Virus record (IMG/VR): IMGVR_UViG_3300027763_000027 | Span: 1-64,000 of that record | Reading direction: 5' to 3' (one strand) | Origin: a virus | Length of the DNA stretch: 64,000 nt | In this document: in pieces, positions 1 to 64,000 of the stretch | How the letters are laid out: the number at the start of each line of letters is the position of its first letter | Numbering within the stretch: position 1 is the first letter of the stretch | Translations under genes and position numbers: made by a program | The notes under the pieces: generated by a model | Seen by the model: only the letters and a program-made list of their open reading frames with translations | Told to the model about the DNA's origin: nothing | The model's database searches: none

Positions 1-288
1 ACAGCACCGCCAACAACTGCACCAACAGTTGCACCAACAAGTGCTCCAACAGTTGCTCCAACAAAAGCACCGACAGCACCGCCAACAACTGCACCAACAG
101 TTGCACCAACAAGTGCTCCAACAGTTGCTCCAACAAAAGCACCGACAGCACCGCCAACAACTGCACCAACAGTTGCACCAACAAGTGCTCCAACAGTTGC
201 TCCAACAAAAGCACCGACAGCACCGCCAACAAGTGCTCCAACAGTTGCACCAACAGTAGCACCAACGGTAGCTCCAACATCAGCACCA
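1..288 (+). repeat. Coding tandem repeat: 3 exact 72-bp units (1-216) built of 12-bp subunits, then degenerate 12-mers; encodes (T-x-A-P)n
   Basis: Unit acagcaccgccaacaactgcaccaacagttgcaccaacaagtgctccaacagttgctccaacaaaagcaccg starts at 1, 73 and 145; frame +1 reads TAPP TTAP TVAP TSAP TVAP TKAP. Confidence 0.95.
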
Positions 289-3200
289 GTAATGATGACA
301 TGGGCGCCAGTAGCAATAGTCTCACAAGATTATACTATGGTAACAAAAACAGGAGACTCTAATCTATACGCTTTAGTTAAACAGGGTGGCATTGAAACTC
401 AATATAATATAAATTTGCCATCATATACAAATACAACTATGTTAGTTAAATATGATCCATTGCAAAAACCATCTTTCGTATATTCGGCTGTAAGTGGAAC
501 GGGTTATGTGTTAAATTATTTAAAATTGAATAGTGGAAATTGGGAAGTAAAAACTGTTGGATCTCTAGGTTCTTATATTGAAAAAGATTCTATAGATCTT
601 CAATATGATCCAAACGATAATCTTCCTGCATGTATATTATTCGATACATCTAATAATGATTTAAATTATTATAAATATAGTGGAAATTCTTTTGTCAAGA
701 CAACAGTATTTGATGGAGCAATAAATAATGGTAATTTAGCAACCTCGAATCAGACAGTTAAATACGCTAATTTGAATTTTGATTTATATGATAGTTTTCC
801 AGTTGTAACATTTTTAGAAGAACGTTATTTTCCAGTAGTTGGGACTGGGATTGGTATTTATTTTTACCATGGAAAAAATTATAACAACGGATTAGGATTT
901 CAAAAATCTATAATAAATACATTTTCTCAAACATTAAATAATAAAAAACATATAAATACAAAATTAATACAATCAAAAAATTTATTTCTAACTTTCTTTG
1001 GAGGAAATACTACAGGACTCTTTCTTAATATGGTTAAAGATAACATTCAGTATCCATCAAATTGGAAAACTGGCACACATTATGATTTAACTGGAGATAA
1101 TATATATGAAAAGCCACAAGTTGAAGTTTTTCCATTACCTTATGAGAATGTTTCTGTAGCTTATATATCCACTAATTCAAACAAAAGGACTGGTTTATTT
1201 ATTGAGGCATTTAATAATCTTGAAGCCACAAATTTAGATGTTAACTCTAACATACAACCATATAATTATGCAAAATATACTTTAATAACAGGATCTGGAA
1301 TAGATATTAATAAAAATATTATTTCAAAAATAGATTCTGACCTTAATCCCATAGTTTTTTATAAAAAAGACAATCTTATTAAATATGCAAAATATACAGG
1401 AATTAATTTTAGTGCTCCTAATTCGTGGTCTAATAACAATTATAATTCAGGTTTTTCTAGCGAAAATACTTTTAAAAATTTAAGTAATTCAAGTTCTTAT
1501 CAATTTGGATTTGATTTTGCAACAAAAGATATTTTTAAAATTTACGCAGTGACCCTAAACGACAGTAGACATGATACTCAAGGCGGACCCAACTATCTTC
1601 ATACTGGAGGATACAACATATTTCAAGAATATAAGTATCCATATGTCAAACCTACTAGAAGTGGAACAATTGACAGCACATTACTAGAAATGAATTCTTG
1701 TAGCATAAAAATAAACCCAGTTACAAAACAGCCAAACTTAATGTTCGTTGATACTAATATAATAAAATATTATTATCCTATAAATGATGAATTAACATCT
1801 TGGACAGGCTTAACTTTCCCTTCTGGAAATATTATTCTAAGTGGCAAAAATATTTCTATTCGTGTACAAGATATGGGTAAATTTGATTTTGATAGAGAAA
1901 CAAATCAATTAGTTATGCATGCTCATTGCCGTTCTTGGACTGGTACCGTTAGCTATGATAATGGTATTCTATTTAAAAAAGATTTAACAGGGGCAGGATA
2001 CACATATTATAATACTCCATATACTGGTTCTTACGGAGCAGCAACCGATTTTAAAGTAAATCCAATTACAAATCAATATTCATTAATTTATGTAGATTCA
2101 TATCATGGTATAATATATTCTGAAATGAACCCGTACACAAAAGCTTGGAAACATTCATATATTGAATCGGGTGGACTATATGGAGATAGTAAAATTAATT
2201 TAGATTTTAAAAGCAATGGTTATCCAGTTACAGCTTATGTAACAATTAGCGGTAGCGCGAGGAATATAACTGGATTTCTAAAAATAGCAGAATATGATGG
2301 TTCAAATTGGACAAAAACAATACTTCATACTGCAACAGGAAATTATTTTTGGTTAAATGGGCTTGATTTTAAATATAACTCTGGAGAAAATTATTATGGA
2401 GTTTCATGTGTTGATAATCAGAATTATCTGCCAAAGTTAAGCGGACTATATATAACAAATAAAGGCGTTCCATATGATGGGCAAATTAAAAAATATAGTT
2501 GGGATCATATTGCTCCTAATAATGAATACGCTTATCATACTCAATTGCTTTTTAAACAATATAGTGGCGAGACTACGCCATTTATTTTTAGATTCTCAGG
2601 TTTTAATGATATTATTTATTTAGAAAATGAAAAGTTAATAACAGGAAAATTTATAAATAAATTAGATTTAAACTCACAATTTGGTACCGCAGAAGTAATA
2701 GATTATACAACCGAACAAAAGGAAGCGCCAAAAGTTCCAATACAATTTTTCATAAGTGAAAATTATAATGGAGAATGGACTATTTATGAAAATCAAAGCG
2801 TGCTTGCTCAAAAAAATTTAAATACATCATTTAGGTTTACTCAAGGGTTTGGAAATGAAATTTTAAAACTTTATACATTCTATACTTATCCTGGAAACTC
2901 AATATGTATTAACTTTTATAATAATAATGTAGTTGGTAGTGTTGTTTTGGGCCGTGCAATTCTACGATACAATGGAAATAATTTAATAGATATTACTTCA
3001 ATGCAGCTTTCAGCGAGTAATAAAATATGCAGTAGTATCCCTAGATCAACGGTTACCTCAACTAGCGCACCCATAGCTGCACCATCAACATCCGCTCCAA
3101 CTTCGGCACCTATATTTAGTCCAGATGTTTATTCAACTTATACATCTTCTCAACAAAATATTTTAATGAATAGTAGTAATAATGGAGCAGCTTCTGTTTA

Positions 3201-4416
3201 TCCAATAACGTTTAATGTAAATAATATTAATAGCAATAGCGTAGTACGTCAGGTAAATTTAGAATTAGAAGGCTATAATCATACTTATGCTGAAGATGTG
3301 GCGATGATTTTAGTTTCTCCATCAGGTGATGGAGTTTTAATTTCGAATTGCTTGGGTTATAATAATGCTGCAAATAATATAAATGTTGTTTTTGATAAAA
3401 ACGCACCCCTTTTATGGAATGGATATAGTTCTGGTACTTATAGACCAAATTCTCTAACTTCTGGAGATTGTGGTGATAGAATATTTCAACCAGAAATAAA
3501 TCTTCCGTACACAGGTATAAGTTCTTATTCAACTGATTTATCTATATTTTCTCACATGCAACCAAATGAAGCAAATGGAATTTGGAGACTTTATATTCAA
3601 GATTTTTGGCCATCAGATGATAATGGTTCTTTATTAAGAGCTAAATTAAAATTTTATACAGATATAAATTGCTCTTGTTTAGAGGGAACAAATAGCCACA
3701 TAAAAAGACTTGGTACTTATTATAGAGATTTTATTCCAAATCAAGAATTTTGTGATAAAAGTCCAGTTAACGTTGTCGTTACAAATCAATCATGTTTAAA
3801 TTATGGAGCAACCATACAATGTATGTCATGTCAAACTCCATGTGATAATGGTTGTGCGCGAGGAACAACTCTACAAAGCACACCATGCGCGCAAGCTTGC
3901 CCAGGATGTTGTCCTTATCCAGAGCTTGGATGCAAAGGTACTTTAACAACATTTGATGATCAAAAAGATGTTGATCGTTATTTTGCGAGTTATAATGAAG
4001 ATGACAGAAAACAATCTTGCGCTGAAACTTTTGGTATAGTTAGTCCATTATCATGTTACGAAGGATATCTAGCATGTGGTGACCCTGTCACAATAACATT
4101 TACTGCATCTCAAGTAGATGATGCTGTCACTTTCGAATATACTGGAACCGTTATTGCTTGGGGTGGAGATCCGCCCTACTCGAGAACCGCAACTGTTCTT
4201 CCTGGTGGAACAGCTCAAATTAGAATAGCAAATATTAATGAACAAGGTCCATCTCACGCTATTGTTTCAATAAGCAGTTCTAAAGGAGGAAGCGTAAACA
4301 CAACACATTGTTGTTGTGGATTCGCAAATAGAAATTGCGAAGGAAATGGTCCAGTTATTACTCCTTGTAACTGTCCAAGCAATATAGTTATTGCGAGTTT
4401 ATTTGTGCCAAGATAA
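1..4416 (+). CDS. Large virion structural protein (fibre/decoration-like), 5'-partial: Pro/Thr/Ala linker, beta-rich region, proprotein-convertase P-like domain, Cys-rich C-terminus
   Basis: Frame +1 is open from base 1 into ORF 292..4416; P-domain-like motif HTYAEDVAMILVSPSG...ANGIWRLYIQDFWPSDDNGSL; many Cys in the last ~250 aa; upstream of lysis and tail genes. Confidence 0.7.
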   Translation, partial: TAPPTTAPTVAPTSAPTVAPTKAPTAPPTTAPTVAPTSAPTVAPTKAPTAPPTTAPTVAPTSAPTVAPTKAPTAPPTSAPTVAPTVAPTVAPTSAPVMMTWAPVAIVSQDYTMVTKTGDSNLYALVKQGGIETQYNINLPSYTNTTMLVKYDPLQKPSFVYSAVSGTGYVLNYLKLNSGNWEVKTVGSLGSYIEKDSIDLQYDPNDNLPACILFDTSNNDLNYYKYSGNSFVKTTVFDGAINNGNLATSNQTVKYANLNFDLYDSFPVVTFLEERYFPVVGTGIGIYFYHGKNYNNGLGFQKSIINTFSQTLNNKKHINTKLIQSKNLFLTFFGGNTTGLFLNMVKDNIQYPSNWKTGTHYDLTGDNIYEKPQVEVFPLPYENVSVAYISTNSNKRTGLFIEAFNNLEATNLDVNSNIQPYNYAKYTLITGSGIDINKNIISKIDSDLNPIVFYKKDNLIKYAKYTGINFSAPNSWSNNNYNSGFSSENTFKNLSNSSSYQFGFDFATKDIFKIYAVTLNDSRHDTQGGPNYLHTGGYNIFQEYKYPYVKPTRSGTIDSTLLEMNSCSIKINPVTKQPNLMFVDTNIIKYYYPINDELTSWTGLTFPSGNIILSGKNISIRVQDMGKFDFDRETNQLVMHAHCRSWTGTVSYDNGILFKKDLTGAGYTYYNTPYTGSYGAATDFKVNPITNQYSLIYVDSYHGIIYSEMNPYTKAWKHSYIESGGLYGDSKINLDFKSNGYPVTAYVTISGSARNITGFLKIAEYDGSNWTKTILHTATGNYFWLNGLDFKYNSGENYYGVSCVDNQNYLPKLSGLYITNKGVPYDGQIKKYSWDHIAPNNEYAYHTQLLFKQYSGETTPFIFRFSGFNDIIYLENEKLITGKFINKLDLNSQFGTAEVIDYTTEQKEAPKVPIQFFISENYNGEWTIYENQSVLAQKNLNTSFRFTQGFGNEILKLYTFYTYPGNSICINFYNNNVVGSVVLGRAILRYNGNNLIDITSMQLSASNKICSSIPRSTVTSTSAPIAAPSTSAPTSAPIFSPDVYSTYTSSQQNILMNSSNNGAASVYPITFNVNNINSNSVVRQVNLELEGYNHTYAEDVAMILVSPSGDGVLISNCLGYNNAANNINVVFDKNAPLLWNGYSSGTYRPNSLTSGDCGDRIFQPEINLPYTGISSYSTDLSIFSHMQPNEANGIWRLYIQDFWPSDDNGSLLRAKLKFYTDINCSCLEGTNSHIKRLGTYYRDFIPNQEFCDKSPVNVVVTNQSCLNYGATIQCMSCQTPCDNGCARGTTLQSTPCAQACPGCCPYPELGCKGTLTTFDDQKDVDRYFASYNEDDRKQSCAETFGIVSPLSCYEGYLACGDPVTITFTASQVDDAVTFEYTGTVIAWGGDPPYSRTATVLPGGTAQIRIANINEQGPSHAIVSISSSKGGSVNTTHCCCGFANRNCEGNGPVITPCNCPSNIVIASLFVPR

Positions 4417-4429
4417 TATAACAATTTAA

Positions 4430-5059
4430 ATGAATATATCTAAAAAATCTCTTGATCTTATACTAGAATTTGAAGTTGGCGGAGGAGAGAGCTATTATAA
4501 TAAATTTTTAAAAAATCCAACATGGCCAGGAGAGCAAAGCGGAGTTACAATTGGCGTAGGTTATGATCTTGGATATGTAAATAAAAGTGAATTTAGCGAA
4601 GATTGGAAAGATCTTCCTAAAGAAGTTTTTGATAGATTGTATAAAGTTGTAGGCATAAAAGGATATAACGCAAAAGGTTTAATTAGAGGATTAAAAGATA
4701 TAACTATTCCTTGGGATCTTTCACTAAAAGTTTTTAACAATAAAACAATAACTAAATTTTATAATTTAACGCGCGAAACTTTTCCTAATTTTGATAATCT
4801 TCCAGAAGATGCAAAAGGTGGATTAGTTAGTCTTGTGTTCAATAGGGGAGCAGCTTTAGAAGGTGATCGTCGGCGCGAAATGAAATTAATAAGAGATGGT
4901 ATGAAATTAACATCTACTTTTGATCAAAAAACTTTAACTTTTATAGCTAATCAAATAAGAAGTATGAAAAGAATATGGATTGGAGGCAGTATAGAAAAGG
5001 GCATGAGTAGAAGACGAGATGCTGAAGCTAAATTAATTGAAAATTCATTAAATACTTAA
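4430..5059 (+). CDS. Lysozyme/endolysin, pesticin C-terminal-like
   Basis: EFEVGG, SGVTIGVGYDLG, LVSLVFNRG and RRRDAEAKL motifs of T4-lysozyme-fold muramidases. Confidence 0.8.
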   Translation: MNISKKSLDLILEFEVGGGESYYNKFLKNPTWPGEQSGVTIGVGYDLGYVNKSEFSEDWKDLPKEVFDRLYKVVGIKGYNAKGLIRGLKDITIPWDLSLKVFNNKTITKFYNLTRETFPNFDNLPEDAKGGLVSLVFNRGAALEGDRRREMKLIRDGMKLTSTFDQKTLTFIANQIRSMKRIWIGGSIEKGMSRRRDAEAKLIENSLNT

Positions 5060-5062
5060 TAT

Positions 5063-5992
5063 TTATTTAAAATTTCTAATTTTAGGTAATGCATTTTTAA
5101 TTTTTCGTGGTAAACTCAAAGGAGTTTCAATTGTTTTATCTTCTGGAAAATATTTTATTAAATGAGTTTCAAGGTATTTGTATTTTTTACATAATTCAAA
5201 ATTTTCTTTTATTGCGCCAATTTTAGAGTAATATAATTCAGGACTTATATTATTAGGATCATTATCCATAAATTCATCTAAAAAAATTATTCCATCTTTA
5301 TTAAAATGCTCGCCAATATCTCTGCATCCCCAATAAATTGGAATAGTTCCAGTTGCAAAACAATCTAATATTTTTTCCGTAAAATATGTTGGATAAACCA
5401 TATTTTCAATAGCAATCGAAAACATGTAATCTTTTAAACCGACTTCTTTTGGCACTATACCATTCGCCCCAAATATATCAGCTCTGTTCATATATAAATC
5501 TCTTATTTTTAATCTAAATTTATGTCCATCAGTCCAAGCTTTGTCAGAACAAATCATAGATAAAAGTTTAGTTTTTGGATAAATTTGCATGTCCCTTATC
5601 CATGTTGAGTTAGCTGGCATGAATTTTATTTTATGATGTAGTTGGCATAAAAATTTATCGTGCGTAAAAATTAATTCAAATGTCTCAGTATATAAATTTA
5701 AATTTTTTTCTAAATCTTTATACAAAAATGGATGAATAATTTTGCTTTCCATAATCCAAGCGTATTTTTTTCCTATTACTCGATCAGTGAAAGCATCATG
5801 TATACAAGTATCAATATACATAAAATTTTTATTTTCATTTTCGTCCCAATTTATGCCTATTTCATTAATTTCTTTAATAGCTTTAATTATTTCATTTTTT
5901 CTTTCAGATGGGTTAAGAACCTCTAAACCTTGGTAATGCCTTGTAATCCAAGAAAAAGGTCCACCACCACAATAACTTTTAAAAGTTTTCAT
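5063..5992 (-). CDS. Glycosyltransferase family 10 (fucosyltransferase-like)
   Basis: YMFSIAIEN...YFTEKILDCFATGTIPIYWG is the GT10 motif. Confidence 0.85.
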   Translation of the reverse strand: MKTFKSYCGGGPFSWITRHYQGLEVLNPSERKNEIIKAIKEINEIGINWDENENKNFMYIDTCIHDAFTDRVIGKKYAWIMESKIIHPFLYKDLEKNLNLYTETFELIFTHDKFLCQLHHKIKFMPANSTWIRDMQIYPKTKLLSMICSDKAWTDGHKFRLKIRDLYMNRADIFGANGIVPKEVGLKDYMFSIAIENMVYPTYFTEKILDCFATGTIPIYWGCRDIGEHFNKDGIIFLDEFMDNDPNNISPELYYSKIGAIKENFELCKKYKYLETHLIKYFPEDKTIETPLSLPRKIKNALPKIRNFK

Positions 5993-6006
5993 GATTTCCG
6001 ATATTA

Positions 6007-6027
6007 TTACACATCAAATAAGTGTAA
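6007..6027. promoter_or_regulatory. Back-to-back GTGTAA motifs (TTACAC-N9-GTGTAA) serving divergent genes; putative late promoters
   Basis: ttacac 6007-6012 faces the ATG at 5992 (-); gtgtaa 6022-6027 lies 8 nt before the ATG at 6036 (+). Confidence 0.6.
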
Positions 6028-6035
6028 CATATTGT

Positions 6036-6701
6036 ATGTTGAAAATGTTGACTATTGTTCCCTCTCGCGGAAGGCAAAAAAATCATTTAGACGTAATTGA
6101 AGCTTTTAGAAAAACATCTGTCATAAGTGATTTATGCTTTGGTCTTGATGAAGACGATTATCATAATTATCAAAAAGTTGACGGTGTTATTTACGAAATA
6201 AATCCATCATTAAGAATGAATGGAACTCTTAATCTCATAGCAAATAAATATGCAGATAAGTATGATTTACTGTATTTTATGGGTGACGATCATCGACCAA
6301 GATCATTTGGATGGGATTCTCGTTTAGCAGAACCTTTAAAAAATTCTACAGGTTTGTCATATGGAAATGATTTATTACAAGGCAAAAAACTAGCCACGGC
6401 AGTATTAATGACATCAAATATAGTTAAAGAGATCGGATTTTTTTCTCCACCAAGTCTTAAACATTTTTATTTAGATAATTTTTGGATGGATTTAGGACAT
6501 GGTTTAAATAATTTAAATTATTTTGACGACGTAATTATTGAACATATGCATCCTTGCAATAAAAAATCAGCGGTAGATGGTACATATTCTCATGCATGGT
6601 CCGTTCTAGAAGAAGATGCTAAAAATTATCAAATATATAAAGATACACAATTTGAATCAGACTTAAAAAAAATAAAAGCAAAAATATCTAATAACTCTTG
6701 A
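6036..6701 (+). CDS. Glycosyltransferase, GT-A/GT2-like (start moved from 5991 to 6036)
   Basis: IVPSRGR N-terminus, LDEDD, FMGDDH (DxD-like), EHMHP; the ATG at 6036 follows the GTGTAA motif and avoids overlap with the divergent gene. Confidence 0.75.
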   Translation: MLKMLTIVPSRGRQKNHLDVIEAFRKTSVISDLCFGLDEDDYHNYQKVDGVIYEINPSLRMNGTLNLIANKYADKYDLLYFMGDDHRPRSFGWDSRLAEPLKNSTGLSYGNDLLQGKKLATAVLMTSNIVKEIGFFSPPSLKHFYLDNFWMDLGHGLNNLNYFDDVIIEHMHPCNKKSAVDGTYSHAWSVLEEDAKNYQIYKDTQFESDLKKIKAKISNNS

Positions 6702-6710
6702 CATATTAAC

Positions 6711-6716
6711 GTGTAA
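6711..6716 (+). promoter_or_regulatory. GTGTAA motif, putative late promoter
   Basis: Intergenic, 8 nt before the ATG at 6725. Confidence 0.6.
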
Positions 6717-6724
6717 TAATTAAT

Positions 6725-7246
6725 ATGGGTGTACCTATCGTAGATATTGCTGATGAAATTTATCGTGAACTAGGCAGTCCAAGTGACCTTAGCCTTCCGT
6801 CTATTGGTTTTTGGCTTAGAACAAATATCGGTGATCTTAATATTTTAATTAATAAAAAGTTTTATATAGATGAAAATACTCTTGAAATTGGTATGCCAGA
6901 GAATAGTGGAGATATCTTTGGTGATGTTGAAAAGAGCATATTTAAGATGATTTACACCATACATTATTACGAAAGGTTATTTAGAAATGCCCTTGGTGTG
7001 GCAAGCACAGATAGCGTGATAGAGATAGATCAAAACGGGTTCCGCGCTAGAAAAGTTAATAAAAATGAATTGGCAAAAACTTACGCTGAATTAAGAAGAC
7101 AAATTAATGATGAACTTCAAATCCTTACTAAAAACTATAATCTTAATGAAGCAAGACCATTGCAGGTCGCTGGGGATGATACGCAAGCAGAACCAAATAA
7201 AACATATACATATAGTAGTAATTTAAGAACAATAGATAATTTGTAA
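6725..7246 (+). CDS. Putative head-tail adaptor
   Basis: First of four small genes before the tail tube; helical 173 aa; assigned by synteny only. Confidence 0.45.
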   Translation: MGVPIVDIADEIYRELGSPSDLSLPSIGFWLRTNIGDLNILINKKFYIDENTLEIGMPENSGDIFGDVEKSIFKMIYTIHYYERLFRNALGVASTDSVIEIDQNGFRARKVNKNELAKTYAELRRQINDELQILTKNYNLNEARPLQVAGDDTQAEPNKTYTYSSNLRTIDNL

Positions 7247-7250
7247 TTAT

Positions 7251-7691
7251 ATGGCAACCAGCTTTTTAAATTCGGCCGATAAGATCTGGTTTCAAAATGC
7301 AGTTGATACTTGGTTCGAAACATTTAAGCAAACCATAACCGTTCACAAAGAACCTACGAAAGTTTTACAAGATAATTCAAATCAAATGTTAGGATACAAA
7401 GATTATTCTAACCCGAACGATTATACATATGTTCCAAGATATCAATCTTTTGATGCAGTTGTGAAATATAATCCAACTGATAATTTAATAGAAGATAGTG
7501 AAATTAAGATTAAATTTATTAATCAAACTATTGAAATTTATGTAAAACAAGACGCTAGAGATTACATAGACTTAGATAAAACAGAAAAAATTACTTTTGA
7601 TAATAAAACTTTTAACATATTTAGCACAAGTATAGTCAAAACTTATGCTGATACAGCTTATTATATGTACTATTTAAAGGAAACAAGATAA
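7251..7691 (+). CDS. Putative head-closure (stopper) protein
   Basis: Beta-rich 146 aa ending KITFDNKTFNI...YYMYYLKE; position in the neck block. Confidence 0.45.
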   Translation: MATSFLNSADKIWFQNAVDTWFETFKQTITVHKEPTKVLQDNSNQMLGYKDYSNPNDYTYVPRYQSFDAVVKYNPTDNLIEDSEIKIKFINQTIEIYVKQDARDYIDLDKTEKITFDNKTFNIFSTSIVKTYADTAYYMYYLKETR

Positions 7692-8257
7692 TGGGACAAG
7701 TTAAAGTAAATTTTGGAAAAATAGTTGAAGATAGTAAAACTTTTAGTGAAAAGTCAGAAGAGAATATCACTAATAAATATGAATCTAGTAAACAAGATTT
7801 TTTTTCTAAATTTGAAAATCATCCAGTAACACAAGAAATAGAATCTGGACCAGAAGCTAACAATTCTTCAAGAACATTGAATGGGGTAGGTAATTTATTT
7901 AGTTATATTGGTTTTGATAAAAATTCAGATCCAATATCTGTTTTAAGAGGAATATTAGATAAATCTTTTAACTTTAAAAAAACTAAAATAAAAAATGGAA
8001 AAAGATTTACTATTAATTACCCAACTTTAGACGAGATCAAAGCTAATACGCCTATGCCTTGGGAAGGCGGAAATAGTTGGGTGGTTGGAATTGAAAGAGG
8101 AATTTCTGGTTTTAGTAATTATATGTATAAAAAATTTGGAGGCGGAAGATCTGGACAAGGCCTTCAATCAGAAAATAGAATCCGAAGTGGTGGATTCAAA
8201 AAAACAAAATATATGACTGATTTAATTAATCAGTTTGTAAAACAAATATCAAAATGA
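7691..8257 (+). CDS. Putative neck/tail completion protein
   Basis: Basic, Gly-rich C-terminus; lies between the stopper and terminator candidates. Confidence 0.4.
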   Translation: MGQVKVNFGKIVEDSKTFSEKSEENITNKYESSKQDFFSKFENHPVTQEIESGPEANNSSRTLNGVGNLFSYIGFDKNSDPISVLRGILDKSFNFKKTKIKNGKRFTINYPTLDEIKANTPMPWEGGNSWVVGIERGISGFSNYMYKKFGGGRSGQGLQSENRIRSGGFKKTKYMTDLINQFVKQISK

Positions 8258-9099
8258 AAGCTCAATTAGATAATATTTTAATGTCAAGCATGATAATGTG
8301 GATGGATCATGTTATCTTAAAAAGAGGAGAAGCTTTTAAAAATAATAATACTAGCTTTTATCCAGTTACAAACATATACAATGGTTTTTATACATATGGA
8401 CTACCATTTAATCAAATAGCTTGCGATAGCTCTATACCAAATTGTCAAATACTTTCTGGCGTACATGTAAATAATGTTTTTAAAAAAATTGGAGAAGCTA
8501 ATCTAACGGCAATTACTCCAAGCGAAGGACATGTTCATTTTAGTGCAAATCAAATCGCTGCTAATAATAATTTAGTAGGTTTTTATGCAGTTAAAGATTT
8601 TAATATATATTTAACAAATTCACCAGATGAAGAAATCTTATTTGAAAGTCAATATAAAATTAGACCTAAAACAATACAAACTGCAGCAGGACTACCAATA
8701 GAAACAATAACTTACCCATGTATATTCTTAAAGAATAATGGTGGAGAAAATAAACCATTTGCTTTTGGTGGACAAGATAACACTCAACTTCTAGTAAGAG
8801 CTATTGTATTAGCTGATAATCTATTTAATTTAGATGGTGTTTGTGGTATATTAAAAGATACAGCTAGAGAATATATTCCATTAATAAGAAATAGTCCTTT
8901 TAATAACTTTGGTGGGCTAAATAATGGTCATTATGACTATGATAGTTTAACCAGTAATATTGATGTTGGAGTAGATGGCTTCTATATATCAGAAGTAAAT
9001 GTAAGTAAAATATTTGCTAATATTAAAACTAATAATAGTCAAGTATTTCCAGCTTTTGTTGATTTTACCCTTGAAAATATAAGGTATCCTAGATTATAA
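8254..9099 (+). CDS. Putative tail terminator
   Basis: Immediately upstream of the tail tube; YPCIFL...FAFGG pattern; synteny. Confidence 0.45.
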   Translation: MKAQLDNILMSSMIMWMDHVILKRGEAFKNNNTSFYPVTNIYNGFYTYGLPFNQIACDSSIPNCQILSGVHVNNVFKKIGEANLTAITPSEGHVHFSANQIAANNNLVGFYAVKDFNIYLTNSPDEEILFESQYKIRPKTIQTAAGLPIETITYPCIFLKNNGGENKPFAFGGQDNTQLLVRAIVLADNLFNLDGVCGILKDTAREYIPLIRNSPFNNFGGLNNGHYDYDSLTSNIDVGVDGFYISEVNVSKIFANIKTNNSQVFPAFVDFTLENIRYPRL

Positions 9100-9160
9100 T
9101 TTATATTTCTCAATAGATAAATTCAACTGTAATAAAGTATACAATTAGGAGAATTTTAAT

Positions 9161-10204
9161 ATGGCAAGAAAAAGAGTAATTTATCAAAGCGAGGCCCTCT
9201 TCGTAGGACCTACAGGAACAGCATCAAATCCAGTACAATTGAATAGAATTCAAAGTGCTAATTATGGATTTCAAGTAACTCGTCAAGATGTTAACCAATA
9301 TGGCAACTTGGCAGCAATTGATCGTATCATTTTGGAACAACCAACCGTTAATTTAGATTATAGCTATTATCTTAATAGTGGTGAAAACGAAAAGAATCTT
9401 GGTTTAACTCTTTCAACATCAAAAGGTGCTTTCGCAGATATTCTATCTGGAGTTGATACTAATGTTAAGAATTATTATATTTTAGTTTCTCCAGAAGGAA
9501 CTGACGCAAACGTAGATACAGGTATAGCCACAGGACAAGGTAAAGTTATTGGTCTAGGAAACGCATTTTTAACGTCTTATCAAATGAGCGCTGCAGTAGG
9601 AGAAATTCCAACTGCTAGCGTTAATGCAGAAGCTTTAAATATGAGATTCTATACTGGTACTGCAGCTTTTAATACTCCAGCGGTAAATCCAACAGACGGA
9701 CAAAATTTAACAGCAAGCATCACTATACCAGCTCCAGTTTCTGGAAGTGGATTTAGTGCTTTGCGTCCAGGAGATATTACATTAACTATTGATGGATCTA
9801 GAGGTCTTGATAAAACTGACTTGAAAGTGCAAAGCGTAAGCATGAGCATTGACGTAGCTAGAGATCCAATTCAAAAATTGGGAAGTAAATTCGCCTTTAC
9901 AAAAGAAATTACATGGCCAGTAACAGCTAAAATGACAGTAGAATCAATTCTAGGAGATCTGGAGGCTAGTAATTTGGCAGACGTAGTTAGTGATGACAAT
10001 GCTAAATATACTCTAAGTGTACTAATCAATAAACCAGGAACTCAAGTCCAAGCTATGAAATTCTCGTTAAAGGGGGCCAAGCTTGATTCACAAAGTTTCT
10101 CAAGCTCTATAGGAGACAATAAATCGGTAAGTCTAGAGTTTAGTTCGCAAGTAGGAGGACCTACAGACATTACAAACGGTATCTTTATAGAGGGTACAGC
10201 TTAA
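9161..10204 (+). CDS. Major tail (tube) protein
   Basis: Strong SD (AGGAG), followed by a terminator; beta-rich with tube-like motifs RQDVNQYG and RDPIQKLG; upstream of chaperones and tape measure. Confidence 0.7.
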   Translation: MARKRVIYQSEALFVGPTGTASNPVQLNRIQSANYGFQVTRQDVNQYGNLAAIDRIILEQPTVNLDYSYYLNSGENEKNLGLTLSTSKGAFADILSGVDTNVKNYYILVSPEGTDANVDTGIATGQGKVIGLGNAFLTSYQMSAAVGEIPTASVNAEALNMRFYTGTAAFNTPAVNPTDGQNLTASITIPAPVSGSGFSALRPGDITLTIDGSRGLDKTDLKVQSVSMSIDVARDPIQKLGSKFAFTKEITWPVTAKMTVESILGDLEASNLADVVSDDNAKYTLSVLINKPGTQVQAMKFSLKGAKLDSQSFSSSIGDNKSVSLEFSSQVGGPTDITNGIFIEGTA

Positions 10205-10229
10205 TTTGTAATTACATATTATAAACTAG

Positions 10230-10254
10230 AAAACCCCGCTATGCGGGGTTTTTT
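10230..10254 (+). terminator. Rho-independent terminator
   Basis: aaaaccccgc-tat-gcggggtttttt hairpin with U-tract after the tail tube gene. Confidence 0.9.
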
Positions 10255-10255
10255 A

Positions 10256-10261
10256 GTGTAA
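10256..10261 (+). promoter_or_regulatory. GTGTAA motif, putative late promoter
   Basis: Directly after the terminator, before the ATG at 10294. Confidence 0.6.
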
Positions 10262-10293
10262 ATAGGTATAAGGTTTAAGGATTTTAAAGGTTT

Positions 10294-10578
10294 ATGGCTA
10301 ATTTAAATATTAAAGAAATATTCACATTTCAAGTTCATAGAAATGTAGTTAACTTATATAAAAGATATCTTAATCTAGTAGAAGATCTTCAAGAAGAGCA
10401 TGTTTCAATGCTTAATAAATTAAATAAAAAGATAGATCTTGAAACTTTAAAAAATGTTGACTATTTTGATGAAAATAGATATAATTATATACGGAAAAAA
10501 ATATTAGACCTAGGAAATGAAACCATAAGGGAAATAAATAAAAGTCTAGATTTTTTTGAAAATAAAAATGAAAAATAA
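10294..10578 (+). CDS. Hypothetical protein
   Basis: 94-aa ORF with AAGG-rich leader, in the tail operon. Confidence 0.7.
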   Translation: MANLNIKEIFTFQVHRNVVNLYKRYLNLVEDLQEEHVSMLNKLNKKIDLETLKNVDYFDENRYNYIRKKILDLGNETIREINKSLDFFENKNEK

Positions 10579-10828
10579 ACTTATTAGATATGGCATCGAA
10601 GACGTTATTAAAGCTAATCTTGAAACTCAAAGCGTTCAGAGAGCGTTGAAAGAAAATTTTGGTTTATTAAAATCATCTTTTGATGTATTAACAAATGCAA
10701 GATATATTGCTAATTATTCAACATGGTCAGAAGAAAAAAGAAGACAGTTTATTATAACAATTGGCGGAAAAGTTAATTTTAAAAAAACTAAATCTTTTAT
10801 AGAAGAAAAACAAGGAAATAAAATATGA
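10568..10828 (+). CDS. Hypothetical protein (ATG at 10568 preferred over TTG at 10556)
   Basis: Overlaps both neighbours; ATGA coupling at 10825. Confidence 0.65.
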   Translation: MKNKLIRYGIEDVIKANLETQSVQRALKENFGLLKSSFDVLTNARYIANYSTWSEEKRRQFIITIGGKVNFKKTKSFIEEKQGNKI

Positions 10829-11628
10829 AAATGGATAAATTTTTGCACGAATTTTCGATTAATAGAGAAATCGAGGTAGAAGATATTGAAGTGAGTAAAA
10901 ATGAAAAAGGCGAAGAAGTAAAAGTTACCAAAAAACAAAAGAAAATAGAACCCGTAACCTTTAGACTCTTAAAACCAAATAGAAGACTTTTTGACGAAGC
11001 AGAATTATTTTATGGAATTAAACTATCAGAAGGAATTAAAGCTGGATTATTAACTAGATCACTATTAGCAAAAAGATATCAAAACGATGGCGGCTCAATG
11101 AGTGAAACTGAAAAAAGAAGATATACAGAGTTATATATTGAGCTTTATCGTTTAGAAAATGAACTACAAAGATTACAAGTTAATTTAGAAAAGATTTCCA
11201 AAGACGAACAGATAGATAAAATGGGGATAGTTTTAAATGATCTTTCTATTGCAAAAAAAGAACTACAACAAATTGAAAATTATCAATCGACAATTTTTGA
11301 TCAAACAGCAGAGAACAGAGCAAGAAATCAAACCATTTTATGGTGGGTTTTAAATATTTCTTACATCAAGCAAGATCAAGAATTCATTCCTTTCTTCGGA
11401 GAGGGAGATCACGACAAGAAGTTGGGCAGATATGACGAATACGAAGAGTCAGAAGATTTCTTCAAAAAAGAAGCTATGTCTAAATTAGCTTATTTTATTA
11501 GTTTATGGTACATGGGCAAAGCTAATAATGCAGAAGATTTTAAAAATCTAGAACTTTTATTCGAACAAGCGAAGACTCAAATTAAAGAAGACAAAACTGA
11601 AGATAAAAAAGAATCAGTAAGTGAATGA
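10825..11628 (+). CDS. Putative tail assembly chaperone
   Basis: Charged, coiled-coil-like protein between tail tube and tape measure. Confidence 0.5.
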   Translation: MKMDKFLHEFSINREIEVEDIEVSKNEKGEEVKVTKKQKKIEPVTFRLLKPNRRLFDEAELFYGIKLSEGIKAGLLTRSLLAKRYQNDGGSMSETEKRRYTELYIELYRLENELQRLQVNLEKISKDEQIDKMGIVLNDLSIAKKELQQIENYQSTIFDQTAENRARNQTILWWVLNISYIKQDQEFIPFFGEGDHDKKLGRYDEYEESEDFFKKEAMSKLAYFISLWYMGKANNAEDFKNLELLFEQAKTQIKEDKTEDKKESVSE

Positions 11629-12628
11629 GCTTTATAAAGAACAGCAATTAGCAAAAAAATTATATAGAGATATAGTTCAGGGTTATTCTATTTTTAATAA
11701 AGATAATAGTTATGTTTATTTCAAGCATTTGACCGAAATAGAATTTGCCGAATCACAAGATCAGTATATAAGATTACTTAGTGACTCAAAAAAACGCGGG
11801 TTATTAGATGAAAAAGACAAAATAAAAATTTTATGCGACCAAGGTATTTGGTCGAATGAAAAAGAAAATGAAATTAAATCTTTAAATAAAGAGATTGTAG
11901 GTGACGAGGCAACTTTAAATAAATTAATTATAAAATCTCAAATTAATCAAATAAGAGATTCTATGAAAACTAAGCAAGAAAAACTTGATGAAATTAATAA
12001 AGAAAGAGATGAGCTTTTAGGCTTAACTGCTGAGAGATATGCTTTTAAGAAATCTAATGAATTTTTATTATATTTAACTCTTTACAAAGACTCTTCTTTT
12101 AAAAATAGAATATTTGAAGAAGATAAGGATGACTTTTTTGATATAGAAGATCGTGAATTAATGGAATATATTAACATATATAAAGAATTTAATACTATGT
12201 TCGATGCAGAGAATATTAAGAAAATAGCAGTTTGCTCATTTTTTATGAATAACTTCTTTCATTGTGAAGATAATCCTTATTATTTTTATGGTAAACCAAT
12301 AGTTGAATTAACTCAAAATCAAATGCAATTATTTTATATAGCTAAAAATTACAAATATTTATTAACTAAAAATGGAGAAAATCCTCCAAATAATATAGAA
12401 AGCTTAAATGATTTAATAAATTGGTATGAGAATAGATCTTCGGCTTCTAATTTAAAAGATAAAATTGCAGAGGATAAGCTAGGACAAACTTATATTGGCG
12501 CATCGAAGGAAGAGCTTAAAGCCATGACAGCGTCCTCTAAAGAAGAAGTATTAGATTTAAATCAAGAGTCTAAAAAGCTTGGTGGAGATTTATCTTTCGA
12601 ACAAATCTTAAAAATACACGGAATTTGA
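11621..12628 (+). CDS. Putative second tail assembly chaperone
   Basis: GTG start overlapping the previous stop; directly upstream of the tape measure. Confidence 0.45.
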   Translation: MNELYKEQQLAKKLYRDIVQGYSIFNKDNSYVYFKHLTEIEFAESQDQYIRLLSDSKKRGLLDEKDKIKILCDQGIWSNEKENEIKSLNKEIVGDEATLNKLIIKSQINQIRDSMKTKQEKLDEINKERDELLGLTAERYAFKKSNEFLLYLTLYKDSSFKNRIFEEDKDDFFDIEDRELMEYINIYKEFNTMFDAENIKKIAVCSFFMNNFFHCEDNPYYFYGKPIVELTQNQMQLFYIAKNYKYLLTKNGENPPNNIESLNDLINWYENRSSASNLKDKIAEDKLGQTYIGASKEELKAMTASSKEEVLDLNQESKKLGGDLSFEQILKIHGI

Positions 12629-12636
12629 TTAATTTT

Positions 12637-12642
12637 GTGTAA
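12637..12642 (+). promoter_or_regulatory. GTGTAA motif, putative late promoter
   Basis: In the 34-nt gap before the tape measure gene. Confidence 0.55.
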
Positions 12643-12662
12643 TACTATGAAAGGAAACTTTC

Positions 12663-15600
12663 ATGGCAGAAGGCAAAGATCGCATTATTATTGATGTTTT
12701 GGGTAATACTCGTCCATTGGAGAAAGAGATCCAAAGGGTAGCTAACCAATCATTAACTTTAAATACAAAAGGCTTTTCTGCGCCTTTAGGTAAAATAAGT
12801 GGTCAATTAGGTGAATTTGAAAAATCATTAGCAGCATCTAATGCTCGCGTTATTGCGTTCGGTGCTTCTGCTGGAGCTATTTACGCTGTTCAAAAAGCTT
12901 TCCAAGAAACAATCAAAAGTGTTATTGATGTAGAAAAAGCTCTTACAGATATTAATGTTATATTAAATGTAAGTCAAAAAAGTTTAAGCGAATTTGGTTC
13001 TGGATTATTTAAAATAGCAAAAGACACAGGAACATCTTTTCAAGAAGTTACAAGAGCTGCTACCGAATTTTCTAGACAAGGTCTTGGAGTTACTGACACA
13101 TTAAAAAGAACTAGTGATGCACTAATTTTAACTAGATTAAGTGGACTAGATGTAGTGAGTAGCGTAGAAGCTATTACGGCTGCATTAAATTCATTTAATC
13201 AAACATCAATAACTTCAAACGAGTTGGTAAATAAATTAGCTGCAGTTGACGCATCTTTTGCAGTAAGTTCTGGAGATCTTGCAGAAGCTATTAAAAGAGT
13301 AGGTAGTAGTGCTCAAGATGCTGGAGTTTCACTTGATCAATTAGTCGCGCTAGTAACATCAGCTCAACAAACAACCGCTAGAGGTGGAGCTGTTATTGGT
13401 AACAGTTTTAAAACTATTTTTACAAGACTCGAAAGACCAAAAGTTTTAGATGCATTAGATGAATTAGGAATAAAAACTAGAGATATTGAAGGAAATGCTT
13501 TGCCACTTATCCAAGTGCTACAAGAATTATCAAAAACATTCGATACTTTAAGTGGAAGTCAAAGAGCCCAAATTGCAGAATTAGTCGGTGGCGTATTTCA
13601 AATTAATATTTTAAAAGCTGCATTATCAGATTTAAGTAAAGAATATTCTATATATGGTCAAGCATTAGGTATCTCGTCTACCGCTACAGACGAAGCAAAT
13701 CAAAGAAATGAAGCTCTAAATAAAACTTTATCTGCTACAATAAATAAAACTTTAGCAAATCTACAAGGCGCAGCAAGTCAAATTGGACAAGTAGCTTTTG
13801 GCCCAGCTTTAGAAAGAGCTTTGGGAGGATTAAATTCTGTATTAGAAAATTTTGGAGAATCAAAAGATACAGAATCTATAGGTGAAAAAATTGGTCAAGG
13901 TTTGCTGTCTGGTCTTGGAAACTTTTTATCTGGTCCTGGATTACTTTTAGGTTTAGCTACAACATTTAAAGTTTTTGAAAGATTAACCGTTTTTGCTTCA
14001 GATGCATTCAAAAGTTTATCAAGTATAAGTACGCAAAACACAAATCAACAAGCTTTACAAACTCAAATTTTAAATTTATTAGGTAAAAATCCTCAAATTA
14101 TAGAACAAATTAATAAAGGTAATTTAAGCACAACGTCTTTACATAATCAAATTTTAACTTTAATACAACAAGAAACAGCAGCAATGCAACAACAAGTCGC
14201 TATAGCTAACACTTTAGCGAAAAGTTTATCTGCTGTAGGCGTAAATGTAGCTACTACTGGTCCTTATAAAGGAGCGGCTATTTCAAGAAATAAAGCTTTA
14301 GGATTTATTCCTAATTTTAGTGCATCAGATGAAATTACTGGAGCTTTAATGGGAGGTTATTCTCCTGGAAGTATTAAAAAAACTTCTATACCAAATTATG
14401 GTCAAGTAACATACAATAGTGCAGAAAAAGTTAAAAAAATTGACGGCTTATCTCAACAAGCAATAATGCCTCCAGAAAAAAGTCCAGCTGGACAAGCTTA
14501 TAAAAATAATTTTCAAAATATTCACGGATTCAATCCTTATGCATCAAGAGGGTTTGTGCCTAATTTTGCACCAGCAGACCGAACAGATGCAATGATTTCT
14601 AAAGGTTACATAAGAATTAGTGGCGCAGAAGCCACACAGTACTTACAAAGAACTAATGGGCAATTAAAAGACACTGCAACAAGCTTAGGGGTAGTTAGAG
14701 ATAAAGGCAATCTATATGTTCCTCAAGGAAACTACAACAAACTAATTAATAATTTAAAAACAAATTTAGAAACGAAAGCTGTTGGACGGGGAGAGCAGCT
14801 AGAGGGCAAACTAAATCCATACGCTTTAGTTTATCCAAGTTTTCAACAATCGACTTCATTTGGTACTTATGGAACAGCTGGTGGTAAAAAAATAGGATTT
14901 TATGCAGTCCCATTTCCTGGACAATTGAAAGACAAAGATAGAGAAATGATAGGGCCAGGTCTCTACGCTCAAGCGATAGACGGAATTGTAAATACAGCTT
15001 CTAATTTTTTAAATGATTTAGCTGGAGTATCTCCAGAAGTAATTAATAGCAGTAAATTCAAAAATTATTTAAAAAGTAATATAAGTCAAGATCAGATTGG
15101 TTCTTTAGTTGGAAACGCATTTGAAGGCGGAGTGTTATCGGCATTAAATATAATACCAGACGATAGAACTAGAAATCTAGATTTGACATCAGCTGAACTT
15201 AAAAAATTAGGAGAAACTTTTAAAGTTAATCCCTTAATGGGCACAAATTATAGAGGAGGAGACTTTAAAAACTCACTATCTGGTGGAAATTTAGATAGTA
15301 TGGCTAATAAAATATTAACCAGTCAAAATGCAGCTTTTGGGTTTATACCTAATTTTTCTCCAATTAAAAAAGCTTTGAATGCAGAAAAAAACTTGGGAGG
15401 AAATGGAGTTTTAGATTTTGAACCAGGATTTGGGCTTTATGTTAGAGACAAAAATACACAGAAAAATTTTAGTGACGTTAAAAAAGATCATCCAGAAGGA
15501 TTAAAAAAAGCTATAAGTAATTCTTTTGGAGTTCAAAAAAATATGGCAGCTTTTGGATTTATTCCTAATTTCGCTCCAGCTCTCCCAACATTAAGCCCAC

Positions 15601-18600
15601 AAGAAGCTGCGGGAAATAATGAGATTGCAAAAAGAATGGCGACTTTAACTCCAGAATTAGATTCAAGTATAAAAAATTTATCAACAAGTTTGAAAAAAGC
15701 AGCAAATTCGTTCGATCAATTGGGGGCTGGTGCTGAAAAAGCTTCAACCGAAGTACAATCTACAAATTTAGGATCAACTGTAGCTCAAGCTAACACAAAA
15801 ATTCAAAAACTTGGGGATTTATTTAATGATGATAAAATAGGAGCAGGTCTTCAAAAATTTAAACAAAATTTAGGATTTGCATCAATTGGAATTTCAATGG
15901 CAGGAGGATTTTTAGCTGAAACATTTGGATCAGATAATAAAGCTCTAAAAGATGGCATAAACGGCTTAAGTCAAGGGCTATCGACAGCCACAACCGCAGT
16001 AATGTTAATACCAGGTCCAGCTGGTCTAGTTGTAGGGGCATTTACCGCATTGTATACAGCCGCTTCAACTGTTGCAAAATATATCAAACAAAATGGAGAA
16101 GATTTAAGTAAAAAATTAGAAGATTCAAAACAAGCTGCTTCTGATTTTGCTAATTCTTCTCAAACCCTTTCTCAAGTTCAACAAAAATTAGCTGATGCTT
16201 ATAAAAATACAAAAACTTCTCCAGCAGAATTAGATAAATTAAATAAACAACTAGTTGATGCAATAGGTGATTTACCAGAAAAATATAGAATGCAATTATT
16301 AGGAATTGGTGATAATATTAAATTACAAGAAGAAATGACTAAAGTTCAAGGTGAATTAGTAAAAGAACAAAAAAATTTAGAATTTGCTTCAGCATATTCA
16401 GCTAAACTATTAGATTCAGCTTTTACGACCCCAGATGTATTTAAAAATTTATCAGATTTAAATTCTGCTGCAAAAAGTATTTTGGCAGGTTTCTCAAAAG
16501 AAGGTAAGACTAATTTCATAGCGGATGTAGAGAACCAAGCTGTTAATTTAACGAAATCATCTCAAACGCAATTCATTAAATATTTAAAAGAATTTTATGG
16601 TTTAAACTCAAACATAGCTGGAGCTCTAGAAAAAGCAAATCCTCAAGAAATAAATAATTTAAAAACAGCTTTAATCAAATTAGGCACGGACGCAAAGAAT
16701 AGTAAAGATGCAGTAGAGGCTGGAGCCGAGTCAAGAAAAGCTGAAATTTTAAAATTAGAATCACTTAAAAAAGCTGCAGACGCAGCAGATGCAGCTGTAG
16801 AAAATTTAAATGATTCATTATTAGGACTAATTTCGGCTTCAATTAGTGGAAGTGAATTTAAATCACAAAATAGACAAAATGAATTGGCAAATCAAAGCGC
16901 GATAGAATTAAATAGAGCAACTGGTAATTTAAACACTAGATCAGATTTTAGTAGTCCAGAGTCTGTTAATAGAGTGCAAAATATTATAGATTCTCAAAGA
17001 AGAAACGAAGACACTTTAAAAGGTTTTAGAGACGCAATATCTGGATCAAGAAATGAAATTAGTAATGCCGTACAAGATTTATTAAAAAAATTATCAAGTC
17101 CAGATAGTGGATTAAGCGCTTCTCCAGAAATAATTAAACAACTTGGTCAAAGATACATGAATATTGGTTCTCAAAATTTAAATCCTAAAGATTATGCTGA
17201 TGCAATTTACAAAGCTACGATGGACCTTATGGGGCCAACTAATACTAGAGCAAGTGGTCTACAAGATAAATTAATTTCTATTAATCAACAAGCAAATCAA
17301 AGACTTTTAATGATAAGCCAAGAAGCAATGAAAAATAATCAAATTGCTCAAGATAATTATAAAATACAGCAACAAATGCTACAAGACAAAAGAGATGTAT
17401 CTGCGATGGGTGGATTAGAAGGCTATGCTTCTGGTGGATCTTATGATAAAATTAGACAAATTTTACAAGATTTCAAAACAACAAGAGGCGGAGGACAAAG
17501 TAGAGCAGCTCTTTTAGGTGAAACTATTAATTTAGCTGGAGGAGGATTTAATGAAAAATTCTTAAAAGGTTTGACTCCATTTACAAATACTTTAAAAACT
17601 CAAAGAGCGCAAGATATAAGATCTAATGCTCTGAGTATAGCTAGAAACTCACCAGGAGGCATTGCGCCAATCTTTAGAGACATAGCAAAAAGATCTTATG
17701 ATATTGCCTCAAAACAAGTTGATTTCGCTATAAAATCTAGTCAGGCTGATGCAGAATTAGGTTTAAATGTAAAAAGTATATTAGGCATATTAGAAAAAGC
17801 AAATCTTAATCAACAGCAATCGGCAAAAGAAATAAACCTTCCTGGTAATTTAGACAATGCTAAAAAAGCATTAGAGAGAGACTATAAATCAGAATATAAA
17901 TCTATAGAAGAAGAAATTAAACGTGCACAAAATATAGCTGCTTCTAATAGAAGTTACCAAGGATTAGGAGAAGAAATTGGGCAAAAAAGTTCAAGAATAG
18001 ATTACATGGAAAAAAGAAAAGCCCAAATACAAAAAGAAAACGAATCATTAGTGCAACAATTAGAAGCTTCTAATCTTCCAGAAAAAGTTAAAACTTTCTT
18101 ACTAGATCAAATAAATCAAGCTTTGGAAACTGGACAAGAAGTACCATCTATTTCTAAATTACAACAAGGCTTCACAAGTAAATATGGGGCAAATAGAAGT
18201 CAAGAAGGCATGGAGGCTAATCCAAATATAAATTATGATTTAGAAAAACAATTAAATGAATTAAAAAAATTAAATATACAAAGCATATTAGGAGATTTAA
18301 GTAAAAATCAAACAGACACTCAAGCTATAAAAACTAATATAGAAGGCATAAGCGAAGCTCTAAGGAGAGCGAATGAAGAAGCTGAAATAATGAAAAAAGC
18401 TTTAGAAGCAGTAGGAGAAAAACCAATAGATATTACTGCTCCAATTAATAGAACTAATGATCAATCGAGTATTATACAAATCGACACGAAACCCATAAGT
18501 TTAAATATACCAGAGAACGCTATCAATCTACAAATGGGCGGAAACATTACTGTCGATCCTATCAATTTCAATGTATCATTAGATCAAACAACAGACCTAA

Positions 18601-18749
18601 CAAGTATGATAACTCCAATTGCAGAAAAGATTGTTACAGACATTAATTTAGCTCTGACAGATAGCTTACAACAACAAATATCAACTCTTAAACAACAAAT
18701 TTCTGATTTGGGTGGAAGAAGGTTGCCTCCAGAAAGAATGTTGGTATGA
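12663..18749 (+). CDS. Tail tape measure protein (TP901-like core) with internal GFIPNF-delimited modules
   Basis: 2028 aa, helical; core motifs EFSRQG, AEAIKRVGSSA, TARGGAVIGNSFKTIFTRL. Confidence 0.9.
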   Translation: MAEGKDRIIIDVLGNTRPLEKEIQRVANQSLTLNTKGFSAPLGKISGQLGEFEKSLAASNARVIAFGASAGAIYAVQKAFQETIKSVIDVEKALTDINVILNVSQKSLSEFGSGLFKIAKDTGTSFQEVTRAATEFSRQGLGVTDTLKRTSDALILTRLSGLDVVSSVEAITAALNSFNQTSITSNELVNKLAAVDASFAVSSGDLAEAIKRVGSSAQDAGVSLDQLVALVTSAQQTTARGGAVIGNSFKTIFTRLERPKVLDALDELGIKTRDIEGNALPLIQVLQELSKTFDTLSGSQRAQIAELVGGVFQINILKAALSDLSKEYSIYGQALGISSTATDEANQRNEALNKTLSATINKTLANLQGAASQIGQVAFGPALERALGGLNSVLENFGESKDTESIGEKIGQGLLSGLGNFLSGPGLLLGLATTFKVFERLTVFASDAFKSLSSISTQNTNQQALQTQILNLLGKNPQIIEQINKGNLSTTSLHNQILTLIQQETAAMQQQVAIANTLAKSLSAVGVNVATTGPYKGAAISRNKALGFIPNFSASDEITGALMGGYSPGSIKKTSIPNYGQVTYNSAEKVKKIDGLSQQAIMPPEKSPAGQAYKNNFQNIHGFNPYASRGFVPNFAPADRTDAMISKGYIRISGAEATQYLQRTNGQLKDTATSLGVVRDKGNLYVPQGNYNKLINNLKTNLETKAVGRGEQLEGKLNPYALVYPSFQQSTSFGTYGTAGGKKIGFYAVPFPGQLKDKDREMIGPGLYAQAIDGIVNTASNFLNDLAGVSPEVINSSKFKNYLKSNISQDQIGSLVGNAFEGGVLSALNIIPDDRTRNLDLTSAELKKLGETFKVNPLMGTNYRGGDFKNSLSGGNLDSMANKILTSQNAAFGFIPNFSPIKKALNAEKNLGGNGVLDFEPGFGLYVRDKNTQKNFSDVKKDHPEGLKKAISNSFGVQKNMAAFGFIPNFAPALPTLSPQEAAGNNEIAKRMATLTPELDSSIKNLSTSLKKAANSFDQLGAGAEKASTEVQSTNLGSTVAQANTKIQKLGDLFNDDKIGAGLQKFKQNLGFASIGISMAGGFLAETFGSDNKALKDGINGLSQGLSTATTAVMLIPGPAGLVVGAFTALYTAASTVAKYIKQNGEDLSKKLEDSKQAASDFANSSQTLSQVQQKLADAYKNTKTSPAELDKLNKQLVDAIGDLPEKYRMQLLGIGDNIKLQEEMTKVQGELVKEQKNLEFASAYSAKLLDSAFTTPDVFKNLSDLNSAAKSILAGFSKEGKTNFIADVENQAVNLTKSSQTQFIKYLKEFYGLNSNIAGALEKANPQEINNLKTALIKLGTDAKNSKDAVEAGAESRKAEILKLESLKKAADAADAAVENLNDSLLGLISASISGSEFKSQNRQNELANQSAIELNRATGNLNTRSDFSSPESVNRVQNIIDSQRRNEDTLKGFRDAISGSRNEISNAVQDLLKKLSSPDSGLSASPEIIKQLGQRYMNIGSQNLNPKDYADAIYKATMDLMGPTNTRASGLQDKLISINQQANQRLLMISQEAMKNNQIAQDNYKIQQQMLQDKRDVSAMGGLEGYASGGSYDKIRQILQDFKTTRGGGQSRAALLGETINLAGGGFNEKFLKGLTPFTNTLKTQRAQDIRSNALSIARNSPGGIAPIFRDIAKRSYDIASKQVDFAIKSSQADAELGLNVKSILGILEKANLNQQQSAKEINLPGNLDNAKKALERDYKSEYKSIEEEIKRAQNIAASNRSYQGLGEEIGQKSSRIDYMEKRKAQIQKENESLVQQLEASNLPEKVKTFLLDQINQALETGQEVPSISKLQQGFTSKYGANRSQEGMEANPNINYDLEKQLNELKKLNIQSILGDLSKNQTDTQAIKTNIEGISEALRRANEEAEIMKKALEAVGEKPIDITAPINRTNDQSSIIQIDTKPISLNIPENAINLQMGGNITVDPINFNVSLDQTTDLTSMITPIAEKIVTDINLALTDSLQQQISTLKQQISDLGGRRLPPERMLV

Positions 18750-18774
18750 TAAAAAAAGGTAAAAGGAAAATAAA

Positions 18775-20412
18775 ATGGCATATACATTTACAGATGCAAC
18801 TTTATTAAGTTATCAAGTAAATAAAAATTACTTGGGAGAAGGCGTTGCCTCTTTGAATGAAAGAGTTAAAATTACTATTAAGGGTATCTTTGATAATAGA
18901 TTAACAAACTCTAAAGGCTATGGCGTTAAAGCTACGATTGATAATATTAAAAACTTATTGTTGACTACATCAAATGTTTATGATGATATCATTGTAAATA
19001 ATTTTAATCTTGGTAAGGGTATTATCACTAATATATCTTTTCCAAAAGATAATCCAATTATTTTTGGAGATTATAGTTACGACATAGAAATAATAAACAG
19101 TACGGATTTTTCTAATATTCCTACTGGTAGTACAACTTATGGGTCTACTTTATCTTCTTTAAAAGATTTGATAAATACTTTTGATGAAAAATTTGATTTT
19201 AATTACGGTCAAGATGGGACTTACACGTGCAGCCACTCTATTACTTTGCAATACTTTAATGATAAAACAGATGTTATTGCAAAATGTAAGACTTTAGCCA
19301 ACGCATTATTTAATGAAAATTTATCATTAGGATTAATCGGCAAATTTGCTGGTCAATACGCATCTTTAAAAACTAAAAAGAATTATTATTCTGAAAGTTA
19401 TGATTTAGTAACTAAGACATGTACTTTTACAAAAGAAATAGAAATAAATGAAAATACATTATCTTCTTATTCTAATTCTATATCTCATTCATTAACTTTT
19501 AGTGAAAACGGAAAAACAACAATACAAGAGCAAGGGTTAATAAAAGCTCTTGACGATACCCAATCTTTTACTGCAGAAAATTATTTTAATACAGAAATAA
19601 ATAATTCTTTTTCAAGATGTCAACAATTTTTTAATAGTTATGCCACAAAATATTCACTAGGTTCCGTGGATTCTCTTATCAACGCTTCATATGAGCTGGG
19701 AAAAACAATTAATCTAGTAGATAATAGTTTGGGATATTCCATATCATATACAAATGATCTGAGCGCAGAACAGAATTTGATTCACACTTATTCTAAAGTA
19801 GTAAATACAAATCAAGAGGGTGTTACCACTGTATCAGAAGAAGGAGAGATAAGTTTAAAAGCTATATTGGGAACCATAGTGAATTTAAACCAATTTAAGG
19901 TAAAATACCTAACGGCAAAATTACGAATAGATAATGATCCTTTATACGCGGGTTATAATAAATCTCGTGCCTCAATGAGCTATGAAAAAATTGCATCTTC
20001 TAATTATGGAAATAAATTTACTTATAGAATAGAAAAAAATAATGAAAAGAAAAATGCTCTTGCAGATAACTCAGTTTATAAAAGTTTACAGCTCTCAATA
20101 CAGGACGATAAACCCGCTGAGATATATAAAGAATATATCATTGCGAATAGAATTCCAAAAAATGTACTTTTTACTTTAGGAAACCAAGTACAAATGGGAA
20201 CTCGAACAGTTCAAATAAATGGAACTTTAACTAAACCTGCCTCAGACGTATGGAGTACGCCAAGAATTTTTCCTTTGAGTGACTTAAAAAGTATAGCGAT
20301 TAATAATGGTCTTGTTGGTATAAGCAAAGATGCTTATATAAGTGAAGTATCATATGGATACGGGTCTAGTAATGATTTCTCATTCACTATGACTTTAATG
20401 TATTTGGTATAA
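18775..20412 (+). CDS. Tail-tip/baseplate structural protein
   Basis: Follows the tape measure; beta-rich 545 aa. Confidence 0.55.
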   Translation: MAYTFTDATLLSYQVNKNYLGEGVASLNERVKITIKGIFDNRLTNSKGYGVKATIDNIKNLLLTTSNVYDDIIVNNFNLGKGIITNISFPKDNPIIFGDYSYDIEIINSTDFSNIPTGSTTYGSTLSSLKDLINTFDEKFDFNYGQDGTYTCSHSITLQYFNDKTDVIAKCKTLANALFNENLSLGLIGKFAGQYASLKTKKNYYSESYDLVTKTCTFTKEIEINENTLSSYSNSISHSLTFSENGKTTIQEQGLIKALDDTQSFTAENYFNTEINNSFSRCQQFFNSYATKYSLGSVDSLINASYELGKTINLVDNSLGYSISYTNDLSAEQNLIHTYSKVVNTNQEGVTTVSEEGEISLKAILGTIVNLNQFKVKYLTAKLRIDNDPLYAGYNKSRASMSYEKIASSNYGNKFTYRIEKNNEKKNALADNSVYKSLQLSIQDDKPAEIYKEYIIANRIPKNVLFTLGNQVQMGTRTVQINGTLTKPASDVWSTPRIFPLSDLKSIAINNGLVGISKDAYISEVSYGYGSSNDFSFTMTLMYLV

Positions 20413-20416
20413 ATAT

Positions 20417-22069
20417 ATGGCGACTAATTATATAAAATACAACTCAAATCAATTAATTTATCCAACCCCATTAGTTGAGTTGTCTAGAGAAAATGCGTAT
20501 GATAATAATCATTTAGGTTTTGTCGACAAAATTACTTTGAAAGGCCAACTAACTGGAAATTTTTATCAATTACAAACTGGCCAAAGCGGAATATTAAATA
20601 TCTTTAATAAAAATTTTGGATTATTTGAGATTTATGAAGAAACTCCTAGGGGTAGTAGCGTGATATTTGAAAAAATTTATGAAAAAAGTGGAATCAATAT
20701 TACGTCTATATCCTTTGAAGAATCAGCTTATAATGGTATGTTGAATTATACAGTTGAATTAAATTCGTCAACAATGAGTGGAAATGTTGTAAATCCAGTG
20801 AATCAATATAATTTTGTAGAAAATAAAGATAAAACAATATCTTTATCTCATAGCATTTCTGCGCAAGGAATAAATACGGCTAGTTATCCATCTAAATCTA
20901 ATGCATTAGAAAATGCGATAAGTTTTGTGACACAAAATACTGGGCTAGCAAACGTACCAACGATAAAATTTATAAGTGGCGCAAGCAATAATTTTTATTT
21001 ACAAAATATTTCAGAATCTATAGATCGCTTAAACGCTATATACTCTATAGATGAATCTTATACTAGTAGTTTATTAAGTACTGGAAGTTCAGGAATTTTA
21101 AAATATTCTATCGACATTTCTTCTGGCGTAGCAGCTGATTCATTAAGTTTATCGATAAAAGGGAGTTATAAAGGGGCGTTAGGTGGTAATATAAATGATT
21201 TAAGAAATAGTTTAAATGTAACTAAATTGGTATCTGGAGCATACTCTAGTTATTTTAATCCAATACCAATTAATTATAGTATTTCAGAGAATACTGGGGA
21301 AAATATAATAAATTTTGATTATTCTTTTGATAATATCAATTTACCAAATCCATACTTTAAATACGACACAAGTGTAGAAAAAGATGATATCGAACAAGTT
21401 ATAAAAGTAGATATAAACGCGAGTATTATTACTAGAGGAAATAGATATAATAGATATTTATTATCCCAAGCCGCTCAAGCTTCTTTAAATACTGGTCTTT
21501 TTGCTATTGCAAGCGGAGCAGTATTAGATTTTAAAGATTTTAATAGCGATACAGGATACTATAAATTAAGATTACAGAATATAGAGTTTATAGATAATCC
21601 AAATGAGGGAGTCATAACGGCAAAAGCCTCTTATGATGATAAACCCATGCCAAGTGGAGACGACCCAGCAATCGCTGATTCTTCTTTTCAAATATCTGTT
21701 CAAGCCCCATGCTGGTATATGGTTGGCGTGCCAGCAATTAATCAAAGAGGTTACTATATTATAAATGATTTTGATATTACTACATTACCAAAATGCACAA
21801 TCGAATCAACCGTATCAATAAAAGATGGGACATCTCAGGGTTCAACTACATCTATACAAAATAATATTAAAAATTCAATCGGAATAATTTCGCCTAGCGA
21901 CTATAATTTTAATATAACTATAAAAGAATCTTTTTCCGAAGAAAGAGCAAATTTAGATCAAACCTCTAATTTGACGCAACCAATTTTAAACACAAAAAAT
22001 GTAAATTATAAAATTGAAAAAGTATGCACGACTAACCAAAGCTCTATTTTTCCAAAGATATATCAATGA
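20417..22069 (+). CDS. Tail-tip/baseplate structural protein
   Basis: Similar size and composition to the previous gene; both have ITxISF and HSI(S/T) elements, possible paralogue. Confidence 0.55.
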   Translation: MATNYIKYNSNQLIYPTPLVELSRENAYDNNHLGFVDKITLKGQLTGNFYQLQTGQSGILNIFNKNFGLFEIYEETPRGSSVIFEKIYEKSGINITSISFEESAYNGMLNYTVELNSSTMSGNVVNPVNQYNFVENKDKTISLSHSISAQGINTASYPSKSNALENAISFVTQNTGLANVPTIKFISGASNNFYLQNISESIDRLNAIYSIDESYTSSLLSTGSSGILKYSIDISSGVAADSLSLSIKGSYKGALGGNINDLRNSLNVTKLVSGAYSSYFNPIPINYSISENTGENIINFDYSFDNINLPNPYFKYDTSVEKDDIEQVIKVDINASIITRGNRYNRYLLSQAAQASLNTGLFAIASGAVLDFKDFNSDTGYYKLRLQNIEFIDNPNEGVITAKASYDDKPMPSGDDPAIADSSFQISVQAPCWYMVGVPAINQRGYYIINDFDITTLPKCTIESTVSIKDGTSQGSTTSIQNNIKNSIGIISPSDYNFNITIKESFSEERANLDQTSNLTQPILNTKNVNYKIEKVCTTNQSSIFPKIYQ

Positions 22070-23874
22070 ACTTATCATATTTAAATAACTATTTTTCTGA
22101 TAAATCTTTGAATAAAGATGCTATACAGTTATATTATGATTTTGATCAAGTATCTGGAGTCTTCTTGAAGAATAAAATTTATGAAAATGAAGTGCAATTT
22201 TATCCTGTCGCACAAGGATTTTCTATAAATAAAAAATATTCGCCAGCTTTCTTCAATACAAAATATGGCCAAGTTAGTTTTACTGGTTCAGGTGTTTTTC
22301 AGGGCACGAATACAATGCAAATTTTTGAAGAATCTACTTCTGCTGATAATAGTCTATTTATTAATTTTGGAAGATTGAATTGTAATAAAAATTTTACTTT
22401 AAATGGTGATTTAATTTCTATACCAACTGGAAAAATACAAACATTAGGCTATATAAAATCAAAAAATAATACAAACCCATTTCAAATTATATTAGGGTTA
22501 AATGACGCAAATGATCTTACTCTTGAGTTTTCTGGGGGCACAGAATCTTACAAAACAGTAACTCCCAAGGAGTTATCTTTTCAGAATATTTGTTGTTTAA
22601 AATTTGGGCGTAATATCTTGGAGCTTAATTATTATGATATTATAGAAAATGAAACTCATAAGTCTAGAATAGATATAACTGGAAATTACTTTGAACAAAA
22701 TAAACAGCTGTATATTGGTAATGTAGGTTCTGGTTTTCTAGATCAAAATTATACTGGATTTTTTGGAACTGTCGATGACATTTTATTACTTAATAATATT
22801 CCAGATGATGCGCAAAGCTTTGGGCTTGCTAAATTATTTATAAAAACTGGTGAATATATTGATGTAGTTAATCTAACTGGATTAACATTTAATGTTATTA
22901 GTAATGCTTTTTTAAATCCTACAGGTATAATTGGAGTAGGAATAAATGGTTATCAAGATATAAAAATTGAAGAAGCTTTAGTAAGTGGTTCTTTAACTGG
23001 TATTTATATACAGTCTGGCGTTACAGGGAATATTACTGGAGAAACAATAGAAATTCAGACTTCTACTCAGTCTGTAATATCTAATACTGGGCAAATTATC
23101 ACAAAATACGAACTATATGATGAAAAGTACTCTTCTAATTTTACAAAAGATAATATCATTTTTAATAAAAAAACAGATGACCAAGACATTTTTGAAATTC
23201 AATTTTATTTAGATTCTCAAATAAAAATTAGTCATTTTGACTACTCTAATGTATCTGATATATATGTAGCTAAAGATAATGTATCAGATAAAAACAACTC
23301 TATATATATTAACGGAATTCGATTAGTATCTGGGATAAATTATGAATATACACAACCAAATGTTTTTATTACTAACGATTACCCTAAAGGAGACTCTAAC
23401 GACTTAGCTTTTTATACCGTTTCTAGTCTAACAGGAAATAAAGTTTATCAAACAGATTTTAATAGGTCTTCTGAGTCTGGAGACTACTATTTAGCTTATT
23501 CTTTTTCGGATAATAATTCTAATTGGGGTAGATCAAATATATTCTTAAATGGGCAAAAATTAATATCTGGATTTAATTATCTTATCGCTGGGCAAAATTT
23601 AAATAATCTTTATTTATATAAAAATTTACCAACTGGGTCACTTACTATTGTAAAAGACAATTTTATCTCAGGGGTAACGGGAAATAATACTAAAATATAC
23701 AATTCGTCTTTGAAGTATAACAATGAGCAGATTTGGCTTAATGGAATATACCAGTACAAGGGGATTGATTATATATTATCTTCTTGTTATAATTCATTAA
23801 TGAGCGCTTCTGGAGATATAGAGGTCAAAGAGAACTATATATTCGATAATGAATATTACAGATTTAATTTATAA
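22066..23874 (+). CDS. Virion structural protein (LamG/ConA-like N-terminal part, NG-repeat C-terminal part)
   Basis: LYYDF...LYIG...FFGTVDD pattern; repeated (I/L)NG motifs IYINGIRL, IFLNGQKL, IWLNGIYQ. Confidence 0.5.
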   Translation: MNLSYLNNYFSDKSLNKDAIQLYYDFDQVSGVFLKNKIYENEVQFYPVAQGFSINKKYSPAFFNTKYGQVSFTGSGVFQGTNTMQIFEESTSADNSLFINFGRLNCNKNFTLNGDLISIPTGKIQTLGYIKSKNNTNPFQIILGLNDANDLTLEFSGGTESYKTVTPKELSFQNICCLKFGRNILELNYYDIIENETHKSRIDITGNYFEQNKQLYIGNVGSGFLDQNYTGFFGTVDDILLLNNIPDDAQSFGLAKLFIKTGEYIDVVNLTGLTFNVISNAFLNPTGIIGVGINGYQDIKIEEALVSGSLTGIYIQSGVTGNITGETIEIQTSTQSVISNTGQIITKYELYDEKYSSNFTKDNIIFNKKTDDQDIFEIQFYLDSQIKISHFDYSNVSDIYVAKDNVSDKNNSIYINGIRLVSGINYEYTQPNVFITNDYPKGDSNDLAFYTVSSLTGNKVYQTDFNRSSESGDYYLAYSFSDNNSNWGRSNIFLNGQKLISGFNYLIAGQNLNNLYLYKNLPTGSLTIVKDNFISGVTGNNTKIYNSSLKYNNEQIWLNGIYQYKGIDYILSSCYNSLMSASGDIEVKENYIFDNEYYRFNL

Positions 23875-23880
23875 GTGTAA
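23875..23880 (+). promoter_or_regulatory. GTGTAA motif, putative late promoter
   Basis: Immediately after the stop at 23874, before the ATG at 23911. Confidence 0.55.
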
Positions 23881-23910
23881 TTACTAATTACAAAGGTATA
23901 AGGGATTAAT

Positions 23911-25956
23911 ATGGCTGTAAAATTTATAGATAGCATCCAGATTGGAGGCAACGCCCCTGGGCAATTTGCTGGGGGCTATATCTATTCTATGAATATGACT
24001 CAAGGTTATGCTGAAGAAATTAATAAGTTAACTATTGATGTTGTTTATGAAAACTCCTCTGTGAATCCAAGTTTTCCAACTAAAGATCTTGTCTCTTCAT
24101 TTTCCATAAGTGTCGGTAGATTAAATTTCCCAAAAATGCATTTTCTTTCGAGCTCGGTGAGTAAAAGCTTGGGTCAAACCACTGCTTCTTGTACTTTTGT
24201 AGATGATTCTGTAAAGTTAGATAGATATTATGTTGGTTTATATAATAGGCATGGAAAAGAAAGCGCTGGAAATTTGATAATTGTTGGATCTCCGCAAGCA
24301 AATACCGATGCTCCATGTAGCGCTGATGATATCAATTATAGAATTGACGAATTAATGTCAAAAATATCTGGTATAATTAATATAAATAGATCGTTTGGTT
24401 ACCTTAACACTTTAAATTACACAGGTACAATAAGACAAGTTTTATCTAATATAGGGAGCGATTTTGGTTTTAGCTTTTATTGGGATATGATGCAGGACAA
24501 ATTAGTATTTGTAGATTTAAAAAATGGAATAAATTTATCTAATGTAGAATCTATATCTAATAATACTTCAATTCCACTTGCTGATTTTAAAAGTGAAGAG
24601 ACCCTAGAAGGAACTTATGCAAAAGGTTTTTCTAATTTTTCAGCAAAAAATGGAGGAGTAAAAGAGGTTACTTATAAAGAGTGGAGTAGACTCACTTACG
24701 TAAATATACCAGCAAATATAACAAACCTCGCTCAATGTTTTTTAGCTTCAGTGAACCCAACTTTACGAACCCTTTACGCTTTAAGTGAAGGTAGATATTC
24801 TCAAGCAGGAGTTTTTGGTTTTAATCCTTTTAATGGAGCTACGTTTTCATATATTGACACAATTTTTAACTCTTTTATAAACGAAATTCGTGCAAGAGGT
24901 TTTCCGCATGTTATTGGGGCTTGCGATTCTATAGATTCAGAAGGAGAGAAAGCAATAACGCAATTAGAAGCGAATGAATTTCAAAACTATGGGAAATATT
25001 ATCGAAAAACTAATATAGTCACTATTGCGCCAGATATTTGCGGTTCAGAATATTCTAGAAAAATAACCTCTACTTTTTGGCCTGGAAATGATAGTATTTC
25101 TAACCAAGCGTGGGGTTCTGCTTCTGCTCCAGATTTTACAAGAAATCCAAATACCACAGTTGAGGGTTGGCTTCCTTATCAATTAGATCCTTTATTTCTG
25201 CCAGTTACAGACGAATTAGCTGATCAATTGCTTCAGTTTTCTTTAAGAAAAGGATTTCGCAGCCAAGACTTTTTTTTACGTGGAAAAACATTAATAGCTT
25301 TTCCAAAAATAAGTGTTACAGTAAGTAGTGGAGAAAATCCTAATGAAGAAGCTTTTCAACCCGCAGTATATAGTGATAGTGCTACAGGAGAAGATCCCAG
25401 TTGTTTAAGGTGTGCCAGAAGAACTAGCAACACTCCAGCGGCTACTAACTCAGAATTAACTACTCCAGGCAGAGGATTAAATAGTAAAAGATGTTCTATA
25501 GTAAACGTTACTACTCCAGGAGGGGGAAGACTAATTGGCTATTTACCATCAACAGATATGTACTTTGGGTACGTTCAGGTCGATGTCACAGAATCGTATA
25601 ACGATTCAGCAAGCTCATCTATTGATGGGGGCGGTCTTACTGTGCCAAGCACTGCGATGCAGTACGAGCATACAGCGGTAGATATAACTAATAAATCAGA
25701 ATTAGATAAGGCAGTAAAAGAAATGGCCTATTCAGCTTTACCTCTAAAAAATATATCATTTAAAATTATTGGTACAGATTATGGAAGTATAGCCAACATA
25801 ATGAACGCTGAATCTGGGTTAACCGCATTTTCAATTTATTTAGATGATACTGGAATTTTTAGTAATTTTACGTATCAAAGTAGACCACCAACTGCACCAG
25901 CTGCAGAAATAATTATGGAAAAAGTTTCTACAAGAAAAGTGACTATAACAGGATAG
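23911..25956 (+). CDS. Putative baseplate hub/tail-tip protein
   Basis: YTGTIRQVLSNIGSDFGFSFYWD resembles hub proteins; position in the module. Confidence 0.5.
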   Translation: MAVKFIDSIQIGGNAPGQFAGGYIYSMNMTQGYAEEINKLTIDVVYENSSVNPSFPTKDLVSSFSISVGRLNFPKMHFLSSSVSKSLGQTTASCTFVDDSVKLDRYYVGLYNRHGKESAGNLIIVGSPQANTDAPCSADDINYRIDELMSKISGIININRSFGYLNTLNYTGTIRQVLSNIGSDFGFSFYWDMMQDKLVFVDLKNGINLSNVESISNNTSIPLADFKSEETLEGTYAKGFSNFSAKNGGVKEVTYKEWSRLTYVNIPANITNLAQCFLASVNPTLRTLYALSEGRYSQAGVFGFNPFNGATFSYIDTIFNSFINEIRARGFPHVIGACDSIDSEGEKAITQLEANEFQNYGKYYRKTNIVTIAPDICGSEYSRKITSTFWPGNDSISNQAWGSASAPDFTRNPNTTVEGWLPYQLDPLFLPVTDELADQLLQFSLRKGFRSQDFFLRGKTLIAFPKISVTVSSGENPNEEAFQPAVYSDSATGEDPSCLRCARRTSNTPAATNSELTTPGRGLNSKRCSIVNVTTPGGGRLIGYLPSTDMYFGYVQVDVTESYNDSASSSIDGGGLTVPSTAMQYEHTAVDITNKSELDKAVKEMAYSALPLKNISFKIIGTDYGSIANIMNAESGLTAFSIYLDDTGIFSNFTYQSRPPTAPAAEIIMEKVSTRKVTITG

Positions 25957-25959
25957 TTT

Positions 25960-28773
25960 ATGATATTTTCTGGAAATAATAATTTATCCTTAAATCATCA
26001 AACAGGTTTAAGCTTTTCTATAGATTTAAAATTTAATAATTCTTCTGGTTATTGCGAATTAGGTTTTTCTGGTTTAAATCCTAGCGCTATACCAAAAGAA
26101 AAAGTGAGTTATATTTTTGATAAATCCAAACTTTATGATCCAGAAGGCAGACTAATTTATTTTTATAAAAACGACCAATCTATTAATTTGTCTGGTAGTA
26201 TAAATCCTATCTCTTATTCTTATTATATAGATGGAAACCTACTATGTTTAAATGGTAAAAAACAACCATTTAATTTAAATAAATTTTATTTAAATACTAG
26301 TGGATGTACGGTTGACGCGGATCTAAAGATACTTGGAGACGTACCTAATTATAATATAAGTTTAAATAAATTCAATGTAAGTGGGCTTCTAACTGGTACA
26401 ATTAATAATAACTCTTTATCTCAATTTAAGATTTATAGCGGTGTCGTAACTGCCCCAACTGGATTTTCAGTTAATTCTATTAATTTAGATGTTTTGACTG
26501 GAAATATTCCATCTTTTATTATAATAAACACGTTAAATGCAACGAAAAATCAAATAAATGACGGCACGGTATATCCTATCACTCTAAATTTATATACAAA
26601 TTTTGGTTTAATAAGTAGAATCTATAATGCTACTGGAAACTTTATTAAAGATCTTCAAGTAATTTTAAATTTAAATCAAGGGTTCGATTTCGATGTTATC
26701 AATTCCGTAAGTGGTATAAACGATATTAAAAATCAAGAATATAATTTAAATTTTTATATAAAAAGTGGATCAAATAATAATTTACCTAAAAATTTAAGTT
26801 TAAATTTAGAATATTTTGGAGGTAAAACTGGTTTATTTTATCAAGACATACTTGGTACAGGAATACAGAATGTTATTTTAACTGGTTTAATTACTGGTAG
26901 TAGTACACTAAGTAAAATAGTAAGTATGACGGCTACTGGATATGATTTTTTATCTAATCTAGAAAAAACTGGATACATAACTGGTGTAGCGCAAGGTTTA
27001 TTTTTTGCAACTGGGTTGAATTCAACTTCTGGATCTTTATCTAGCACTGGATTTTTTAATGGAAATTTAATTTATAAAAATATATTTTTTAATAAAAGTG
27101 GATTTTCAATAAATGGTATAAATGATTATTCAAATAGTTTTGTTAATGATTATCATTATTATGAAAATAAAGTTTTAACTGGTTCTAGTTCTAATAATAA
27201 CTTTTTATTCGGATCCAATATCGCTTCTAATCATGATCATAGTATTCTAGCTATATCTGCGCCATCTGGAAATATAGGCAATTACACTGGAGCTGGTTTA
27301 GTTTATATTTTTACAGGAAATAATAATTGGATTCAAACCGCTATTCTGTCTGGGAGCAACGCAACTACTGGAGATAATTTTGGATATGCTTTAAGCATGA
27401 ATGATAGCGGGACTGTTTTAGCGATAAGTTCACCAAATAAAAATTTAAATACAGGTATTAACACTTTAACTGGCGCAGGCGCAGTTTATATATTTAATAA
27501 AAATAATTCAAATTGGACAGAATCAACAATAATAACTGGAAGTGGGTCTCACGCAGGACAAAGATTTGGTCATTCTTTGGAGTTAAGTAAAGATGGAAAT
27601 ATTCTAGTGGTTGGCACGCCAAATAAAGATTTAATTACAGGTTTTAATACTTATATTGGAGCGGGGGTAGCATCTATCTTTGCTTATCAAACAAACGTTT
27701 GGAGAGAATTACAACAAGTAAATGCAAGTAATCCAGAAGACCAGGATGGTTTTGGCCATTCGGTTTCATTAAGCAGTGATGGATACGTCATAGGGATAGG
27801 AGCCACGGGTAAATATGTAGAATCATATCAAAATTTAGGATCTTTACATCTATTCAAAGGTAACCAATTTAATATAGATTATTGGCAAGAAGAGGCAATA
27901 CTAACTGGAAATAATTCTTCTGCTAGAGATAGTTTGGGCTATTCAATAAAAGTAAGTTATGATGGAAATACAATTTTGTCCAGTAGTATAAAAAATAATT
28001 CTAATGCTGGATATGCCTATGTCTTCACTGGGGATATGTTTGGTGAGTTTGATTATAAACAATCCCAAAGATTGCAGTCTTCAGATTCATCTGCTGGAGA
28101 TAATTTTGGATATTCTTTAACAATGAATAAAAGTGCTAACTTATTATGTATAAGTTCTCCATATGATAGTTATTCTAATTTAACTAGTGGCGGAAGCTGT
28201 TACATTTTTGAAAAAAATAACTTTTCATGGACAGAAAAACAAAAAATAACAGGAAATATCAATTATACTCAAAGTTATAATAAATTCGGAAATATAGTAT
28301 CTTTGAATAATGATGGGACCAATTTATTGGTTGGATCAGAACTATTTGATACTGGTTCTTATAATAATATTGGTTCAGTCTATAATTTTAAAAATGTAAA
28401 TTTAACTGGTTATTTGGGTGAAATAACTGGGACAGGTATAGTTTCATATAATTCAATTGTATTTGCTACTGGTAATATAACTGGGTTACCTTACAATAAA
28501 ACATTCTTTGATGTTTTCGATATGCAAACTGGCTATTATATAAATAATCAATTAACTGGAATCAAAAGCTTTAAAACTGGGAATCTTATATTAAATCAAA
28601 GTTATAAAAGCTCTGGAATAATAGACCCTTTAATTGATTCTATATATTTATCAATAAAAGCTAAAAATTATCCAGACAATGAAGCGATAACTGGTAAATT
28701 AATCATAAGTGGTTACGACAATGCTAATGATAATAATAGTGTAATTATTAATTATATAACAGGAAAGAAATAA
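25960..28773 (+). CDS. Tail protein with FG-GAP-like beta-propeller (candidate receptor-binding protein)
   Basis: Seven repeats of FG(Y/H/S)xxxxSxDGxxLxx(G/S)xP...G(A/S)VY(I/V)F. Confidence 0.8.
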   Translation: MIFSGNNNLSLNHQTGLSFSIDLKFNNSSGYCELGFSGLNPSAIPKEKVSYIFDKSKLYDPEGRLIYFYKNDQSINLSGSINPISYSYYIDGNLLCLNGKKQPFNLNKFYLNTSGCTVDADLKILGDVPNYNISLNKFNVSGLLTGTINNNSLSQFKIYSGVVTAPTGFSVNSINLDVLTGNIPSFIIINTLNATKNQINDGTVYPITLNLYTNFGLISRIYNATGNFIKDLQVILNLNQGFDFDVINSVSGINDIKNQEYNLNFYIKSGSNNNLPKNLSLNLEYFGGKTGLFYQDILGTGIQNVILTGLITGSSTLSKIVSMTATGYDFLSNLEKTGYITGVAQGLFFATGLNSTSGSLSSTGFFNGNLIYKNIFFNKSGFSINGINDYSNSFVNDYHYYENKVLTGSSSNNNFLFGSNIASNHDHSILAISAPSGNIGNYTGAGLVYIFTGNNNWIQTAILSGSNATTGDNFGYALSMNDSGTVLAISSPNKNLNTGINTLTGAGAVYIFNKNNSNWTESTIITGSGSHAGQRFGHSLELSKDGNILVVGTPNKDLITGFNTYIGAGVASIFAYQTNVWRELQQVNASNPEDQDGFGHSVSLSSDGYVIGIGATGKYVESYQNLGSLHLFKGNQFNIDYWQEEAILTGNNSSARDSLGYSIKVSYDGNTILSSSIKNNSNAGYAYVFTGDMFGEFDYKQSQRLQSSDSSAGDNFGYSLTMNKSANLLCISSPYDSYSNLTSGGSCYIFEKNNFSWTEKQKITGNINYTQSYNKFGNIVSLNNDGTNLLVGSELFDTGSYNNIGSVYNFKNVNLTGYLGEITGTGIVSYNSIVFATGNITGLPYNKTFFDVFDMQTGYYINNQLTGIKSFKTGNLILNQSYKSSGIIDPLIDSIYLSIKAKNYPDNEAITGKLIISGYDNANDNNSVIINYITGKK

Positions 28774-28776
28774 TCT

Positions 28777-29175
28777 ATGGGATGGTATAAATCATCTAAT
28801 TATAAAGCCAGCTCTTCTAGTCTTTTGAGTGGATCTGTTGGTGATTTGATCGTGCAAAGCGGAGTTTTTGTTGATGGGCAGCTGCAAGTAAACAGTGAAT
28901 ATATCAATGCTTATTATAAACCAGCTGTACCCGAAGCCCTCAACAACTATACTTATTATGAAGGACTGGGGGCATTTTTAACTATTAAAGAACAAAGATT
29001 AAGTAATGGAGGTATATATAAAATGCCTGTTTGGTCTAATAAACCTCTTTCTTCTACAAACTTTCCAACTGGTGTTACTGTAAGTGGATATTTATATAAC
29101 CCTCTCCGAATGCAAGTTTGTAATGGCGGGATAAATACAGTTATAGAAGTATTAGCGAGAATAGTACCTAGCTAA
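28777..29175 (+). CDS. Small hypothetical structural protein, last gene of the + strand module
   Basis: 132-aa ORF; 3' end overlaps the convergent gene. Confidence 0.65.
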   Translation: MGWYKSSNYKASSSSLLSGSVGDLIVQSGVFVDGQLQVNSEYINAYYKPAVPEALNNYTYYEGLGAFLTIKEQRLSNGGIYKMPVWSNKPLSSTNFPTGVTVSGYLYNPLRMQVCNGGINTVIEVLARIVPS

Positions 29176-29941
29176 TTTTTTTTAGTCTCTCTAGAAGTTC
29201 AAAAATTTTAATCTTTGGTATATCTGAAATAGAAAATATTGTATTTGCATTTTCAAATTTTTCTTTAACTAATTTAATTTTTAATTTTTCAAAATCAATA
29301 TTTTTTTCTTTCATTATTTTTTCAAGAAGTACATGCGGAGATGTAGGATTTTCGTTAGGAGATGAATCGTCTATAATTTTTACATCACCTAATTCTTCTT
29401 GACTTACGATATTAATTTTTAAGAAATTACGCACACATCTAACGAAAGCTCTATTCTCAGCTATTGCAGCTAAAAAAAACTTAGCAAAACTTTTGGTATT
29501 TTGGAGAGAAGCATCGGCAAGAGCTTCGAAAGTGACTATTCTGTTGTCTGTTTCGTAGTTTGGTATCCAAGTTATTTTGCAGCTTGTAGCGAAATACGAA
29601 TCTGAGGCAGCTACAACTTTATATGAAACATCTGTATATCCTCTAATTTGGGCTAATTCTTTGATTCCTCCCAAAAGTATTAATAAATCCTTATCTTCTA
29701 ATTTAGATACATCTGTTTCTTGTGTTTTTTGACGATTCGGTACAAGATACTGGGTTTTCACCATAGCTCGCCAATCTATTATACCGTCGTCATTATAAAT
29801 ATACTTAATATTATTGTCTTCAATTAAACCATATTTATTTCTTTTGAAGACTTTCGCTGGCTTATTAATAATATTTGATTCTACAGTTGTGTCTTCAAAT
29901 GATATATTAGGATGAATAATTGTTGATACTGTTTCTTCCAT
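29168..29941 (-). CDS. Putative single-strand annealing protein (Rad52/Sak-like)
   Basis: GGIKELA...AIAENRAFVRCVRNFLKINIVSQEEL resembles the SSAP core helix. Confidence 0.5.
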   Translation of the reverse strand: MEETVSTIIHPNISFEDTTVESNIINKPAKVFKRNKYGLIEDNNIKYIYNDDGIIDWRAMVKTQYLVPNRQKTQETDVSKLEDKDLLILLGGIKELAQIRGYTDVSYKVVAASDSYFATSCKITWIPNYETDNRIVTFEALADASLQNTKSFAKFFLAAIAENRAFVRCVRNFLKINIVSQEELGDVKIIDDSSPNENPTSPHVLLEKIMKEKNIDFEKLKIKLVKEKFENANTIFSISDIPKIKIFELLERLKKIS

Positions 29942-29950
29942 GATTAAGTA

Positions 29951-29979
29951 ATGATATACTTAATATATATATTTGTCAA
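29951..29979 (-). promoter_or_regulatory. Sigma70-type promoter TTGACA-17-TATCAT
   Basis: Exact 17-nt spacer; -10 ends 9 nt before the ATG at 29941. Confidence 0.8.
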
Positions 29980-31112
29980 TCTTTATAAATATAAAAATTT
30001 TGTGCTTCTTTCCAAAACTCTGGATCATCTACGATATTATCGCCATTTTGATTAATCCAATCATATTTAGACTTAAAATGACCCTTTGAGGATATTATAT
30101 TTTTTGAAGAAAAATATTTATAATTTCTACATGATTTGATATTAAAATCCTCTTTTATTGGGTCTTTTTTGTTTATAATTAAACCGTAATCCATATAATT
30201 TAATTTATATTTATTTAAAATTTCTTCTGGTAAGCTGGAGATCATTACAAAATTTATAGTGTTTCTTTTTAATTCTTTTATAAAATTTGGATCATTTTCT
30301 TTTTCTATTATATAAATTATTTGTAAAATATTATTTTTATAAGCTTTTAAAAGATTTACGTCAATCGTTTTATTAGTAAAAATAATACATTTCTTTGCTT
30401 TTAATAAAATTTCCAAAGCTTGTTCATTAAAAAAATAATCCATTCTTATTATTAAATTTTCTATATTTATTGAATTCGGGTCAACAAATTGATCTAAAAT
30501 TAATTCTAGTGTTTTCTGGTTATAGTTTTCTCCAATACAAATGGTTTCAAAAAATTTTTTATGTTTAATATTTAAGAGACTTAATATTCCAGAAGCAATT
30601 TCTTCTGGTTTTATTGTGTTAATACTTTTGGGATGTTCTTCGAAAGAGTAAGATGGTTTTTTATTTGTTTTTGGTTTTAAAAGAATTAAATTCTCTTTTT
30701 TAGACCAATAAGGAGAAACGTTTTCTATGTTGTTATTAGAGTATATAGCTAATATTTTTTTATCAAATCCAGAAGCCATATGAGCTCCAAAACTATCTGC
30801 ACCAAAATGTAAAATAGAATTTTGAATAATATAAGCCGCTTGAGGAACAGTTGTTTGACCAGCTGTATATATACATTTATCTATTTTAGGATCATCTTTA
30901 CTTCCTATTTGAACTATATCTATATTTTCATTTTTTAAATAAGGATGTATAAGATTAACAACATCTTGCCAATAATCATAGTTTTTAGAAGGCTTGCTGA
31001 ACGGTTGGAAGCTTATGTATTTATGTGTATTTAATGGAAAAAAATTAGTATAAATAAATGGTTTATCTATTTTCAATCCGCAAGACGTAGCATATGATTC
31101 TATTAAATGCAT
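29976..31112 (-). CDS. Glycosyltransferase family 9-like
   Basis: KNYDYWQDV, IVQIG, HFGADSFGAHMASGFDK. Confidence 0.75.
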   Translation of the reverse strand: MHLIESYATSCGLKIDKPFIYTNFFPLNTHKYISFQPFSKPSKNYDYWQDVVNLIHPYLKNENIDIVQIGSKDDPKIDKCIYTAGQTTVPQAAYIIQNSILHFGADSFGAHMASGFDKKILAIYSNNNIENVSPYWSKKENLILLKPKTNKKPSYSFEEHPKSINTIKPEEIASGILSLLNIKHKKFFETICIGENYNQKTLELILDQFVDPNSINIENLIIRMDYFFNEQALEILLKAKKCIIFTNKTIDVNLLKAYKNNILQIIYIIEKENDPNFIKELKRNTINFVMISSLPEEILNKYKLNYMDYGLIINKKDPIKEDFNIKSCRNYKYFSSKNIISSKGHFKSKYDWINQNGDNIVDDPEFWKEAQNFYIYKD

Positions 31113-31115
31113 AAA

Positions 31116-31757
31116 TTAATGAAAATTTTCTCCGTATTTTGGTAAAAATGCATGCCTTAATTCTATGTTCGGGTCCACTATTATTTTATATCCTAATTCT
31201 CTTGCTTTTTCAAAAAATAATACATGCTCATTTCTGTTGTCATTTATATCATATTTAATATTTCTATGTACTTCGGCTGGAATCAAGAAGCATGTCCCAA
31301 CAGACTTTACTTGTGTTTTAATATCCCCATCAGAAATATTATAAGGTGGTTTATAATCAAATTTAAAGCCTTTTGAATCTATAAAGCAATCTATATCATA
31401 AAATCTTTTCCATGGCCACCAATTATTATCTTCTATATAAACATATGGTGCAACTATATTCTTAGACGAAATAGATAACAGTTTTTCTATAATATCAAAT
31501 GGATATTCTATAATATCTACGTCCATCCAAAATACATGAGTATAATCATTAGTTAGATTATCTTCTAATATTTTATTTCTTAACTTAACGTATTTAGCGT
31601 ATTTATGTTCGCTACCTTCTATGTAGCCATCGTAAACACATCTAGTTTTATTTTTAAAAGTTAAATTATTAAATATATTTGAGGCATTTTTCTGCCAAAT
31701 AAACCAAGCCCCTCTAGGGGAGATTAGCTGTGGCACTAATATTTTATAATCATTCAT
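31116..31757 (-). CDS. GT-A glycosyltransferase (Anp1/GT2-like)
   Basis: LRNKIL, VFWMDVD, SVGTCFLI, EHVLFFEKARELGY. Confidence 0.7.
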   Translation of the reverse strand: MNDYKILVPQLISPRGAWFIWQKNASNIFNNLTFKNKTRCVYDGYIEGSEHKYAKYVKLRNKILEDNLTNDYTHVFWMDVDIIEYPFDIIEKLLSISSKNIVAPYVYIEDNNWWPWKRFYDIDCFIDSKGFKFDYKPPYNISDGDIKTQVKSVGTCFLIPAEVHRNIKYDINDNRNEHVLFFEKARELGYKIIVDPNIELRHAFLPKYGENFH

Positions 31758-33678
31758 GTTTTAAATCAAAAGCTATTTTGTCTTTTCCATTGTGCTGATA
31801 ATTAAAAATTCTCTGAGTCCCTATATATGGTAAGAATGCTATTTGAAAAAATCCCTTATGATCTCCAGAACCTTCCAACCATAAAAGTTGATCCATTTGA
31901 GGTATATACGATATTAATTTATGAATATATGGATTACCTTTTAGAATATCAAAATATTCTGGTTTCGTTGCCACATATAAATTTTTATCTGGATATTGCT
32001 TTTTTATAGAAGCAAATAAACTAGTAGATATGTAAACATCACCGATTGCTTCTGGTATAACATATAAAATTCTATTCTCTTGACCTTCGTTATCCAAAAT
32101 TTCTTCAAATGATACTTTTTTATTTTCTTGATTTTCTTTATTGGCTACTTGTCTAAAATAATTTTCTATATCAGTTCTTTTGCCTCCTTTTTTAATTTCT
32201 TGTAGCCAATATTTTAATCCGTCATCATTTTCATTAATATCTTTCATTTTTAAAATATTATTATACATAAAAATAAGCCATTCAGTATCATCTTTTATTT
32301 CTGGAATAATAGCGAATGGATTTCTTTCTTCTTCTTTTAGAGAGAAGTCGTGATTCGTGATTACTGAATCATCAATAAATTTTTCTATAGCTCCTCCTAT
32401 GGTTTGAACTGAGAAATTTTCTAAAGTCCATTCTCTAGCTTTTTTACCTAATTCTCTTCTTTTTTGAATAGGCATGTTGTATACTTTATTTAATTGTTTA
32501 GCTATTGAAGATGGTTTTGTTGAGGCTTTAATAAATTCGGTTCCATGCTCTCTATATTCTGACCAATCTAATTCTAAAGAATAAGCTTCTCGCTCACACA
32601 TTTCTTCTCCACAAGAATAATTAGTTACCAAAGTTATAAGTTCTGTTAATTTTGCCTCTTGAATAGGTATTTCTTGTCCACCACTAGTAAATGGGTGACA
32701 ATATACATCCATTAAATTATAAACTTCATTTAATTGTGATTCAGTTACGCCTAGACCAACGCTTGTCGTTGTTTGACTTTTTTCGCTCTTACAAAATCTA
32801 CAATTTAAATCTTGACCTTGAAATAGTTTAATTTCGTATTCATGGCAATTTTTACAAATATATGTTGTTAGAATTTCTCTTAAATCAATGCCGTATTCTT
32901 TGGCTAATTTATGAATATTCCAACCCTCTGACCAATGAGTATGTAATAGTAAATATGTATTTTTAATTTGAGGATTTTGCCTCTTCCATAGAGCATATCC
33001 TTCTAATAAATTAGGAACACTTTTTCTTAATTGATTTCTAAATACAAACCCAATAATAAAAGAATCTAAAGGGATATTGTGTTTTTTTCTAAGCTCTTCT
33101 CTTTTGTAGTTATCTAATCTATAAAATTCAGCAGGATCAAGGGGTCCGTGCATTGTCTGGACATGAGCGTGACCTAGATCATGTAAAGCTTTAGTAGCGA
33201 AATTGCTCCAAATCCAATAGTTTTTAATTTTATTAGCTTTTTCTACTGCCGAAGGTAAAATCGGTAAAGAATCTAATGTGGTCCACAAAACTGATGGAAT
33301 TTTGTTGAACCATTTTTTATCTATTGCAAAATCTATACCCCAAATATCTTGTACAGCAATATAAATATCTGGCTTCTCTTCGTGAATTACTTTGTCTAAA
33401 AAATGCGCACCATAACTAGCAAGTCTGGCTAAATTAGGATCTTTATTTAATTCATTTATTTCTTGAGGATTATCTGGTAAAGATCCAATTGATTTCCATG
33501 GAGTTTTTTTGAGTTCTGGATTAGAATACTGCATTCCACAGCAGTAATGAATAATTTCGTATTTATTTGTATTATATAAATACGTTAGTAACGCCTTAGC
33601 TGCCCTACCAAATCCAGTTTTAGCCAAAGTAAAATCTGATTGGTAGAAGATTTTCTTTTTTTTAGACACGATTACCAA
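31750..33678 (-). CDS. Glycosyltransferase family 4 with CxxC insert and GT9-like C-terminal segment
   Basis: TGFG, FRNQLRK, YNLMDVYCHPFTSGGQEIPIQEA; CKNC...CRFC; C-terminal AIGDV...ILKGNPYI. Confidence 0.8.
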   Translation of the reverse strand: MVIVSKKKKIFYQSDFTLAKTGFGRAAKALLTYLYNTNKYEIIHYCCGMQYSNPELKKTPWKSIGSLPDNPQEINELNKDPNLARLASYGAHFLDKVIHEEKPDIYIAVQDIWGIDFAIDKKWFNKIPSVLWTTLDSLPILPSAVEKANKIKNYWIWSNFATKALHDLGHAHVQTMHGPLDPAEFYRLDNYKREELRKKHNIPLDSFIIGFVFRNQLRKSVPNLLEGYALWKRQNPQIKNTYLLLHTHWSEGWNIHKLAKEYGIDLREILTTYICKNCHEYEIKLFQGQDLNCRFCKSEKSQTTTSVGLGVTESQLNEVYNLMDVYCHPFTSGGQEIPIQEAKLTELITLVTNYSCGEEMCEREAYSLELDWSEYREHGTEFIKASTKPSSIAKQLNKVYNMPIQKRRELGKKAREWTLENFSVQTIGGAIEKFIDDSVITNHDFSLKEEERNPFAIIPEIKDDTEWLIFMYNNILKMKDINENDDGLKYWLQEIKKGGKRTDIENYFRQVANKENQENKKVSFEEILDNEGQENRILYVIPEAIGDVYISTSLFASIKKQYPDKNLYVATKPEYFDILKGNPYIHKLISYIPQMDQLLWLEGSGDHKGFFQIAFLPYIGTQRIFNYQHNGKDKIAFDLKHE

Positions 33679-34211
33679 AGCTCACTATCGTCTTGAGCGT
33701 TCTTCTGTACGTTTGGTGAATTTGGTGCATTTTTTATCTTTTTAATTGCTTCAATTCTTTGAGATTCAAAAGTAGCATTTAAAGCGTAAGAGATAAATTC
33801 TTTTAATAACCTAGCTTCATTAAAATAAAATCCAATTAAGTAAGACTGTTTATTTTCACTGTTTTGCTTATCTTCTTTATTAACTGAATAAGAATAGCCT
33901 ACTTGCTTGTCATCTCTGATATACGGACAGAGTTTTATCCTTGTTGTTTGTTTTTCTGAAGTATGGTACGCAGAAAACTCTACATTTCTTTCGATTGCGT
34001 CTAAAATTCCTGCTGCTTCTGTTAAAGAAAATTTGATTTTTACACTTTTATTTGGATTATTTTGATTTTCTGAAAATGACCCTATTTTTTTAGCTTCATT
34101 CCATGCTGATTGTTTAATTAATGAACCCCATATGGATTCGTCTTTTGGATTGACTGTGAAACTACAAGCTGTTCCTGTGTTTTTGCTATTTGGTTTATAA
34201 AAAGATATCAT
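33672..34211 (-). CDS. Putative ssDNA-binding protein (Whirly/PC4-like) with acidic tail
   Basis: FYK...KIKFSLTEAAGILDAI...YH pattern; ends DDSELW; adjacent to the polymerase. Confidence 0.45.
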   Translation of the reverse strand: MISFYKPNSKNTGTACSFTVNPKDESIWGSLIKQSAWNEAKKIGSFSENQNNPNKSVKIKFSLTEAAGILDAIERNVEFSAYHTSEKQTTRIKLCPYIRDDKQVGYSYSVNKEDKQNSENKQSYLIGFYFNEARLLKEFISYALNATFESQRIEAIKKIKNAPNSPNVQKNAQDDSELW

Positions 34212-34218
34212 ATATAAT

Positions 34219-34247
34219 ATATTATCATTATAATGTAATTATGTCAA
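34219..34247 (-). promoter_or_regulatory. Sigma70-type promoter TTGACA-17-TAATAT
   Basis: 17-nt spacer; 7 nt to the ATG at 34211. Confidence 0.75.
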
Positions 34248-36826
34248 CTATTTTTGTCTATCTTTTTTAAATCATTTAATTTCATATAAATTTGATGATC
34301 TTGGATAGCTATTAAATCGCCAAATACACAATCATCTCTTTTTGAGCCTTTCGCTATAACAATATTGCCTTCTTCAAAAGCTTTGTTATTTAACAGTTTA
34401 TTATTTTCAATGTTATCATTAAATATTAATACGCTAATAGAACTGGTTTCATCTGATATTTTTAATCTCACATATCTAGTTTTCTTTTCGTTTTTTGATA
34501 CACCAGTATATACTTCCTCTATTTGACCCACAAATGCTACTTTTGAATTAATTGGTTCTTCTAGGATATCTGATATAAATTTTAAATTCTCACGCTTTTC
34601 AATAAAGATATCCCTTAGATTTTTGTTGTATGTATATCCTAATAGCTTTTTTTCATAATACCAATTTGCAAAACTTTCGCTTTTACTATTCTGATTGTAA
34701 ATTTCAAGATATGGCGCATACTTTGCTTTAATAGTGTTTAATCTGTTATCTTTAATAACCACATGATTTTTTTCGTCAGTAAATTTATTGAGGTGTTTAA
34801 TTATTTTAATTAAATCATAATCAAATTTATCTGCAAATGAAATTGCATATTTTTTTTCTTTGGCAGTTAGGATGTTCCATAATTGAGCTTCTAGAACAAT
34901 TTTACTTCTAGATTGACTAAAACCACTTAATGCCCCAGCTTGAATTAAAGATGATAGAACCCCAATGTTAAGATTTGCTTCTTCTGCTGCTTGGAAAATT
35001 TCAAATTTATTAGAATACTTATTTCTAAAGCTATTTAATTTTTCGATAGATTTATCACTAATCCCTTTTATAGAGAGCAATCCAAATCTGATATCCTTAT
35101 CTTCTGTTGAGAAATCCATTTCTGATTTAATGATATGTGGAGGAAGAAGTTTGATGTCGAATTCATGCATTTCTTTTTGAATCTTAGAGATTTCACCAAT
35201 TGGGTCTGGTTCATTTCTGCTCATTTTCAATAATGACAAGAAAAATTGTTGAGGATAATTAAATTTTAAATAAATTGTAACTGCTGCCAAAGCAGCATAA
35301 GCTAACGAATGACTTTTGTTAAATGAATAATTTGCAGAATCCTCTAGAATCTTCCAAAGAATCTCTCCTACTTCTTTTGGAATTTTATTTTCTTTAATCT
35401 TTAATTCGATCTTTTTCTTCCACGCTTTGATTTCTTCTGTTTTCTTTTTACCAACGATTCTCCTTAAGATTTCCGCTTCGTCAAGAGTGAAGCCGATTTT
35501 GTTCGCCATCTTCATCAACTGCTCTTGATACAGGGCTACTCCACCAGTTTCTTTTAGGATCTCATCGAAAAATGGATGAATACTTTCTGATTGTTGATAA
35601 TTTGTATGAGCAGCATATTTATCCACGAATTGTAATGCTCCAGGTCTTGCTAAAGCTAAGACTCCGCTAAGTTCCTCAAGGCTTTTTGGCTTTACCTTTT
35701 GACAAACTCTAAAATTAGTTTCTGCTTCAATTTGAAACAGTCCGTGAGGCGATCTTAATTCTTGTAGATTTCTATAAATAGATTCATGATTTAAATCGAT
35801 ATCTTCTACTTTGATGCCTATGCTTTTGCAAACATCATCAACTACAGAAACACTTCTTAAACCCAAAATATCGAGTTTAATATTAAATAAACTAACCCAG
35901 TTCATATCAAAACTAGAAACTGGCTCTTTGTCTGATGAAAATTCAGTAGGACAAATTGTTTCTAAATTATAATAAGATAAAAGAACTCCAGAAGGATGGA
36001 CTCCTTTATTTTTAATTAAATCTCTGAGTTTTAAAGCTATTTCATAAGTTTCTTTATTTTCATCACACCAATCTTTAAATTTGGAAACTTCTTCGTAAGC
36101 CTCTTCGATGTTTTTGACTTGACCATATACCTTTGGAATTAAAGAGGAGATATTCGTCATCTCTTCTTCTGTTTTTTCGCCCACGATTTTACCACATTCT
36201 TTTATTAATAATTTTCCACTTAATGTGTTTAAAGTTAAAATTTTACTAGTTTTTCCTTTAAATTTATTTTCCAAGTATTGAAGTACTTTTTGTCTATTAT
36301 AATAACAAATGTCCAAATCAACGTCACACATTAAACTACCATCCAAATAGGTTACCCCGTCAACAACCTGCTTTTTAGCTCGAATCTTGGATATAAATCT
36401 TTCGAAATAGAGGTCATATTTAACTGGATCTATCCTAGTTACCCCAATAAGATATAGTATTAATGACCCAGCAGCCGAACCCCTACCTAATCCTATTGGA
36501 ATATTGCTAGTTTTACAAAAATTAATAACATCCCAAACTAATAAAATATAATCTATAAAACCCAATTCTTTTAATGTTTCTAATTCGTATTTTGCTCTAT
36601 CAATATATTTTTTATAATCTTTATTATTCTTGTCTATATTTAAATTTTTAAATCCATTCAAAGATAAAGCTCTTAGAAAATCATAATTATCAACATCCTC
36701 GCTTATATTAAGATGCCTCTTTAGGGATGAATCGATATTAAACTCTGGTAGTCTAACGCCGTGTAGACCTAAATCTATATCAGAGAATTTTTCAGAAAAG
36801 ATATTGTCTTTTAAAGCGTTATTCAT
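34244..36826 (-). CDS. dnaE: DNA polymerase III alpha catalytic part (palm/fingers/HhH/OB) lacking the PHP domain
   Basis: GRGSAAGSL, FERF, DVDLD, HPSGV, KLDILGL, YQEQLM, YSFNKSH. Confidence 0.95.
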   Translation of the reverse strand: MNNALKDNIFSEKFSDIDLGLHGVRLPEFNIDSSLKRHLNISEDVDNYDFLRALSLNGFKNLNIDKNNKDYKKYIDRAKYELETLKELGFIDYILLVWDVINFCKTSNIPIGLGRGSAAGSLILYLIGVTRIDPVKYDLYFERFISKIRAKKQVVDGVTYLDGSLMCDVDLDICYYNRQKVLQYLENKFKGKTSKILTLNTLSGKLLIKECGKIVGEKTEEEMTNISSLIPKVYGQVKNIEEAYEEVSKFKDWCDENKETYEIALKLRDLIKNKGVHPSGVLLSYYNLETICPTEFSSDKEPVSSFDMNWVSLFNIKLDILGLRSVSVVDDVCKSIGIKVEDIDLNHESIYRNLQELRSPHGLFQIEAETNFRVCQKVKPKSLEELSGVLALARPGALQFVDKYAAHTNYQQSESIHPFFDEILKETGGVALYQEQLMKMANKIGFTLDEAEILRRIVGKKKTEEIKAWKKKIELKIKENKIPKEVGEILWKILEDSANYSFNKSHSLAYAALAAVTIYLKFNYPQQFFLSLLKMSRNEPDPIGEISKIQKEMHEFDIKLLPPHIIKSEMDFSTEDKDIRFGLLSIKGISDKSIEKLNSFRNKYSNKFEIFQAAEEANLNIGVLSSLIQAGALSGFSQSRSKIVLEAQLWNILTAKEKKYAISFADKFDYDLIKIIKHLNKFTDEKNHVVIKDNRLNTIKAKYAPYLEIYNQNSKSESFANWYYEKKLLGYTYNKNLRDIFIEKRENLKFISDILEEPINSKVAFVGQIEEVYTGVSKNEKKTRYVRLKISDETSSISVLIFNDNIENNKLLNNKAFEEGNIVIAKGSKRDDCVFGDLIAIQDHQIYMKLNDLKKIDKNS

Positions 36827-37040
36827 TAGTTCCTGGCTCGTCTCTTTCTATATTGTCTATTTCTTTATTAAAAGAATCTAGTCCTTTAGCCAAAATCCTC
36901 ATTGAGCCTCTGTCTTTTAAATAGTAAAAAACATCTGCTTTCCCTTGCTTTTTACCTTTTTGAATTGTTATTAGCAAGTATTCTATATTTCCATCTTCTA
37001 ATTTTTGTGTCATGTCGTATATGTCGTCTAGTGATCCCAT
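36819..37040 (-). CDS. Hypothetical protein within the polymerase cluster
   Basis: 73 aa with GGAGG SD; coupled to the dnaE start. Confidence 0.7.
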   Translation of the reverse strand: MGSLDDIYDMTQKLEDGNIEYLLITIQKGKKQGKADVFYYLKDRGSMRILAKGLDSFNKEIDNIERDEPGTNE

Positions 37041-37041
37041 T

Positions 37042-37680
37042 TTATACCTCCAATTGCCATTTTAATTTATTCCATACTTTTAAATTTAAGTCAAGATCAT
37101 TAATTGCATCGTGAAGCTTTTCGTAATCATGTTCTATCCCGTTTTCTTTACCCAAGAAAGTAAGTGAGCTTTTTACGTTCTTTTTTCTTGTATGATATAT
37201 TTTATATTGATATTCAATCAAACTATCTTTAGGGTTGTATGGAGTTTCATATTTTATGCCTCTAGCTATAGCGTTTGTATCAATAAATTTATTAGTTAAA
37301 TGATGCCAATTACATCCCATATACTTATAATACTCTTTTATTAAATAAATATCAAATCCTAAAGTATTATGTCCAATAATATAATCTGCTTTATCCAACC
37401 AGTCTTTAATGGTTGGAAATATCTCTTTTGGATCGTGCCCCTCCTTTTGGACTTTTTTGTGATCATATCTAGTTATTCTTGCTGCGTCTTGACTTATTTT
37501 TAAATCTGTTTGCCATTTTAAATAAAAGTTTTTCTGATCAATTTTTTTATCACCTTGAACTTTTAGCATAGCTATTTGCCATGGAATATTGTGACAAAAA
37601 TTAAGACATAAATTAAATGTCTCGCAATCAATAAAAACCAATGTTTTATTTTTATTATATCTTAAAAGATGTTCGTCCAT
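37042..37680 (-). CDS. DEDDh 3'-5' exonuclease (DnaQ/epsilon-like); start moved to 37680
   Basis: FIDCET, GHNTLGFD, HDAIND motifs. Confidence 0.9.
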   Translation of the reverse strand: MDEHLLRYNKNKTLVFIDCETFNLCLNFCHNIPWQIAMLKVQGDKKIDQKNFYLKWQTDLKISQDAARITRYDHKKVQKEGHDPKEIFPTIKDWLDKADYIIGHNTLGFDIYLIKEYYKYMGCNWHHLTNKFIDTNAIARGIKYETPYNPKDSLIEYQYKIYHTRKKNVKSSLTFLGKENGIEHDYEKLHDAINDLDLNLKVWNKLKWQLEV

Positions 37681-37684
37681 AATA

Positions 37685-38431
37685 TCACTTACTTTCCTTC
37701 CAGCTTTCAAAACAAAATTCATTACTACTCATATGTTCTATTTCTGGTTTATTTAAAATACTCCTATTATTGATGCATCTAGAAGTTAAGTATGTTTTAA
37801 AATCTTTTCTTTTATTATAATAAATACTTTTTACATTAAAGACTTCTAATTCATTTTGCTTTGCGAAGCTTAATATTTTATCTTTAATAATAAAATCAAA
37901 AGGTAATTCGTTTTCTTCTAAAAAAACGATTGGTTTGGTAAAATCAAATTGGGGAACGCATATATTATTTTTTAAAGTATTATTGAATATAAAAGAGTCA
38001 TAAAATGGAATAGCTAATATTAAATCTTCTGACCAGTTTTTAGACAAAGTAGAATAATCAAGTCTTGGTTCGTAATAAAATCCATCTTTAGCAGCAATAC
38101 TAAATAGTTTGGTTAACAATTCGTATCCTTTTTTATTTTTAAAAAATAAGATAATTTTTGAATTTTTAGTTCTAGATTCATCAGATTTGTCGATCATTGA
38201 TTCTGTTATAGATATTCTTAATCCATAATTTAATTTAATATTATTGCTTTTACAATTAAAATAAGCTTCCAAAAAAGAAGACATATTATCTTCTACTAGA
38301 AATAACTCGTTTAGTTTATTGTTTTTACATATTTGTATTATTGAATCTGGATAATTATCCTCTTCAGATTTATCCTCTAGAGTAAGAATAGATCTTCCTA
38401 TAGAATAATGTGATTTAAAAATTGGAATCAT
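37685..38431 (-). CDS. Stand-alone PHP domain of DNA polymerase III alpha
   Basis: KSHYSIGRS, IKLNYGLRI, KNKKGYELLTKL, GFYYEPRLD match the DnaE N-terminus. Confidence 0.85.
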   Translation of the reverse strand: MIPIFKSHYSIGRSILTLEDKSEEDNYPDSIIQICKNNKLNELFLVEDNMSSFLEAYFNCKSNNIKLNYGLRISITESMIDKSDESRTKNSKIILFFKNKKGYELLTKLFSIAAKDGFYYEPRLDYSTLSKNWSEDLILAIPFYDSFIFNNTLKNNICVPQFDFTKPIVFLEENELPFDFIIKDKILSFAKQNELEVFNVKSIYYNKRKDFKTYLTSRCINNRSILNKPEIEHMSSNEFCFESWKESK

Positions 38432-38441
38432 TACCTAGATT

Positions 38442-38470
38442 AGGATATGATATTTTTATATATTTGTCAA
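38442..38470 (-). promoter_or_regulatory. Sigma70-type promoter TTGACA-17-TATCCT
   Basis: 17-nt spacer; 10 nt to the ATG at 38431. Confidence 0.75.
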
Positions 38471-41400
38471 GTTTTTTTAAAATCTCTTATTTTAGGAAGT
38501 AAAAGCGACCAATTCGTTGTTTTGTAGCTTGGGACATTAAAATTTATTGTGGGATTTAATGAATGTATTAAATTATCGTCTTTTTCCTTACTATTTTGGA
38601 TTTTAAGAGCTTTTTGTTTTTTTATAATTTTATTAATATTAATTCCTTCTGGGATTTTTAATTTTAAATTAAAATAGTTTTGTAAATCGTCTATAGACCT
38701 TTCGTAATCGTATTCAAAAAGATAATGATTTATTAAATTTACGGATTTATCTTCTATAAAATATTTTTGATTATATTTCCTATATAATTCTCCTGTGGCA
38801 GGATTCTCTGCGCCTGCTTTGTCTGCTGGATTTTTTAATTTTGCACTGTAATTATGCCAAACTGTAGCTTCTGAAGTTAATTTTAAATTCCATCCTTTTA
38901 AAAAACTCAAAAAAGTCATAACGTCTTCTTCTCCTTTGTAGACTATATAATCAGAATAAACTACTTCTTTTAACCATTTTTTACTCGTAAAAAAGAAACC
39001 AGCAGAAATCCAATATGCATCCACCATTTCGTAGTCTTTTAATGAATCTATATTCTTCACTTGCAAGCGATTATCTTTGGGGTTATTATTATCATAGAAA
39101 CCAACTATTTTAAGTGGTGCGTTAAATGGAAAACGTTCGCGCTCTGGGACATTTAAATATTCGTCTTCTTTATCTGGCTTATCAAAATGGTTTGGATAAG
39201 TACTTAATACTACTTTTTCTAAACCGAAGCTTTTGTATTGGTTAATGAGTATATTGTCCCAATTTTTTTTAACTCTGCTATGAGAATCTAGTTGTAAAAA
39301 ATAGTCTTCGTCATTATACAGTTCTTCTTTTATTTTGTTCCTAGCCCAATGAACACCTTTCGTTAATTCTATAGGGGTAAATTTAATCTTTAAATTCTTA
39401 AAATTATAAGACAGTATTTTTTTATAAAAATCTTCGCTGTCCTGTAAATGCAGACCAATACAGATTCTGTCTGAATCGAAAGCTTCTTCATTTAAAGATC
39501 TTATTGTATTTATGACATCTGTATCACAAAAACTGGCTATAGATACGAATATTTTTTCTTTCTTAAAATCCCAAGTATCTTTGTGGTATCTTGCCCAATT
39601 ACCAATATAATTCTTGTCTTCTAAAAAAGTGCATTGTTTTGATTCTTGAAATTTTTCTGTATTTATATAATAATTTTTATCTTCTATATCGTCCATGTAC
39701 CCTCTAATTCTATATATTAAAGACGATAAAGTAGATAATTTATTTCCTACGAATTTTATTGATCTAGAGCAGATCAATTGCTCTATCATAGGTATCCAAT
39801 TTGGGTGAATATCTTTATATTTCTCTTCTAATAAATTATCTAAATCTTTATAAAAATAGACCTGATATTTTTCTTTAAATATCTTAAAAAAATCTTGGTC
39901 TTTATGATCTGTTGCTATATAGAGTTTTGAGCCAAAAGGGATGATATTTTTAATATTCTCTATTATATCTTCTGCAGGTATCAACAATTCTTTGTATTGG
40001 TCTGCATAGTCTCCGCGCCGTACATGTATACTATAATAATTTTTGTCTTTCAAAAGATTAATAAACTGCCATGCAATATCAAATATTTGTGTTTTATATC
40101 TAACGTATTTCCCTGTTAATTTTTTAATCTCCGCGTCTAAAGAGGTATATATAGTTTGCTCTGGCACTCCAAGTAAATTCTTATCTAAAAATATACATTC
40201 TTCATTAGTAAAGTAATCTTCGGCGTTTATATAATTTCTAAATTTTAAAAAATCTTTGGGCGGAATTACCTTTTCAAAGTTTAATACATTTTTAATGCAA
40301 TCAAAATTTAGAATTTTGCTTATTTTTTTTGCAGATTCTAAATCTTCATTTATGTTTTTGATATTACAAAATTCTTTAAATGATAAATGTTTTATCCCGA
40401 AGTCTTGGTCTAATTCAAAATAGTTTTCTATTGCGCTTTCTTCTCGATAAACTGGACTTGGGATTCTGTAGGCTGGTGGAAGTACTAATTTCCTATTTGT
40501 TAAATATGCTATAGAAAAAGCCAATTCTAGAGACATTCTTAAATTATTAAAACCCGCCATCCAAGGACTTAGTATTAGATATCCTGATTCTCCGTTATAA
40601 TTTTTTAAAGCATTAGAAAAATCCCATTTTAAGTAATATAAATAATCCGTATTGCTTTGCGTTAAATTTGTTAGCAATAAATTATCTATAGGAAATTTAC
40701 ATAAAGATAAATCAATATGTTGTTTTTGTTTATTGGTGTATTCTTGTTTAAAAAAAAGATTTTTTTCACTATCATTTTTATCTTTTATAATGTTTGGATA
40801 ATGAATAATATTTCCTATTATTTTTCTATTTTCATTATACCAATCCGTACATGTTCCTAAGTCTTCTATTGTTTTTATATTTATATTTTCTGATTTTAAA
40901 GAAAAGTCTAAACCAAACATGTCAGATATCCATTCTTTTGTTCTTTCTCTAACCAATTCTGAATAAGATGTATTTTTTTTAGATATTTTTTTAAGGGTTA
41001 AAAAATTTATAACAAAAGGATACATTATAGATTCTGTTTTCGTGTATTCAAAAAATTCTGGAAAATCCGCGAATAAATCAAAAAATCTAGAAAAAAATTG
41101 ATCAGCATTTGGGAAAATCTGCCCAATAATTTGATCATCTTCTAATTGATCATATTCTATACGTTTTGCAAAACACATATCTGGATCAACAAATAGTAAT
41201 TTATCAGAATCTTTAAATTTAAAATAATTAGTTTCGCATAACCATTCTATCGATTTATATTTATTTGGTATGCCTCCGTGCCAATCATGCTTTGCTACAG
41301 TCCACTCTTCTGCCCAGTCGGGTAATTTAACCATTTGTACGTTTTGATCTATTAAAAAGTCTTCATATTTTATATCTAAAGCTTTATTTTCTGGATGGTG

Positions 41401-41529
41401 CCTAATATCATCGGACAATAATATTATAAATTTGCCAGATTGATTAACTTTTTTAAATGACCAATATAATAATTTTATTTGCCATAATTGATAGCTGCAA
41501 ACACTTGTGCTTACGATAAGGTAATCCAT
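38467..41529 (-). CDS. Three-domain protein O-glycosyltransferase: HPAT/SRGT-like (GT95/96) + O-fucosyltransferase-like + Skp1-Hyp GlcNAc-transferase-like (GT60)
   Basis: N: SYQLWQIKLLYWSFKKVNQSG...NKYKSIEWL...VDPDM; middle: GFNNLRMSLE...LVLPP...IHVRRGD...LYIATD...EQLICSRS...ST; C: IFVSIASFCD...GVHWAR...YFLQLDSHSR...LSTYP...SAGFFF...GEE. Confidence 0.8.
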   Translation of the reverse strand: MDYLIVSTSVCSYQLWQIKLLYWSFKKVNQSGKFIILLSDDIRHHPENKALDIKYEDFLIDQNVQMVKLPDWAEEWTVAKHDWHGGIPNKYKSIEWLCETNYFKFKDSDKLLFVDPDMCFAKRIEYDQLEDDQIIGQIFPNADQFFSRFFDLFADFPEFFEYTKTESIMYPFVINFLTLKKISKKNTSYSELVRERTKEWISDMFGLDFSLKSENINIKTIEDLGTCTDWYNENRKIIGNIIHYPNIIKDKNDSEKNLFFKQEYTNKQKQHIDLSLCKFPIDNLLLTNLTQSNTDYLYYLKWDFSNALKNYNGESGYLILSPWMAGFNNLRMSLELAFSIAYLTNRKLVLPPAYRIPSPVYREESAIENYFELDQDFGIKHLSFKEFCNIKNINEDLESAKKISKILNFDCIKNVLNFEKVIPPKDFLKFRNYINAEDYFTNEECIFLDKNLLGVPEQTIYTSLDAEIKKLTGKYVRYKTQIFDIAWQFINLLKDKNYYSIHVRRGDYADQYKELLIPAEDIIENIKNIIPFGSKLYIATDHKDQDFFKIFKEKYQVYFYKDLDNLLEEKYKDIHPNWIPMIEQLICSRSIKFVGNKLSTLSSLIYRIRGYMDDIEDKNYYINTEKFQESKQCTFLEDKNYIGNWARYHKDTWDFKKEKIFVSIASFCDTDVINTIRSLNEEAFDSDRICIGLHLQDSEDFYKKILSYNFKNLKIKFTPIELTKGVHWARNKIKEELYNDEDYFLQLDSHSRVKKNWDNILINQYKSFGLEKVVLSTYPNHFDKPDKEDEYLNVPERERFPFNAPLKIVGFYDNNNPKDNRLQVKNIDSLKDYEMVDAYWISAGFFFTSKKWLKEVVYSDYIVYKGEEDVMTFLSFLKGWNLKLTSEATVWHNYSAKLKNPADKAGAENPATGELYRKYNQKYFIEDKSVNLINHYLFEYDYERSIDDLQNYFNLKLKIPEGININKIIKKQKALKIQNSKEKDDNLIHSLNPTINFNVPSYKTTNWSLLLPKIRDFKKT

Positions 41530-41536
41530 ACTGGAT

Positions 41537-41542
41537 TTACAC
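41537..41542 (-). promoter_or_regulatory. GTGTAA motif, putative late promoter
   Basis: 7 nt before the ATG at 41529. Confidence 0.6.
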
Positions 41543-41565
41543 TCTAATAACAGGTATGAATAGTG

Positions 41566-42825
41566 TTATTTTTGAACAAACGTCCAATCTTTCAATTTGT
41601 AATGCACAAATAAATTTCTAAAATATTCACCTTCGTATGGAGTTATTCTTCCATGTTCACACGTAGCGGATTCATACATGATCATTTGGCCTATTTCGGC
41701 ATATATTTTATGCCAATTTCCATTATGATCTTTTATGTCTAATGGCCAATTTTTATCACCTTTTCTATCTACAATTATAATAGTAGAAATATGATGAGTT
41801 GGCAATCTATCTAAATGTGATTTTAAAAATGAACCATTTTTATAACTTCTTATTCCATAGCATGCAGATTTTATAAGTGGAGTTTTAGCCCATTCTTCAT
41901 GAATGGGTTTTAATTGGTCTAAAATTATTTCTCTTATAGTATTTAAATTATCAATTGACATCAATTCTGTTGCATGTTGATTGTCTTTATTTTGTAAAAC
42001 TCCATTGTTTCCTGGTTCTGCGTCTCTTTCTGGTTTTACAACATTTTTTAATATTTCATACGCGTCTTTAATCAAAGCGAAAGTTTGTTCTGGGACTTGT
42101 TTTACCTCAAAACCAATTGGATGGAACTTAGGAACTTCATCATGAGAAGAAAAAGTTTTTTTAGATGCTTCTGTGTTTGTGTTAATATTCATATTTGAAA
42201 TTTTTTTAATAAAGTCTTCTGGAACTTGATTTACTTCATATTCTTTAAACCATCTTGTTAAGATGTACTTTTTACCTTTCGTAACTGGTCTTCCAGCGTG
42301 AAGAGCTGAACGATTTCCTGTACCATCTGAATTAAGATTCTTCCAAATTATTGCCATTCCTGTCTTAGGTTTAAATTTAATATTTATTTTTTGGAACTCT
42401 GTTTCACCCCCCTCAAGATCTTCATTTAAATAGACCATGAAGGTGTAAAGCCTGTTTCCTTGTTGCCCCACATATTCTTTCAAATTCTTTCCTTCAAACC
42501 AATCAAAATGATCCTTAAATTGTTGACCTACCTCATACCTTTGCCCCTGTAAGACTTCGGTTCTTGTTTTGGGTATATTCAAGATATCAGACATTTTGTC
42601 GTTAACTTCTGTTATTAACGCGTGTCTTTTTTCATCCAATATGCTGGAATAAGAAGTTCTATTTTCTACTACTTGAGAAAGTTCTCCTGGAGTTTCTGTT
42701 GCAGTGACCGACCTTACTGCGTCTTGATCTATTAAATCAATTAATATTTTGCATTTATCTGGAGATAAAAAATTATCTATTGTGAATAGTTCTATACCAC
42801 TTTTTTGAACCTTAGTCATGATCAT
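41566..42825 (-). CDS. Prolyl 4-hydroxylase-like protein with two 2OG-Fe(II) oxygenase domains
   Basis: Domain 1: RTS...QGQRYEVGQQFKDHFD...GGETEF...LHAGRPVTKGKKYILTRW; domain 2: HLD...EHGR...RNLFVHY. Confidence 0.85.
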   Translation of the reverse strand: MIMTKVQKSGIELFTIDNFLSPDKCKILIDLIDQDAVRSVTATETPGELSQVVENRTSYSSILDEKRHALITEVNDKMSDILNIPKTRTEVLQGQRYEVGQQFKDHFDWFEGKNLKEYVGQQGNRLYTFMVYLNEDLEGGETEFQKINIKFKPKTGMAIIWKNLNSDGTGNRSALHAGRPVTKGKKYILTRWFKEYEVNQVPEDFIKKISNMNINTNTEASKKTFSSHDEVPKFHPIGFEVKQVPEQTFALIKDAYEILKNVVKPERDAEPGNNGVLQNKDNQHATELMSIDNLNTIREIILDQLKPIHEEWAKTPLIKSACYGIRSYKNGSFLKSHLDRLPTHHISTIIIVDRKGDKNWPLDIKDHNGNWHKIYAEIGQMIMYESATCEHGRITPYEGEYFRNLFVHYKLKDWTFVQK

Positions 42826-42851
42826 ATATTCATTATATTAGAATTTTAAAT

Positions 42852-43802
42852 TTATTCTAAAAAATCATCCTTTTTTTTGACTTGATTTTTGAATTTTGGG
42901 CATCCATTATAAATTCTAGTTTCTATCTTGAACCCCTCAAGATTTTTGAAATTATTATCTAAGCTAGTTTCAATTATTTCATTTTTATCATTTAATTTAA
43001 CATAATATTCATAAGAATCTTTATATGGGCATTTCCATCCACCAATTTGACACATCCATCTATTTTTTTCATTATCAATAGCGAAATTACTTTTGGCAGA
43101 GTTTTCGTCAAATTTATTTATGTAGTCATTAATATGCTCTAAATAATGTTCAAATCCCTTAATTTGCTCTTCATCAAAAGATAATTCTTGTATTGGTTGT
43201 TTTGGAAATCTTAAAAATAAGAATTTAACTATAGGTTTTAATTTTGGCCATAATTTTTTACTAGCTAAACTATACATCATGGCTTGAATATTGGCTTCAA
43301 GATCGTCACCCCTAAACTTATACTTAGAGCTTTTATAGTCTATTATATGCATTTCTTTTTTGATTTTAATTGGTTTATCTATAAATCCCTTAATATGATA
43401 TTTGGGTTCTTCATTTATAATATTAAAGTCGTACTCTGGCTTAACTATATCTCCTCCTTCTCCAAAAAAGTCATTTTTAAGCCCAACTAAAATCATATCG
43501 TTTAATAGTTTATAATTACTTTCATCTAGTTTAACTTTGGCTGACAATTTTTTAACTAATCTATCTATTCCTTCGTCTCCATTTATTGCGTTCTTTTTTA
43601 TTATTCTTTTATAATTTTTAAGGTGTCTTTTATTTAATAATAATTCAAAAACAGTATGACATATTGTCCCTCTCAAAGCTCCGTCATTTTGACTTTGTGG
43701 AACTTTCGTGTGATAATTATTCCAATAAACCCACGAACAAGTTTCAAGAGTTTTGATTCTAGAAGCGGAAAGAATTTTTAAATTTTTATTTTCTGATGCC
43801 AT
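42852..43802 (-). CDS. PD-(D/E)xK exonuclease (RecB/AddB/Cas4-like)
   Basis: LSASRI, GTICH, GFIDK, IIDYKS, QAMMY. Confidence 0.85.
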   Translation of the reverse strand: MASENKNLKILSASRIKTLETCSWVYWNNYHTKVPQSQNDGALRGTICHTVFELLLNKRHLKNYKRIIKKNAINGDEGIDRLVKKLSAKVKLDESNYKLLNDMILVGLKNDFFGEGGDIVKPEYDFNIINEEPKYHIKGFIDKPIKIKKEMHIIDYKSSKYKFRGDDLEANIQAMMYSLASKKLWPKLKPIVKFLFLRFPKQPIQELSFDEEQIKGFEHYLEHINDYINKFDENSAKSNFAIDNEKNRWMCQIGGWKCPYKDSYEYYVKLNDKNEIIETSLDNNFKNLEGFKIETRIYNGCPKFKNQVKKKDDFLE

Positions 43803-44689
43803 TGTAATATTTCCTCTTTATTCATCTCTCCGAAATCTTTTTTAGTTGGTAGGGCTATTTTAATTTGATTTTTATCGAAATATCTTGCGAGTCTAGAGTA
43901 AGTTTTATCAGCAGCTATATTTCCAGCATTGTTTTTATTAGAATCATTATTTAAACTAATATATATATTTTTAATATCTGATTTTAATGCATAATTTAAT
44001 ATAGATAAACTTAAACTTGTTCCGAAGGTAACTATTGTATTCTTAATTCCAGCTTGCCAAAGACTAAGCATGTCTCCTATGCTTTCTATTAGAAATATTT
44101 CTTTCTGTTCTTTTATCGCTTCTTGATTTAAAAATAATGGATATAAAAATTCGCTCTTCTCCCCAAGATGCTTCCATTTTATTTTTGATTTATTAGTAAC
44201 ATCTCTTCCAGAAAAACCGATTATATTATTTTTAATATCAAAAATTGGAAAAACATATCTATTTTTCATTTTACCAGTTGTGGCTATTCCGCCTTTAAAT
44301 TTAATTAATTCTTCTTGGTATACGCCTCTATCTATCCAGTAGTTGTGATTATTTTGTAATTTAGAAAGTAATTCTACATCAAATGTTTTTGTGGATTTTA
44401 AAAGGGGTTTGTCTGTTGGTTCTGGTTTATAAAATGCAAAATTTTTATTTCTTAACCATTCTTTAGCTTTATTTAAATCTTCTAATTTCAAAGTCATGCC
44501 TATCAATGAACTGAAATCTCCACTTATGTTTTCTTTAAAATCAAACCAATGTCCTGTATCTTTATAAATTTTTAAAACTGTATCATTGTCGCTATCTCTA
44601 TAAAGAGGTCTAGTTCTATATTCTTTGCCACAATCTTTTAATTTATACCCCAAATCAGTTAGGATTTGATAAACATTTACTTGATCCAT
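43778..44689 (-). CDS. DNA primase (DnaG-like TOPRIM)
   Basis: RYVFPI, IGFSGR, LIESIGD, KDFGEM. Confidence 0.8.
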   Translation of the reverse strand: MDQVNVYQILTDLGYKLKDCGKEYRTRPLYRDSDNDTVLKIYKDTGHWFDFKENISGDFSSLIGMTLKLEDLNKAKEWLRNKNFAFYKPEPTDKPLLKSTKTFDVELLSKLQNNHNYWIDRGVYQEELIKFKGGIATTGKMKNRYVFPIFDIKNNIIGFSGRDVTNKSKIKWKHLGEKSEFLYPLFLNQEAIKEQKEIFLIESIGDMLSLWQAGIKNTIVTFGTSLSLSILNYALKSDIKNIYISLNNDSNKNNAGNIAADKTYSRLARYFDKNQIKIALPTKKDFGEMNKEEILQWHQKIKI

Positions 44690-45333
44690 TCTAATGCCTC
44701 ACTTATTACAGGAAACTCTTTAATAAAGATCTTTTTGCATTTCTCTGCAATAAGTCTATGTTCTTTTTGAGTATTTTGTTCTGTTCTCAAATCAATGTAA
44801 TGAATCCAGCTTCTAAGCGAGCCTTTCATGTACATTGTCGTTTGAGTTGTTAAAGGCAATATCATTCTCGCTACTTCTTTTGCGACTCCATTTTCAATCA
44901 TTGTATCGTAACAATGTTGAGAAAGCGATAAAGATTCGATAAGAATCTCATTAACTTTATCATATGCATCTGTATTAGTTGGCATAAGATTTTCGCCTAC
45001 TTGCCTATTTTTGTCTCCTTGCAAACGAAGCTCAATATCCTCGAACTCATTTGCAAGACTATATCTTTGACTAAATTCTTGGAAACTAAATGATCTGTGC
45101 CTTAAAATTTGAGCAGCAATTCCACGACTAGTTTTAATTTCAACACACATATCGACTAGTTCAAATGGACTCCAATGTTTGTGTTTAATTAAGAATTTTA
45201 ATAATTTTGGGGCAGTTTCGGTATGCATTTGATTGGATGGGTTACTGACTCTAGCGCAAAATGCAACTAAATCTTCTGCATTTTTAATTCCTTTAATTTC
45301 TGGTTTTGTAACTGATATTAAATCTACATTCAT
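44677..45333 (-). CDS. thyX: Flavin-dependent thymidylate synthase
   Basis: HWSPFE and the RHRSFSFQEFSQRY signature. Confidence 0.95.
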   Translation of the reverse strand: MNVDLISVTKPEIKGIKNAEDLVAFCARVSNPSNQMHTETAPKLLKFLIKHKHWSPFELVDMCVEIKTSRGIAAQILRHRSFSFQEFSQRYSLANEFEDIELRLQGDKNRQVGENLMPTNTDAYDKVNEILIESLSLSQHCYDTMIENGVAKEVARMILPLTTQTTMYMKGSLRSWIHYIDLRTEQNTQKEHRLIAEKCKKIFIKEFPVISEALEWIK

Positions 45334-46814
45334 AGCAACTCTCCGTCGTTTGCGTTTTGATCATTTAATTCATATTGCTCTCTTTGTCTATGTGCTACAT
45401 CGGCCAACGAACCTCTTTCTTCTATATTAAAGTTCGATACTTGATAATTTAAATAGTTTTGCGACCAAATTTCCTTGCCAGTAGAATCTAATCTACGAAC
45501 TAAATCTTGATGCCCTGCAGCGTCTTTACCTTGGAATCTTGTTTTCGTTGGAATAAGTTTATGCGTTCCAAACTGCTGTCCGTCAAGAGTTAATTCATCT
45601 AAAGTTTTTCTTCTAAAGATTGCTACGAAAGAAGCGAACCATTGAAGTCGATCAGAAAGGGATATCACTGAACTATCGTCAACCACTTCTGAACCTTTTC
45701 TGTTAAAGCTTTCTCCCGTTCTATTTAATTGCATTGCTGTGACTATTGGGCAATGAATCTCTTCTGATATCCTTTTGAGTTTATCAATCTTGTCTCCAAT
45801 AGCTTGATGCTCTGCCCAGTTTTGACCGACTTTTTCTCCAGTTAATTTTATATAATCATAAGCTATCATCGCTTGGTTTCCTCTACCAACTTTTGATAAA
45901 TACCATCTTCTAATTATAGAGCAAATTTGATCTATGTTTTTACTACCTACATGGTAATGAAAGTATTCATACTTTTTAACTTTAGTCCAAGCTTCTCTTA
46001 CTTTTTTTGTCATTTCTTCATTTTTTCGCCAATTACCTGTTTCAAGATACCAAACTGGAACGCCACTTAATGATGCAACCATTCTTAATTGAATATCTAT
46101 TGTTTGCATTTCTGTATCTAAAATTAAAGTCTTAGTTTGATTTTTGGGATTAGTTGCTGTCTTGAAGCATATATCGTTAAGCCAAGTAGATTTACCTTGA
46201 CCAGGTCTACTTGCTATTGCGTAAATATTTCCATTTTTTAACCCACCATACATTCTATTGAATTCTGAATATGGGGTAATCAATCCTGTATCATCTTTTG
46301 GAGAGTTTCCAATTTCTTCAATTAAGTCTTCTACTCCATCAAAAATATTAATTGGTACATCATTTTCTGAATATGATGATATTTTTTTATTATAAATGCC
46401 ATCTATTTTGCCAATGATTTCATCTACTGAATCTTCTGAATTTTTTACTACATATTCTTTGAGATTATCAGCTGTTTGAGAAATCTCTCTTCTTATTCTT
46501 AATTTGATTAATTCTTTGCATGCAGTCATTGTAGCTTCTTCTGTTATTTGAGAAAAGCTTAAATTATCAATATAATCAAATATATTAATCTCATCTTTAA
46601 ATGATATACCTAAATTTTTGATTTTCTCTGCAAGTAATATTTTGTCTACATTTTCGCCCTTATGTTTGACATTTTTAAATACAGAGTATATTGTTGAATG
46701 GACGTTATTATAAAAATCATTTTCAGTTAAAAATACATCTATATCGGCAAATAAATCTTGATGCCTTAATAAACCGCTTAATACATGTCTTTCTACTTGT
46801 AAGGAGTAAATCAT
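45330..46814 (-). CDS. dnaB: Replicative DNA helicase
   Basis: SRPGQGKS Walker A, DTEM, YDYIKL, QLNR. Confidence 0.92.
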   Translation of the reverse strand: MIYSLQVERHVLSGLLRHQDLFADIDVFLTENDFYNNVHSTIYSVFKNVKHKGENVDKILLAEKIKNLGISFKDEINIFDYIDNLSFSQITEEATMTACKELIKLRIRREISQTADNLKEYVVKNSEDSVDEIIGKIDGIYNKKISSYSENDVPINIFDGVEDLIEEIGNSPKDDTGLITPYSEFNRMYGGLKNGNIYAIASRPGQGKSTWLNDICFKTATNPKNQTKTLILDTEMQTIDIQLRMVASLSGVPVWYLETGNWRKNEEMTKKVREAWTKVKKYEYFHYHVGSKNIDQICSIIRRWYLSKVGRGNQAMIAYDYIKLTGEKVGQNWAEHQAIGDKIDKLKRISEEIHCPIVTAMQLNRTGESFNRKGSEVVDDSSVISLSDRLQWFASFVAIFRRKTLDELTLDGQQFGTHKLIPTKTRFQGKDAAGHQDLVRRLDSTGKEIWSQNYLNYQVSNFNIEERGSLADVAHRQREQYELNDQNANDGELL

Positions 46815-46824
46815 CCAGTCTTAT

Positions 46825-46853
46825 ATGATACCAATTTAAAATTTAAAAGTCAA
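46825..46853 (-). promoter_or_regulatory. Sigma70-type promoter TTGACT-17-TATCAT
   Basis: 17-nt spacer; 10 nt to the ATG at 46814. Confidence 0.75.
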
Positions 46854-46854
46854 G

Positions 46855-47139
46855 TTATTCTTGGTCTTCGTCTTCGTCTTGATCTTGGTATTCGCTGTCT
46901 TTATCATTTTTTCTAGCAAGTAAATCTGTTGTAGCTTCTAAATTTAATTGATCAATACTTTGGCTCCACGTGTTTAAATAATATAATAAAGCCATAGCAT
47001 TTATTTGATTATCGAATTTAGTAAAAACCTGGGGATCGCCTTTATTTGAAAAATTAAACATAATATATCCGCCGAAACTGCATTCATCAATTTGCTTTAA
47101 TAAGGAGTCTGGAAAGTTAAATTTTTTCTTATTTGTCAC
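46855..47139 (-). CDS. Hypothetical protein with acidic tail
   Basis: 94 aa; GTG start 8 nt after GTGTAA (47148-47153). Confidence 0.7.
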   Translation of the reverse strand: MTNKKKFNFPDSLLKQIDECSFGGYIMFNFSNKGDPQVFTKFDNQINAMALLYYLNTWSQSIDQLNLEATTDLLARKNDKDSEYQDQDEDEDQE

Positions 47140-47153
47140 TAGCTATTTTACAC

Positions 47154-47573
47154 TTAAATAATTAAAATTCCGCACTTTTCTTCTATATATTGTGGTGATA
47201 GGGTTTTTAAATCAAATTCGTAAAGCTCAAGAAATTTAAATTCATTCATTTCGAGCCATTTTTCTTTTTTCACATCCCTTTTTATGCTTTGAAGGTATTT
47301 TAATCGTGAATTATCGTGAAAGAATTTATTAAAGGATTCATGTTGATTACCTTGTATCTCAACCGCTATCTTTTTAGTTGCATTTAATAAATCAACTTTA
47401 AGCATACTTCCATAAACTGGAAACTCCTCATAAACTATATGATTCTTCCAGTAGGGAAGGAAAAATTGTTTAAATTTAAATTGAAGTTTACTGCGACTTT
47501 TACCTTGCCAATCTATTAGATAATTTCTTACGTTTTTGTTAACGAGAGTTCCGTTAACATTTAATAGTCTCAT
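47154..47573 (-). CDS. Vsr/DUF559-like endonuclease
   Basis: EEFPV...VD...AVEIQGNQH...RDVKKEKWLE. Confidence 0.75.
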   Translation of the reverse strand: MRLLNVNGTLVNKNVRNYLIDWQGKSRSKLQFKFKQFFLPYWKNHIVYEEFPVYGSMLKVDLLNATKKIAVEIQGNQHESFNKFFHDNSRLKYLQSIKRDVKKEKWLEMNEFKFLELYEFDLKTLSPQYIEEKCGILII

Positions 47574-48712
47574 GAGGTAAGAGTATTAATAAATTTACTG
47601 TAAAAATAATCAACAATTGGTTTATTCTCTTCTAGATAAGACCTAAGATTATCTACTCCTTGATGTTGCTTTTTAAGTTCAAGATTTTCCTTCTTAAGTT
47701 CTTCAATAATATCATCAGAAAATGTTACCCATGCTCCTTTTGCTGTTGCGAATTCCCAAGCAAGAATTTGATCAATTACTTCGTATTCTTTCCATACGGA
47801 TGAACCGTCTTTGCGACCATATTTAATTGGATATTGAACTTTTGAATTTGTAGATTCATTTGTTGACTTCTTGATTGCAATCTTAACATTATGTCCAATA
47901 ATTTTATTCTTTACTGCATCGTATTTCTCATTTGGCTTTTCAAGAATAAGATCTTTATTGAATTTTGGTTCAAACTCTAGAATCCAATTAGCAAAATGTA
48001 ATAATGCATTTCCGCCAGTGGCTGTAGTTTGACGAATATCTTTATTCGCGGCATAAGGATCAAGTTTAATATCTGATCGAACTTGACTAATAAAAATAGC
48101 CATATGGCCACGCTTAGAAAGAGCAAGGGAAATTTTCTTCATCAACATTGATGAGATAACTGCTCCTCCCGCAACTTTGGTCGCTTCGGTCATGCTTTTT
48201 TGGGAATCTCCCTTTGTCATTAATCCGTCAACTGAATCCAGAATAAACATATATCTCTTATTCTCATCATTAGATTGAATAAGATCTTTCATTAATTCTG
48301 AAACGGTTTCAAAAATATTACATTCAAATACAAAACAAGTTCCGTCAACCCATTCTTTAGGATCAGATACAAATTTAATTCCAGAACGCTCTTTGATTTC
48401 TTTACTTAATCTTCCTTCTGCTTTAAAAAGTAAGGCTCTAGAGCTTTCTACGGACTTAAGAAAGTTCTTTGTAACTTCAAGTGCTTCTGAAGTTTTACCT
48501 CCTTCGTTCATCCCAATAAATCTATGTAAACCTGGAGATAAACCACCACTTGTAGCGATATCCAGGTTTAAACTACCAGTAGATACCTTGTAATATACTT
48601 CATCTTCAAAATTATAATGATCTTCTTTATTGTCTTTTAAAAATGATAATAGTCTATCTGACGCACTCGGGCCAGTTGACTCAACGGCTTCTTCTTTAGG
48701 TTTTCTTCCCAT
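47570..48712 (-). CDS. recA: RecA/UvsX-like recombinase
   Basis: STGSLNLDIA, GMNEGGKT, ILDSV, FISQVR, TGGNALLHFA. Confidence 0.88.
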   Translation of the reverse strand: MGRKPKEEAVESTGPSASDRLLSFLKDNKEDHYNFEDEVYYKVSTGSLNLDIATSGGLSPGLHRFIGMNEGGKTSEALEVTKNFLKSVESSRALLFKAEGRLSKEIKERSGIKFVSDPKEWVDGTCFVFECNIFETVSELMKDLIQSNDENKRYMFILDSVDGLMTKGDSQKSMTEATKVAGGAVISSMLMKKISLALSKRGHMAIFISQVRSDIKLDPYAANKDIRQTTATGGNALLHFANWILEFEPKFNKDLILEKPNEKYDAVKNKIIGHNVKIAIKKSTNESTNSKVQYPIKYGRKDGSSVWKEYEVIDQILAWEFATAKGAWVTFSDDIIEELKKENLELKKQHQGVDNLRSYLEENKPIVDYFYSKFINTLTS

Positions 48713-49034
48713 ATCTTATAAATTCTAACAGAGTTTTAGGTTTTTGGCAAACTTTTTTATCTTCTCCTGTTTTATTTTCATTAAGAACTATTTTTTCTTT
48801 ATTTAAATTAATATTAAAAGATTCATATTCTTTTAACAAGAAAGCCTTACCTTCTGATTTTAAAAACCAAGCTAATGAAGGAGGTGGAGATCCTAGTTCC
48901 TGTAAGTTATCCCAAAAATCAAAAGATTTAAATTTTTTGATTAATCTTTGTGCGATTTTGATTTCTCTTGGCCAATTAATAGTACCTTTTACATATTTTT
49001 TGACTATAAATTGGCAAAGTTTATGGCTATGCAT
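48696..49034 (-). CDS. Hypothetical protein
   Basis: 112 aa; has its own promoter; overlaps the recA start. Confidence 0.7.
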   Translation of the reverse strand: MHSHKLCQFIVKKYVKGTINWPREIKIAQRLIKKFKSFDFWDNLQELGSPPPSLAWFLKSEGKAFLLKEYESFNINLNKEKIVLNENKTGEDKKVCQKPKTLLEFIRYGKKT

Positions 49035-49041
49035 TGATGCT

Positions 49042-49070
49042 ATAATACAATAAATAAATATTAATTACAA
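49042..49070 (-). promoter_or_regulatory. Sigma70-type promoter TTGTAA-17-TATTAT
   Basis: 17-nt spacer; 7 nt to the ATG at 49034. Confidence 0.6.
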
Positions 49071-50136
49071 TCAATTTTTATTCTTTTTTTCCAAGAATCG
49101 GCTATTTCAGATAAGATTAAATCTAAAGATTTTGTTATTTTCCAATTAGGAAAGTGTTTATGAATTTTAGATAAATCTGATATGTAACAAATATGGTCGC
49201 CTTCTCGATTTTTTTCTGTATATTCATATTTCATTTGTTTGCCAGTTATATTTTCTATTTTTGAAAACACCTCCAATATGGAGCAACTATTATCTCTACC
49301 TCCCCCTAAGTTATATACTTCTCCAATTTTTGGAGACTCTATAAAATTCATCATAAAGTTAACTACGTCTAAAGAATGAATATTATCTCTAACTTGTTTC
49401 CCCTTATATCCATAAATTTTAAATACTCTTTGCTCTATATTGCATTTTATTAAATATGATAAAAATCCATGCAACTCAACACTGCTATGGTTTGGCCCCG
49501 TAAGACATCCACCTCTTAAACAGCAAGTTTTCATATTAAAGTATTTACCATATTCTTGAACCATTATATCTGCAGCTAGTTTAGAGGCACCGAAAAGAGA
49601 ATGTTTGCTATTGTCTATCGAAAAGTCTTCGTTAATACCGTTTGCATAATTGTAGTCTTCGTAATCCCATCTTGTTTGTAATTCTCTTAATTTTATTTGA
49701 TTAGGTTTATCTCCATAAACTTTATTAGTGGACATATGTATAAAAATAACATCTGGACAAAACCTTCTAGAGGCTTCTAGCAAATTTAATGTTCCAACAG
49801 CATTTGTATCAAAATCATCGAATGGAATTTTTGCTGCTAAATCATGACTTGGTTGAGCTGCGGTATGAATTATGATATCTGGTTTTAATTTTTCTATTAA
49901 ATTTAATATGCTATTTCTATCTCTTACGTCTATTTCGTGATGTGTGAAATTTTTATATTTCTTTTTTATTTCTAATTGATTCCAACGGGTATCTCCATTA
50001 GGGCCAAAAAATATAGCTCTTTGGTTATTGTCGATCCCATGTACTTCGTAATTCTGTAAATAAAAAAATGATACAGTTTCAGATCCGATTAAACCCGATG
50101 ACCCTGTTATTAAAATTTTTTTTTAAAATTATTCAT
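49061..50136 (-). pseudogene. NAD-dependent sugar epimerase (CDP-paratose 2-epimerase-like), frameshifted at an A9 tract after codon 4
   Basis: ATG at 50136 reads MNNFKKKF-stop; the adjacent frame gives [12 protein letters not shown]...HTAAQPSHD...[11 protein letters not shown] continuous with ORF 49061..49783; T9 on the + strand at 50116-50124. Confidence 0.8.
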
Positions 50137-50139
50137 TCG

Positions 50140-51099
50140 TTATGATAATTGATTTTGTATCCATTCAAAAGTTTGCTTAATACCATTGATTAAAGGTTTG
50201 GATGGTTCCCAATTTAATTTTTGTCTAATTAATTTATTATCGGAGTTTCTGCCCCTAACGCCTAATGGACCAGGAATATTTTTAATTTTTAATTTTTTAC
50301 CACTTAAATTAATAATCATGTTACCAAAATCATTAATTGAAATCATTTCTTCTGATCCAATATTAATTGGGCCTTCAAATTGAGATCTCATTAATTTGAT
50401 TGTCCCTTCTATACATTCATCTATATATAGGAATGATCTAGTTTGTTTTCCATCTCCCCAAATTTCAATATCTTCGCCATCTTTAGCTTCTATTACTTTT
50501 CTGCAAAGTGCAGCTGGAGACTTCTCTTTTCCTCCTTTGTAAGTTCCTTCTGGACCAAAAATATTATGATATCTAGCGATGTGAACGTCTAGGCCATAAT
50601 TTCTTTTGTATGCCAAGTATAGTCTTTCACTAAAAAGTTTTTCCCAACCGTATTCGCTATCTGGTGCTGCTGGATAAGCTGACTCTTCTGAACATTTTGG
50701 GTTATTTGGGTCTAATTGATTATGTTCTGGATAAATGCAAGCAGAAGAACTATAAAAAACTTTTTTTACTTTCTTGATAACTGCTTCGTGAGCTATATTT
50801 AAATTAATTAAAGCTGAATTATGCATAACATTTGCGTCATTCTCTCCAGTGAATATATATCCAGCTCCGCCCATGTCAGCAGCTAATTGATATAATTCAT
50901 CTATATTTTCAGATATGATATTTTTTACAAAAATAGGATCGGTTAAATTGCCAATTAGAAATTCATCCGCTAATGTTTCGGAAAACATAGGCGCTTTTAA
51001 ATCAACACCTCTTACCCAAAATCCTTCGTTTTTTAATTTTCTAACTAAATGCGAACCAATGAATCCGCCTGCACCACAAACAATAGCTTTTTTTTGCAT
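50140..51099 (-). CDS. GDP-mannose 3,5-epimerase-like SDR
   Basis: GAGGFIG, QLAADMGGAG, YSSSACIYP, YGWEK. Confidence 0.85.
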   Translation of the reverse strand: MQKKAIVCGAGGFIGSHLVRKLKNEGFWVRGVDLKAPMFSETLADEFLIGNLTDPIFVKNIISENIDELYQLAADMGGAGYIFTGENDANVMHNSALINLNIAHEAVIKKVKKVFYSSSACIYPEHNQLDPNNPKCSEESAYPAAPDSEYGWEKLFSERLYLAYKRNYGLDVHIARYHNIFGPEGTYKGGKEKSPAALCRKVIEAKDGEDIEIWGDGKQTRSFLYIDECIEGTIKLMRSQFEGPINIGSEEMISINDFGNMIINLSGKKLKIKNIPGPLGVRGRNSDNKLIRQKLNWEPSKPLINGIKQTFEWIQNQLS

Positions 51100-51106
51100 A
51101 TTTTAT

Positions 51107-51135
51107 ATTATATCGTAATATGACTAAAAAATCAA
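51107..51135 (-). promoter_or_regulatory. Sigma70-type promoter TTGATT-17-TATAAT
   Basis: 17-nt spacer; 7 nt to the ATG at 51099. Confidence 0.75.
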
Positions 51136-52253
51136 ATTATATTTCTATACTTAAATATATCTCCATATTTGTTTTTTAAAATCTTTATTATTTCTTTTGT
51201 TTCTATTATGAGTATTTTGTATCCTAAATTATAAAGTTTTAAAGCAAATTTTAATTTTTGAGATTCTTGTAAAATATTTGTGCCTTTCTTGTAGCTCACG
51301 GAGTCTATGGTTATTTCAATGTTTTTATTTGGGTTTTTATTTATAAAATCTATAATTTGATAGTCTAAATGCAAATTGTTTGACTCGTCGCTAGCTTTAC
51401 TTATTACGGCGTTTATATTTTTATAACTGGCGAAGATTGATAATGCTATATTATCTCTAGGAAAACAGGGGCCACCAAATCCATAACCATAATTTAAGTA
51501 TTTGCTTCCAATCCTTGAGTCGTCGCCAATTGCAGATAGAATTTTGTCAGGATTACATTTACTCCTTATCGCTATATCTCCTATCATATTTGCGTAGGCT
51601 ATTTTAGTTGTAAGAAAACAATTTAATGAAATTTTACATATTTCTGCTTCAGTTCTTGACATTCTGTGTATTTTAGGATGATTTATAGTATGTTTTAAAT
51701 AAATTTTTTCTATAATATCTCCAGCTTCAATAGATCCTTCGCCAATTAGAACTATATCGGGAAACATTTGATTTTTAAGTATTGAGCCTTGGGCGATAAA
51801 CTCTGGATTGTAACTAACAATATAATTGTAATTTTTTAATTTTTCTTGAATAGAATCACAATATTCTGGCATCGTAGTAGAAGAAATTATTAAATGTTTT
51901 TTTTCTTTTTGTGTTCCTAATTGAATTAAATTATTTATCAAAATATCTATTTGCTTGTGATCGTATTCTCCATTTTCTAACGAAGGGGTTGGCACTATTA
52001 CAAAAATAATATTTGCGTGATCTATCGTTAATTTTAAATCTAACGTAGCTGTAAAATTAGAGCTTTTTTTTAAAAAATTTTCTACGTTTTTTTCTGAAGA
52101 TTTTAAAGTTTTATTATTTACTAATTTAATGTATTCTTCGTTTACGTCTAATCCTAAAATTTTATACCCAGCTTTCTCTAACGTAAGAGCAAAGCATAAA
52201 CCTAGTTTACCTATTCCTATAATAGATATATTATTAAGTTTCTTTACGTTCAT
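51132..52253 (-). CDS. UDP-glucose/GDP-mannose 6-dehydrogenase family
   Basis: GIGKLG, VPTP, YNPEF, GFGGPCFPRD. Confidence 0.9.
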   Translation of the reverse strand: MNVKKLNNISIIGIGKLGLCFALTLEKAGYKILGLDVNEEYIKLVNNKTLKSSEKNVENFLKKSSNFTATLDLKLTIDHANIIFVIVPTPSLENGEYDHKQIDILINNLIQLGTQKEKKHLIISSTTMPEYCDSIQEKLKNYNYIVSYNPEFIAQGSILKNQMFPDIVLIGEGSIEAGDIIEKIYLKHTINHPKIHRMSRTEAEICKISLNCFLTTKIAYANMIGDIAIRSKCNPDKILSAIGDDSRIGSKYLNYGYGFGGPCFPRDNIALSIFASYKNINAVISKASDESNNLHLDYQIIDFINKNPNKNIEITIDSVSYKKGTNILQESQKLKFALKLYNLGYKILIIETKEIIKILKNKYGDIFKYRNII

Positions 52254-53408
52254 CTATTCTTGGATAAAATAATTTTTAATATCATGTTCAACCATTTTTT
52301 TAATTAAATCATCGAATGTGTCTCTGGGTCTCCACCCTAGTTCTCGCCTAGCTTTTGCGGAATCTCCTAAGAGTAGATCGACTTCTGCTGGTCTATAAAA
52401 TTTAGGATTTATTTGGACAAGAACTTTGTTGTCATCTTCGGAAATATACATGATATGCTCACGCTCACCAACCCATCTACCTCTTATTCCAGCAAAAGAA
52501 AATGCTTTTTCAGTAAACTCTTTAATTGTATGAGATTCATTTGATGAAAAAACATATTCGACGGGTGTTCCATTGTAGCTTTTATTGTAAAAATCCTGAT
52601 TTAGCATCATCCATACGCCTTCTATAAAATTTTCTGCATCGCTCCAATCTCTTCTTGCCTCTATGTTACCTAATTCAAGTGGTTTAAATTGTTCTTTATT
52701 TTTTATTGCATTATAAATTCTTGCTATATTTTTTGTAATTTTTCTAGTTACAAATTCTTCTCCTCGCCTAATTCCTTCGTGATTAAATAACCACCCTTGA
52801 ATTGCGTAGAGGTTATAGGATTCCCTATACACTTTAACTAGTTGCCTGGAGGCTGCTTTGCTTGCCCCATATGGACTCCTCGGTTTTAATGGATGATTTT
52901 CGTCTTGAGGAGTATACTCTACATTTCCAAACTCTTCGCTAGAACCAGCTTGGTAAAGTCTACAAGATGGCTTATAAAGCCTAATCGCTTCAAGGATGTC
53001 TAAAATAGCGGTCGAATTTGTTTGCCAAGTTTGACGGGCGAAATCCCAACTACTGGCTACAAAACTTTGGGCTGCAAAATTAATAAAGTAATCTGGTTGA
53101 AGTTTTTCTATAGTTCTAGATATAGCATGAGAATCTGTTAAATCAAAATTAATAAGATAAAATCTATCAGAATTAATATGTTTAATATTTTTATGATTAT
53201 ACACACTGAGTCTTCTTACTCCACCAAAAATTAGATAATCTGTATTTTTAAGTAAAAAATCAGCCATATGACTTCCATCTTGTCCTGTCACCCCAGTTAT
53301 AACTACAGTTTTCCTTCCGTTAATTATCCTACTGGCATCTTCGATATTAAGAATATTGGAAGTGTCTATTTTTTTGCCATAATAGGTTTCTTGGAAATTA
53401 TTTTTCAT
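52254..53408 (-). CDS. gmd: GDP-mannose 4,6-dehydratase
   Basis: TGVTGQDGS, AAQSFV, PRSPYGASK, LFNHE, FVTRKIT, RPAEVDLLLGD. Confidence 0.93.
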   Translation of the reverse strand: MKNNFQETYYGKKIDTSNILNIEDASRIINGRKTVVITGVTGQDGSHMADFLLKNTDYLIFGGVRRLSVYNHKNIKHINSDRFYLINFDLTDSHAISRTIEKLQPDYFINFAAQSFVASSWDFARQTWQTNSTAILDILEAIRLYKPSCRLYQAGSSEEFGNVEYTPQDENHPLKPRSPYGASKAASRQLVKVYRESYNLYAIQGWLFNHEGIRRGEEFVTRKITKNIARIYNAIKNKEQFKPLELGNIEARRDWSDAENFIEGVWMMLNQDFYNKSYNGTPVEYVFSSNESHTIKEFTEKAFSFAGIRGRWVGEREHIMYISEDDNKVLVQINPKFYRPAEVDLLLGDSAKARRELGWRPRDTFDDLIKKMVEHDIKNYFIQE

Positions 53409-53438
53409 TTATATATAATATAAAAAATACCTTATAAT

Positions 53439-54026
53439 TTATACAATTTGTTTTAATATTAAATCTAAATATAGTGATTTATGTACCCAAAGGTCATCTA
53501 CATGATTATCTGGATGATTACCGTCCCAATCATAGATTAGTTCTTTTAATAAAATATAATTATTTTCTGCGAGTAATTTTCTTGAGGGATTTATTGTGGC
53601 TTTTTGTCTTGCGAAATCTACTTCGTATGTTATAACTCTAAATATATAATCAGATTTCATGATATTCTGTAAAGCAGTTAAAGAAATCTCTGGAGGTTCT
53701 AAATCTAGGCTTAAATAGTCTATTATTTTTGGAGCTTTATATTTTTCTAGCATTTCTTGATAATTTATAATTGTTGCGTCTTGTTTTAAAAAAATAGTAT
53801 TTTTTCTAAACATTTCCCATCCAGTAGCATATGGTTTACCATAAATATCATTTTCAGCTAATTCTATAGCTATTCCCTTCCAGCCTCTATTTCTTTCAAA
53901 AAAACAACTATTACTAAGCTTGTCGTACCATCCAGCCCCAACGTCTAGAAAAAAGCCATTTTCTTTATTTTTTAATAATTGATCTACTATAACGTCTTGT
54001 TGGATTTGAGAATAAGAATGTTTCAT
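53439..54026 (-). CDS. FkbM-family methyltransferase-like protein
   Basis: YSQIQQD, GFFLDVGAG, SNSCFFE..GWKGIAIE, IDYLSLDLE. Confidence 0.8.
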   Translation of the reverse strand: MKHSYSQIQQDVIVDQLLKNKENGFFLDVGAGWYDKLSNSCFFERNRGWKGIAIELAENDIYGKPYATGWEMFRKNTIFLKQDATIINYQEMLEKYKAPKIIDYLSLDLEPPEISLTALQNIMKSDYIFRVITYEVDFARQKATINPSRKLLAENNYILLKELIYDWDGNHPDNHVDDLWVHKSLYLDLILKQIV

Positions 54027-54036
54027 CGGATTTATA

Positions 54037-54879
54037 TTAAAATATAATTAAGCCTTTAGATGGTTTTTTTACTTCCAATGGATGTACAAAGGGTTCAAAT
54101 TTATATATTTTTATTAATTCTGGAAATCGACTTTTTAACATAAGCCAAACGGGTTCATCATGATCTATTAAATTATAACTAAACATTATATTACATTCTT
54201 CATGAAATTTTTCTTGAATAAATTTAAAATTTTTTCTATGGGAAAATATACTACATCCCCATATTTTTTTCCAAAAAAACAAAAACTCCCAATTCCAATC
54301 TGTAGGTAATTTCCATCTTTCTAAAATTTCTGTATAAGCCATCATATGTAGACTATTATTATCTAGAAAACATTCTGTTGGATTATAAGTAAAATCTTTT
54401 GGCATATGACGTTTTTCTCTTAAAATTCCAAAATCTAACCAAGCGTAATATTCATGATTAGATAAATTATTCTCGATAACATAATTAATAATATCTATTT
54501 TTGAATAATTTATTAAATTATACTCTACATGATTTACTTCTGGAGTTGTACCCCTGCAAGGTCTTCTAACTTTTATTTTTTGAAAATAATCAGAATTTAA
54601 TATTTGTTTTGAGATAGTTAAGTTTTTCCAAGCATGAGTATTGTCTATTAAAAACTTTTCATTAATTTTAAATAAAGTAATATTTTTTTTATTTTTTAAT
54701 TCAATTAATTTTTTAAGTTCGGTTTCTATTTTTTCATCATAAAAAAGTATTATATCATTTTTTATATCTAAAAGATTAGAAAAATATTCTAAATATAAGG
54801 ATGGAGTTTTATTTTTTATTAATGAACTTAAATCCAAATATAAAGTGATTATACAAGGTAGATCTAAATTGTTTTCCAT
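54037..54879 (-). CDS. HtrL/YibB-like glycan biosynthesis protein
   Basis: YLEYF, PEV...YNLINYSK, YYAWLDFG, LIDHDE. Confidence 0.65.
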   Translation of the reverse strand: MENNLDLPCIITLYLDLSSLIKNKTPSLYLEYFSNLLDIKNDIILFYDEKIETELKKLIELKNKKNITLFKINEKFLIDNTHAWKNLTISKQILNSDYFQKIKVRRPCRGTTPEVNHVEYNLINYSKIDIINYVIENNLSNHEYYAWLDFGILREKRHMPKDFTYNPTECFLDNNSLHMMAYTEILERWKLPTDWNWEFLFFWKKIWGCSIFSHRKNFKFIQEKFHEECNIMFSYNLIDHDEPVWLMLKSRFPELIKIYKFEPFVHPLEVKKPSKGLIIF

Positions 54880-55658
54880 AAATTAATTTTGGTTTCTTTT
54901 AGGTTTTCTATTTCTAAATCTTTCTTATTTAATGAATGAGAGTTTTTGTCTCCTCCAGTAGCTTTCTCCCAAAAGGGTTTCCAAAAATGGTTTCTTTTAA
55001 TTCTATCATCAAAGTTTGTATACCCTAAGTGATAAATGAATGGATAATCTTTATGTATATATTCGTATGGGTCTTGTAAATTTAAGGCATACATAAGATT
55101 AAGTGTTGGGACTAGATTTGAATTTTCATCTATTAATTCATCTGTGCTAGTTTTATCGTAATCTGGTCTTCCATCTTGCTTGACTCCAAAATTTACTGCT
55201 CCACGATATAGTCCTTTTTTATGAATGTACCATTTAAATCCTATATCTTTATAATGATAAAAGTCTCCATAAAGATTTATGACTGGGACAAAAAAAGCTT
55301 TAACTTGATCTAATGCTAATAATTGCTCGCAAAGTTTAATTAAATAGTTCTTATTTCCACCAAATCTTTCATCAAAATCTTGTAGAATACATATATCACC
55401 TGTGCATCCTTGTAGGGCTGCGTTTACAATTTTACCATAACAAAATGGGTCATCGTAACTAAATTCTGTTGGGATGATTTTTACATTAAAATTATTATCT
55501 TTTACATATTTAGAGATTGTTTCTAAAGATGAATCTTGGCTCTTATTGATAGCCAAACAAACTTCATCTGCATAATATAAGAAGTTTTTGATTGCATCTT
55601 GATAATTAAAATTTTTTTCTATAACATTAAATGCTGTTGAATATATACTAATCTTCAT
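54864..55658 (-). CDS. GT2-like glycosyltransferase (start moved to 55658)
   Basis: SQDSS, LQDFDE DxD motif, YHLGY; ATGA coupling with the upstream stop. Confidence 0.7.
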   Translation of the reverse strand: MKISIYSTAFNVIEKNFNYQDAIKNFLYYADEVCLAINKSQDSSLETISKYVKDNNFNVKIIPTEFSYDDPFCYGKIVNAALQGCTGDICILQDFDERFGGNKNYLIKLCEQLLALDQVKAFFVPVINLYGDFYHYKDIGFKWYIHKKGLYRGAVNFGVKQDGRPDYDKTSTDELIDENSNLVPTLNLMYALNLQDPYEYIHKDYPFIYHLGYTNFDDRIKRNHFWKPFWEKATGGDKNSHSLNKKDLEIENLKETKINLWKTI

Positions 55659-56497
55659 GTTGAAACTCCCCATTTTTCTGCTATTTGTTCAACTGGAACA
55701 TTTCTTATGAAAGATAAGTAATACTTTTGTAGGATTGGTTCTTTATTGAACATATCAGTAAATATCTTATCATTTTCCCATTTATTTGTCAATAAGAAAT
55801 TATGAAGACTTTCTATTGTATAATCTAAATTATATTTAAATGCACAATATTGCCTGAAATTTAACCTGTTCGACTCTAATTCTTGATATTCTTTTATATT
55901 ATTTTCTCGACCTAATAATAGATGATTAGAGCGTCCATATACCCAATAATACTTCAAGTGGTGTTTGTACATATCTTGTTGAGTTCTATTTCCTAATCTA
56001 GTGTTCCAAGTTATTTCTTTATTATCGTCTGTATGCCCAAAATATTGAGCTAAGTCTATTCTTCTTTCTCTATTATTAACTATGCCCCAATGAGGATTAC
56101 CTTGAAAATACATGTCGTCATAATATTTAAATAAAAAACCTTTTCCTAGCCACCAACAAGACGAAATTCTATTGTTGTCTAAATCTTGAACAAAAGATTT
56201 TATGTTTTTAGTAAAATCTGGATTAAGTCTTTCTTCGTCATCCCTTAGTAAAAACCAATCTCCAACTTTCATTGGTCCTTGTCTTAATATTTCATTGTTT
56301 TGAAAATCAAAATCATTTGTCCATGATCTATGTATAATCTTGCCTTTGCCTTTTCTGGATTCTAGTAGTTCTAAACTTCCGTCAGTAGAACCTCCATCAA
56401 CAAAAATTAATCCATCAAAATGACTATAAACATCTTTTGTTAGTCCATCTATTTTATCTTTTTTGTTTTGTGTTATTCCGCATAAATATACATTCAT
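55655..56497 (-). CDS. GT2-like glycosyltransferase
   Basis: VDGGSTDGS, WFLLRDDEE. Confidence 0.8.
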   Translation of the reverse strand: MNVYLCGITQNKKDKIDGLTKDVYSHFDGLIFVDGGSTDGSLELLESRKGKGKIIHRSWTNDFDFQNNEILRQGPMKVGDWFLLRDDEERLNPDFTKNIKSFVQDLDNNRISSCWWLGKGFLFKYYDDMYFQGNPHWGIVNNRERRIDLAQYFGHTDDNKEITWNTRLGNRTQQDMYKHHLKYYWVYGRSNHLLLGRENNIKEYQELESNRLNFRQYCAFKYNLDYTIESLHNFLLTNKWENDKIFTDMFNKEPILQKYYLSFIRNVPVEQIAEKWGVST

Positions 56498-57480
56498 TTG
56501 TTAAACTCCTCTATTAGTTGGTTGTATTCGTTTTTGCAATGAAATTTATCTTTTGCATAATCGAATATTTGTTTTCTATCTATTTTTAATGCTTTATTTT
56601 TTAATCTTTCAAAGTCTTCAAATGTAGACATCGTTAAATCAAAAAACTTAGAATTATTTGTTACTCCACCTTGATCTTCGTCTAAAGATATAACTGGTGC
56701 ACCTCTACTGTAAGATTCTAAGGTAATTATATTACATGACTCTATGAGCCTTGTAAATTGACAAAGCGCAATTGCGTTTGAAAAAACTTTATTTTTGTCT
56801 TCATCTTTTAAAGTTAAATGAAAAGAAAAATTTGGTAAATATAAATTTCTTAGAAAATCTTCTAACTGATCACTATTCCATGGCGCACCATAAGCAACGA
56901 ATTTATCTTCTGGATTTAATTTCGCTAAATTAATAAATAAATCTAAACCTTTTGATTGTAGTCCCCAGCCAAGGCTTGCGCACCATAAGAAATATTTTTT
57001 GCCTTGTTCTTTTTCATCAAAATAATAATCTTCATCAGATAGTCCATGAGGTATAACGCAAGAATATTCCTTATTATAATAATTTTCATAAGATTTCATT
57101 TGATTAAATGATAAAAATCTAGACTTTATATTTTCTGAAGAATAGACTTGGCTTGATGGCCTTTGATTTTTTGCTAAACCAGAGCAGTTTGCGTTTATTG
57201 TTTTTATATTTTTTTTATCTAAGATTTTTAACGAATCTGTGGATAAATTATAGGTTATTACTTTATCGTTTGGATTTATTAAATTCATTGAGTAGAATAT
57301 AAATTCTGATTCAGATTCAGCATTTACGTATATATAATTTTCAAGATTTAATTTTTTACATGATATAATTTGTAATTTTATATTATTACTCTTGCAGTAT
57401 TTGATAAAAGCTTCTATTCTTTTTTCTATTCCTCCAACTTGATCTGCTGGGAATATATTATGGGTATTTAATAAGACCAT
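56494..57480 (-). CDS. Glycosyltransferase family 4
   Basis: GGIE, VIPHG, KG, ESCNIITLESYSRGAPVI. Confidence 0.8.
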   Translation of the reverse strand: MVLLNTHNIFPADQVGGIEKRIEAFIKYCKSNNIKLQIISCKKLNLENYIYVNAESESEFIFYSMNLINPNDKVITYNLSTDSLKILDKKNIKTINANCSGLAKNQRPSSQVYSSENIKSRFLSFNQMKSYENYYNKEYSCVIPHGLSDEDYYFDEKEQGKKYFLWCASLGWGLQSKGLDLFINLAKLNPEDKFVAYGAPWNSDQLEDFLRNLYLPNFSFHLTLKDEDKNKVFSNAIALCQFTRLIESCNIITLESYSRGAPVISLDEDQGGVTNNSKFFDLTMSTFEDFERLKNKALKIDRKQIFDYAKDKFHCKNEYNQLIEEFNK

Positions 57481-57490
57481 ATTCAAGATA

Positions 57491-57646
57491 TTATTTAATA
57501 AAAAAAGATGATTTTTTGCTTTTAGAAAGGTTGGTTTTTATATATTTTTTAGCTAATTGGAATCCTTCTTTTGTTTTAGGGAAAACCCCATGCAAAAATT
57601 TGTCGTTTTTAGAATATATTGCGTAAAATGGCAGCTTTTGCTTCAT
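57491..57646 (-). CDS. Small basic protein, 51 aa (not in the ORF track)
   Basis: MKQKLPFYAIYSKNDKFLHGVFPKTKEGFQLAKKYIKTNLSKSKKSSFFIK fills the gap; TATCAT lies 5 nt upstream. Confidence 0.65.
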   Translation of the reverse strand: MKQKLPFYAIYSKNDKFLHGVFPKTKEGFQLAKKYIKTNLSKSKKSSFFIK

Positions 57647-57700
57647 AATATATGATACAGGAATACTATATATTATTACAAAATTAAATTAATTATGAAT

Positions 57701-58372
57701 TTACGCTAATGTTAAAAGATATTTTAATTGATTTAATGAACTAAGAATTTCATCTCTAATATTTAATAGATCTGAGTCTTTTGAGGGGTCGAGCATATTA
57801 GATAAGCTAATTAAAAATTGAATATATTTATCTGTAAGAGCTATTAAATCTGTATCTTTATAATTAGCTAAAGTAATATTAAATGTATTGACAGCAATCA
57901 CTCTGCCATATTTGCCCATATAAGTTTCAATAAATTCATCGGTATTTTCTACTAGGCTACTTACTATTTCGTCAAATGATTTATGTTGTGAAAATGAGGT
58001 TGTTTGCCAATGTAAGATTTTATATTGGTGTTGCATTTGAAGAAAAGTAGTTTGAATTTTTTCCCCATCTAAAGATTCAGTATTTTTGTTATCTTGGAGA
58101 TCAGATATATCTTGAGCTTTAATTTCTGGAGCTGGTGCAGTCACAGCTGTATTTGTTGGTTCTTTAATTTTATTCATATTTTTAATATCTTCTGTAAAAT
58201 CTACTTCAATTTCGTTTGCTTTGCTTTTCTTTTTGGGATTGCTATAAGTATTTAAGCAAATTGCAACTTGTTGCTTATTTTCCATTTTTGGATTATCTTT
58301 ATTAACCTTATGCATACATCTATTCATATAATCGTGTTGTTTTTCATTTTTGTGCGGTTGAGGTATTGGCAT
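57701..58372 (-). CDS. Ferritin/Dps-like four-helix protein (DUF5856-like) with an extra N-terminal module
   Basis: LHWQT.SFSQHKSFD...DEFIETYMGKYG...LLNIRDEIL...KYLLTL; N-terminal PIPQP...RCM...QQVAIC. Confidence 0.7.
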   Translation of the reverse strand: MPIPQPHKNEKQHDYMNRCMHKVNKDNPKMENKQQVAICLNTYSNPKKKSKANEIEVDFTEDIKNMNKIKEPTNTAVTAPAPEIKAQDISDLQDNKNTESLDGEKIQTTFLQMQHQYKILHWQTTSFSQHKSFDEIVSSLVENTDEFIETYMGKYGRVIAVNTFNITLANYKDTDLIALTDKYIQFLISLSNMLDPSKDSDLLNIRDEILSSLNQLKYLLTLA

Positions 58373-58382
58373 AATACTATTA

Positions 58383-58431
58383 TTACACTTAAATTAATGC
58401 TATTTATTTATGTATTTTGCGCTTGGTGTAA
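58383..58431. promoter_or_regulatory. Divergent GTGTAA motifs (- strand 58383-58388; + strand 58426-58431)
   Basis: 10 nt before the ATG at 58372 (-) and 9 nt before the ATG at 58441 (+). Confidence 0.55.
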
Positions 58432-58440
58432 TGATTTTGT

Positions 58441-58515
58441 ATGACTATTACGACTATATTAATCTGTATTGCTGTTTTTGTTTATATATTTTATCTTATT
58501 GAAAGACTAAAATAA
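58441..58515 (+). CDS. 24-aa single-TM peptide (not in the ORF track)
   Basis: MTITTILICIAVFVYIFYLIERLK; follows GTGTAA; its stop abuts the convergent stop at 58516. Confidence 0.5.
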   Translation: MTITTILICIAVFVYIFYLIERLK

Positions 58516-58782
58516 TTATTCGTCTAAGTAATCTTTAATGTCTTCTATTAGTTTTTGTCTTTTATTGCGTTCTAAAACTGTTATTAAGGTAGCTATTGAT
58601 ATTGGAAAAGCAAACCTAAGAAAGAATTGAAGGTGGTCTTCTCTACTTAATAAATCAAAATAATTAATATAAAGGTCACTTAGCCCCCAAAACGTAAAAA
58701 GCATCGCTGGCACAAATGAGATAAAAAAGAACTTATCATAAGTTTTTAAATTAGTCCACCAATTCTTAATTTTAATTACCAT
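58516..58782 (-). CDS. Two-TM membrane protein
   Basis: Two hydrophobic segments; GTGTAA at 58792-58797, 9 nt upstream. Confidence 0.65.
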   Translation of the reverse strand: MVIKIKNWWTNLKTYDKFFFISFVPAMLFTFWGLSDLYINYFDLLSREDHLQFFLRFAFPISIATLITVLERNKRQKLIEDIKDYLDE

Positions 58783-58801
58783 ACATAAAGCTTACACCAG
58801 A

Positions 58802-59698
58802 TTAAATTGGCGTGGCTTCTCTAGGATTTGGATTTGAAGTTACTGGTGGTACAAGATTAGGGTTCATTAAAGGATTAAACTGTTGTGAGTTAGATACTGC
58901 TCCTGCTCCACTACCTACTGGTGCAGGACTAGTTGATACTTCAGAACCAGCAGCAGTATCAATATCAGGAATATCACCTCCATCAACTTTACCTAAAGCA
59001 GTTGCGCTATCAATTCTACCAGATACTACATCATTTATTTCACTAGCAAAAGATATGCCTTGGGCTTTTGCAGTTTCTTGTGCGCTAGTAACACCTTTAA
59101 TTAAAGCTTCATTAGCAAGTGGTGGCAATCCTTTTTCATTAAATAAAGGTGATGAAGATGTTAAGTCTTTTACATCAACACTCTTTGGACTTGAAGATGT
59201 CATTCCATTTGGTGTTGCAGAAATTCCTTCGCCAGATTGTAATGTCATTGATTTACCATTTTTATCTGTTACAATAACCCCTTTGGTTGTTTCAGCGACT
59301 GCAATATGCGTGGCATCATCTTTTACATCAAGCATTACAGTGCTACCGCTAATCGCAGCTGTAACGCTTCCTGTTGTTACAGTTATCGTCTCTGTTTCTG
59401 GATCTTTTGAAACAAGAAATGTCCCTTTATCGCATTTAACTAATCTCTCTTGTTTAACAAATGAAAATAAAGCATTTGCACCGATACGCGTTATTGATTT
59501 ATCATCTAATGATAATTCGCACATGCTCTGCTCGCCAGTGCCAACTTGAGTATCTGATTCTATTTTATCATTTAAAACTGCTGTTATTTTATTTGTATTT
59601 TGAACTGTATATACATTATTTTTTAAATATGATACAAATGATGCAGAAGCACTATGAGTTAATAATGCTAAGATAGGTAGATAAATTAATATTCTCAT
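58802..59698 (-). CDS. Secreted FecR-domain protein with low-complexity C-terminus
   Basis: Signal peptide; QVGTGEQSMCELSLDDKSITRIGANA...TAAISGS FecR pattern. Confidence 0.75.
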   Translation of the reverse strand: MRILIYLPILALLTHSASASFVSYLKNNVYTVQNTNKITAVLNDKIESDTQVGTGEQSMCELSLDDKSITRIGANALFSFVKQERLVKCDKGTFLVSKDPETETITVTTGSVTAAISGSTVMLDVKDDATHIAVAETTKGVIVTDKNGKSMTLQSGEGISATPNGMTSSSPKSVDVKDLTSSSPLFNEKGLPPLANEALIKGVTSAQETAKAQGISFASEINDVVSGRIDSATALGKVDGGDIPDIDTAAGSEVSTSPAPVGSGAGAVSNSQQFNPLMNPNLVPPVTSNPNPREATPI

Positions 59699-59735
59699 AA
59701 TCTATTAGACAGGTGAAGTTAGGATTCATTAGATT

Positions 59736-59954
59736 TCATTTTATTATAAAAATTGAATAATTTCCATGTCCCAAGCATTGATAATAATATTCATAATAAT
59801 CCTGTCCATTTTTATATACTCCAAAAATATCGTCTTGAAAATGTTCTTTTAATGATACTGTTTGATGTTCTCCAATTTGTTTAGTTATCCAATTAGATAC
59901 TTCTGTTACATCTCCTTGAAATACTACTATTTTCCCATGACTTGCGTGTTGCAT
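59736..59954 (-). CDS. Hypothetical protein
   Basis: 72 aa, GGAG SD, overlaps the upstream gene. Confidence 0.6.
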   Translation of the reverse strand: MQHASHGKIVVFQGDVTEVSNWITKQIGEHQTVSLKEHFQDDIFGVYKNGQDYYEYYYQCLGHGNYSIFIIK

Positions 59955-60193
59955 TTCTCTACTCCAGCTGCAGTTTGAATATCTAAATTATTTTTATTTT
60001 GTTTTGCTACAATTGATCCTATCATAGTTAATATTAAAATGCAAGCAAAAGCTAGTCCATAATATGTTTTTTCTTGAGCTTTCTTTTTAGTTCTATATTG
60101 ATGAAAATTACTTATAAAGTCTTCTGTGTCCCTTTTGGATGGGAGACTCTTTTCGTAATTACTTAATAATAAGTTTCTCATGTTGTTGTCCAT
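59927..60193 (-). CDS. Single-TM membrane protein (anti-sigma-like topology)
   Basis: Cytoplasmic N-terminus, TM segment YGLAFACILILTMIGSIV, short C-tail containing DIQTAAG. Confidence 0.6.
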   Translation of the reverse strand: MDNNMRNLLLSNYEKSLPSKRDTEDFISNFHQYRTKKKAQEKTYYGLAFACILILTMIGSIVAKQNKNNLDIQTAAGVEKCNTQVMGK

Positions 60194-60202
60194 TGTTTTA
60201 TT

Positions 60203-60871
60203 CTATCTAACTTTTGTATCAGATTCTAATATTACACTACCGTCTGTTCTTAATAAATTCCTAAATTGACCATGTGGATTTTTTACTGTTTCATTTAATG
60301 ATGCAGAAGAATGATTTGTAAAAGCTTTTGTAAAATCAACTAAAAAATAATCATTTGTATCTACTCCAATTAATTTTTCTGAATTTTGTATACCATATGC
60401 TCCTCCAGCCCCACCAAAGCAAGACCCTCTTTTCCATATTATCGAATGCTTCTCGTCATGCGCTGGACAAGTAAATACTGGATTACCTTTTCTTTTCTTA
60501 CCACCTATAGATCGAACAGTTATATAATTTGTAATATAATATTCAAGATTAGATTTATCAACGACATTTGCAGTATCGCCTCCATATCTAGAATCTCGAA
60601 TAAAAGTATTTATTGTTTGACCATCTGGGCCAGGAGGAAGCCAACCATCATTATCATTAGCAAATAAATTAATTGCCATACCTACTTGTTTCATATTTGA
60701 TGCACAAACAGCTTGAGATGATTTACGTTTAACGGCTGAATACGCAGGAAATATCAAACTCGCTAATAATCCAATTATACCAATTACAACTAACATTTCA
60801 ACTAATGTAAAACCAAAACGTGAGAGTTTTAATAATCTTAAATGCTCTAAGAATGAGTTTTGTGTTGGCAT
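60203..60871 (-). CDS. Prepilin-type N-terminal cleavage/methylation protein with H-X9-DG C-terminal motif
   Basis: GFTLVEMLVVIGIIGLLASL...CASNMKQVG; HGQFRNLLRTDG. Confidence 0.9.
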   Translation of the reverse strand: MPTQNSFLEHLRLLKLSRFGFTLVEMLVVIGIIGLLASLIFPAYSAVKRKSSQAVCASNMKQVGMAINLFANDNDGWLPPGPDGQTINTFIRDSRYGGDTANVVDKSNLEYYITNYITVRSIGGKKRKGNPVFTCPAHDEKHSIIWKRGSCFGGAGGAYGIQNSEKLIGVDTNDYFLVDFTKAFTNHSSASLNETVKNPHGQFRNLLRTDGSVILESDTKVR

Positions 60872-63342
60872 TTTTTTCTCCTTATAGCTTTGATTGTAAT
60901 CAAGCTAGCAATACCAAACATCATGAGTGAACTTGTAGAAGGTTCAGGTATAACACCAATTGTGCCATCTGTAGTAAAGTTACTAACATTCCACTTAAGA
61001 TCTGTGCTAGGAGTGTTCAAATTAGGAAGAGCAGCTTCTAATACTGCTACATCAAATGTACTCATATCAGCTGAACCCCAATCAAATAAATCATATGTGT
61101 TTCCATCTTCATATGTATAATTGTCTAGCGTTTCGAATGTGAATGCTGTATTAGTTCCTAATGTTAACAAGCTAGTTACATTAATTGCATCGTAGGTAGC
61201 ACCTCTGGTAGTTGGTGCAGCTAATTGGAATTGGAATGTTCCGTTACTTCCATTTAACTCATAAGCAGTTAGCAGACCAGGACTATTGCCAGGGGCCACA
61301 GTACCACCATTTAGAGTTAAACCCTGCACACTACCAGAGCCACCTAATGTACCTCCTGTATTTACCAAAATATCTCCTGCACTTCCATTTACTGATAGCA
61401 AGCTTCCATTGATAGTAGTACTACCAATAACGCCACCAGTATTAACTGTTGCTGTGCCAGAATTAAGTATAACAGTTCCAGCTGTTCCTTCTACTAATAA
61501 AGTACCACCACCAACAGTACTAGTACCTAAGAGACTACCGCCTGATTTTACATTGAGTGTACCACCAGTATTTACTGTTGATATACCAGTTCTTCCATAT
61601 ACATCCAATGTGCTGCCATTAACAGTTGTGATACCAGAATTGCCACCAGAATTTACTGTGGCTGTACCAGAATTAACAACAGTCTGTGCGACTGATCCTG
61701 ATACCAACAAAGTACCACCATTTACAGTAGCTTTAGAAGATGTACCACCTGTCTTTACATCAAAAGTACTGCCTGTGGCAATGGTTGTTTCGCCTATTGT
61801 ACCGCTATTGAGCAAGCTTCCTCCTGTGAGGGTAGAGTTGCCAAGAAACGCTCCATTATACACTGTAGCAGTTCCTGCAGACATGGAGAATGTACTACCA
61901 GTCCCTCTCAAGTCCAAGGTGCCACCGCCTTGTGTTATTGTACCAGTTGTACCATCTACTGATACCGTAGTGGTGACACCGATAGAGAAATTACCAATAG
62001 TCCCAGTGCTATCAACTATTAAGTTTCCTGCGTTAGCAGTTATACTACCAGCTGAACCTTTAACTCTTAAGGTACCACCTGATATTATAGCAGCACTAGA
62101 AGCAATAGAACCAGCAGTATCAACTATAAATGTACCATCTTGTATAGTAGTATCACCATTGTAAGAATTGACTGCTTGAAAAATTGCTGTTCCAGTTCCT
62201 GACTTAGTTAAGCCTCTAATAGCTCCTCCAGTATTGAGTAGAGAACCTTTAAATATAAAGTCACCTACACCACCTACAACACTTGTATCTGCAACTGTTC
62301 CTCCAATGTCCAATGAACCATCAAACTGCACAGTTAAATTAGTACTGTTGTTAAAAAGTCTTCTGCCACCACTAGAACCTGAAGATACAGTGAGCGTATT
62401 GGCACTATTAGTAAACTGCAGTAATGTCTTGTATCCTCCATGATTGGTAAAGTTCATATTATTACCTTGATATTGATTCATAACATAAGTAGTAACAGCA
62501 GCAGAATTAGATCCTGCTAGATCCAATGTTCCCATAGTAGATAAACTAGTAGAACCTTTCAAACTATTAGAAGCAGATAAACCGTTAGCCGTATTAACTA
62601 TAAGCTTGGGCATATTAGTTGTACCACTTGCTCCTCCAAGTGTTATTGCACCAGTACCCATTCCAGTAGCACCATTAACAATCACAGTGCCACCTCCTGT
62701 CATATCAAATCCTCCACCCAGTGTATTGTTACCATTGAATGTGACGCTACCGTTACCTGTGTATATAACTTTACCAGCAGTTGATAGAGGTCCTTGTCTG
62801 AGTTCATTGTTGAATGTGAATGAACCATCTCCTGCAAGAGTAAGAGTTCTAGATGTACTTGAAGAAGCGGTCGTAAGTGAAGCTATATTATTAAACACCA
62901 ATCCACCACCTGCTGTTTGAAACCAAGTATTGCTGGCGTTAGCATTTTCTACTAATATATTAAATGTCTGAATAGCAGTAGAATTATTACTAATGCCTCT
63001 GCTAACAGATAGAGTTTGCGTACCATTGAAGCTATTAATGTTGTATGCATTTGCATTTGTTAAAAACGTCATGCTCTGTGCAGCTCTAGTAGAAGTAAGT
63101 ATGACTGTATTGTTGCTTACTCCATAATTACCAAACTGAATTTCATCTGTGGTAGTACTAGAACTAGTTGATGAAGGTTGTATTCCATTTGTCCAGCTAG
63201 TTGGTGATGTCCAATTTGTTCCAGTATTATTCCACAAGAATACTACTGCTTGAGATTCTTGGACAGCTCCAGACATTAAAAAAGCCGCAATTAATTTTGC
63301 GGCTGTGCTTTTTAGTAACCTTTTTAGTAGGTTTATTTTCAT
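60847..63342 (-). CDS. PEP-CTERM surface protein with autotransporter-associated beta-strand repeats
   Basis: Signal peptide; GLTKSGTGT...NSYNGDTTIQDGT; GGTVAPGNSPG; VIPEPST + TM + RRKK. Confidence 0.9.
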   Translation of the reverse strand: MKINLLKRLLKSTAAKLIAAFLMSGAVQESQAVVFLWNNTGTNWTSPTSWTNGIQPSSTSSSTTTDEIQFGNYGVSNNTVILTSTRAAQSMTFLTNANAYNINSFNGTQTLSVSRGISNNSTAIQTFNILVENANASNTWFQTAGGGLVFNNIASLTTASSSTSRTLTLAGDGSFTFNNELRQGPLSTAGKVIYTGNGSVTFNGNNTLGGGFDMTGGGTVIVNGATGMGTGAITLGGASGTTNMPKLIVNTANGLSASNSLKGSTSLSTMGTLDLAGSNSAAVTTYVMNQYQGNNMNFTNHGGYKTLLQFTNSANTLTVSSGSSGGRRLFNNSTNLTVQFDGSLDIGGTVADTSVVGGVGDFIFKGSLLNTGGAIRGLTKSGTGTAIFQAVNSYNGDTTIQDGTFIVDTAGSIASSAAIISGGTLRVKGSAGSITANAGNLIVDSTGTIGNFSIGVTTTVSVDGTTGTITQGGGTLDLRGTGSTFSMSAGTATVYNGAFLGNSTLTGGSLLNSGTIGETTIATGSTFDVKTGGTSSKATVNGGTLLVSGSVAQTVVNSGTATVNSGGNSGITTVNGSTLDVYGRTGISTVNTGGTLNVKSGGSLLGTSTVGGGTLLVEGTAGTVILNSGTATVNTGGVIGSTTINGSLLSVNGSAGDILVNTGGTLGGSGSVQGLTLNGGTVAPGNSPGLLTAYELNGSNGTFQFQLAAPTTRGATYDAINVTSLLTLGTNTAFTFETLDNYTYEDGNTYDLFDWGSADMSTFDVAVLEAALPNLNTPSTDLKWNVSNFTTDGTIGVIPEPSTSSLMMFGIASLITIKAIRRKKCQHKTHS

Positions 63343-63351
63343 GATATTAGT

Positions 63352-63882
63352 TTACTCCTTCTTGTTTTCATCTAAATGTATAGACACCTCTTTATAGATT
63401 TTGTTCATTTTATTTTTCTTTGTTTTTTGAACGTATGTCCAATCATTTAGCATGAAATCCTCTACTACTATTATAGGATAATATTGATTAATATACAATC
63501 TTATTTTTTCTCTATATTCTTTTTTCTTTCCTATTTTGCATATTGGTGATGTGCCCCAATTAGGGTCATACATCCATAAATTGTTATTATATTCAAAAAT
63601 GCAAATTGCATGACCAAGCATATTTTGTACATCGTCTTTATAGTAAAATGTAAAACCATAAACACTATTCCAAACTTCTCCAGATGTTTCTAAAAGAAGA
63701 TTGCATCTAGAAGCATATATCATTGAGTCAACAAAACAAGAATTAGGAAGATTTGTTATTGAATAATGTTTTTTTAATTCAAAACCAATTTTTAACCAAA
63801 AGATCCAAGATATGACAATTGCTAACCCAACTAATACTGTTTTCGATTTCCAGTTCCAAAGTTTATTTAATATTTTTTTCAC
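63352..63882 (-). CDS. Membrane-anchored transglutaminase-like (Cys-His-Asp) protein
   Basis: N-terminal TM; NSCFVDS...GHAICIF...WMYDPN. Confidence 0.55.
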   Translation of the reverse strand: MKKILNKLWNWKSKTVLVGLAIVISWIFWLKIGFELKKHYSITNLPNSCFVDSMIYASRCNLLLETSGEVWNSVYGFTFYYKDDVQNMLGHAICIFEYNNNLWMYDPNWGTSPICKIGKKKEYREKIRLYINQYYPIIVVEDFMLNDWTYVQKTKKNKMNKIYKEVSIHLDENKKE

Positions 63883-64000
63883 CTTCAGCTTGTTTGGCTT
63901 CAGTTTCTTGTCCTTTTTTGAACATTACATAGTTATGAATTGTAATCATATAATCTTCAGCAAGAGCAGCCATTTGTTGTAAAAATGGTTCTGTAAGATT
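63863..64000 (-). CDS. 3' end of a hypothetical protein, truncated by the window edge
   Basis: Open frame NLTEPFLQQMAALAEDYMITIHNYVMFKKGQETEAKQAEGEKNIK-stop. Confidence 0.55.
   Translation of the reverse strand, partial: NLTEPFLQQMAALAEDYMITIHNYVMFKKGQETEAKQAEGEKNIK

Follow-up and report, generated by a model that had tools for sequence, protein, structure and literature searches.

We examined why serine or threonine so often stands directly before glycine in some virion proteins of an uncultured 172-kb freshwater phage (genome 100% complete by CheckV), a pattern that may mark sites of sugar attachment. The window, the 64,000-nucleotide stretch analysed here, carries the genes listed in Table 1, and for each open reading frame the [ST]-G dipeptide count was compared with its expected count, as a z value and against 1000 shuffles. 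The most [ST]G-rich protein is the 937-aa tail-tip protein, in which Ser or Thr precedes 55 of 99 glycines (expected 18.5; z = 10.1; 0 of 1000 shuffles reached 55) exactly as an earlier note on this DNA had counted by hand; Ser and Thr together account for 18.7% of its residues. The same bias, claimed there for three further proteins, was recovered at z 4-7: Ser or Thr precedes 25 of 48 glycines in the 602-aa protein (expected 7.6; z 6.8), as in VSGSLTGIYIQSGVTGNITGE (residues 306-326), 16 of 33 in the 550-aa protein (expected 6.3; z 4.2) and 36 of 103 in the 1374-aa protein (expected 17.8; z 5.0). Among all 400 dipeptides, TG (104 vs. 41.6) and SG (96 vs. 50.4) rank highest in the window's enriched set.

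Table 1. Features of the window discussed in the text.
Position	Strand	Product	Length (aa)	Remarks
292..4416	+	Virion protein	1374	Frame open to base 1
12663..18749	+	Tape measure protein, internal to tail	2028	
18775..20412	+	Protein at Dit-like position	545	First gene after tape measure protein
20417..22069	+	Tail-tip protein	550	
22066..23874	+	Tail-tip protein	602	No known family
23911..25956	+	Tail protein	681	
25960..28773	+	Tail-tip protein	937	PF14312, 123.5 bits
29168..29941	-	Conserved gene, no family	257	Between tail module and GT9-like gene
29976..31112	-	GT9-family glycosyltransferase, divergent	378	Candidate modifying enzyme
31116..31757	-	Anp1-like (GT-A) glycosyltransferase	213	Between GT9-like and GT4-type genes
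31750..33678	-	GT4-type (Glycos_transf_1) protein	642	
38467..42825	-	O-FucT/GlcNAc-T fusion + 2OG-oxygenase (P4H-like)		Second glycosylation module

The bias is selective. The earlier note described it as weak or absent in the Dit-like protein and the replication enzymes, and this was borne out: only 1 of 32 glycines follows Ser or Thr in the former, and no bias was found in any replication or glycosyltransferase (GT) gene. The tape measure protein (ratio 0.78) and the 681-aa tail protein (0.70) are not enriched either, and the 172-kb genome minus the enriched ORFs shows no excess (328 sites vs. 381 expected). Beyond the window, an 1870-aa fibre (G000, 154762..160374) is enriched (68 vs. 41.8; z 4.7), the excess coming from tandem 'QT[IL]SGxKTF...VNGTG' units, a known structural repeat of the BppL_N type (Pfam PF18338, 110.8 bits). 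The likeness to BppL_N of lactococcal phage receptor-binding proteins lies in this excess; BppL_N is a single-fold repeat module and is absent from the four enriched proteins of the window, whose [ST]G sites are dispersed.

The enriched proteins are predicted to be nearly all-beta. The 937-aa protein comprises an N-terminal beta domain, a long beta-hairpin region, an integrin-like FG-GAP_2 propeller (approximately aa 430-800) and a C-terminal beta domain. The N-terminal ~800 aa of the 1374-aa protein, which hold 31 of its 36 sites, contain ~50-aa 'Y-x-Y-[ST]-G-x-x-[FW]'-like repeats, and the protein also carries a P_proprotein-like domain, an S/A/P/T linker and a Cys-rich C-terminus.

Comparison with shuffled sequences had been set beforehand as a control for composition, and the enrichment survives it, both globally and when shuffling is restricted to blocks of 15 or 30 residues (z stays 4.2-9.5). 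For the reverse dipeptide, G-[ST], the enriched ORFs show no excess. Codons from all three Ser/Thr codon families are used at the [ST]G sites, and a DNA-level motif was rejected, since other NNT codons ahead of Gly (Asn, Asp, Ile, Tyr) showed no enrichment. BLASTP among the enriched proteins detected no mutual similarity. The earlier view of varied codons and protein-level selection therefore stands; selection at the protein level is supported by a bias that is directional and falls on unrelated folds in a subset of virion proteins of a GT-rich phage.

All relatives found belong to one syntenic clade, and the bias is kept in about 80 homologs with identity down to 27%. Approximately 35 orthologs of the 937-aa protein have ratios of 2.5-3.4 (identity down to 29%), and all 43 homologs of the 602-aa protein are enriched (1.9-4.4; identity down to 27%), 42 of them at 2.8-4.4 and an RCC1-fused form at 1.9. 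Positional orthologs of the 550-aa protein are enriched too, and those of the 681-aa protein are uniformly low (0.19-0.82). In the 937-aa protein at ~33% identity, Ser/Thr before Gly is kept in 60% of cases vs. 26% for other Ser/Thr; about half of the sites turn over while the total holds steady at 53-61, and many positions are near-invariant. The motif is real and directional, is specific for a hydroxyl and persists throughout the clade.

The alignments indicate that the motif needs a hydroxyl, with Ser and Thr interchanging freely and Asn or Asp seldom substituting. Site columns of the 937-aa protein in which Gly is kept hold T 661 times, S 333, N 27, D 10 and A, V or I together 31, and 30 of the 55 columns contain both S and T. 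Across 20 enriched proteins from six phages, observed/expected ratios are 3.68 for TG and 2.21 for SG, a preference for Thr over Ser, vs. 0.56 for NG, 0.60 for DG, 0.55 for IG and 0.77 for VG; in T4, T5 and lambda the values are DG 1.26, NG 1.20, SG 1.19 and TG 0.96.

The motif is also found on folds that are unrelated to one another and can do without it. At two homologous positions of FG-GAP_2 blades, [ST]G occurs in 73% and 85% of the phage orthologs but in only 1.2% and 0.8% of cellular blades (n>300), which carry TR/VR.. and KA/AS/TA.., polar exposed residues. The Dit-like protein amounts to a natural experiment which, judged from sequence, tells us that the fold does not require the motif: it has one site here vs. 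8-19 in full-length orthologs of relatives, 46 of 58 site columns are present in a single ortholog only, and EN, NA, DN or NN stand where those orthologs have [ST]G. No bias was seen in 33 structural proteins of T4, T5 and lambda (ratio 1.13), the maxima being 2.06 overall (lambda capsid gpE) and 1.83 among tail proteins (T5 pb4).

We then considered the GT genes. The GT9-like gene is highly conserved (56-62% identity on >100 contigs), and each of the 6 loci compared has a GT9-family gene adjoining its tail module, here with one conserved 257-aa gene between. In L001, L007 and L008 that intervening position is held by family-less genes of 265-271 aa, a positional match; the Anp1-like gene is missing from its position in L001 and L007. 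In relatives the GT4-type gene keeps its synteny with the GT9-like gene, and the C-terminus of its product shows weak similarity to the N-terminal beginning of GT9 heptosyltransferases. The GT9-like protein itself matches LPS heptosyltransferases alone, and weakly; its donor domain comes first, and it lacks both iron-finger cysteines and the N-terminal beta-barrel. Since it does not match TIGR04414 (hepto_Aah_TibC), its membership of the Aah/TibC family was rejected, and that profile has no match anywhere in this complete genome. No GT that the phage encodes could be linked to the motif. The tail-adjacent gene of L002 and L009, in contrast, reaches 217.7 and 302.5 bits, respectively, against TIGR04414 (cutoff 200 bits), which identifies its product by profile as a true Aah/TibC 'strand-loop-strand' protein O-heptosyltransferase. 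The bias is equal in loci with and without this gene, and Mel-JY01 has an Aah/TibC-type domain and baseplate proteins without the bias. In other phage lineages with an Aah/TibC-like gene, 2 of 3 have a collagen-like (G-[ST]-[ST])n fibre within ~5 kb, a pattern noticed post hoc. No GT-free relative was found among the relatives examined; the same bias in GT-free phages had been named beforehand as refuting. However, with every relative drawn from a single syntenic clade, shared ancestry confounds GT co-occurrence and deprives GT adjacency of independent weight.

Several known systems resemble the phage motif in part. One likeness is to the bacterial autotransporter heptosyltransferases Aah and TibC (BAHT, TIGR04414), which hyperglycosylate many Ser residues of AIDA-I and TibA, all-beta adhesins encoded beside the enzyme, in the cytoplasm; L002 and L009 have members of this family right beside tail genes. 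A mapped site, Ser313 of TibA, lies within N-S-G-G, and TibC modifies Ser, not Thr (PMC4358343). An AIDA-like substrate shows enrichment in S-G alone (32 vs. 18.4), with T-G below expectation (7 vs. 17.8), whereas the phage motif prefers Thr, and BAHT substrates are beta-helices of 19-residue repeats, whereas in the phage the sites are spread across propellers and other folds. A close local match is the EOGT (GT61) O-GlcNAc consensus on EGF repeats, C5-X-X-G-(Y/F/L)-(T/S)-G-X2-3-C6, in which a Thr/Ser acceptor on a folded domain follows a hydrophobic or aromatic residue and must itself be followed by Gly (PMC5388531). However, EOGT is a eukaryotic ER enzyme whose site is framed by EGF cysteines, and this phage encodes no GT61 (PF04577). 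The Ser-Gly sites of proteoglycans, suggested in the earlier note, offer a looser comparison: the acceptor Ser is often Gly-flanked (PMC13038410), but these sites are Ser-only, lie in acidic disordered patches without strict consensus and are used by a eukaryotic Golgi GT14-type enzyme, whereas the phage context is Thr-preferring, hydrophobic and beta-strand. Mycobacteriophages offer a precedent for phage-encoded GTs that decorate their own virion proteins (Freeman et al. 2023, cited in PMC12619734); as far as PMC12619734 describes them, those glycans sit on C-termini of capsid and tail-tube subunits, and we found no [ST]-G motif reported in that description.

The main rival of glycosylation is a lineage-specific structural turn motif, in which hydrophobic-[ST]-Gly ends a beta-strand, the hydroxyl caps the turn and nothing is modified, the motif having been inherited and spread within all-beta tail proteins as a tight turn or G1 bulge such as that of 'L-T-G-K' in ubiquitin, or as the signature of a three-chain beta fibre. 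We regard this as doubtful on balance but still a serious contender. The nearly all-beta character of the enriched proteins fits it, as do a hydrophobic -1 residue in 54% of sites, the position conservation of about half of the sites at 33% identity, the BppL_N-type repeats of the 1870-aa fibre and the independence of the bias from an Aah/TibC gene. Structure predictions for the 937-aa protein place the Ser/Thr of 21 of its 55 sites on the last residue of a strand or where the loop begins (20% expected, p 0.0016; 17.5% for other Ser/Thr), a placement that also counts in favour of glycosylation. However, the same predictions mix contexts (24 sites in loops, 10 at junctions, 21 inside strands), a propeller is not a three-chain fibre, and the residues that usually cap turns ahead of Gly, Asn and Asp, go unused though Asn is the commonest residue. 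Cellular blades, the Dit-like fold with its 1 to 19 sites and ordinary turn dipeptides in the motif-poor ortholog, and the unbiased fibres and baseplates of T4, T5 and lambda also speak against it, and the directional force that puts one dipeptide on unrelated folds is left unexplained.

Fold independence and hydroxyl specificity are silent on chemistry, and no GT is tied to the motif, so the sites might instead serve phosphorylation, acylation or a similar Ser/Thr modification, or recognition by a shared assembly factor or a ligand-binding surface. This seems improbable, as the genes seen beside the tail module include no kinase, acyltransferase or similar enzyme, the conserved neighbours there are glycosyltransferases, and the genome is exceptionally GT-rich. 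Least credible, and very unlikely in our estimation, is that, in a phage rich in Asn and AT, virion proteins that last long outside the cell carry Ser/Thr-Gly in place of Asn-Gly and Asp-Gly turns, which are prone to deamidation and isomerisation. NG and DG are indeed low in the enriched proteins relative to T4, T5 and lambda, but no lower than the mean non-S/T residue before Gly (~0.59), and NG in the window's enriched set is near expectation (56 vs. 59.7). Moreover, the motif-poor Dit-like ortholog does not place NG or DG at [ST]G columns, and the bias is absent from other virion proteins of this phage that are likewise exposed.

Several observations count against glycosylation. This phage shares its bias with relatives that have a TIGR04414 enzyme and has none itself, the Thr preference is at odds with Ser-only TibC, and 21 of the 55 sites are predicted to lie inside strands. 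Near-invariant positions would also be expected of a structural motif, glycosylation at 55 sites in 937 residues would be very dense, and Pro/Thr/Ala-rich mucin-like repeats, the likelier targets of the second glycosylation module, are a rival sink for the GT arsenal. The earlier proposal that phage GTs use these acceptor sites gains from the hydroxyl need, fold independence and the tail-adjacent GT9-family genes, and loses by the missing Aah/TibC enzyme and the Thr preference.

We nevertheless favour, tentatively and at somewhat less than an even chance, the reading that hydrophobic-[Thr/Ser]-Gly is recognised, and used as the acceptor, by an enzyme that the phage encodes for modifying proteins, with an O-glycosyltransferase as the likeliest candidate. 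The conserved GT9-like/GT4-like pair by the tail module may supply this activity, and in some relatives a true Aah/TibC-type O-heptosyltransferase may do so. Gly at +1 would open the acceptor to the enzyme, as in the EOGT site (Y/F/L)-(T/S)-G, and the motif hydroxyl would be glycosylated. Some of the distal tail proteins would meet the enzyme in the cytoplasm and be modified there ahead of assembly, and the outcome would be a tail tip decorated with sugar.

Four ORFs of the window carry a marked excess of Ser or Thr directly before Gly ([ST]G). The earlier note had counted this bias by hand and read it as a candidate O-glycosylation sequon for the phage glycosyltransferases (GTs). When [ST]G was counted per ORF, with the expectation taken from 1000 shuffles, the manual count was matched exactly and all four named ORFs proved to be enriched (z from 4.2 to 10; see the table). 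The bias had been described as weak or absent in the ORF here called Dit-like, which comes next after the tape measure gene, and in the chaperones and replication enzymes; indeed, only 1 of 32 Gly in the Dit-like protein is preceded by Ser or Thr, and every enzyme gene is unbiased. Neither the tape measure protein nor the ORF at 23911..25956 has any [ST]G bias. Among the 172 ORFs of the whole genome, the only outliers are these four and an 1870-aa fibre, with the other ORFs slightly under expectation (328 vs. 381). In the enriched set, TG and SG head the ranking of the 400 dipeptides; the reverse dipeptide, G-[ST], is flat. Values of z remain at 4.2-9.5 when shuffling is confined to blocks of 15 or 30 residues which, together with the flat reverse dipeptide, rules out local Ser/Thr/Gly-rich composition as the cause. 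A DNA-level motif or codon-pair effect is ruled out as well, since three Ser/Thr codon families are in use and no enrichment before GGN is seen for other NNT codons; the signal is therefore at the protein level, as had been proposed from the varied codons. The enriched proteins have no detectable homology to each other, in agreement with the earlier claim of unrelated folds. We also considered [ST]G "avoidance" in other tail proteins as evidence of a sequon and rejected it, because the two most depleted proteins are "AGSASN"-type low-complexity repeat fibres.

Features discussed in the text, with [ST]G counts or profile matches. Locations without prefix are in the window; G000 is the whole virus record, and L002, L009, L014 and L016 are other phage loci or genomes.
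Feature	Location	Strand	[ST]G / Gly	Expected [ST]G	z	Profile match
1374-aa ORF	292..4416	+	36 / 103	17.8	5.0	
Tape measure protein, 2028 aa	12663..18749					
Dit-like protein	18775..20412					
Enriched ORF	20417..22069		16 / 33	6.3	4.2	
602-aa protein	22066..23874		25 / 48	7.6	6.8	
Unbiased ORF	23911..25956					
937-aa protein	25960..28773		55 / 99	18.5	10	
257-aa gene	29168..29941	-				
GT9-like protein, 378 aa	29976..31112	-				PF01075, 23-25 bits (cutoff 22)
Anp1-like GT-A gene	31116-31757					
642-aa GT4-type protein	31750-33678	-				
O-FucT/GlcNAc-T fusion	38467-42825					
"PT repeat" protein	G000:153372-154757					PF04886
Giant fibre, 1870 aa	G000:154762-160374					
Giant fibre, 1464 aa	G000:161086-165480					
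Aah/TibC-type gene	L002:19499-20452	-				TIGR04414, 217.7 bits (cutoff 200)
Aah/TibC-type gene	L009:21606-22496	-				TIGR04414, 302.5 bits (cutoff 200)
Second PF01075 gene	L009:22498-22853					PF01075
Low-complexity repeat fibre	L002:12711-14984					
Low-complexity repeat fibre	L009:19788-21620					
Collagen-like fibre ORF, 806 aa	L014 (PP395634.1):635-3052	+				
695-aa protein	L016 (LR756501.1):12903-14990	-	52	25.7		

The window covers the first 64 kb of a single contig of 171,916 bp (CheckV 100% complete; GC about 30%). The tail is of the siphovirus type, with the tape measure gene and, from there to 29175, six tail-tip genes. After these come, on the other strand, the conserved 257-aa gene, the GT9-like gene, the Anp1-like GT, the 642-aa GT4-type protein and replication genes, and the phage has more than a dozen GT genes altogether. 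No cultured relatives were found, and the tail-GT region has no DNA match. Protein searches returned no homolog of the GT9-like protein in the "phages" collection, only FG-GAP-level matches of the 937-aa protein in cultured phages, and no match in viral_contigs with the 602-aa protein as query. The frame of the 1374-aa ORF is open to base 1 of the record (1-4416), with T-x-A-P-type repeats encoded in-frame upstream of the ATG at 292; this could mean a longer protein or a circularly permuted record. The last ~250 residues of the protein are very Cys-rich and follow a segment resembling a proprotein-convertase P-domain (PF01483, 22 bits).

The bias is maintained among relatives. For the 937-aa protein, the ratio of observed to expected [ST]G lies at 2.5-3.4 in every one of about 35 full-length orthologs (identities of 88% to 29%), and 43 homologs of the 602-aa protein (identity down to 27%) have ratios of 2.8-4.4, the one exception being an RCC1-fused form (1.9). 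When 26 orthologs are aligned, Ser or Thr before Gly is retained in 60% of cases at ~33% identity vs. 26% for other Ser and Thr. About half of the [ST]G sites turn over in this alignment and their total remains within 53-61. Ser and Thr exchange freely at the sites, and Asn, Asp, Ala, Val and Ile seldom substitute. The loci of five metagenomic relatives agree in gene order, and their positional orthologs divide into enriched and non-enriched in the same way. Tail fibres of "AGSASN"- or "SYA..AG"-type low-complexity repeats, in which Ala stands before most Gly, are encoded in two of these relatives (L002 and L009); they resemble no fibre in the window.

Three controls, taken together, say that the motif is not imposed by structure. 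For 33 structural proteins of T4, T5 and lambda (tail, fibre, baseplate, capsid and portal) the overall ratio is 1.13, with maxima of 2.06 for the lambda capsid protein gpE and 1.83 among tail proteins; a generic fibre or baseplate property is ruled out by this baseline. Residues preceding Gly are ordinary in these phages (DG 1.26, NG 1.20, SG 1.19, TG 0.96), whereas 20 enriched proteins of the clade have ratios of 3.68 for TG, 2.21 for SG and 0.55-0.77 for NG, DG, IG and VG, with Ser or Thr before 52% of their 1355 Gly. The central domain of the 937-aa protein is an FG-GAP_2/integrin-alpha-type beta-propeller (PF14312, 123.5 bits over 5 stretches; Foldseek E of 1e-14 to 1e-15 against integrin alpha headpieces). 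Over 300 cellular FG-GAP_2 blades have [ST]G in 1.2% of cases at the hairpin after the "VYxF" strand and in 0.8% at the position after "W..[LIV]", vs. 73% and 85% at the same two positions in the phage orthologs. Cellular proteins that have only the FG-GAP_2 domain in common with the phage protein have ratios of 0.7-1.7, and FG-GAP repeats are thus ruled out as the cause. At those positions the cellular blades use TR, VR or ER and KA, AS or TA, that is, polar residues; the K/R/E/Q/T found there suggests that the site positions are exposed. Finally, the Dit-like protein has 1 site here vs. 8-19 in its full-length orthologs; in the alignment 46 of the 58 site columns are filled in a single ortholog, and the window's protein has EN, NA, DN, NN and similar pairs at those columns.

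The AlphaFold model of the 937-aa protein is good (pLDDT 81.8), with the integrin-like propeller central. Of the 55 sites, 24 fall in loops of the model, 21 inside strands and 10 where strand and loop meet. In 21 of 55 cases vs. 20% expected (p = 0.0016), Ser or Thr either ends a strand or is one of the first two residues of a loop, and no enrichment is seen at loop ends.

A GT9-family gene adjoins the tail module in all six loci, which form one syntenic clade. The GT9-like protein of the window matches the GT9 donor domain PF01075 close to the cutoff, its family conserves a D-S..H.A motif, and Foldseek matched it to WaaF, 3tov, WaaC and TibC over ~200 residues. Its model (pLDDT 90) has a generic GT9 donor domain at the N-terminus, from about residue 28, followed by a second alpha/beta domain. 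TibC differs in having an N-terminal beta-barrel, a thumb formed by a beta-hairpin and an iron finger with four Cys (PMC4358343); none of these features is seen in the GT9-like protein, the iron-finger segment of TibC falls opposite gaps in the alignment, and the consensus of the family lacks a conserved Cys quartet. TibC was considered as the nearest solved relative and rejected: a match at 70 bits was an artefact of an alignment that also contained the L002 and L009 sequences, and it was gone with a profile of the 378-aa type alone, which found only WaaF (1psw, E 1e-4). The GT9-like protein does not match TIGR04414, only LPS heptosyltransferases II/III at 22-26 bits, and TIGR04414 has no match in the whole genome at E<=0.01. 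In the 642-aa protein, residues 536-590 bear a weak resemblance to the 55 residues at the start of LPS heptosyltransferases II/III, and the neighbouring GT9-like gene starts with the GT9 donor (C-terminal) domain; the two may be one GT-B enzyme split in two. They abut in the related loci L001 and L007, and the Anp1-like gene lies between them in the window. With the [ST]G-rich proteins set aside, Ala-Pro is the dipeptide with the greatest enrichment in the whole genome (185 vs. 90 expected), then PV and PT; this excess comes from Pro/Thr/Ala-rich linkers (e.g., aa ~920-945 of the 1374-aa protein) and the "PT repeat" protein. These linkers and repeats are the likelier targets of the P4H-like oxygenase and the O-FucT/GlcNAc-T fusion, both at 38467-42825.

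In two relatives, L002 and L009, the tail module, with its beta-rich putative substrates, is directly abutted by genes that by profile score are bona fide members of TIGR04414, the Aah/TibC family ("autotransporter strand-loop-strand O-heptosyltransferase"). Their matches span HMM positions 83-374, so the N-terminal barrel of TibC is absent. We found no description of phage members of this family in the literature searched. The Ser:Thr ratio and the strength of the bias are the same in loci with and without a true Aah/TibC gene. TibC modifies Ser only, and one mapped site of TibA is N-S-G-G (PMC4358343); in an AIDA-like substrate taken as positive control S-G is enriched (32 vs. 18.4) and T-G depleted (7 vs. 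17.8). The phage motif, in contrast, prefers Thr. Among known O-glycosylation sites, the nearest local sequence match is that of EOGT, (Y/F/L)-(T/S)-G (PMC5388531), but GT61 (EOGT-type) and GT90 (POGLUT-type) are absent from the phage genome. Microcystis phage Mel-JY01 (L014) and two uncultured megaphages, all from outside the clade, also have Aah/TibC-like genes. The baseplate proteins of Mel-JY01 are unbiased. Two genes upstream of its 1226-aa protein with an Aah/TibC-like C-terminal domain is an unannotated ORF for a fibre that joins collagen-like (G-[ST]-[ST])n sequence to a C-terminal globular domain; GenBank annotates a "PVPE"-repeat frame on the opposite strand (739-2298) there instead. 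In L016, a 735-kb uncultured phage, the [ST]G-rich 695-aa protein has collagen-like G-[ST]-S tracts and lies ~4 kb from the Aah/TibC-like gene; in LR756504 no collagen-like fibre lies within 20 kb of such a gene. These three outside lineages give a mixed picture, in which the proximity of a collagen-like fibre to an Aah/TibC-like gene, spotted post hoc, is suggestive.

The observation is therefore real, strong and evolutionarily maintained: a hydroxyl-specific motif is overlaid on the unrelated folds of distal tail proteins. We found no description of this signature in the literature searched. Like a sequon, the motif is directional, needs a hydroxyl and is independent of fold. In a GT-rich phage, the most economical single explanation of the overlay is an acceptor motif for a phage protein O-glycosyltransferase, to which we give close to an even chance. 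A lineage-specific structural turn motif is a serious possibility, although one well below even. Positional conservation of the sites favours it, as does the independence of the bias from an Aah/TibC gene. The 1870-aa fibre is a clear exception of this kind, since its [ST]G excess is due to tandem BppL_N-type repeats, a known structural motif; against a turn motif stand the T4/T5/lambda, FG-GAP_2 blade and Dit-like controls. The 1870-aa fibre has tandem units of ~44 aa ('QT[IL]SGxKTF..VNGTGF[LV]LSGE') with a C-terminus weakly matching a grass-antifreeze beta-roll, and it shares a BNR/propeller segment and BppL_N-type motifs with the 1464-aa giant fibre. Other modifications or recognition roles of [ST]G are minor and unlikely alternatives, and a role in chemical stability is more improbable still.

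Extending the acceptor-motif reading, we tentatively propose, at somewhat less than even confidence, that large uncultured aquatic phages hyper-O-glycosylate their distal tail proteins at hydrophobic-[Thr/Ser]-Gly by means of GT9-family transferases, as a "glycan shield" or adsorption device. The sequon would be written and erased by evolution on unrelated folds (propellers, Dit-like proteins and fibres), in a way comparable to the gain and loss of N-glycan sequons in envelope viruses. GT9-family transferases would be the enzymes, being related to the Aah/TibC adhesin heptosyltransferases and in some lineages of the same family. The outcome would be a phage glycan shield, or a glycan-mediated adsorption device, predictable from sequence.

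If these are glycosylation sites, the motif allows sugar-coated tail proteins, and the positions of their sugars, to be predicted from sequence. Virion glycosylation would then no longer be confined to a few mycobacteriophages but would also occur in a large, abundant group of aquatic phages, and phage tails would be connected with the bacterial Aah/TibC adhesin-glycosylation system. Glycans at the tail tip could influence how the phage recognises its host, resists proteases and is recognised by defence or immune systems, and would be missed when receptor-binding proteins are expressed recombinantly without the phage transferases. A purely structural motif would still be a strong, previously undescribed sequence signature that sets one class of phage tail proteins apart from cellular proteins sharing their fold, and would be of use in annotation and protein design.

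What the first reader, a model, noticed from the sequence alone, without database searches (positions are those of the whole stretch)
14290..15580. Tape measure protein carries GF[I/V]PNF-delimited cassettes, one resembling a PD-(D/E)xK nuclease
Four copies: ALGFIPNFS (about 14295), SRGFVPNFA (about 14544), AFGFIPNFS (about 15333) and AFGFIPNFA (about 15549). They bracket globular, non-coiled segments. The ~250-aa segment between copies 2 and 3 has GNAFE...NLDL...GDFK, the order of restriction-endonuclease-fold motifs. Inference: the repeats are processing or recombination boundaries for exchangeable cargo injected with the DNA, like a polymorphic effector system inside the tape measure.
Basis: partly seen in the sequence, partly recalled or inferred. 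Interest (0 to 1): 0.7.

Follow-up and report, generated by a model that had tools for sequence, protein, structure and literature searches.

The report
Tape measure protein with swappable cassette
The tail-length "ruler" protein of an uncultured 172-kb freshwater phage has three folded modules in its middle, each fenced by the same six-residue peptide, and related phages exchange the large middle module exactly at that peptide; what the module does, and whether the peptide is cut, is untested.

Summary
Observation confirmed. The 2028-aa TP901-family tape measure protein (12663-18749, +) has exactly four GF[IV]PNF hexapeptides, at aa 547, 630, 893 and 965. These are the only four in the 171.9-kb phage genome.

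The motifs sit in low-confidence linkers between three modules: S1 (77 aa), S2 (256 aa) and S3 (66 aa). At least 683 metagenomic tape measure proteins matched this region. Nearly all of the roughly 200 inspected keep the motif at the same module borders.

The exchangeable-cassette reading holds for S2:
- In pairs whose N-terminal domains are at least 90% identical, median identity is 90% in S1, 88% in S3 and 27% in S2.
- The reverse also occurs, with S2 95% identical on a 67% backbone.
- DNA homology stops and restarts within a few bases of motifs 2 and 3.

Cleavage at the motif, delivery into the host and S2's activity are inferences only.

This scan has found the same theme on other DNA. I found no paper describing the motif. 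I class it as a new variant of tape measure proteins with embedded domains.

The parts
12663..18749 (+). Tape measure protein gene, 2028 aa (P0001), TP901 / PhageMin_Tail family
   Evidence: The ORF was listed and translated. PF10145 matches at E 4.9e-31 (108.6 bits, cut-off 33.2) over aa 119-306. Twelve tape-measure PHROGs match the N-terminal third.
13017..13580 (+). PF10145 PhageMin_Tail domain (aa 119-306), the conserved helical core of the tape measure protein
13902..13997 (+). First hydrophobic, Gly-rich stretch (aa 414-445), upstream of the module array
   Evidence: Kyte-Doolittle scan with 19-aa windows, score above 1.3
14301..14318 (+). Motif 1, GFIPNF (aa 547-552)
   Evidence: pLDDT is below 50 in the AF2 model.
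14319..14549 (+). Module S1 (aa 553-629), a small alpha/beta domain conserved in nearly all relatives. It has 23 invariant residues, including E..GA..GGY.PG and YN.AE.
   Evidence: Alignment A5. AF2 pLDDT is 75-85 with helix-4 strands-helix. There is no PDB sequence match.
14550..14567 (+). Motif 2, GFVPNF (aa 630-635), the left junction of the exchanged cassette
14568..15338 (+). Module S2 (aa 636-892), the exchangeable cassette, with a variable N-terminal half and a conserved C-terminal core
   Evidence: AF2 gives pLDDT 91.7 and pTM 0.88. The family occurs only inside tape-measure-like proteins.
14955..15338 (+). Conserved core of S2 (about aa 765-892). It holds the invariant or near-invariant residues G817, F820, E821 (GNAFE, nt 15111-15125), D840 (NLDL, nt 15174-15185), D867 and K869 (GDFK, nt 15258-15269), A881 and K883.
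   Evidence: Alignments A2 and A3. hhalign to the second cassette family aligns the same motifs at probability 87%, E 3.9e-6.
15339..15356 (+). Motif 3, GFIPNF (aa 893-898), the right junction of the exchanged cassette
15357..15554 (+). Module S3 (aa 899-964), a small module of the 'DHPEG' type. Relatives carry a second main type, 'NPLGLGVYNTKDEP', at the same place.
   Evidence: Alignments A6 and A7. The two types show only weak likeness. The AF2 model is poor here.
15555..15572 (+). Motif 4, GFIPNF (aa 965-970)
15870..16082 (+). Second hydrophobic stretch (aa 1070-1140), downstream of the module array
   Evidence: Kyte-Doolittle scan, maximum 1.86

Best explanation
The region is a module array inside a tape measure protein (TMP). 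Three independently folding modules (S1, S2, S3) are strung between two hydrophobic stretches of an otherwise helical TMP. Each is joined to the next by one constant junction peptide, [AK][SA]xG[FY][IV]PN[FY][AS].

Shown:
- The junction peptide is kept as a peptide across TMPs that have otherwise diverged widely.
- The large module S2 is exchanged horizontally as a cassette, with crossovers at or next to motifs 2 and 3.
- Relatives add, drop or replace other modules at the same peptide.
- All common S2 variants share a C-terminal core with invariant Glu, Asp and (D/E)xK residues, while the N-terminal half varies.

Inferred:
- The peptide has a constant protein-level job that any module can rely on, either as a docking or hinge element in the tail or as a processing site.
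- Its 18-nt coding sequence (GGWTTTATWCCWAATTTT in these AT-rich phages) gives an always-in-frame place where recombinants survive.
- S2 is a host-facing part of the genome-delivery step. It would leave the tail with the TMP, refold, and bind or cleave a host component. The conserved acidic/lysine site would do the chemistry or bind a metal, and the variable half would set specificity.
- Frequent replacement would then reflect host differences or escape from exclusion and defence.
For: Motif reality and conservation:
- Four copies are present against 5e-5 expected, and there are only four in the 172-kb genome.
- 683 proteins matched the region. Of the best 120 proteins and 80 IMG/VR loci inspected, nearly all keep 2-6 motifs at the same borders.
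- G, P and N are invariant in 284 motif instances, while synonymous codons vary as they do elsewhere in the gene.

Linker position:
- All four motifs have pLDDT below 50, between confidently folded S1 and S2.

Exchange:
- P0031 and P0033 are 92-94% identical to the window's TMP in the N-terminal 400 aa and 83-88% in S1 and S3, but BLAST finds no similarity in S2.
- Among 129 non-redundant TMPs there are 36 backbone groups and 21 S2 types. Thirteen of the 20 groups with more than one member hold at least 2 S2 types, and 11 types occur in at least 2 groups.
- In the 525 pairs with N-terminal identity of at least 90%, median identity is 90% in S1, 88% in S3 and 27% in S2.
- Reverse cases exist: P0112/P0121 (N-terminal 67%, S2 95%) and P0033/P0084 (60% and 80%).

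Breakpoints:
- In 110 discordant locus pairs, DNA homology ends -1 to +5 nt from the last base of motif 2 in 98 pairs. It restarts -3 to 0 nt from the first base of motif 3 in 72 of 102.

Shared core: hhalign between cassette families 0 and 1 gives probability 87% and E 3.9e-6 and aligns GxxFE, FD and DxK.

Precedent from established knowledge: TMPs carry functional domains used at infection, such as TM4 motif 3 (PMC1796659) and the T5 pb2 peptidase, which is cut off after R1127 (PMC10038345).
Against: - No activity, fold family or partner is known for S1, S2 or S3. All fold and profile searches were empty.
- Delivery into the host and refolding are assumed, not shown.
- The pairs used in the exchange and breakpoint counts are not phylogenetically independent, so the number of separate events is smaller than the counts suggest.
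- The edge of DNA homology marks where variable sequence begins, not necessarily the crossover. In P0112/P0121 the left junction lies about 20 aa before motif 2.
- A folded 28-kDa domain in three copies would hardly fit a tail-tube lumen (my estimate), so the state of the array in the virion is unclear.
Confidence: 0.6

Rival explanations
1. Processing sites. The GF[IV]PNF peptides would be cleavage sites at which a phage or host protease cuts the TMP during tail maturation or after ejection, freeing S1, S2 and S3 as separate proteins (a polyprotein). This is compatible with the cassette exchange and differs only in what the peptide does.
For: - The motifs lie in predicted flexible linkers exactly at module borders.
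- T5 pb2 is cut after R1127, between its hydrophobic stretch and its enzyme domain (PMC10038345).
- Read from NC_005859, that T5 site is ...NSFVPR|AEGGMMYPG. It shares F-V-P followed by a small residue, then E, GG and Y-PG, with GF[IV]PNF-[AS]..E..GA..GGY.PG at the start of S1.
- Lambda gpH is also processed (cited).
Against: - The likeness to T5 is a handful of residues, and hhalign of the array profile against pb2 aa 1090-1219 finds nothing (E 0.61).
- No protease domain was found in the TMP or in the 18 neighbouring ORFs scanned.
- Four cuts would break the ruler into five pieces.
- Known TMP processing is a single cut near the C-terminus.
- A bulky aromatic hexapeptide with invariant G, P and N looks more like a docking motif than a typical scissile site (my judgement).
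Confidence: 0.3
2. S2 would be a PD-(D/E)xK nuclease carried in the TMP and injected with the DNA to cut host or competitor nucleic acid.
For: - E821, D840 and D867-x-K869 occur in the order and with the conservation expected of a PD-(D/E)xK site. They are the near-invariant residues across 41 divergent S2 sequences and in a second cassette family.
- E821 lies in a helix, while D840 and DFK lie at short strands.
- Three restriction-endonuclease-like chains (Bse634I, Cfr10I, 3hrl) appear among the 50 listed weak structural rows.
Against: - Foldseek against the PDB and BFVD gave no match with E <= 0.001.
- The model has two helices, not a hairpin, between the D strand and the DxK strand. It has no strand between the Glu helix and the D strand, and none after the last helix.
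- No Pfam family matches at E <= 1 apart from scattered single-member chance hits, and there is no PDB sequence match.
- phmmer over 1.84 billion representatives finds S2 only inside TMP-like proteins, never as a free nuclease.
Confidence: 0.12
3. Structural array. The modules would be parts of the tail itself, such as a spacer, a plug or contacts with tube, chaperone or terminator, and would not be effectors. S2 would vary because it is weakly constrained, and the motif would be a hinge that keeps the chain in register.
For: - The array and its order S1-S2-S3 are kept at the same distance from the N-terminus (motif 1 at about aa 540-550) in most relatives.
- S1 is highly conserved, with 69% mean column identity.
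- Removing TM4 motif 3 shortens the tail, which shows that embedded domains count toward tail length (PMC1796659).
Against: - Weak constraint does not explain the horizontal transfer of near-identical S2 between 60-67% identical backbones.
- It also does not explain the invariant polar residues in the S2 core.
- Replacement of one module while the flanks stay about 90% identical is the pattern of host-interaction or conflict loci (general knowledge).
Confidence: 0.15
4. DNA-level signal. The 18-nt motif sequence would be conserved chiefly as a recombination site, and the peptide would be a by-product.
For: - Breakpoints coincide with the motif to within a few bases.
- Any two copies share about 14-16 of 18 nt because of AT-rich codon use.
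- The Pro codon CCT is enriched in the motif, at 65% against 33% elsewhere.
Against: - Synonymous positions of Gly, Ile and Phe vary in the motif about as much as elsewhere.
- The four copies in the window differ at 1-3 synonymous sites.
- Conservative residue variants (Y for F, V for I, L in a few) are tolerated, while G, P and N never change. This is selection on the peptide.
Confidence: 0.08

Closest known systems
Tape measure proteins with embedded functional domains: mycobacteriophage TM4 motif 3 (Piuri and Hatfull 2006, PMC1796659) and T5 pb2 with its C-terminal peptidase (Linares et al. 2023, PMC10038345)
   Same: A non-helical, folded domain sits inside or at the end of the tail ruler, next to hydrophobic stretches, and is presumed to act during genome delivery. 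Relatives of this TMP also carry glucosaminidase or YkuD domains.
   Different: Here there are three modules in a row, each fenced by one invariant hexapeptide. The large module has no recognisable wall-hydrolase or other known fold. It is exchanged between lineages far more often than its flanks. The known lytic domains of relatives lie elsewhere, at aa about 2100-2260, and are not fenced by the motif.
   Same: A short invariant peptide marks the border between a constant delivery part and a variable, horizontally exchanged domain, and recombination joins at its coding sequence.
   Different: The cassette here is internal and fenced on both sides rather than C-terminal. No immunity gene travels with it, since DNA homology resumes at motif 3 inside the same ORF. 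The carrier is a phage tail protein, and toxicity is not shown.
Polyvalent proteins of phages and conjugative elements (Iyer et al. 2017, PMC5512222)
   Same: Several disparate domains are made as one polypeptide that is thought to enter the host with the DNA and to be separated during deployment.
   Different: That paper does not mention tape measure proteins (0 occurrences). Its proteins typically carry a peptidase domain for processing and recognisable enzyme domains. No peptidase or known enzyme domain was found here.
Maturation cleavage of T5 pb2 after R1127
   Same: The cut lies between a hydrophobic stretch and a folded domain. The local sequence SFVPR|AEGG..YPG resembles GF[IV]PNF[AS]..E..GGY.PG.
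   Different: Only a few residues match and there is no profile-level homology. T5 has a single site, not four. Cleavage in this phage family is untested.

Membership tests
TP901-family / PhageMin_Tail tape measure protein (PF10145) | Match to the PF10145 profile above Pfam's gathering score | tested here: met
   E 4.9e-31, 108.6 bits against a cut-off of 33.2, over aa 119-306. Tape-measure PHROGs match down to E 5.8e-44.
TP901-family / PhageMin_Tail tape measure protein (PF10145) | Very long, largely helical protein with hydrophobic stretches, encoded among other large + strand ORFs of a phage genome | tested here: met
   The protein is 2028 aa and lies among large + strand ORFs in a 171.9-kb virus record. 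Hydrophobic stretches lie at aa 414-445 and 1070-1140. The neighbours could not be named.
PD-(D/E)xK nuclease superfamily | Acidic residue in a helix, then (P)D, then (D/E)xK, in that order and conserved | tested here: met
   E821, D840 and D867-F-K869 are invariant or near-invariant in A2 and A3 and align in a second cassette family.
PD-(D/E)xK nuclease superfamily | Alpha-beta-beta-beta-alpha-beta core, with D and (D/E)xK on adjacent strands of a four-stranded mixed sheet | tested here: inconclusive
PD-(D/E)xK nuclease superfamily | Sequence-profile match to a described nuclease family | tested here: not met
   No nuclease family matched when the 41 members were scanned against Pfam at E <= 1. 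The PDB profile search gave only lectin or albumin chance rows.
Polyvalent proteins (Iyer et al. 2017) | Several recognisable effector or enzyme domains plus a processing peptidase in one polypeptide | tested here: not met
   PF10145 is the only significant Pfam match in the whole protein; the one other row at E <= 1 is a chance hit (TFR_dimer, E 0.2, below its cut-off). The modules have no family.
Polyvalent proteins (Iyer et al. 2017) | Delivered into the recipient cell together with the DNA | not testable with these tools
   This needs virion and infected-cell proteomics.
Polymorphic-toxin-like cassette systems (CdiA-CT, Rhs-CT) | Conserved junction peptide at the border of a horizontally exchanged variable domain | tested here: met
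Polymorphic-toxin-like cassette systems (CdiA-CT, Rhs-CT) | Variable domain is a C-terminal toxin that travels with a cognate immunity gene | tested here: not met
   The cassette is internal to the ORF and homology resumes at motif 3. There are no orphan cassettes or extra motif copies in the genome.
T5 pb2-type maturation cleavage | The TMP is cut at a defined site that separates a folded domain from the ruler | not testable with these tools
   Only a short likeness of the site was seen, with no homology.

The most novel reading that the evidence does not exclude
GF[IV]PNF would be a universal cut-or-dock signal that turns the tape measure protein into a programmable carrier. Any domain placed between two copies would be packed into the tail, released into the host at infection and freed from the ruler. 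S2 would be a new-fold metal-dependent enzyme whose alleles are traded among aquatic phages in an arms race with host envelope or defence factors.
Probability: 0.2. Interest if true: 0.85.

Novelty: new variant of a known kind. Interest (0 to 1): 0.6.

Why it matters
If the array works as inferred, the tape measure protein is also a modular payload carrier, not only a ruler and channel former.
- It would have a defined plug-in junction that evolution uses again and again.
- This would add a second hypervariable host-interaction locus to long-tailed phages, besides the receptor-binding proteins.
- It would define at least three orphan domain families, one of them with a confident model and no known fold.
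- It would give phage engineers a natural in-frame site for inserting cargo.
- It makes a concrete question testable: whether proteins other than wall hydrolases are delivered by the tape measure protein.

If the modules turn out to be purely structural, the finding is still a clean example of recombination confined to domain linkers.

Tried and rejected

Sequence searches:
- Pfam on the whole protein and on 41 S2 members found nothing. PDB profile searches for S2 and S1 found nothing.
- The ESM Atlas gave no usable hit for S2 or S1.
- PHROGs and Pfam on 18 neighbouring ORFs named almost nothing.

Rejected idea: S1 and S3 are not repeats of one unit, since hhalign shows no likeness.

Complex prediction with three copies of motif 2-S2-motif 3 returned no verdict (score 0.02, mark 0.42). 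It counts neither for nor against oligomerisation.

Relatives and hosts:
- tblastn of S1 against 50,697 GenBank phage records found no match, so no cultured relative is known.
- A single-protein scan of IMG/VR found nothing, but the alignment query worked.
- The scan of species genomes gave only seven short MAG contigs of mixed taxa, so there is no host call.

Other:
Breakpoints for the window's own clade are therefore at protein level only.
- The metagenome scan returned only more distant relatives.
- A full-text search for the motif strings found no phage paper.
- hhalign to T5 pb2C found nothing.
Full report
**What is there.** The finding lies in one 6087-nt ORF (12663-18749, + strand). It encodes a 2028-aa tape measure protein (TMP). 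PF10145 PhageMin_Tail matches aa 119-306 at E 4.9e-31, above Pfam's cut-off, and twelve tape-measure PHROGs match the N-terminal third. The window is the first 64 kb of a 171.9-kb IMG/VR virus record that CheckV rates as complete. Earlier notes of this scan call it a freshwater phage. GC content is about 30%. Eighteen neighbouring ORFs gave almost no PHROG or Pfam match, so this is a poorly charted phage group.

**Checking the observation.** GF[IV]PNF occurs four times in frame, at aa 547, 630, 893 and 965 (nt 14301, 14550, 15339, 15555).
- Composition predicts 5e-5 copies.
- There is no further copy in six frames of the window.
- The degenerate DNA pattern finds only these four places in the whole genome, with zero hits for the control.

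**Anatomy.** The motifs divide aa 547-970 into S1 (77 aa), S2 (256 aa) and S3 (66 aa). The array lies between two hydrophobic stretches, aa 414-445 and 1070-1140.
- AF2 on aa 530-990 with a 36-row alignment gives S1 a small alpha/beta fold (pLDDT 75-85) and S2 a confident fold (82-94). S3 is poorly predicted. All four motifs fall in stretches with pLDDT below 50, so they behave as linkers.
- S2 folded alone with 41 rows reaches pLDDT 91.7 and pTM 0.88.

**Relatives.** A search with aa 530-990 found 683 proteins at E <= 0.001, all long TMP-like proteins. IMG/VR holds at least 147 loci, of which 80 were fetched.
- Nearly all of the sequences inspected keep the motif at the same borders, with 2 to 6 copies.
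- Over 284 instances the consensus is [AK][SA]xG[FY][IV]PN[FY][AS]. G, P and N never change. Degenerate forms such as GFTPNF and GHIPE stand where the strict pattern fails.
- Synonymous codons in the motif vary about as elsewhere in the gene, except that Pro CCT is enriched. Selection therefore acts mainly on the peptide.
- No GenBank phage record has S1, and no paper in the library contains the motif strings in a phage context.

**The cassette.** Segment-wise BLAST showed at once that S2 does not follow the backbone. P0031 and P0033 are 92-94% identical to the window's TMP over the first 400 aa and 83-88% in S1 and S3, yet have no detectable similarity in S2. More distant proteins keep S2 at 53-57%.

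Among 129 non-redundant TMPs with the canonical four-motif layout:
- There are 36 backbone groups (N-terminal identity at least 90%) and 21 S2 types (at least 50% identity).
- Thirteen of the 20 groups with more than one member contain two to seven S2 types.
- Eleven S2 types occur in two or more groups.
- In the 525 pairs with N-terminal identity of at least 90%, median identity is 90% in S1, 88% in S3 and 27% in S2.

The reverse pattern proves transfer rather than fast drift. P0112 and P0121 are 67% identical in the N-terminal domain, 67% in S1 and 53% in S3, but 95% in S2. P0033 and P0084 are 60% and 80%.

S3 also exists in two main forms that can differ between otherwise similar proteins. 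Some relatives carry extra or different modules between motif copies, of 105, 155, 244 and 410 aa.

**Where the junctions are.**
- For five locus pairs with DNA in hand, BLASTN homology ends 0 to 5 nt after motif 2 and resumes 0 to 9 nt before motif 3. An example is L017/L048, which ends at nt 1893 (the last base of motif 2) and resumes at 2691, one base before motif 3.
- Over 110 discordant locus pairs, the left edge lies -1 to +5 nt from the end of motif 2 in 98. The right edge lies -3 to 0 nt from the start of motif 3 in 72 of 102.
- These edges show where variable DNA starts. The two reverse-transfer pairs give the transferred tract itself. In P0033/P0084 it runs from motif 2 to motif 3. 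In P0112/P0121 it runs from about 20 aa before motif 2 to motif 3.
- In the window's own clade the break against P0031 and P0033 falls directly after motif 2. Similarity returns at GDFKNS and fully at motif 3.
- The pairs are not independent events, so the counts overstate the number of exchanges.

**What S2 is.** phmmer over 1.84 billion representatives found S2 in 14 clusters only. Twelve are long TMP-like proteins of 1855-3181 aa and two are shorter proteins of 716 and 961 aa, and none is annotated as a nuclease.
- The N-terminal half of S2 is variable. The C-terminal core holds the only invariant or near-invariant residues: G817, F820, E821, D840, F853, D867, K869, A881 and K883.
- BLAST clustering gave nine families of long cassettes. 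The two largest are remote homologues over this core (hhalign probability 87%, E 3.9e-6), with GxxFE, FD and DxK aligned.
- A loose pattern for the triad matches 172 of the 189 unique long cassettes. Families 3, 4 and 7 lack it entirely.

The fold test does not bear out a PD-(D/E)xK nuclease.
- Foldseek against the PDB and BFVD gave no match with E <= 0.001.
- In the model the Glu sits in a long helix, D840 starts a two-residue strand, two helices follow, and DFK lies on a four-residue strand before the last helix. This is not the beta hairpin of the restriction-endonuclease core.
- Pfam and PDB profile searches were empty.

I read S2 as a domain of unassigned, possibly new fold with a conserved acidic/lysine site, which fits an enzyme or a metal site. 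I give about 12% to a nuclease. Relatives with longer TMPs carry glucosaminidase or YkuD domains at aa about 2100-2260, outside the array. S2 is therefore probably not simply the wall hydrolase of this family.

**What the motif does.** Its role as a junction of exchange is shown. Its protein-level role is inferred.

- The paper places the cut after R1127, between the hydrophobic stretch and the peptidase domain, and shows that the TMP is a trimer (PMC10038345).
- The T5 record reads ...NSFVPR|AEGGMMYPG at that position.
- This shares F-V-P, a small residue, then E, GG and Y-PG with GF[IV]PNF[AS]..E..GA..GGY.PG at the start of S1. It is suggestive but short, and hhalign finds no homology.

I therefore hold processing at about 0.3, as a rival to a docking or hinge role. 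No protease was found nearby.

**Comparison and novelty.** Embedded domains in TMPs are known, namely TM4 motif 3 (PMC1796659) and T5 pb2. The idea of multi-domain proteins delivered with the DNA is also known (PMC5512222), although that paper does not mention tape measure proteins.
- New here are the invariant junction peptide on both sides of each module, the very high exchange rate of one module, and the orphan fold.
- The closest working analogy is the VENN or DPxGL junction of polymorphic toxins (my knowledge, not checked). However, the cassette here is internal and no immunity gene travels with it.
- The scan has met the same theme in other genomes. Three look-alike windows carry the same four-motif layout, and eight listed follow-ups on related motifs reached similar verdicts. 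Those notes are not independent evidence.

**Verdict.** The cassette-boundary reading is supported for S2, and partly for S3 and the extra modules. The nuclease fold is not supported, and processing and injection are untested. I class this as a new variant of a known kind, with interest 0.6.

Noticed in passing
window 4430-5059 (+): A 209-aa ORF matches PF16754 (Pesticin, the lysozyme-like C-terminal domain) at E 1.2e-7, above the cut-off. It is a likely muralytic protein in the structural region.
   Followed up: no
window 25960-28773 (+): A 937-aa ORF downstream of the TMP has five FG-GAP repeats (PF14312, E 3.8e-36). It may be a tail fibre or adhesin.
   Followed up: no
window 8254-12628 and 18775-25956 (+): None of the ten ORFs flanking the TMP matches any PHROG at E <= 0.001, and none has a Pfam match at E <= 0.01. 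Tube, chaperone and tip proteins could not be named. Two large ORFs (267 and 335 aa) lie directly upstream of the TMP, where small chaperone genes are usual.
   Followed up: partly
relatives P0015 (aa 2098-2230) and P0047 (aa 2101-2259): Longer relatives carry a glucosaminidase (PF01832) or a YkuD L,D-transpeptidase-type domain (PF03734) far C-terminal of the array and not fenced by the motif. The window's TMP has neither.
   Followed up: partly
relatives P0111 and P0118 (aa about 2012-2525 and 1779-2331): Two relatives have a second group of motif copies near the C-terminus, fencing a 410-450-aa module and a module of about 85 aa. The junction peptide is therefore used at more than one place in a TMP.
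   Followed up: no
L095 (phage T5, NC_005859) pb2 aa 1096-1160: The published pb2 cut after R1127 lies in ...NSFVPR|AEGGMMYPG. This is a short likeness to the motif plus the start of S1, with no profile homology.
   Followed up: yes
motif codons in 83 TMP genes (window and loci L001-L087): The Pro codon in the motif is CCT in 65% of cases against 33% elsewhere in the same genes. Other codons follow the gene-wide usage. This is unexplained.
   Followed up: no
alignment A1, C-terminal parts of long relatives: Long relatives share repeated 'DD[VI]PAxLxxGEYVxxK' stretches near their C-termini. I did not look for them in the window's TMP.
   Followed up: no

Follow-up and report, generated by a model that had tools for sequence, protein, structure and literature searches.

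In the plant and green-algal pathway, extensins and AGPs are modified by a prolyl 4-hydroxylase (P4H) and then by the Hyp-arabinosyltransferase HPAT and the Ser-galactosyltransferase SGT1, and it is the plant P4H that defines the Hyp O-glycosylation sites of extensins (PMC3355594). Skp1 modification in Dictyostelium and Toxoplasma is cytoplasmic: the prolyl hydroxylase PhyA acts first, at one Pro, followed by the GT60 GlcNAc-transferase Gnt1. GT60 enzymes also form GlcNAc-O-Thr on T. cruzi mucins, the UDP-GlcNAc:polypeptide alpha-GlcNAc-transferase being a single-domain Golgi enzyme that works without a hydroxylase (PMC9472816). Among giant viruses, which infect eukaryotes, PBCV-1 encodes a prolyl 4-hydroxylase that acts on (Pro-Ala-Pro-Lys)n peptides and has no linked glycosyltransferase (GT), whereas mimivirus couples hydroxylation with glycosylation through a lysyl hydroxylase (hydroxylase domain, PDB 6ax6) and a collagen glucosyltransferase, the target being Lys in collagen (PMC7019647, PMC9546862, PMC5802723). 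Hydroxyproline was not detected in virions of the PBCV-1 chlorovirus (PMC7019647). In tailed phages, mycobacteriophage-encoded GTs are reported or inferred to O-glycosylate capsid and tail proteins (referred to in PMC11256854, PMC12363180); these GTs belong to other families than those described below, have no accompanying hydroxylase and act on short C-terminal tails.

Here we describe a gene pair from a freshwater phage (IMG/VR virus record IMGVR_UViG_3300027763_000027), of which positions 1 to 64,000, the window, were analysed. A tandem 2OG/Fe(II) oxygenase gene lies directly upstream of a three-domain GT gene on the same strand, 36 nt apart, and genes for a DnaE-like polymerase, an exonuclease, a primase, thymidylate synthase, DnaB and UvsX flank the pair (Table 1). 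A preliminary description of the sequence had already recognized this arrangement and its insertion among replication genes. It had also noted a GTGTAA motif of structural genes before the GT, and a copy does stand 7 nt before the GT gene begins. However, because the RNR small-subunit gene is preceded by one too, we regard the motif as promoter-like in general and not as a marker of structural genes; genome-wide, 31 of its 60 copies lie 3–38 nt upstream of gene starts.

Table 1. Coordinates, strand and basis of assignment of the gene pair and related features in the window.
Feature	Position	Strand	Basis
Tandem 2OG/Fe(II) oxygenase gene, 419 aa (P0002)	41566..42825	-	ORF, Pfam, PDB matches, AF2 model, homologues
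N-domain, aa 1-205, predicted collagen/plant-type prolyl 4-hydroxylase	42211..42825	-	VIA-align, invariant residues
C-domain, aa 232-419, predicted second 2OG oxygenase fold	41569..42132	-	VIA-align, HxD..H, phrog_2954 match
GTGTAA promoter-like motif	41537..41542	-	Sequence; within the 36-nt oxygenase-GT gap
Three-domain glycosyltransferase gene, 1020 aa (P0001)	38467..41529	-	ORF, Pfam, homologues
GT domain 1, aa 1-298, HPAT-like GT-A fold (predicted)	40636..41529	-	AF2, Atlas clusters, homologue Pfam matches
GT domain 2, aa 317-612, O-FucT family PF10250	39694..40581	-	Pfam, invariant columns
GT domain 3, aa 658-899, GT60 / PF11397 'GlcNAc' family	38833..39558	-	Pfam, phrog_24687 match, invariant columns
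Giant (x-A-P-T)n repeat-block protein, C-terminal part; candidate substrate	1..4416	+	Translation, PT repeat and P-domain Pfam matches
Extra GT1-family glycosyltransferase, 642 aa	31750..33678	-	phrog_2170; PF00534 1.1e-8
NDP-sugar supply genes	50140..53408	-	NCBIfam, PHROGs
Gmd-like	52254-53408	-	NCBIfam gmd 3e-99
NDP-sugar dehydrogenase	51132-52253	-	NCBIfam NDP-sugDHase 2.6e-63, above cut-off
Fcl-like SDR	50140-51099	-	NCBIfam GDPFucSynFcl 1.1e-32

The oxygenase, which has about 70 full-length homologue clusters, matches PF13640 at 71 bits (cut-off 27) and, among PDB sequences, B. anthracis P4H (3e-28), human C-P4H alpha2 (3e-20), Chlamydomonas P4H (7e-16) and PBCV-1 P4H (2e-14). Comparison of its AF2 model (pLDDT 90.6) by VIA-align placed the N-domain on Chlamydomonas P4H-1 (2jij) with Z 24.4 and an rmsd of 1.6 Å over 180 aa, with Z 20–22 to human P4H-TM, human C-P4H-II, PBCV-1 vCPH and B. 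anthracis P4H, and H106, D108, H176 and K186 show no variation in 29 homologues. From its motifs and modelled fold, the N-domain is predicted to be a collagen/plant-type prolyl 4-hydroxylase, which agrees with the P4H hallmarks reported earlier for the first domain of this tandem enzyme. The C-domain is a predicted second 2OG oxygenase (Z 15.5 to 6n1f and 15.1 to HalB, 11–13 to PhyH, EvdO/AviO and AspH), although no significant match was found among PDB sequences. Its HxD..H triad is intact: H337 is kept in at least 90% of the 29 full-length homologues, where D339 and H391 are invariant, and all three residues are invariant in a 28-sequence alignment of the C-domain.

The GT, which has at least 99 homologue clusters of identical domain architecture, is predicted to be a fusion of HPAT-like GT-A, O-FucT and GT60 domains, each with an invariant nucleotide- or metal-binding motif. 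The first domain (aa 1 to about 298), with invariant D115-P-D117, has no Pfam match of its own in the window protein; 22 of 33 homologues match PF23452 HPAT (best 8.9e-15), and its AF2 model (pLDDT 90) finds HPAT-family Atlas clusters at TM 0.74–0.80; the PDB entries that it matches best are GT6 ABO transferases (E 1e-9). The second domain scores 73.5 bits against the O-FucT profile (cut-off 31.5; 3e-20), with H502, R504 and D507 invariant and a weak POFUT2 match in the PDB; this family includes polysaccharide-acting enzymes as well. The third domain reaches 112 bits to PF11397 (cut-off 21; 5.7e-32), with invariant D748-x-H750. A fusion of three protein-acting GT-like domains was what the preliminary description had recognized, and the profile and structure comparisons it proposed placed all three, together with the P4H domain, in the families it named. 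Some phage homologues append a PLOD-type GT domain.

Set beside the known systems, this locus resembles the plant and green-algal pathway in its combination of a plant-type P4H domain with an HPAT-family-like GT-A domain, and its candidate substrates share Ala-Pro, Ser-Pro and Thr-Pro repeat modules with AGPs. We note the following differences. First, the phage system is predicted to be cytoplasmic, since inspection by eye revealed no membrane anchor or signal in either enzyme. Second, its enzymes are fusions, of two oxygenase domains in one case and three GT domains in the other, and GT60 and O-FucT domains are added. Third, it is phage-encoded and has homologues in bacteria. A cytoplasmic hydroxylate-then-glycosylate logic and a GT60 domain would bring it close to the Skp1 system; however, PhyA is of PHD/EGLN type, whereas the phage N-domain is of collagen type (Z 16.6 to D. 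discoideum PHD versus 20–24), and the phage would modify repeat arrays. The GT60 domain and the Thr/Pro-rich, mucin-like acceptors recall T. cruzi, and a 2OG hydroxylase that a virus would encode for its own repeat proteins recalls the giant viruses; in contrast to the mycobacteriophage tails, the acceptors here would comprise hundreds of PT-repeat residues. We found no earlier description of such a plant-like modification in phages or bacteria in the searchable literature, in line with the earlier remark that none was known from a bacteriophage.

Linkage of the two genes is conserved: the oxygenase lies immediately upstream of the GT, on the same strand and with gaps of 0–36 nt, in 39 of the 49 assessable viral loci, whose GTs are as little as about 43% identical to the window protein. 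The same adjacency occurs in loci from MAGs and bacteria (L181, L183, L184, L185). The label 'eukaryote-like' given to the system earlier needs qualification, since bacterial chromosomes carry homologous modules. That the pair works as one functional module is, in our judgement, probable.

The likely substrates are long Pro/Thr/Ser/Ala repeat proteins, and we hold this part of the reading with good confidence, because such proteins occur in each of the seven relative records that were examined over their full length and lie close to the module in bacteria. This genome encodes Ala-Pro-rich repeat proteins at 1-4416 and in three genes outside the window; of its long repeat proteins, three in number, none has a signal peptide. 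Joining the record ends, which overlap by 357 bp, would give the giant one a length of about 2,977 aa; its gene belongs to the tail-gene block, some 8 kb ahead of the tape-measure gene (12663-18749). The strongest evidence comes from two bacterial genomes (4.3 Mb and 4.2 Mb), in which all (P-T-x-x)4 coding matches fall in one gene or gene pair 1.2–2.5 kb from the module. These bacterial proteins carry twin-arginine-like signals, which fits cytoplasmic modification ahead of export. One of the two loci also encodes peptide-recognition domains of the PqqD type, including one joined to a 2OG oxygenase, and PqqD is fused to an HPAT-like domain in one Atlas cluster. In phages, the distance between repeat genes and the module is about 1 kb or less in L002, L029/31/42/48, L032, L035 and L049, and the record behind L007 has a (TPSI)n protein gene directly before two GT60 paralogues. 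A crude permutation test within phage records found no significant proximity between repeat genes and the module (p mostly 0.1–0.4 per record; about 0.1 when one record per lineage was combined by Fisher's method), and p is 0.95 for this genome, whose repeat genes are at least 34 kb away. The 'Ala-Pro repeat virion protein' of the preliminary description exists as an Ala-Pro-rich protein; a virion location of the repeat proteins is suggested by gene position and by the N-domain of a 461-aa repeat protein, which resembles LtfC/BppU_N tail-fibre anchors (TM 0.88, Atlas-level), and we lean slightly towards the modified products being virion components.

From the domain identities, catalytic motifs and linkages above, we infer a pathway in which the module would modify the phage's own mucin/AGP-like repeat proteins post-translationally in the host cytoplasm, a reading that we regard as reasonably probable. 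The oxygenase N-domain would hydroxylate peptidyl proline of the repeats to 4-hydroxyproline and the C-domain would carry out a second 2OG-dependent oxidation, while the triple GT would initiate O-glycans on the same repeats: GT60 from UDP-HexNAc onto Thr/Ser (or Hyp), the HPAT-like domain onto Hyp or Ser, and the O-FucT domain from GDP-6-deoxyhexose made by the phage's Gmd- and Fcl-like enzymes. These enzymes bear out the earlier claim that the genome supplies GDP-sugar enzymes, and the phage's further GTs (two GT10, a GT7-like and a GT1) may lengthen the chains. The end products would be stiff, protease-resistant glycosylated stalks of fibre-like virion appendages; if so, the phage sugar-coats its own mucin-like proteins by a plant-like modification.

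Whether any sugar is linked to Hyp is more doubtful, and we consider a partly Hyp-linked glycan possible but somewhat under even chances. One GT clade (G001-G004) retains the full set of three GT domains together with Thr/Ser-rich PT-repeat proteins, and no oxygenase homologue was found anywhere in its records (one 89% complete), so Hyp is no obligatory acceptor, and an HPAT-like domain kept in phages without a P4H may not be specific for Hyp. The lack of detected hydroxyproline in PBCV-1 virions (PMC7019647) weakens the chlorovirus precedent as well. Conversely, L004 and L008 have the oxygenase and no HPAT-like domain within 10 kb. With the two not inherited together, Thr/Ser may be the main or sole sugar acceptors, and of the hydroxylate-then-glycosylate pathway proposed earlier the enzyme families and the linked pair stand, whereas the order of steps is a proposal. 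An explanation in which the GT glycosylates Thr/Ser of the repeats only, while Pro hydroxylation stiffens or stabilizes a polyproline-II stalk or tunes GT recognition, also agrees with the use of Thr by T. cruzi GT60 enzymes (PMC9472816). We nevertheless consider it rather unlikely, given the tight and deeply conserved adjacency of the oxygenase and GT genes and the plant precedent, in which HPAT-family and P4H enzymes define a Hyp-glycan pathway (PMC3355594). The repeats of oxygenase-bearing phages, Ala-Pro-rich and poorer in Ser, point the same way, although this correlation rests on one split in the GT tree and the bacterial locus L184, with Ser-Pro repeats and an oxygenase, runs counter to it.

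Modification of host components, to exclude superinfecting phages or to take over the host, with a Tat-exported PT-repeat glycoprotein, pili, the S-layer or envelope polysaccharide among the conceivable targets, would fit the position of the pair among early/replication genes, away from the repeat genes in this genome; homologous modules may likewise act on exported proteins of bacteria, and cyanophage GT clusters have been interpreted as surface-polysaccharide modifiers (PMC7824862). This is improbable, however, since phages encode several PT-repeat proteins without signal peptides, often next to the module, the GT gene shares its upstream GTGTAA motif with two repeat-protein genes, and neither enzyme has a visible anchor or signal. 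Hypermodification of DNA or nucleotides, by TET/JBP-like base hydroxylation and then glycosylation, is very improbable despite the adjacent polymerase, primase and thymidylate synthase genes, the known phage oxygenase and GT pairs that glycosylate 5hmC (bioRxiv 10.1101/2023.12.21.572611) and a sub-threshold TAGT match in one homologue (E 0.0025): the N-domain gives Z 20–24 to protein prolyl hydroxylases against 11–14 to AlkB/TET (AlkB 12–14, NgTET1 11.6), there is no TET_JBP Pfam match at E ≤ 1, while the GT domains score far over the cut-offs of the protein-acting families GT60 and O-FucT and the same module stands beside PT-repeat proteins in bacterial chromosomes.

The first domain of P0002, the tandem 2-oxoglutarate (2OG)/Fe(II) oxygenase, is by profile, catalytic motif and modelled fold a prolyl 4-hydroxylase (P4H) of the collagen and plant type, as the preliminary description had proposed, and is predicted to form 4-hydroxyproline. 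It matches PF13640 (2OG-FeII_Oxy_3; P4Hc) at aa 93-193 with 71.4 bits against a curated cut-off of 27, and among PDB sequences aa 14-194 match the P4H of B. anthracis (3e-28), human C-P4H alpha2 (3e-20) and the Chlamydomonas (7e-16) and PBCV-1 (2e-14) enzymes. In the AF2 model (pLDDT 90.6), this domain superimposes on Chlamydomonas P4H-1 (2jij) with Z 24.4 and an rmsd of 1.6 Å over 180 residues, and P4H-TM, C-P4H-II, PBCV-1 vCPH and B. anthracis P4H give Z 20-22 (by structure, 21.8 for 6tp5, 21.4 for 7zsc, 20.6 for 5c5t and 20.4 for 5iax), whereas AlkB-type and TET enzymes score no higher than Z 11-14. The iron triad and the 2OG-binding Lys (H106, D108, H176 and K186) are invariant among 29 homologues; the Lys of this HxD...H plus K set is the ligand of the 2OG C5 carboxylate. 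Residues 232-419 form a second double-stranded beta-helix in the model, whose structural neighbours are uncharacterised oxygenases or oxygenases of small molecules and amino acids (6n1f, Z 15.5; HalB, 15.1; PhyH, EvdO/AviO and AspH, 11-13). A profile search with this C-domain against PDB sequences gave no significant match (best E 0.02, spurious). Because D339 and H391 are invariant and H337 is kept in at least 90% of the 29 homologues, the C-domain also looks catalytically competent, as a prediction.

Profile and structure comparison of the three regions of P0001, the triple-domain glycosyltransferase (GT), returned the families originally named for them, i.e., HPAT-like, O-FucT and GT60. The O-FucT domain matches PF10250 at aa 317-612 with 73.5 bits (cut-off 31.5) over profile positions 1-326 of 326. 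H-x-R-R-x-D, the nucleotide-sugar motif of FucT families, reads HVRRGD here, with H502, R504 and D507 invariant in 22 homologues. The GT60 domain (aa ~660-900) matches PF11397 "GlcNAc" with 112 bits (cut-off 21) and phrog_24687 at 2e-22, and its D-x-H metal-binding motif lies in LDSHSR, with D748 and H750 invariant. The N-terminal 300 residues of P0001 itself have no Pfam match at E ≤ 1, PF23452 (HPAT) included. An exhaustive HMMER search with this domain gave 52 relatives, and PF23452 is matched by 22 of the 33 that were aligned (best 8.9e-15); the homologue P0025 scores 26.2 bits against a cut-off of 23.9. The AF2 model of the domain (pLDDT 90) is a GT-A fold with an invariant D115-P-D117, and compares with PF23452 HPAT Atlas clusters from green algae, diatoms and bacteria at TM 0.74-0.80; its closest neighbours in the PDB, which is without any HPAT structure, are GT6 ABO transferases (E 1e-9). 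Since D115-P-D117, H502/R504/D507 and D748-x-H750 are all invariant, the three GT domains look active, again by prediction. Neither a signal peptide nor a membrane anchor is visible by eye in P0001 or P0002.

Coordinates of the oxygenase-glycosyltransferase pair, the repeat proteins and associated features (record coordinates unless a locus is named)
Feature	Position	Strand	Remark
Tape-measure protein, 2,028 aa	12663-18749		PHROGs
Apparently split replicative polymerase, three adjoining ORFs	34244-38431	(-)	
P0001 gene, 1020 aa	38467-41529	(-)	ORF; 36 nt from the P0002 gene
P0002 gene, 419 aa	41566-42825	(-)	ORF
RNR small subunit	73669-74733		
772-aa repeat protein	85050-87368		(TSAPVV)n over ~500 residues, flanked by Cys-rich ends
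461-aa repeat protein	153372-154757		(APTV/APTT)n repeats
Giant repeat protein, ~2,977 aa if ends joined	167042..end plus 358..4416		upstream of tail genes
Module region, Ca. Azotimanducaceae	L184:4377-18657		
Module region, Paraglaciecola	L188:3929-17738		

The same triple-GT architecture was found in at least 99 clusters and the two-domain oxygenase in about 70; some GT homologues carry extra domains (PLOD-type GT, GT2, DUF5672, carbamoyltransferase or discoidin). Among the 49 viral and assembly loci assessed for linkage, the tandem oxygenase immediately precedes the GT, in the same orientation, in 39, where GT identity to P0001 drops to ~43%. It is absent at the other 10, and no oxygenase homologue was found in the whole records of this clade, including a 166.6-kb record that is 89% complete. 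On the GT tree, presence versus absence of the oxygenase is a single split. The L004/5 and L008 lineages keep the oxygenase and have a GT without the HPAT-like domain. Co-inheritance of the HPAT-like domain with the P4H, a proxy for a hydroxyproline (Hyp) acceptor, fails in both directions, as the oxygenase-less clade retains the domain and L004 and L008 show the reverse. At least three studies of freshwater and lake metagenomes contain near-identical DNA, and more distant relatives occur on other viral metagenome contigs, with homologues on bacterial chromosomes. A megablast search of 50,697 phage records with the pair gave no match, and tblastn of the GT against phage records gave six weak matches, each to a single domain, one being an O-FucT that adjoins a 2OG oxygenase in Synechococcus phage S-SCSM1.

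Two bacterial loci supply the decisive context, one on a complete 4.3-Mb chromosome of Ca. Azotimanducaceae (L184), the other on a 712-kb Paraglaciecola MAG scaffold (L188). A scan of both genomes for a (P-T-x-x)4 coding pattern placed all matches in genes 1.2-2.5 kb from the module, encoding a ~390-aa (SPTTSPTA)n protein in L184 and two (PTPAPTP)n peptides in L188, all with twin-arginine-like N-termini (RRSALKKIL, RRDFVTKLG). It is very unlikely that the sole PT-repeat locus abuts the module by chance in two independent genomes (at a rough estimate, 1e-3 per genome). On the strength of these loci, we consider it likely that the oxygenase and the GT act on a common substrate, namely Pro/Thr/Ser/Ala repeat (PT-repeat) proteins. 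Also encoded at L188 are two proteins with a PqqD domain, which in one of them is fused to a 2OG oxygenase, along with an epimerase and another GT60; at L184 there are an MBOAT, a GT60 and a multi-GT protein. With their Tat-like PT-repeat proteins, PqqD/RRE domains, NTP_transf_5 gene, MBOAT and multi-GT proteins, the bacterial clusters look like those for RiPPs or exported glycoproteins. The L188 PqqD protein at 3929-5029 was considered as an HPAT-like candidate and ruled out.

In the proposed pathway, the oxygenase would 4-hydroxylate prolines of the repeat proteins in the cytoplasm, and the GT would initiate O-glycans on the same proteins, the GT60 domain acting on Thr/Ser or Hyp and the HPAT-like domain on Hyp or Ser. 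The donor for the O-FucT domain would be a GDP-6-deoxyhexose made by the products of the Gmd-like and Fcl-like genes, which the phage genome does encode, in agreement with the earlier claim that it supplies GDP-sugar enzymes; chains could then be extended by other phage GTs. Attachment of the sugar to Hyp itself is less certain because the GT stays intact in the clade without the oxygenase, and we rate it at not quite an even chance.

The phage genome encodes three long repeat proteins, none with a signal peptide visible by eye, and PT-repeat proteins are encoded in all seven relative records examined in full, in several cases within ~1 kb of the module. The 772-aa repeat gene is followed, within ~5 kb downstream, by at least two GT10-like genes and one GT7-like gene. 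The 461-aa protein has an N-domain similar to the LtfC/BppU_N anchor domains of tail fibres (Atlas TM 0.88, feature score 0.95). This single anchor-domain resemblance and the position of the repeat genes tip the balance slightly towards modified products located in the virion. Viral repeat peptides are substrates of the PBCV-1 P4H in vitro, but no Hyp was detected in the virions (PMC7019647), which calls for caution over virion Hyp in the phage case. PHROGs matched the repeat proteins to families of unknown function only; tblastn of the 461-aa protein N-domain and of a neighbouring 514-aa protein found no match in phages, and an Atlas search with the MPSYQF... repeat-protein N-domain gave nothing usable. 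A crude permutation test of how close repeat genes lie to the module within phage records was not significant, and the two are far apart in the source genome; phage-internal adjacency was therefore dropped as evidence for the substrate. The correlation of Ala-Pro repeats with the oxygenase, striking at first sight, amounts to one tree split and is consistent with the proposal rather than evidence for it.

A short acidic N-terminal motif is common to the repeat proteins at genome positions 85050 and 167042 and at L020:17791 and L002:14111 (variants WDKDFDNFLVG, WNTDFDDFIIGG and DDHLNDFLVEN), and might be a docking or recognition signal. The record ends are identical over 357 bp (1-357 = 171560-171916), and the giant PT-repeat gene spans the junction. 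Because this 357-bp sequence also recurs within the giant gene at ~169043, the overlap may be an intragenic repeat rather than a clean circular closure, and the repeat copy number may be collapsed. At L007:1-6289, on a 136-kb viral contig, a 1,242-aa (TPSI/TPSV)n protein is encoded immediately upstream of two GT60-only paralogues; at this locus, which has no oxygenase, O-FucT or HPAT-like domains, PT repeats and GT60 are paired independently.

The source record (IMG/VR, 171,916 bp, GC 31%, CheckV 100%; the window is its initial 64 kb) is a tailed phage, judging from its tape-measure gene and from genes for a DnaE-like polymerase, primase, DnaB-like helicase, UvsX-like recombinase and thymidylate synthase. 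PHROGs annotation of the tail-side block recognised the tape-measure protein and none of eight further proteins. The replicative polymerase is seemingly split, with 248-aa and 860-aa pieces that both match DNA-polymerase PHROGs (the latter DnaE-like, i.e., Pol III alpha) and a 226-aa exonuclease-subunit-like ORF in between. The sequence GTGTAA(T) occurs in 60 copies genome-wide, 31 of which sit 3-38 nt (mostly 7-14) 5′ of gene starts (within the window, e.g., 6711, 12637, 23875, 41537, 47148, 58383 and 58792), including those of the P0001 GT, two repeat-protein genes and several giant genes. A promoter-like element so near the start codons suggests short or absent leaders. The motif ahead of the GT gene is real; it is not specific to structural genes, since it also precedes the RNR small-subunit gene.

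The pair sits among replication genes, a placement that would suit a module acting on host components, which we nevertheless regard as unlikely. DNA hypermodification by a TET/JBP oxygenase and a DNA glycosyltransferase is highly improbable, as neither P0001 nor P0002 has a TET_JBP or TAGT/DNA-GT Pfam match at E ≤ 1 (the preliminary description had named a DNA-modifying family as telling against its reading), the TAGT match of one homologue falls below threshold (18.2 bits vs. a cut-off of 27.5), NgTET1 gives only Z 11.6 with an N-domain that reaches Z 20-24 with P4Hs, and fold, family assignments and the bacterial context of the module all contradict it.

Repeat proteins with Hyp-linked or mucin-type O-glycans are generally seen as special to eukaryotes, the known cases being plant walls, Skp1 of protists and the mucins of trypanosomes. 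The searchable full-text literature, which leaves out most subscription journals, yielded no account of a P4H-linked glycosylation system from a phage or a bacterium, in line with the preliminary remark that no description in a bacteriophage was known. Returning to modification of repeat proteins, the closest known systems are the plant hydroxyproline-rich glycoprotein (HRGP) pathway, Skp1 modification in protists, the GT60 enzymes of T. cruzi mucins (PMC9472816), collagen hydroxylation and glycosylation in mimivirus (PMC9546862, PMC5802723) and mycobacteriophage virion glycosylation. As a conjecture against which the balance somewhat lies, the module may be an unrecognised prokaryotic HRGP system, in which a tandem P4H-type oxygenase and HPAT-like, O-FucT and GT60 domains act in the cytoplasm on dedicated PT-repeat proteins (Tat-exported in bacteria and sometimes PqqD/RRE-recognised). 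Phages would have captured it for a plant-AGP- or mucin-like glycan brush on fibre-like appendages, possibly mimicking a host surface glycoprotein, and it would be either the source of the eukaryotic HRGP machinery or its sibling. If the module works in the proposed way on repeat proteins, it would be the first prokaryotic or phage case of such glycosylation and would suggest why every relative of the phage examined has long PT-repeat proteins. The two-gene module is compact, widespread and easily cloned, and could then be a source of new single-polypeptide enzymes with which to produce protease-resistant, Hyp/Thr-glycosylated linkers in E. coli.

Some further loci bear on where the module and its relatives occur. 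Three short contigs of GC 0.33-0.35, from Saprospiraceae MAGs and the Bacteroidetes single-cell genome AG-470-E04 (L181, L183 and L185), carry a phage-like oxygenase and GT pair, and their Saprospiraceae/Bacteroidota assignment is a possible host hint for related phages. A 131-kb record binned as a giant-virus MAG (L052, IMGVR_UViG_GVMAG-S-1017745-26_000001) encodes a 35%-identical triple GT, and at L194 a stand-alone HPAT-like gene shares its contig with ubiquitin-conjugating enzyme and Ser/Thr kinase genes; the module domains thus circulate in viruses of eukaryotes too, or in mis-binned phages. The contigs of the stand-alone HPAT-like proteins P0107, P0116 and P0131 are short or giant-virus-like and were uninformative as context. 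The lake metatranscriptome run X7 contains four short contigs with full identity to the oxygenase gene (41847-42776) and none on the GT; they were set aside as expression evidence, DNA carry-over being possible. Relatives of the RNR small subunit occur on at least 300 IMG/VR contigs, the best 80 listed being 85-99% identical, indicating that the lineage, or the RNR gene alone, is very abundant in the sampled waters.
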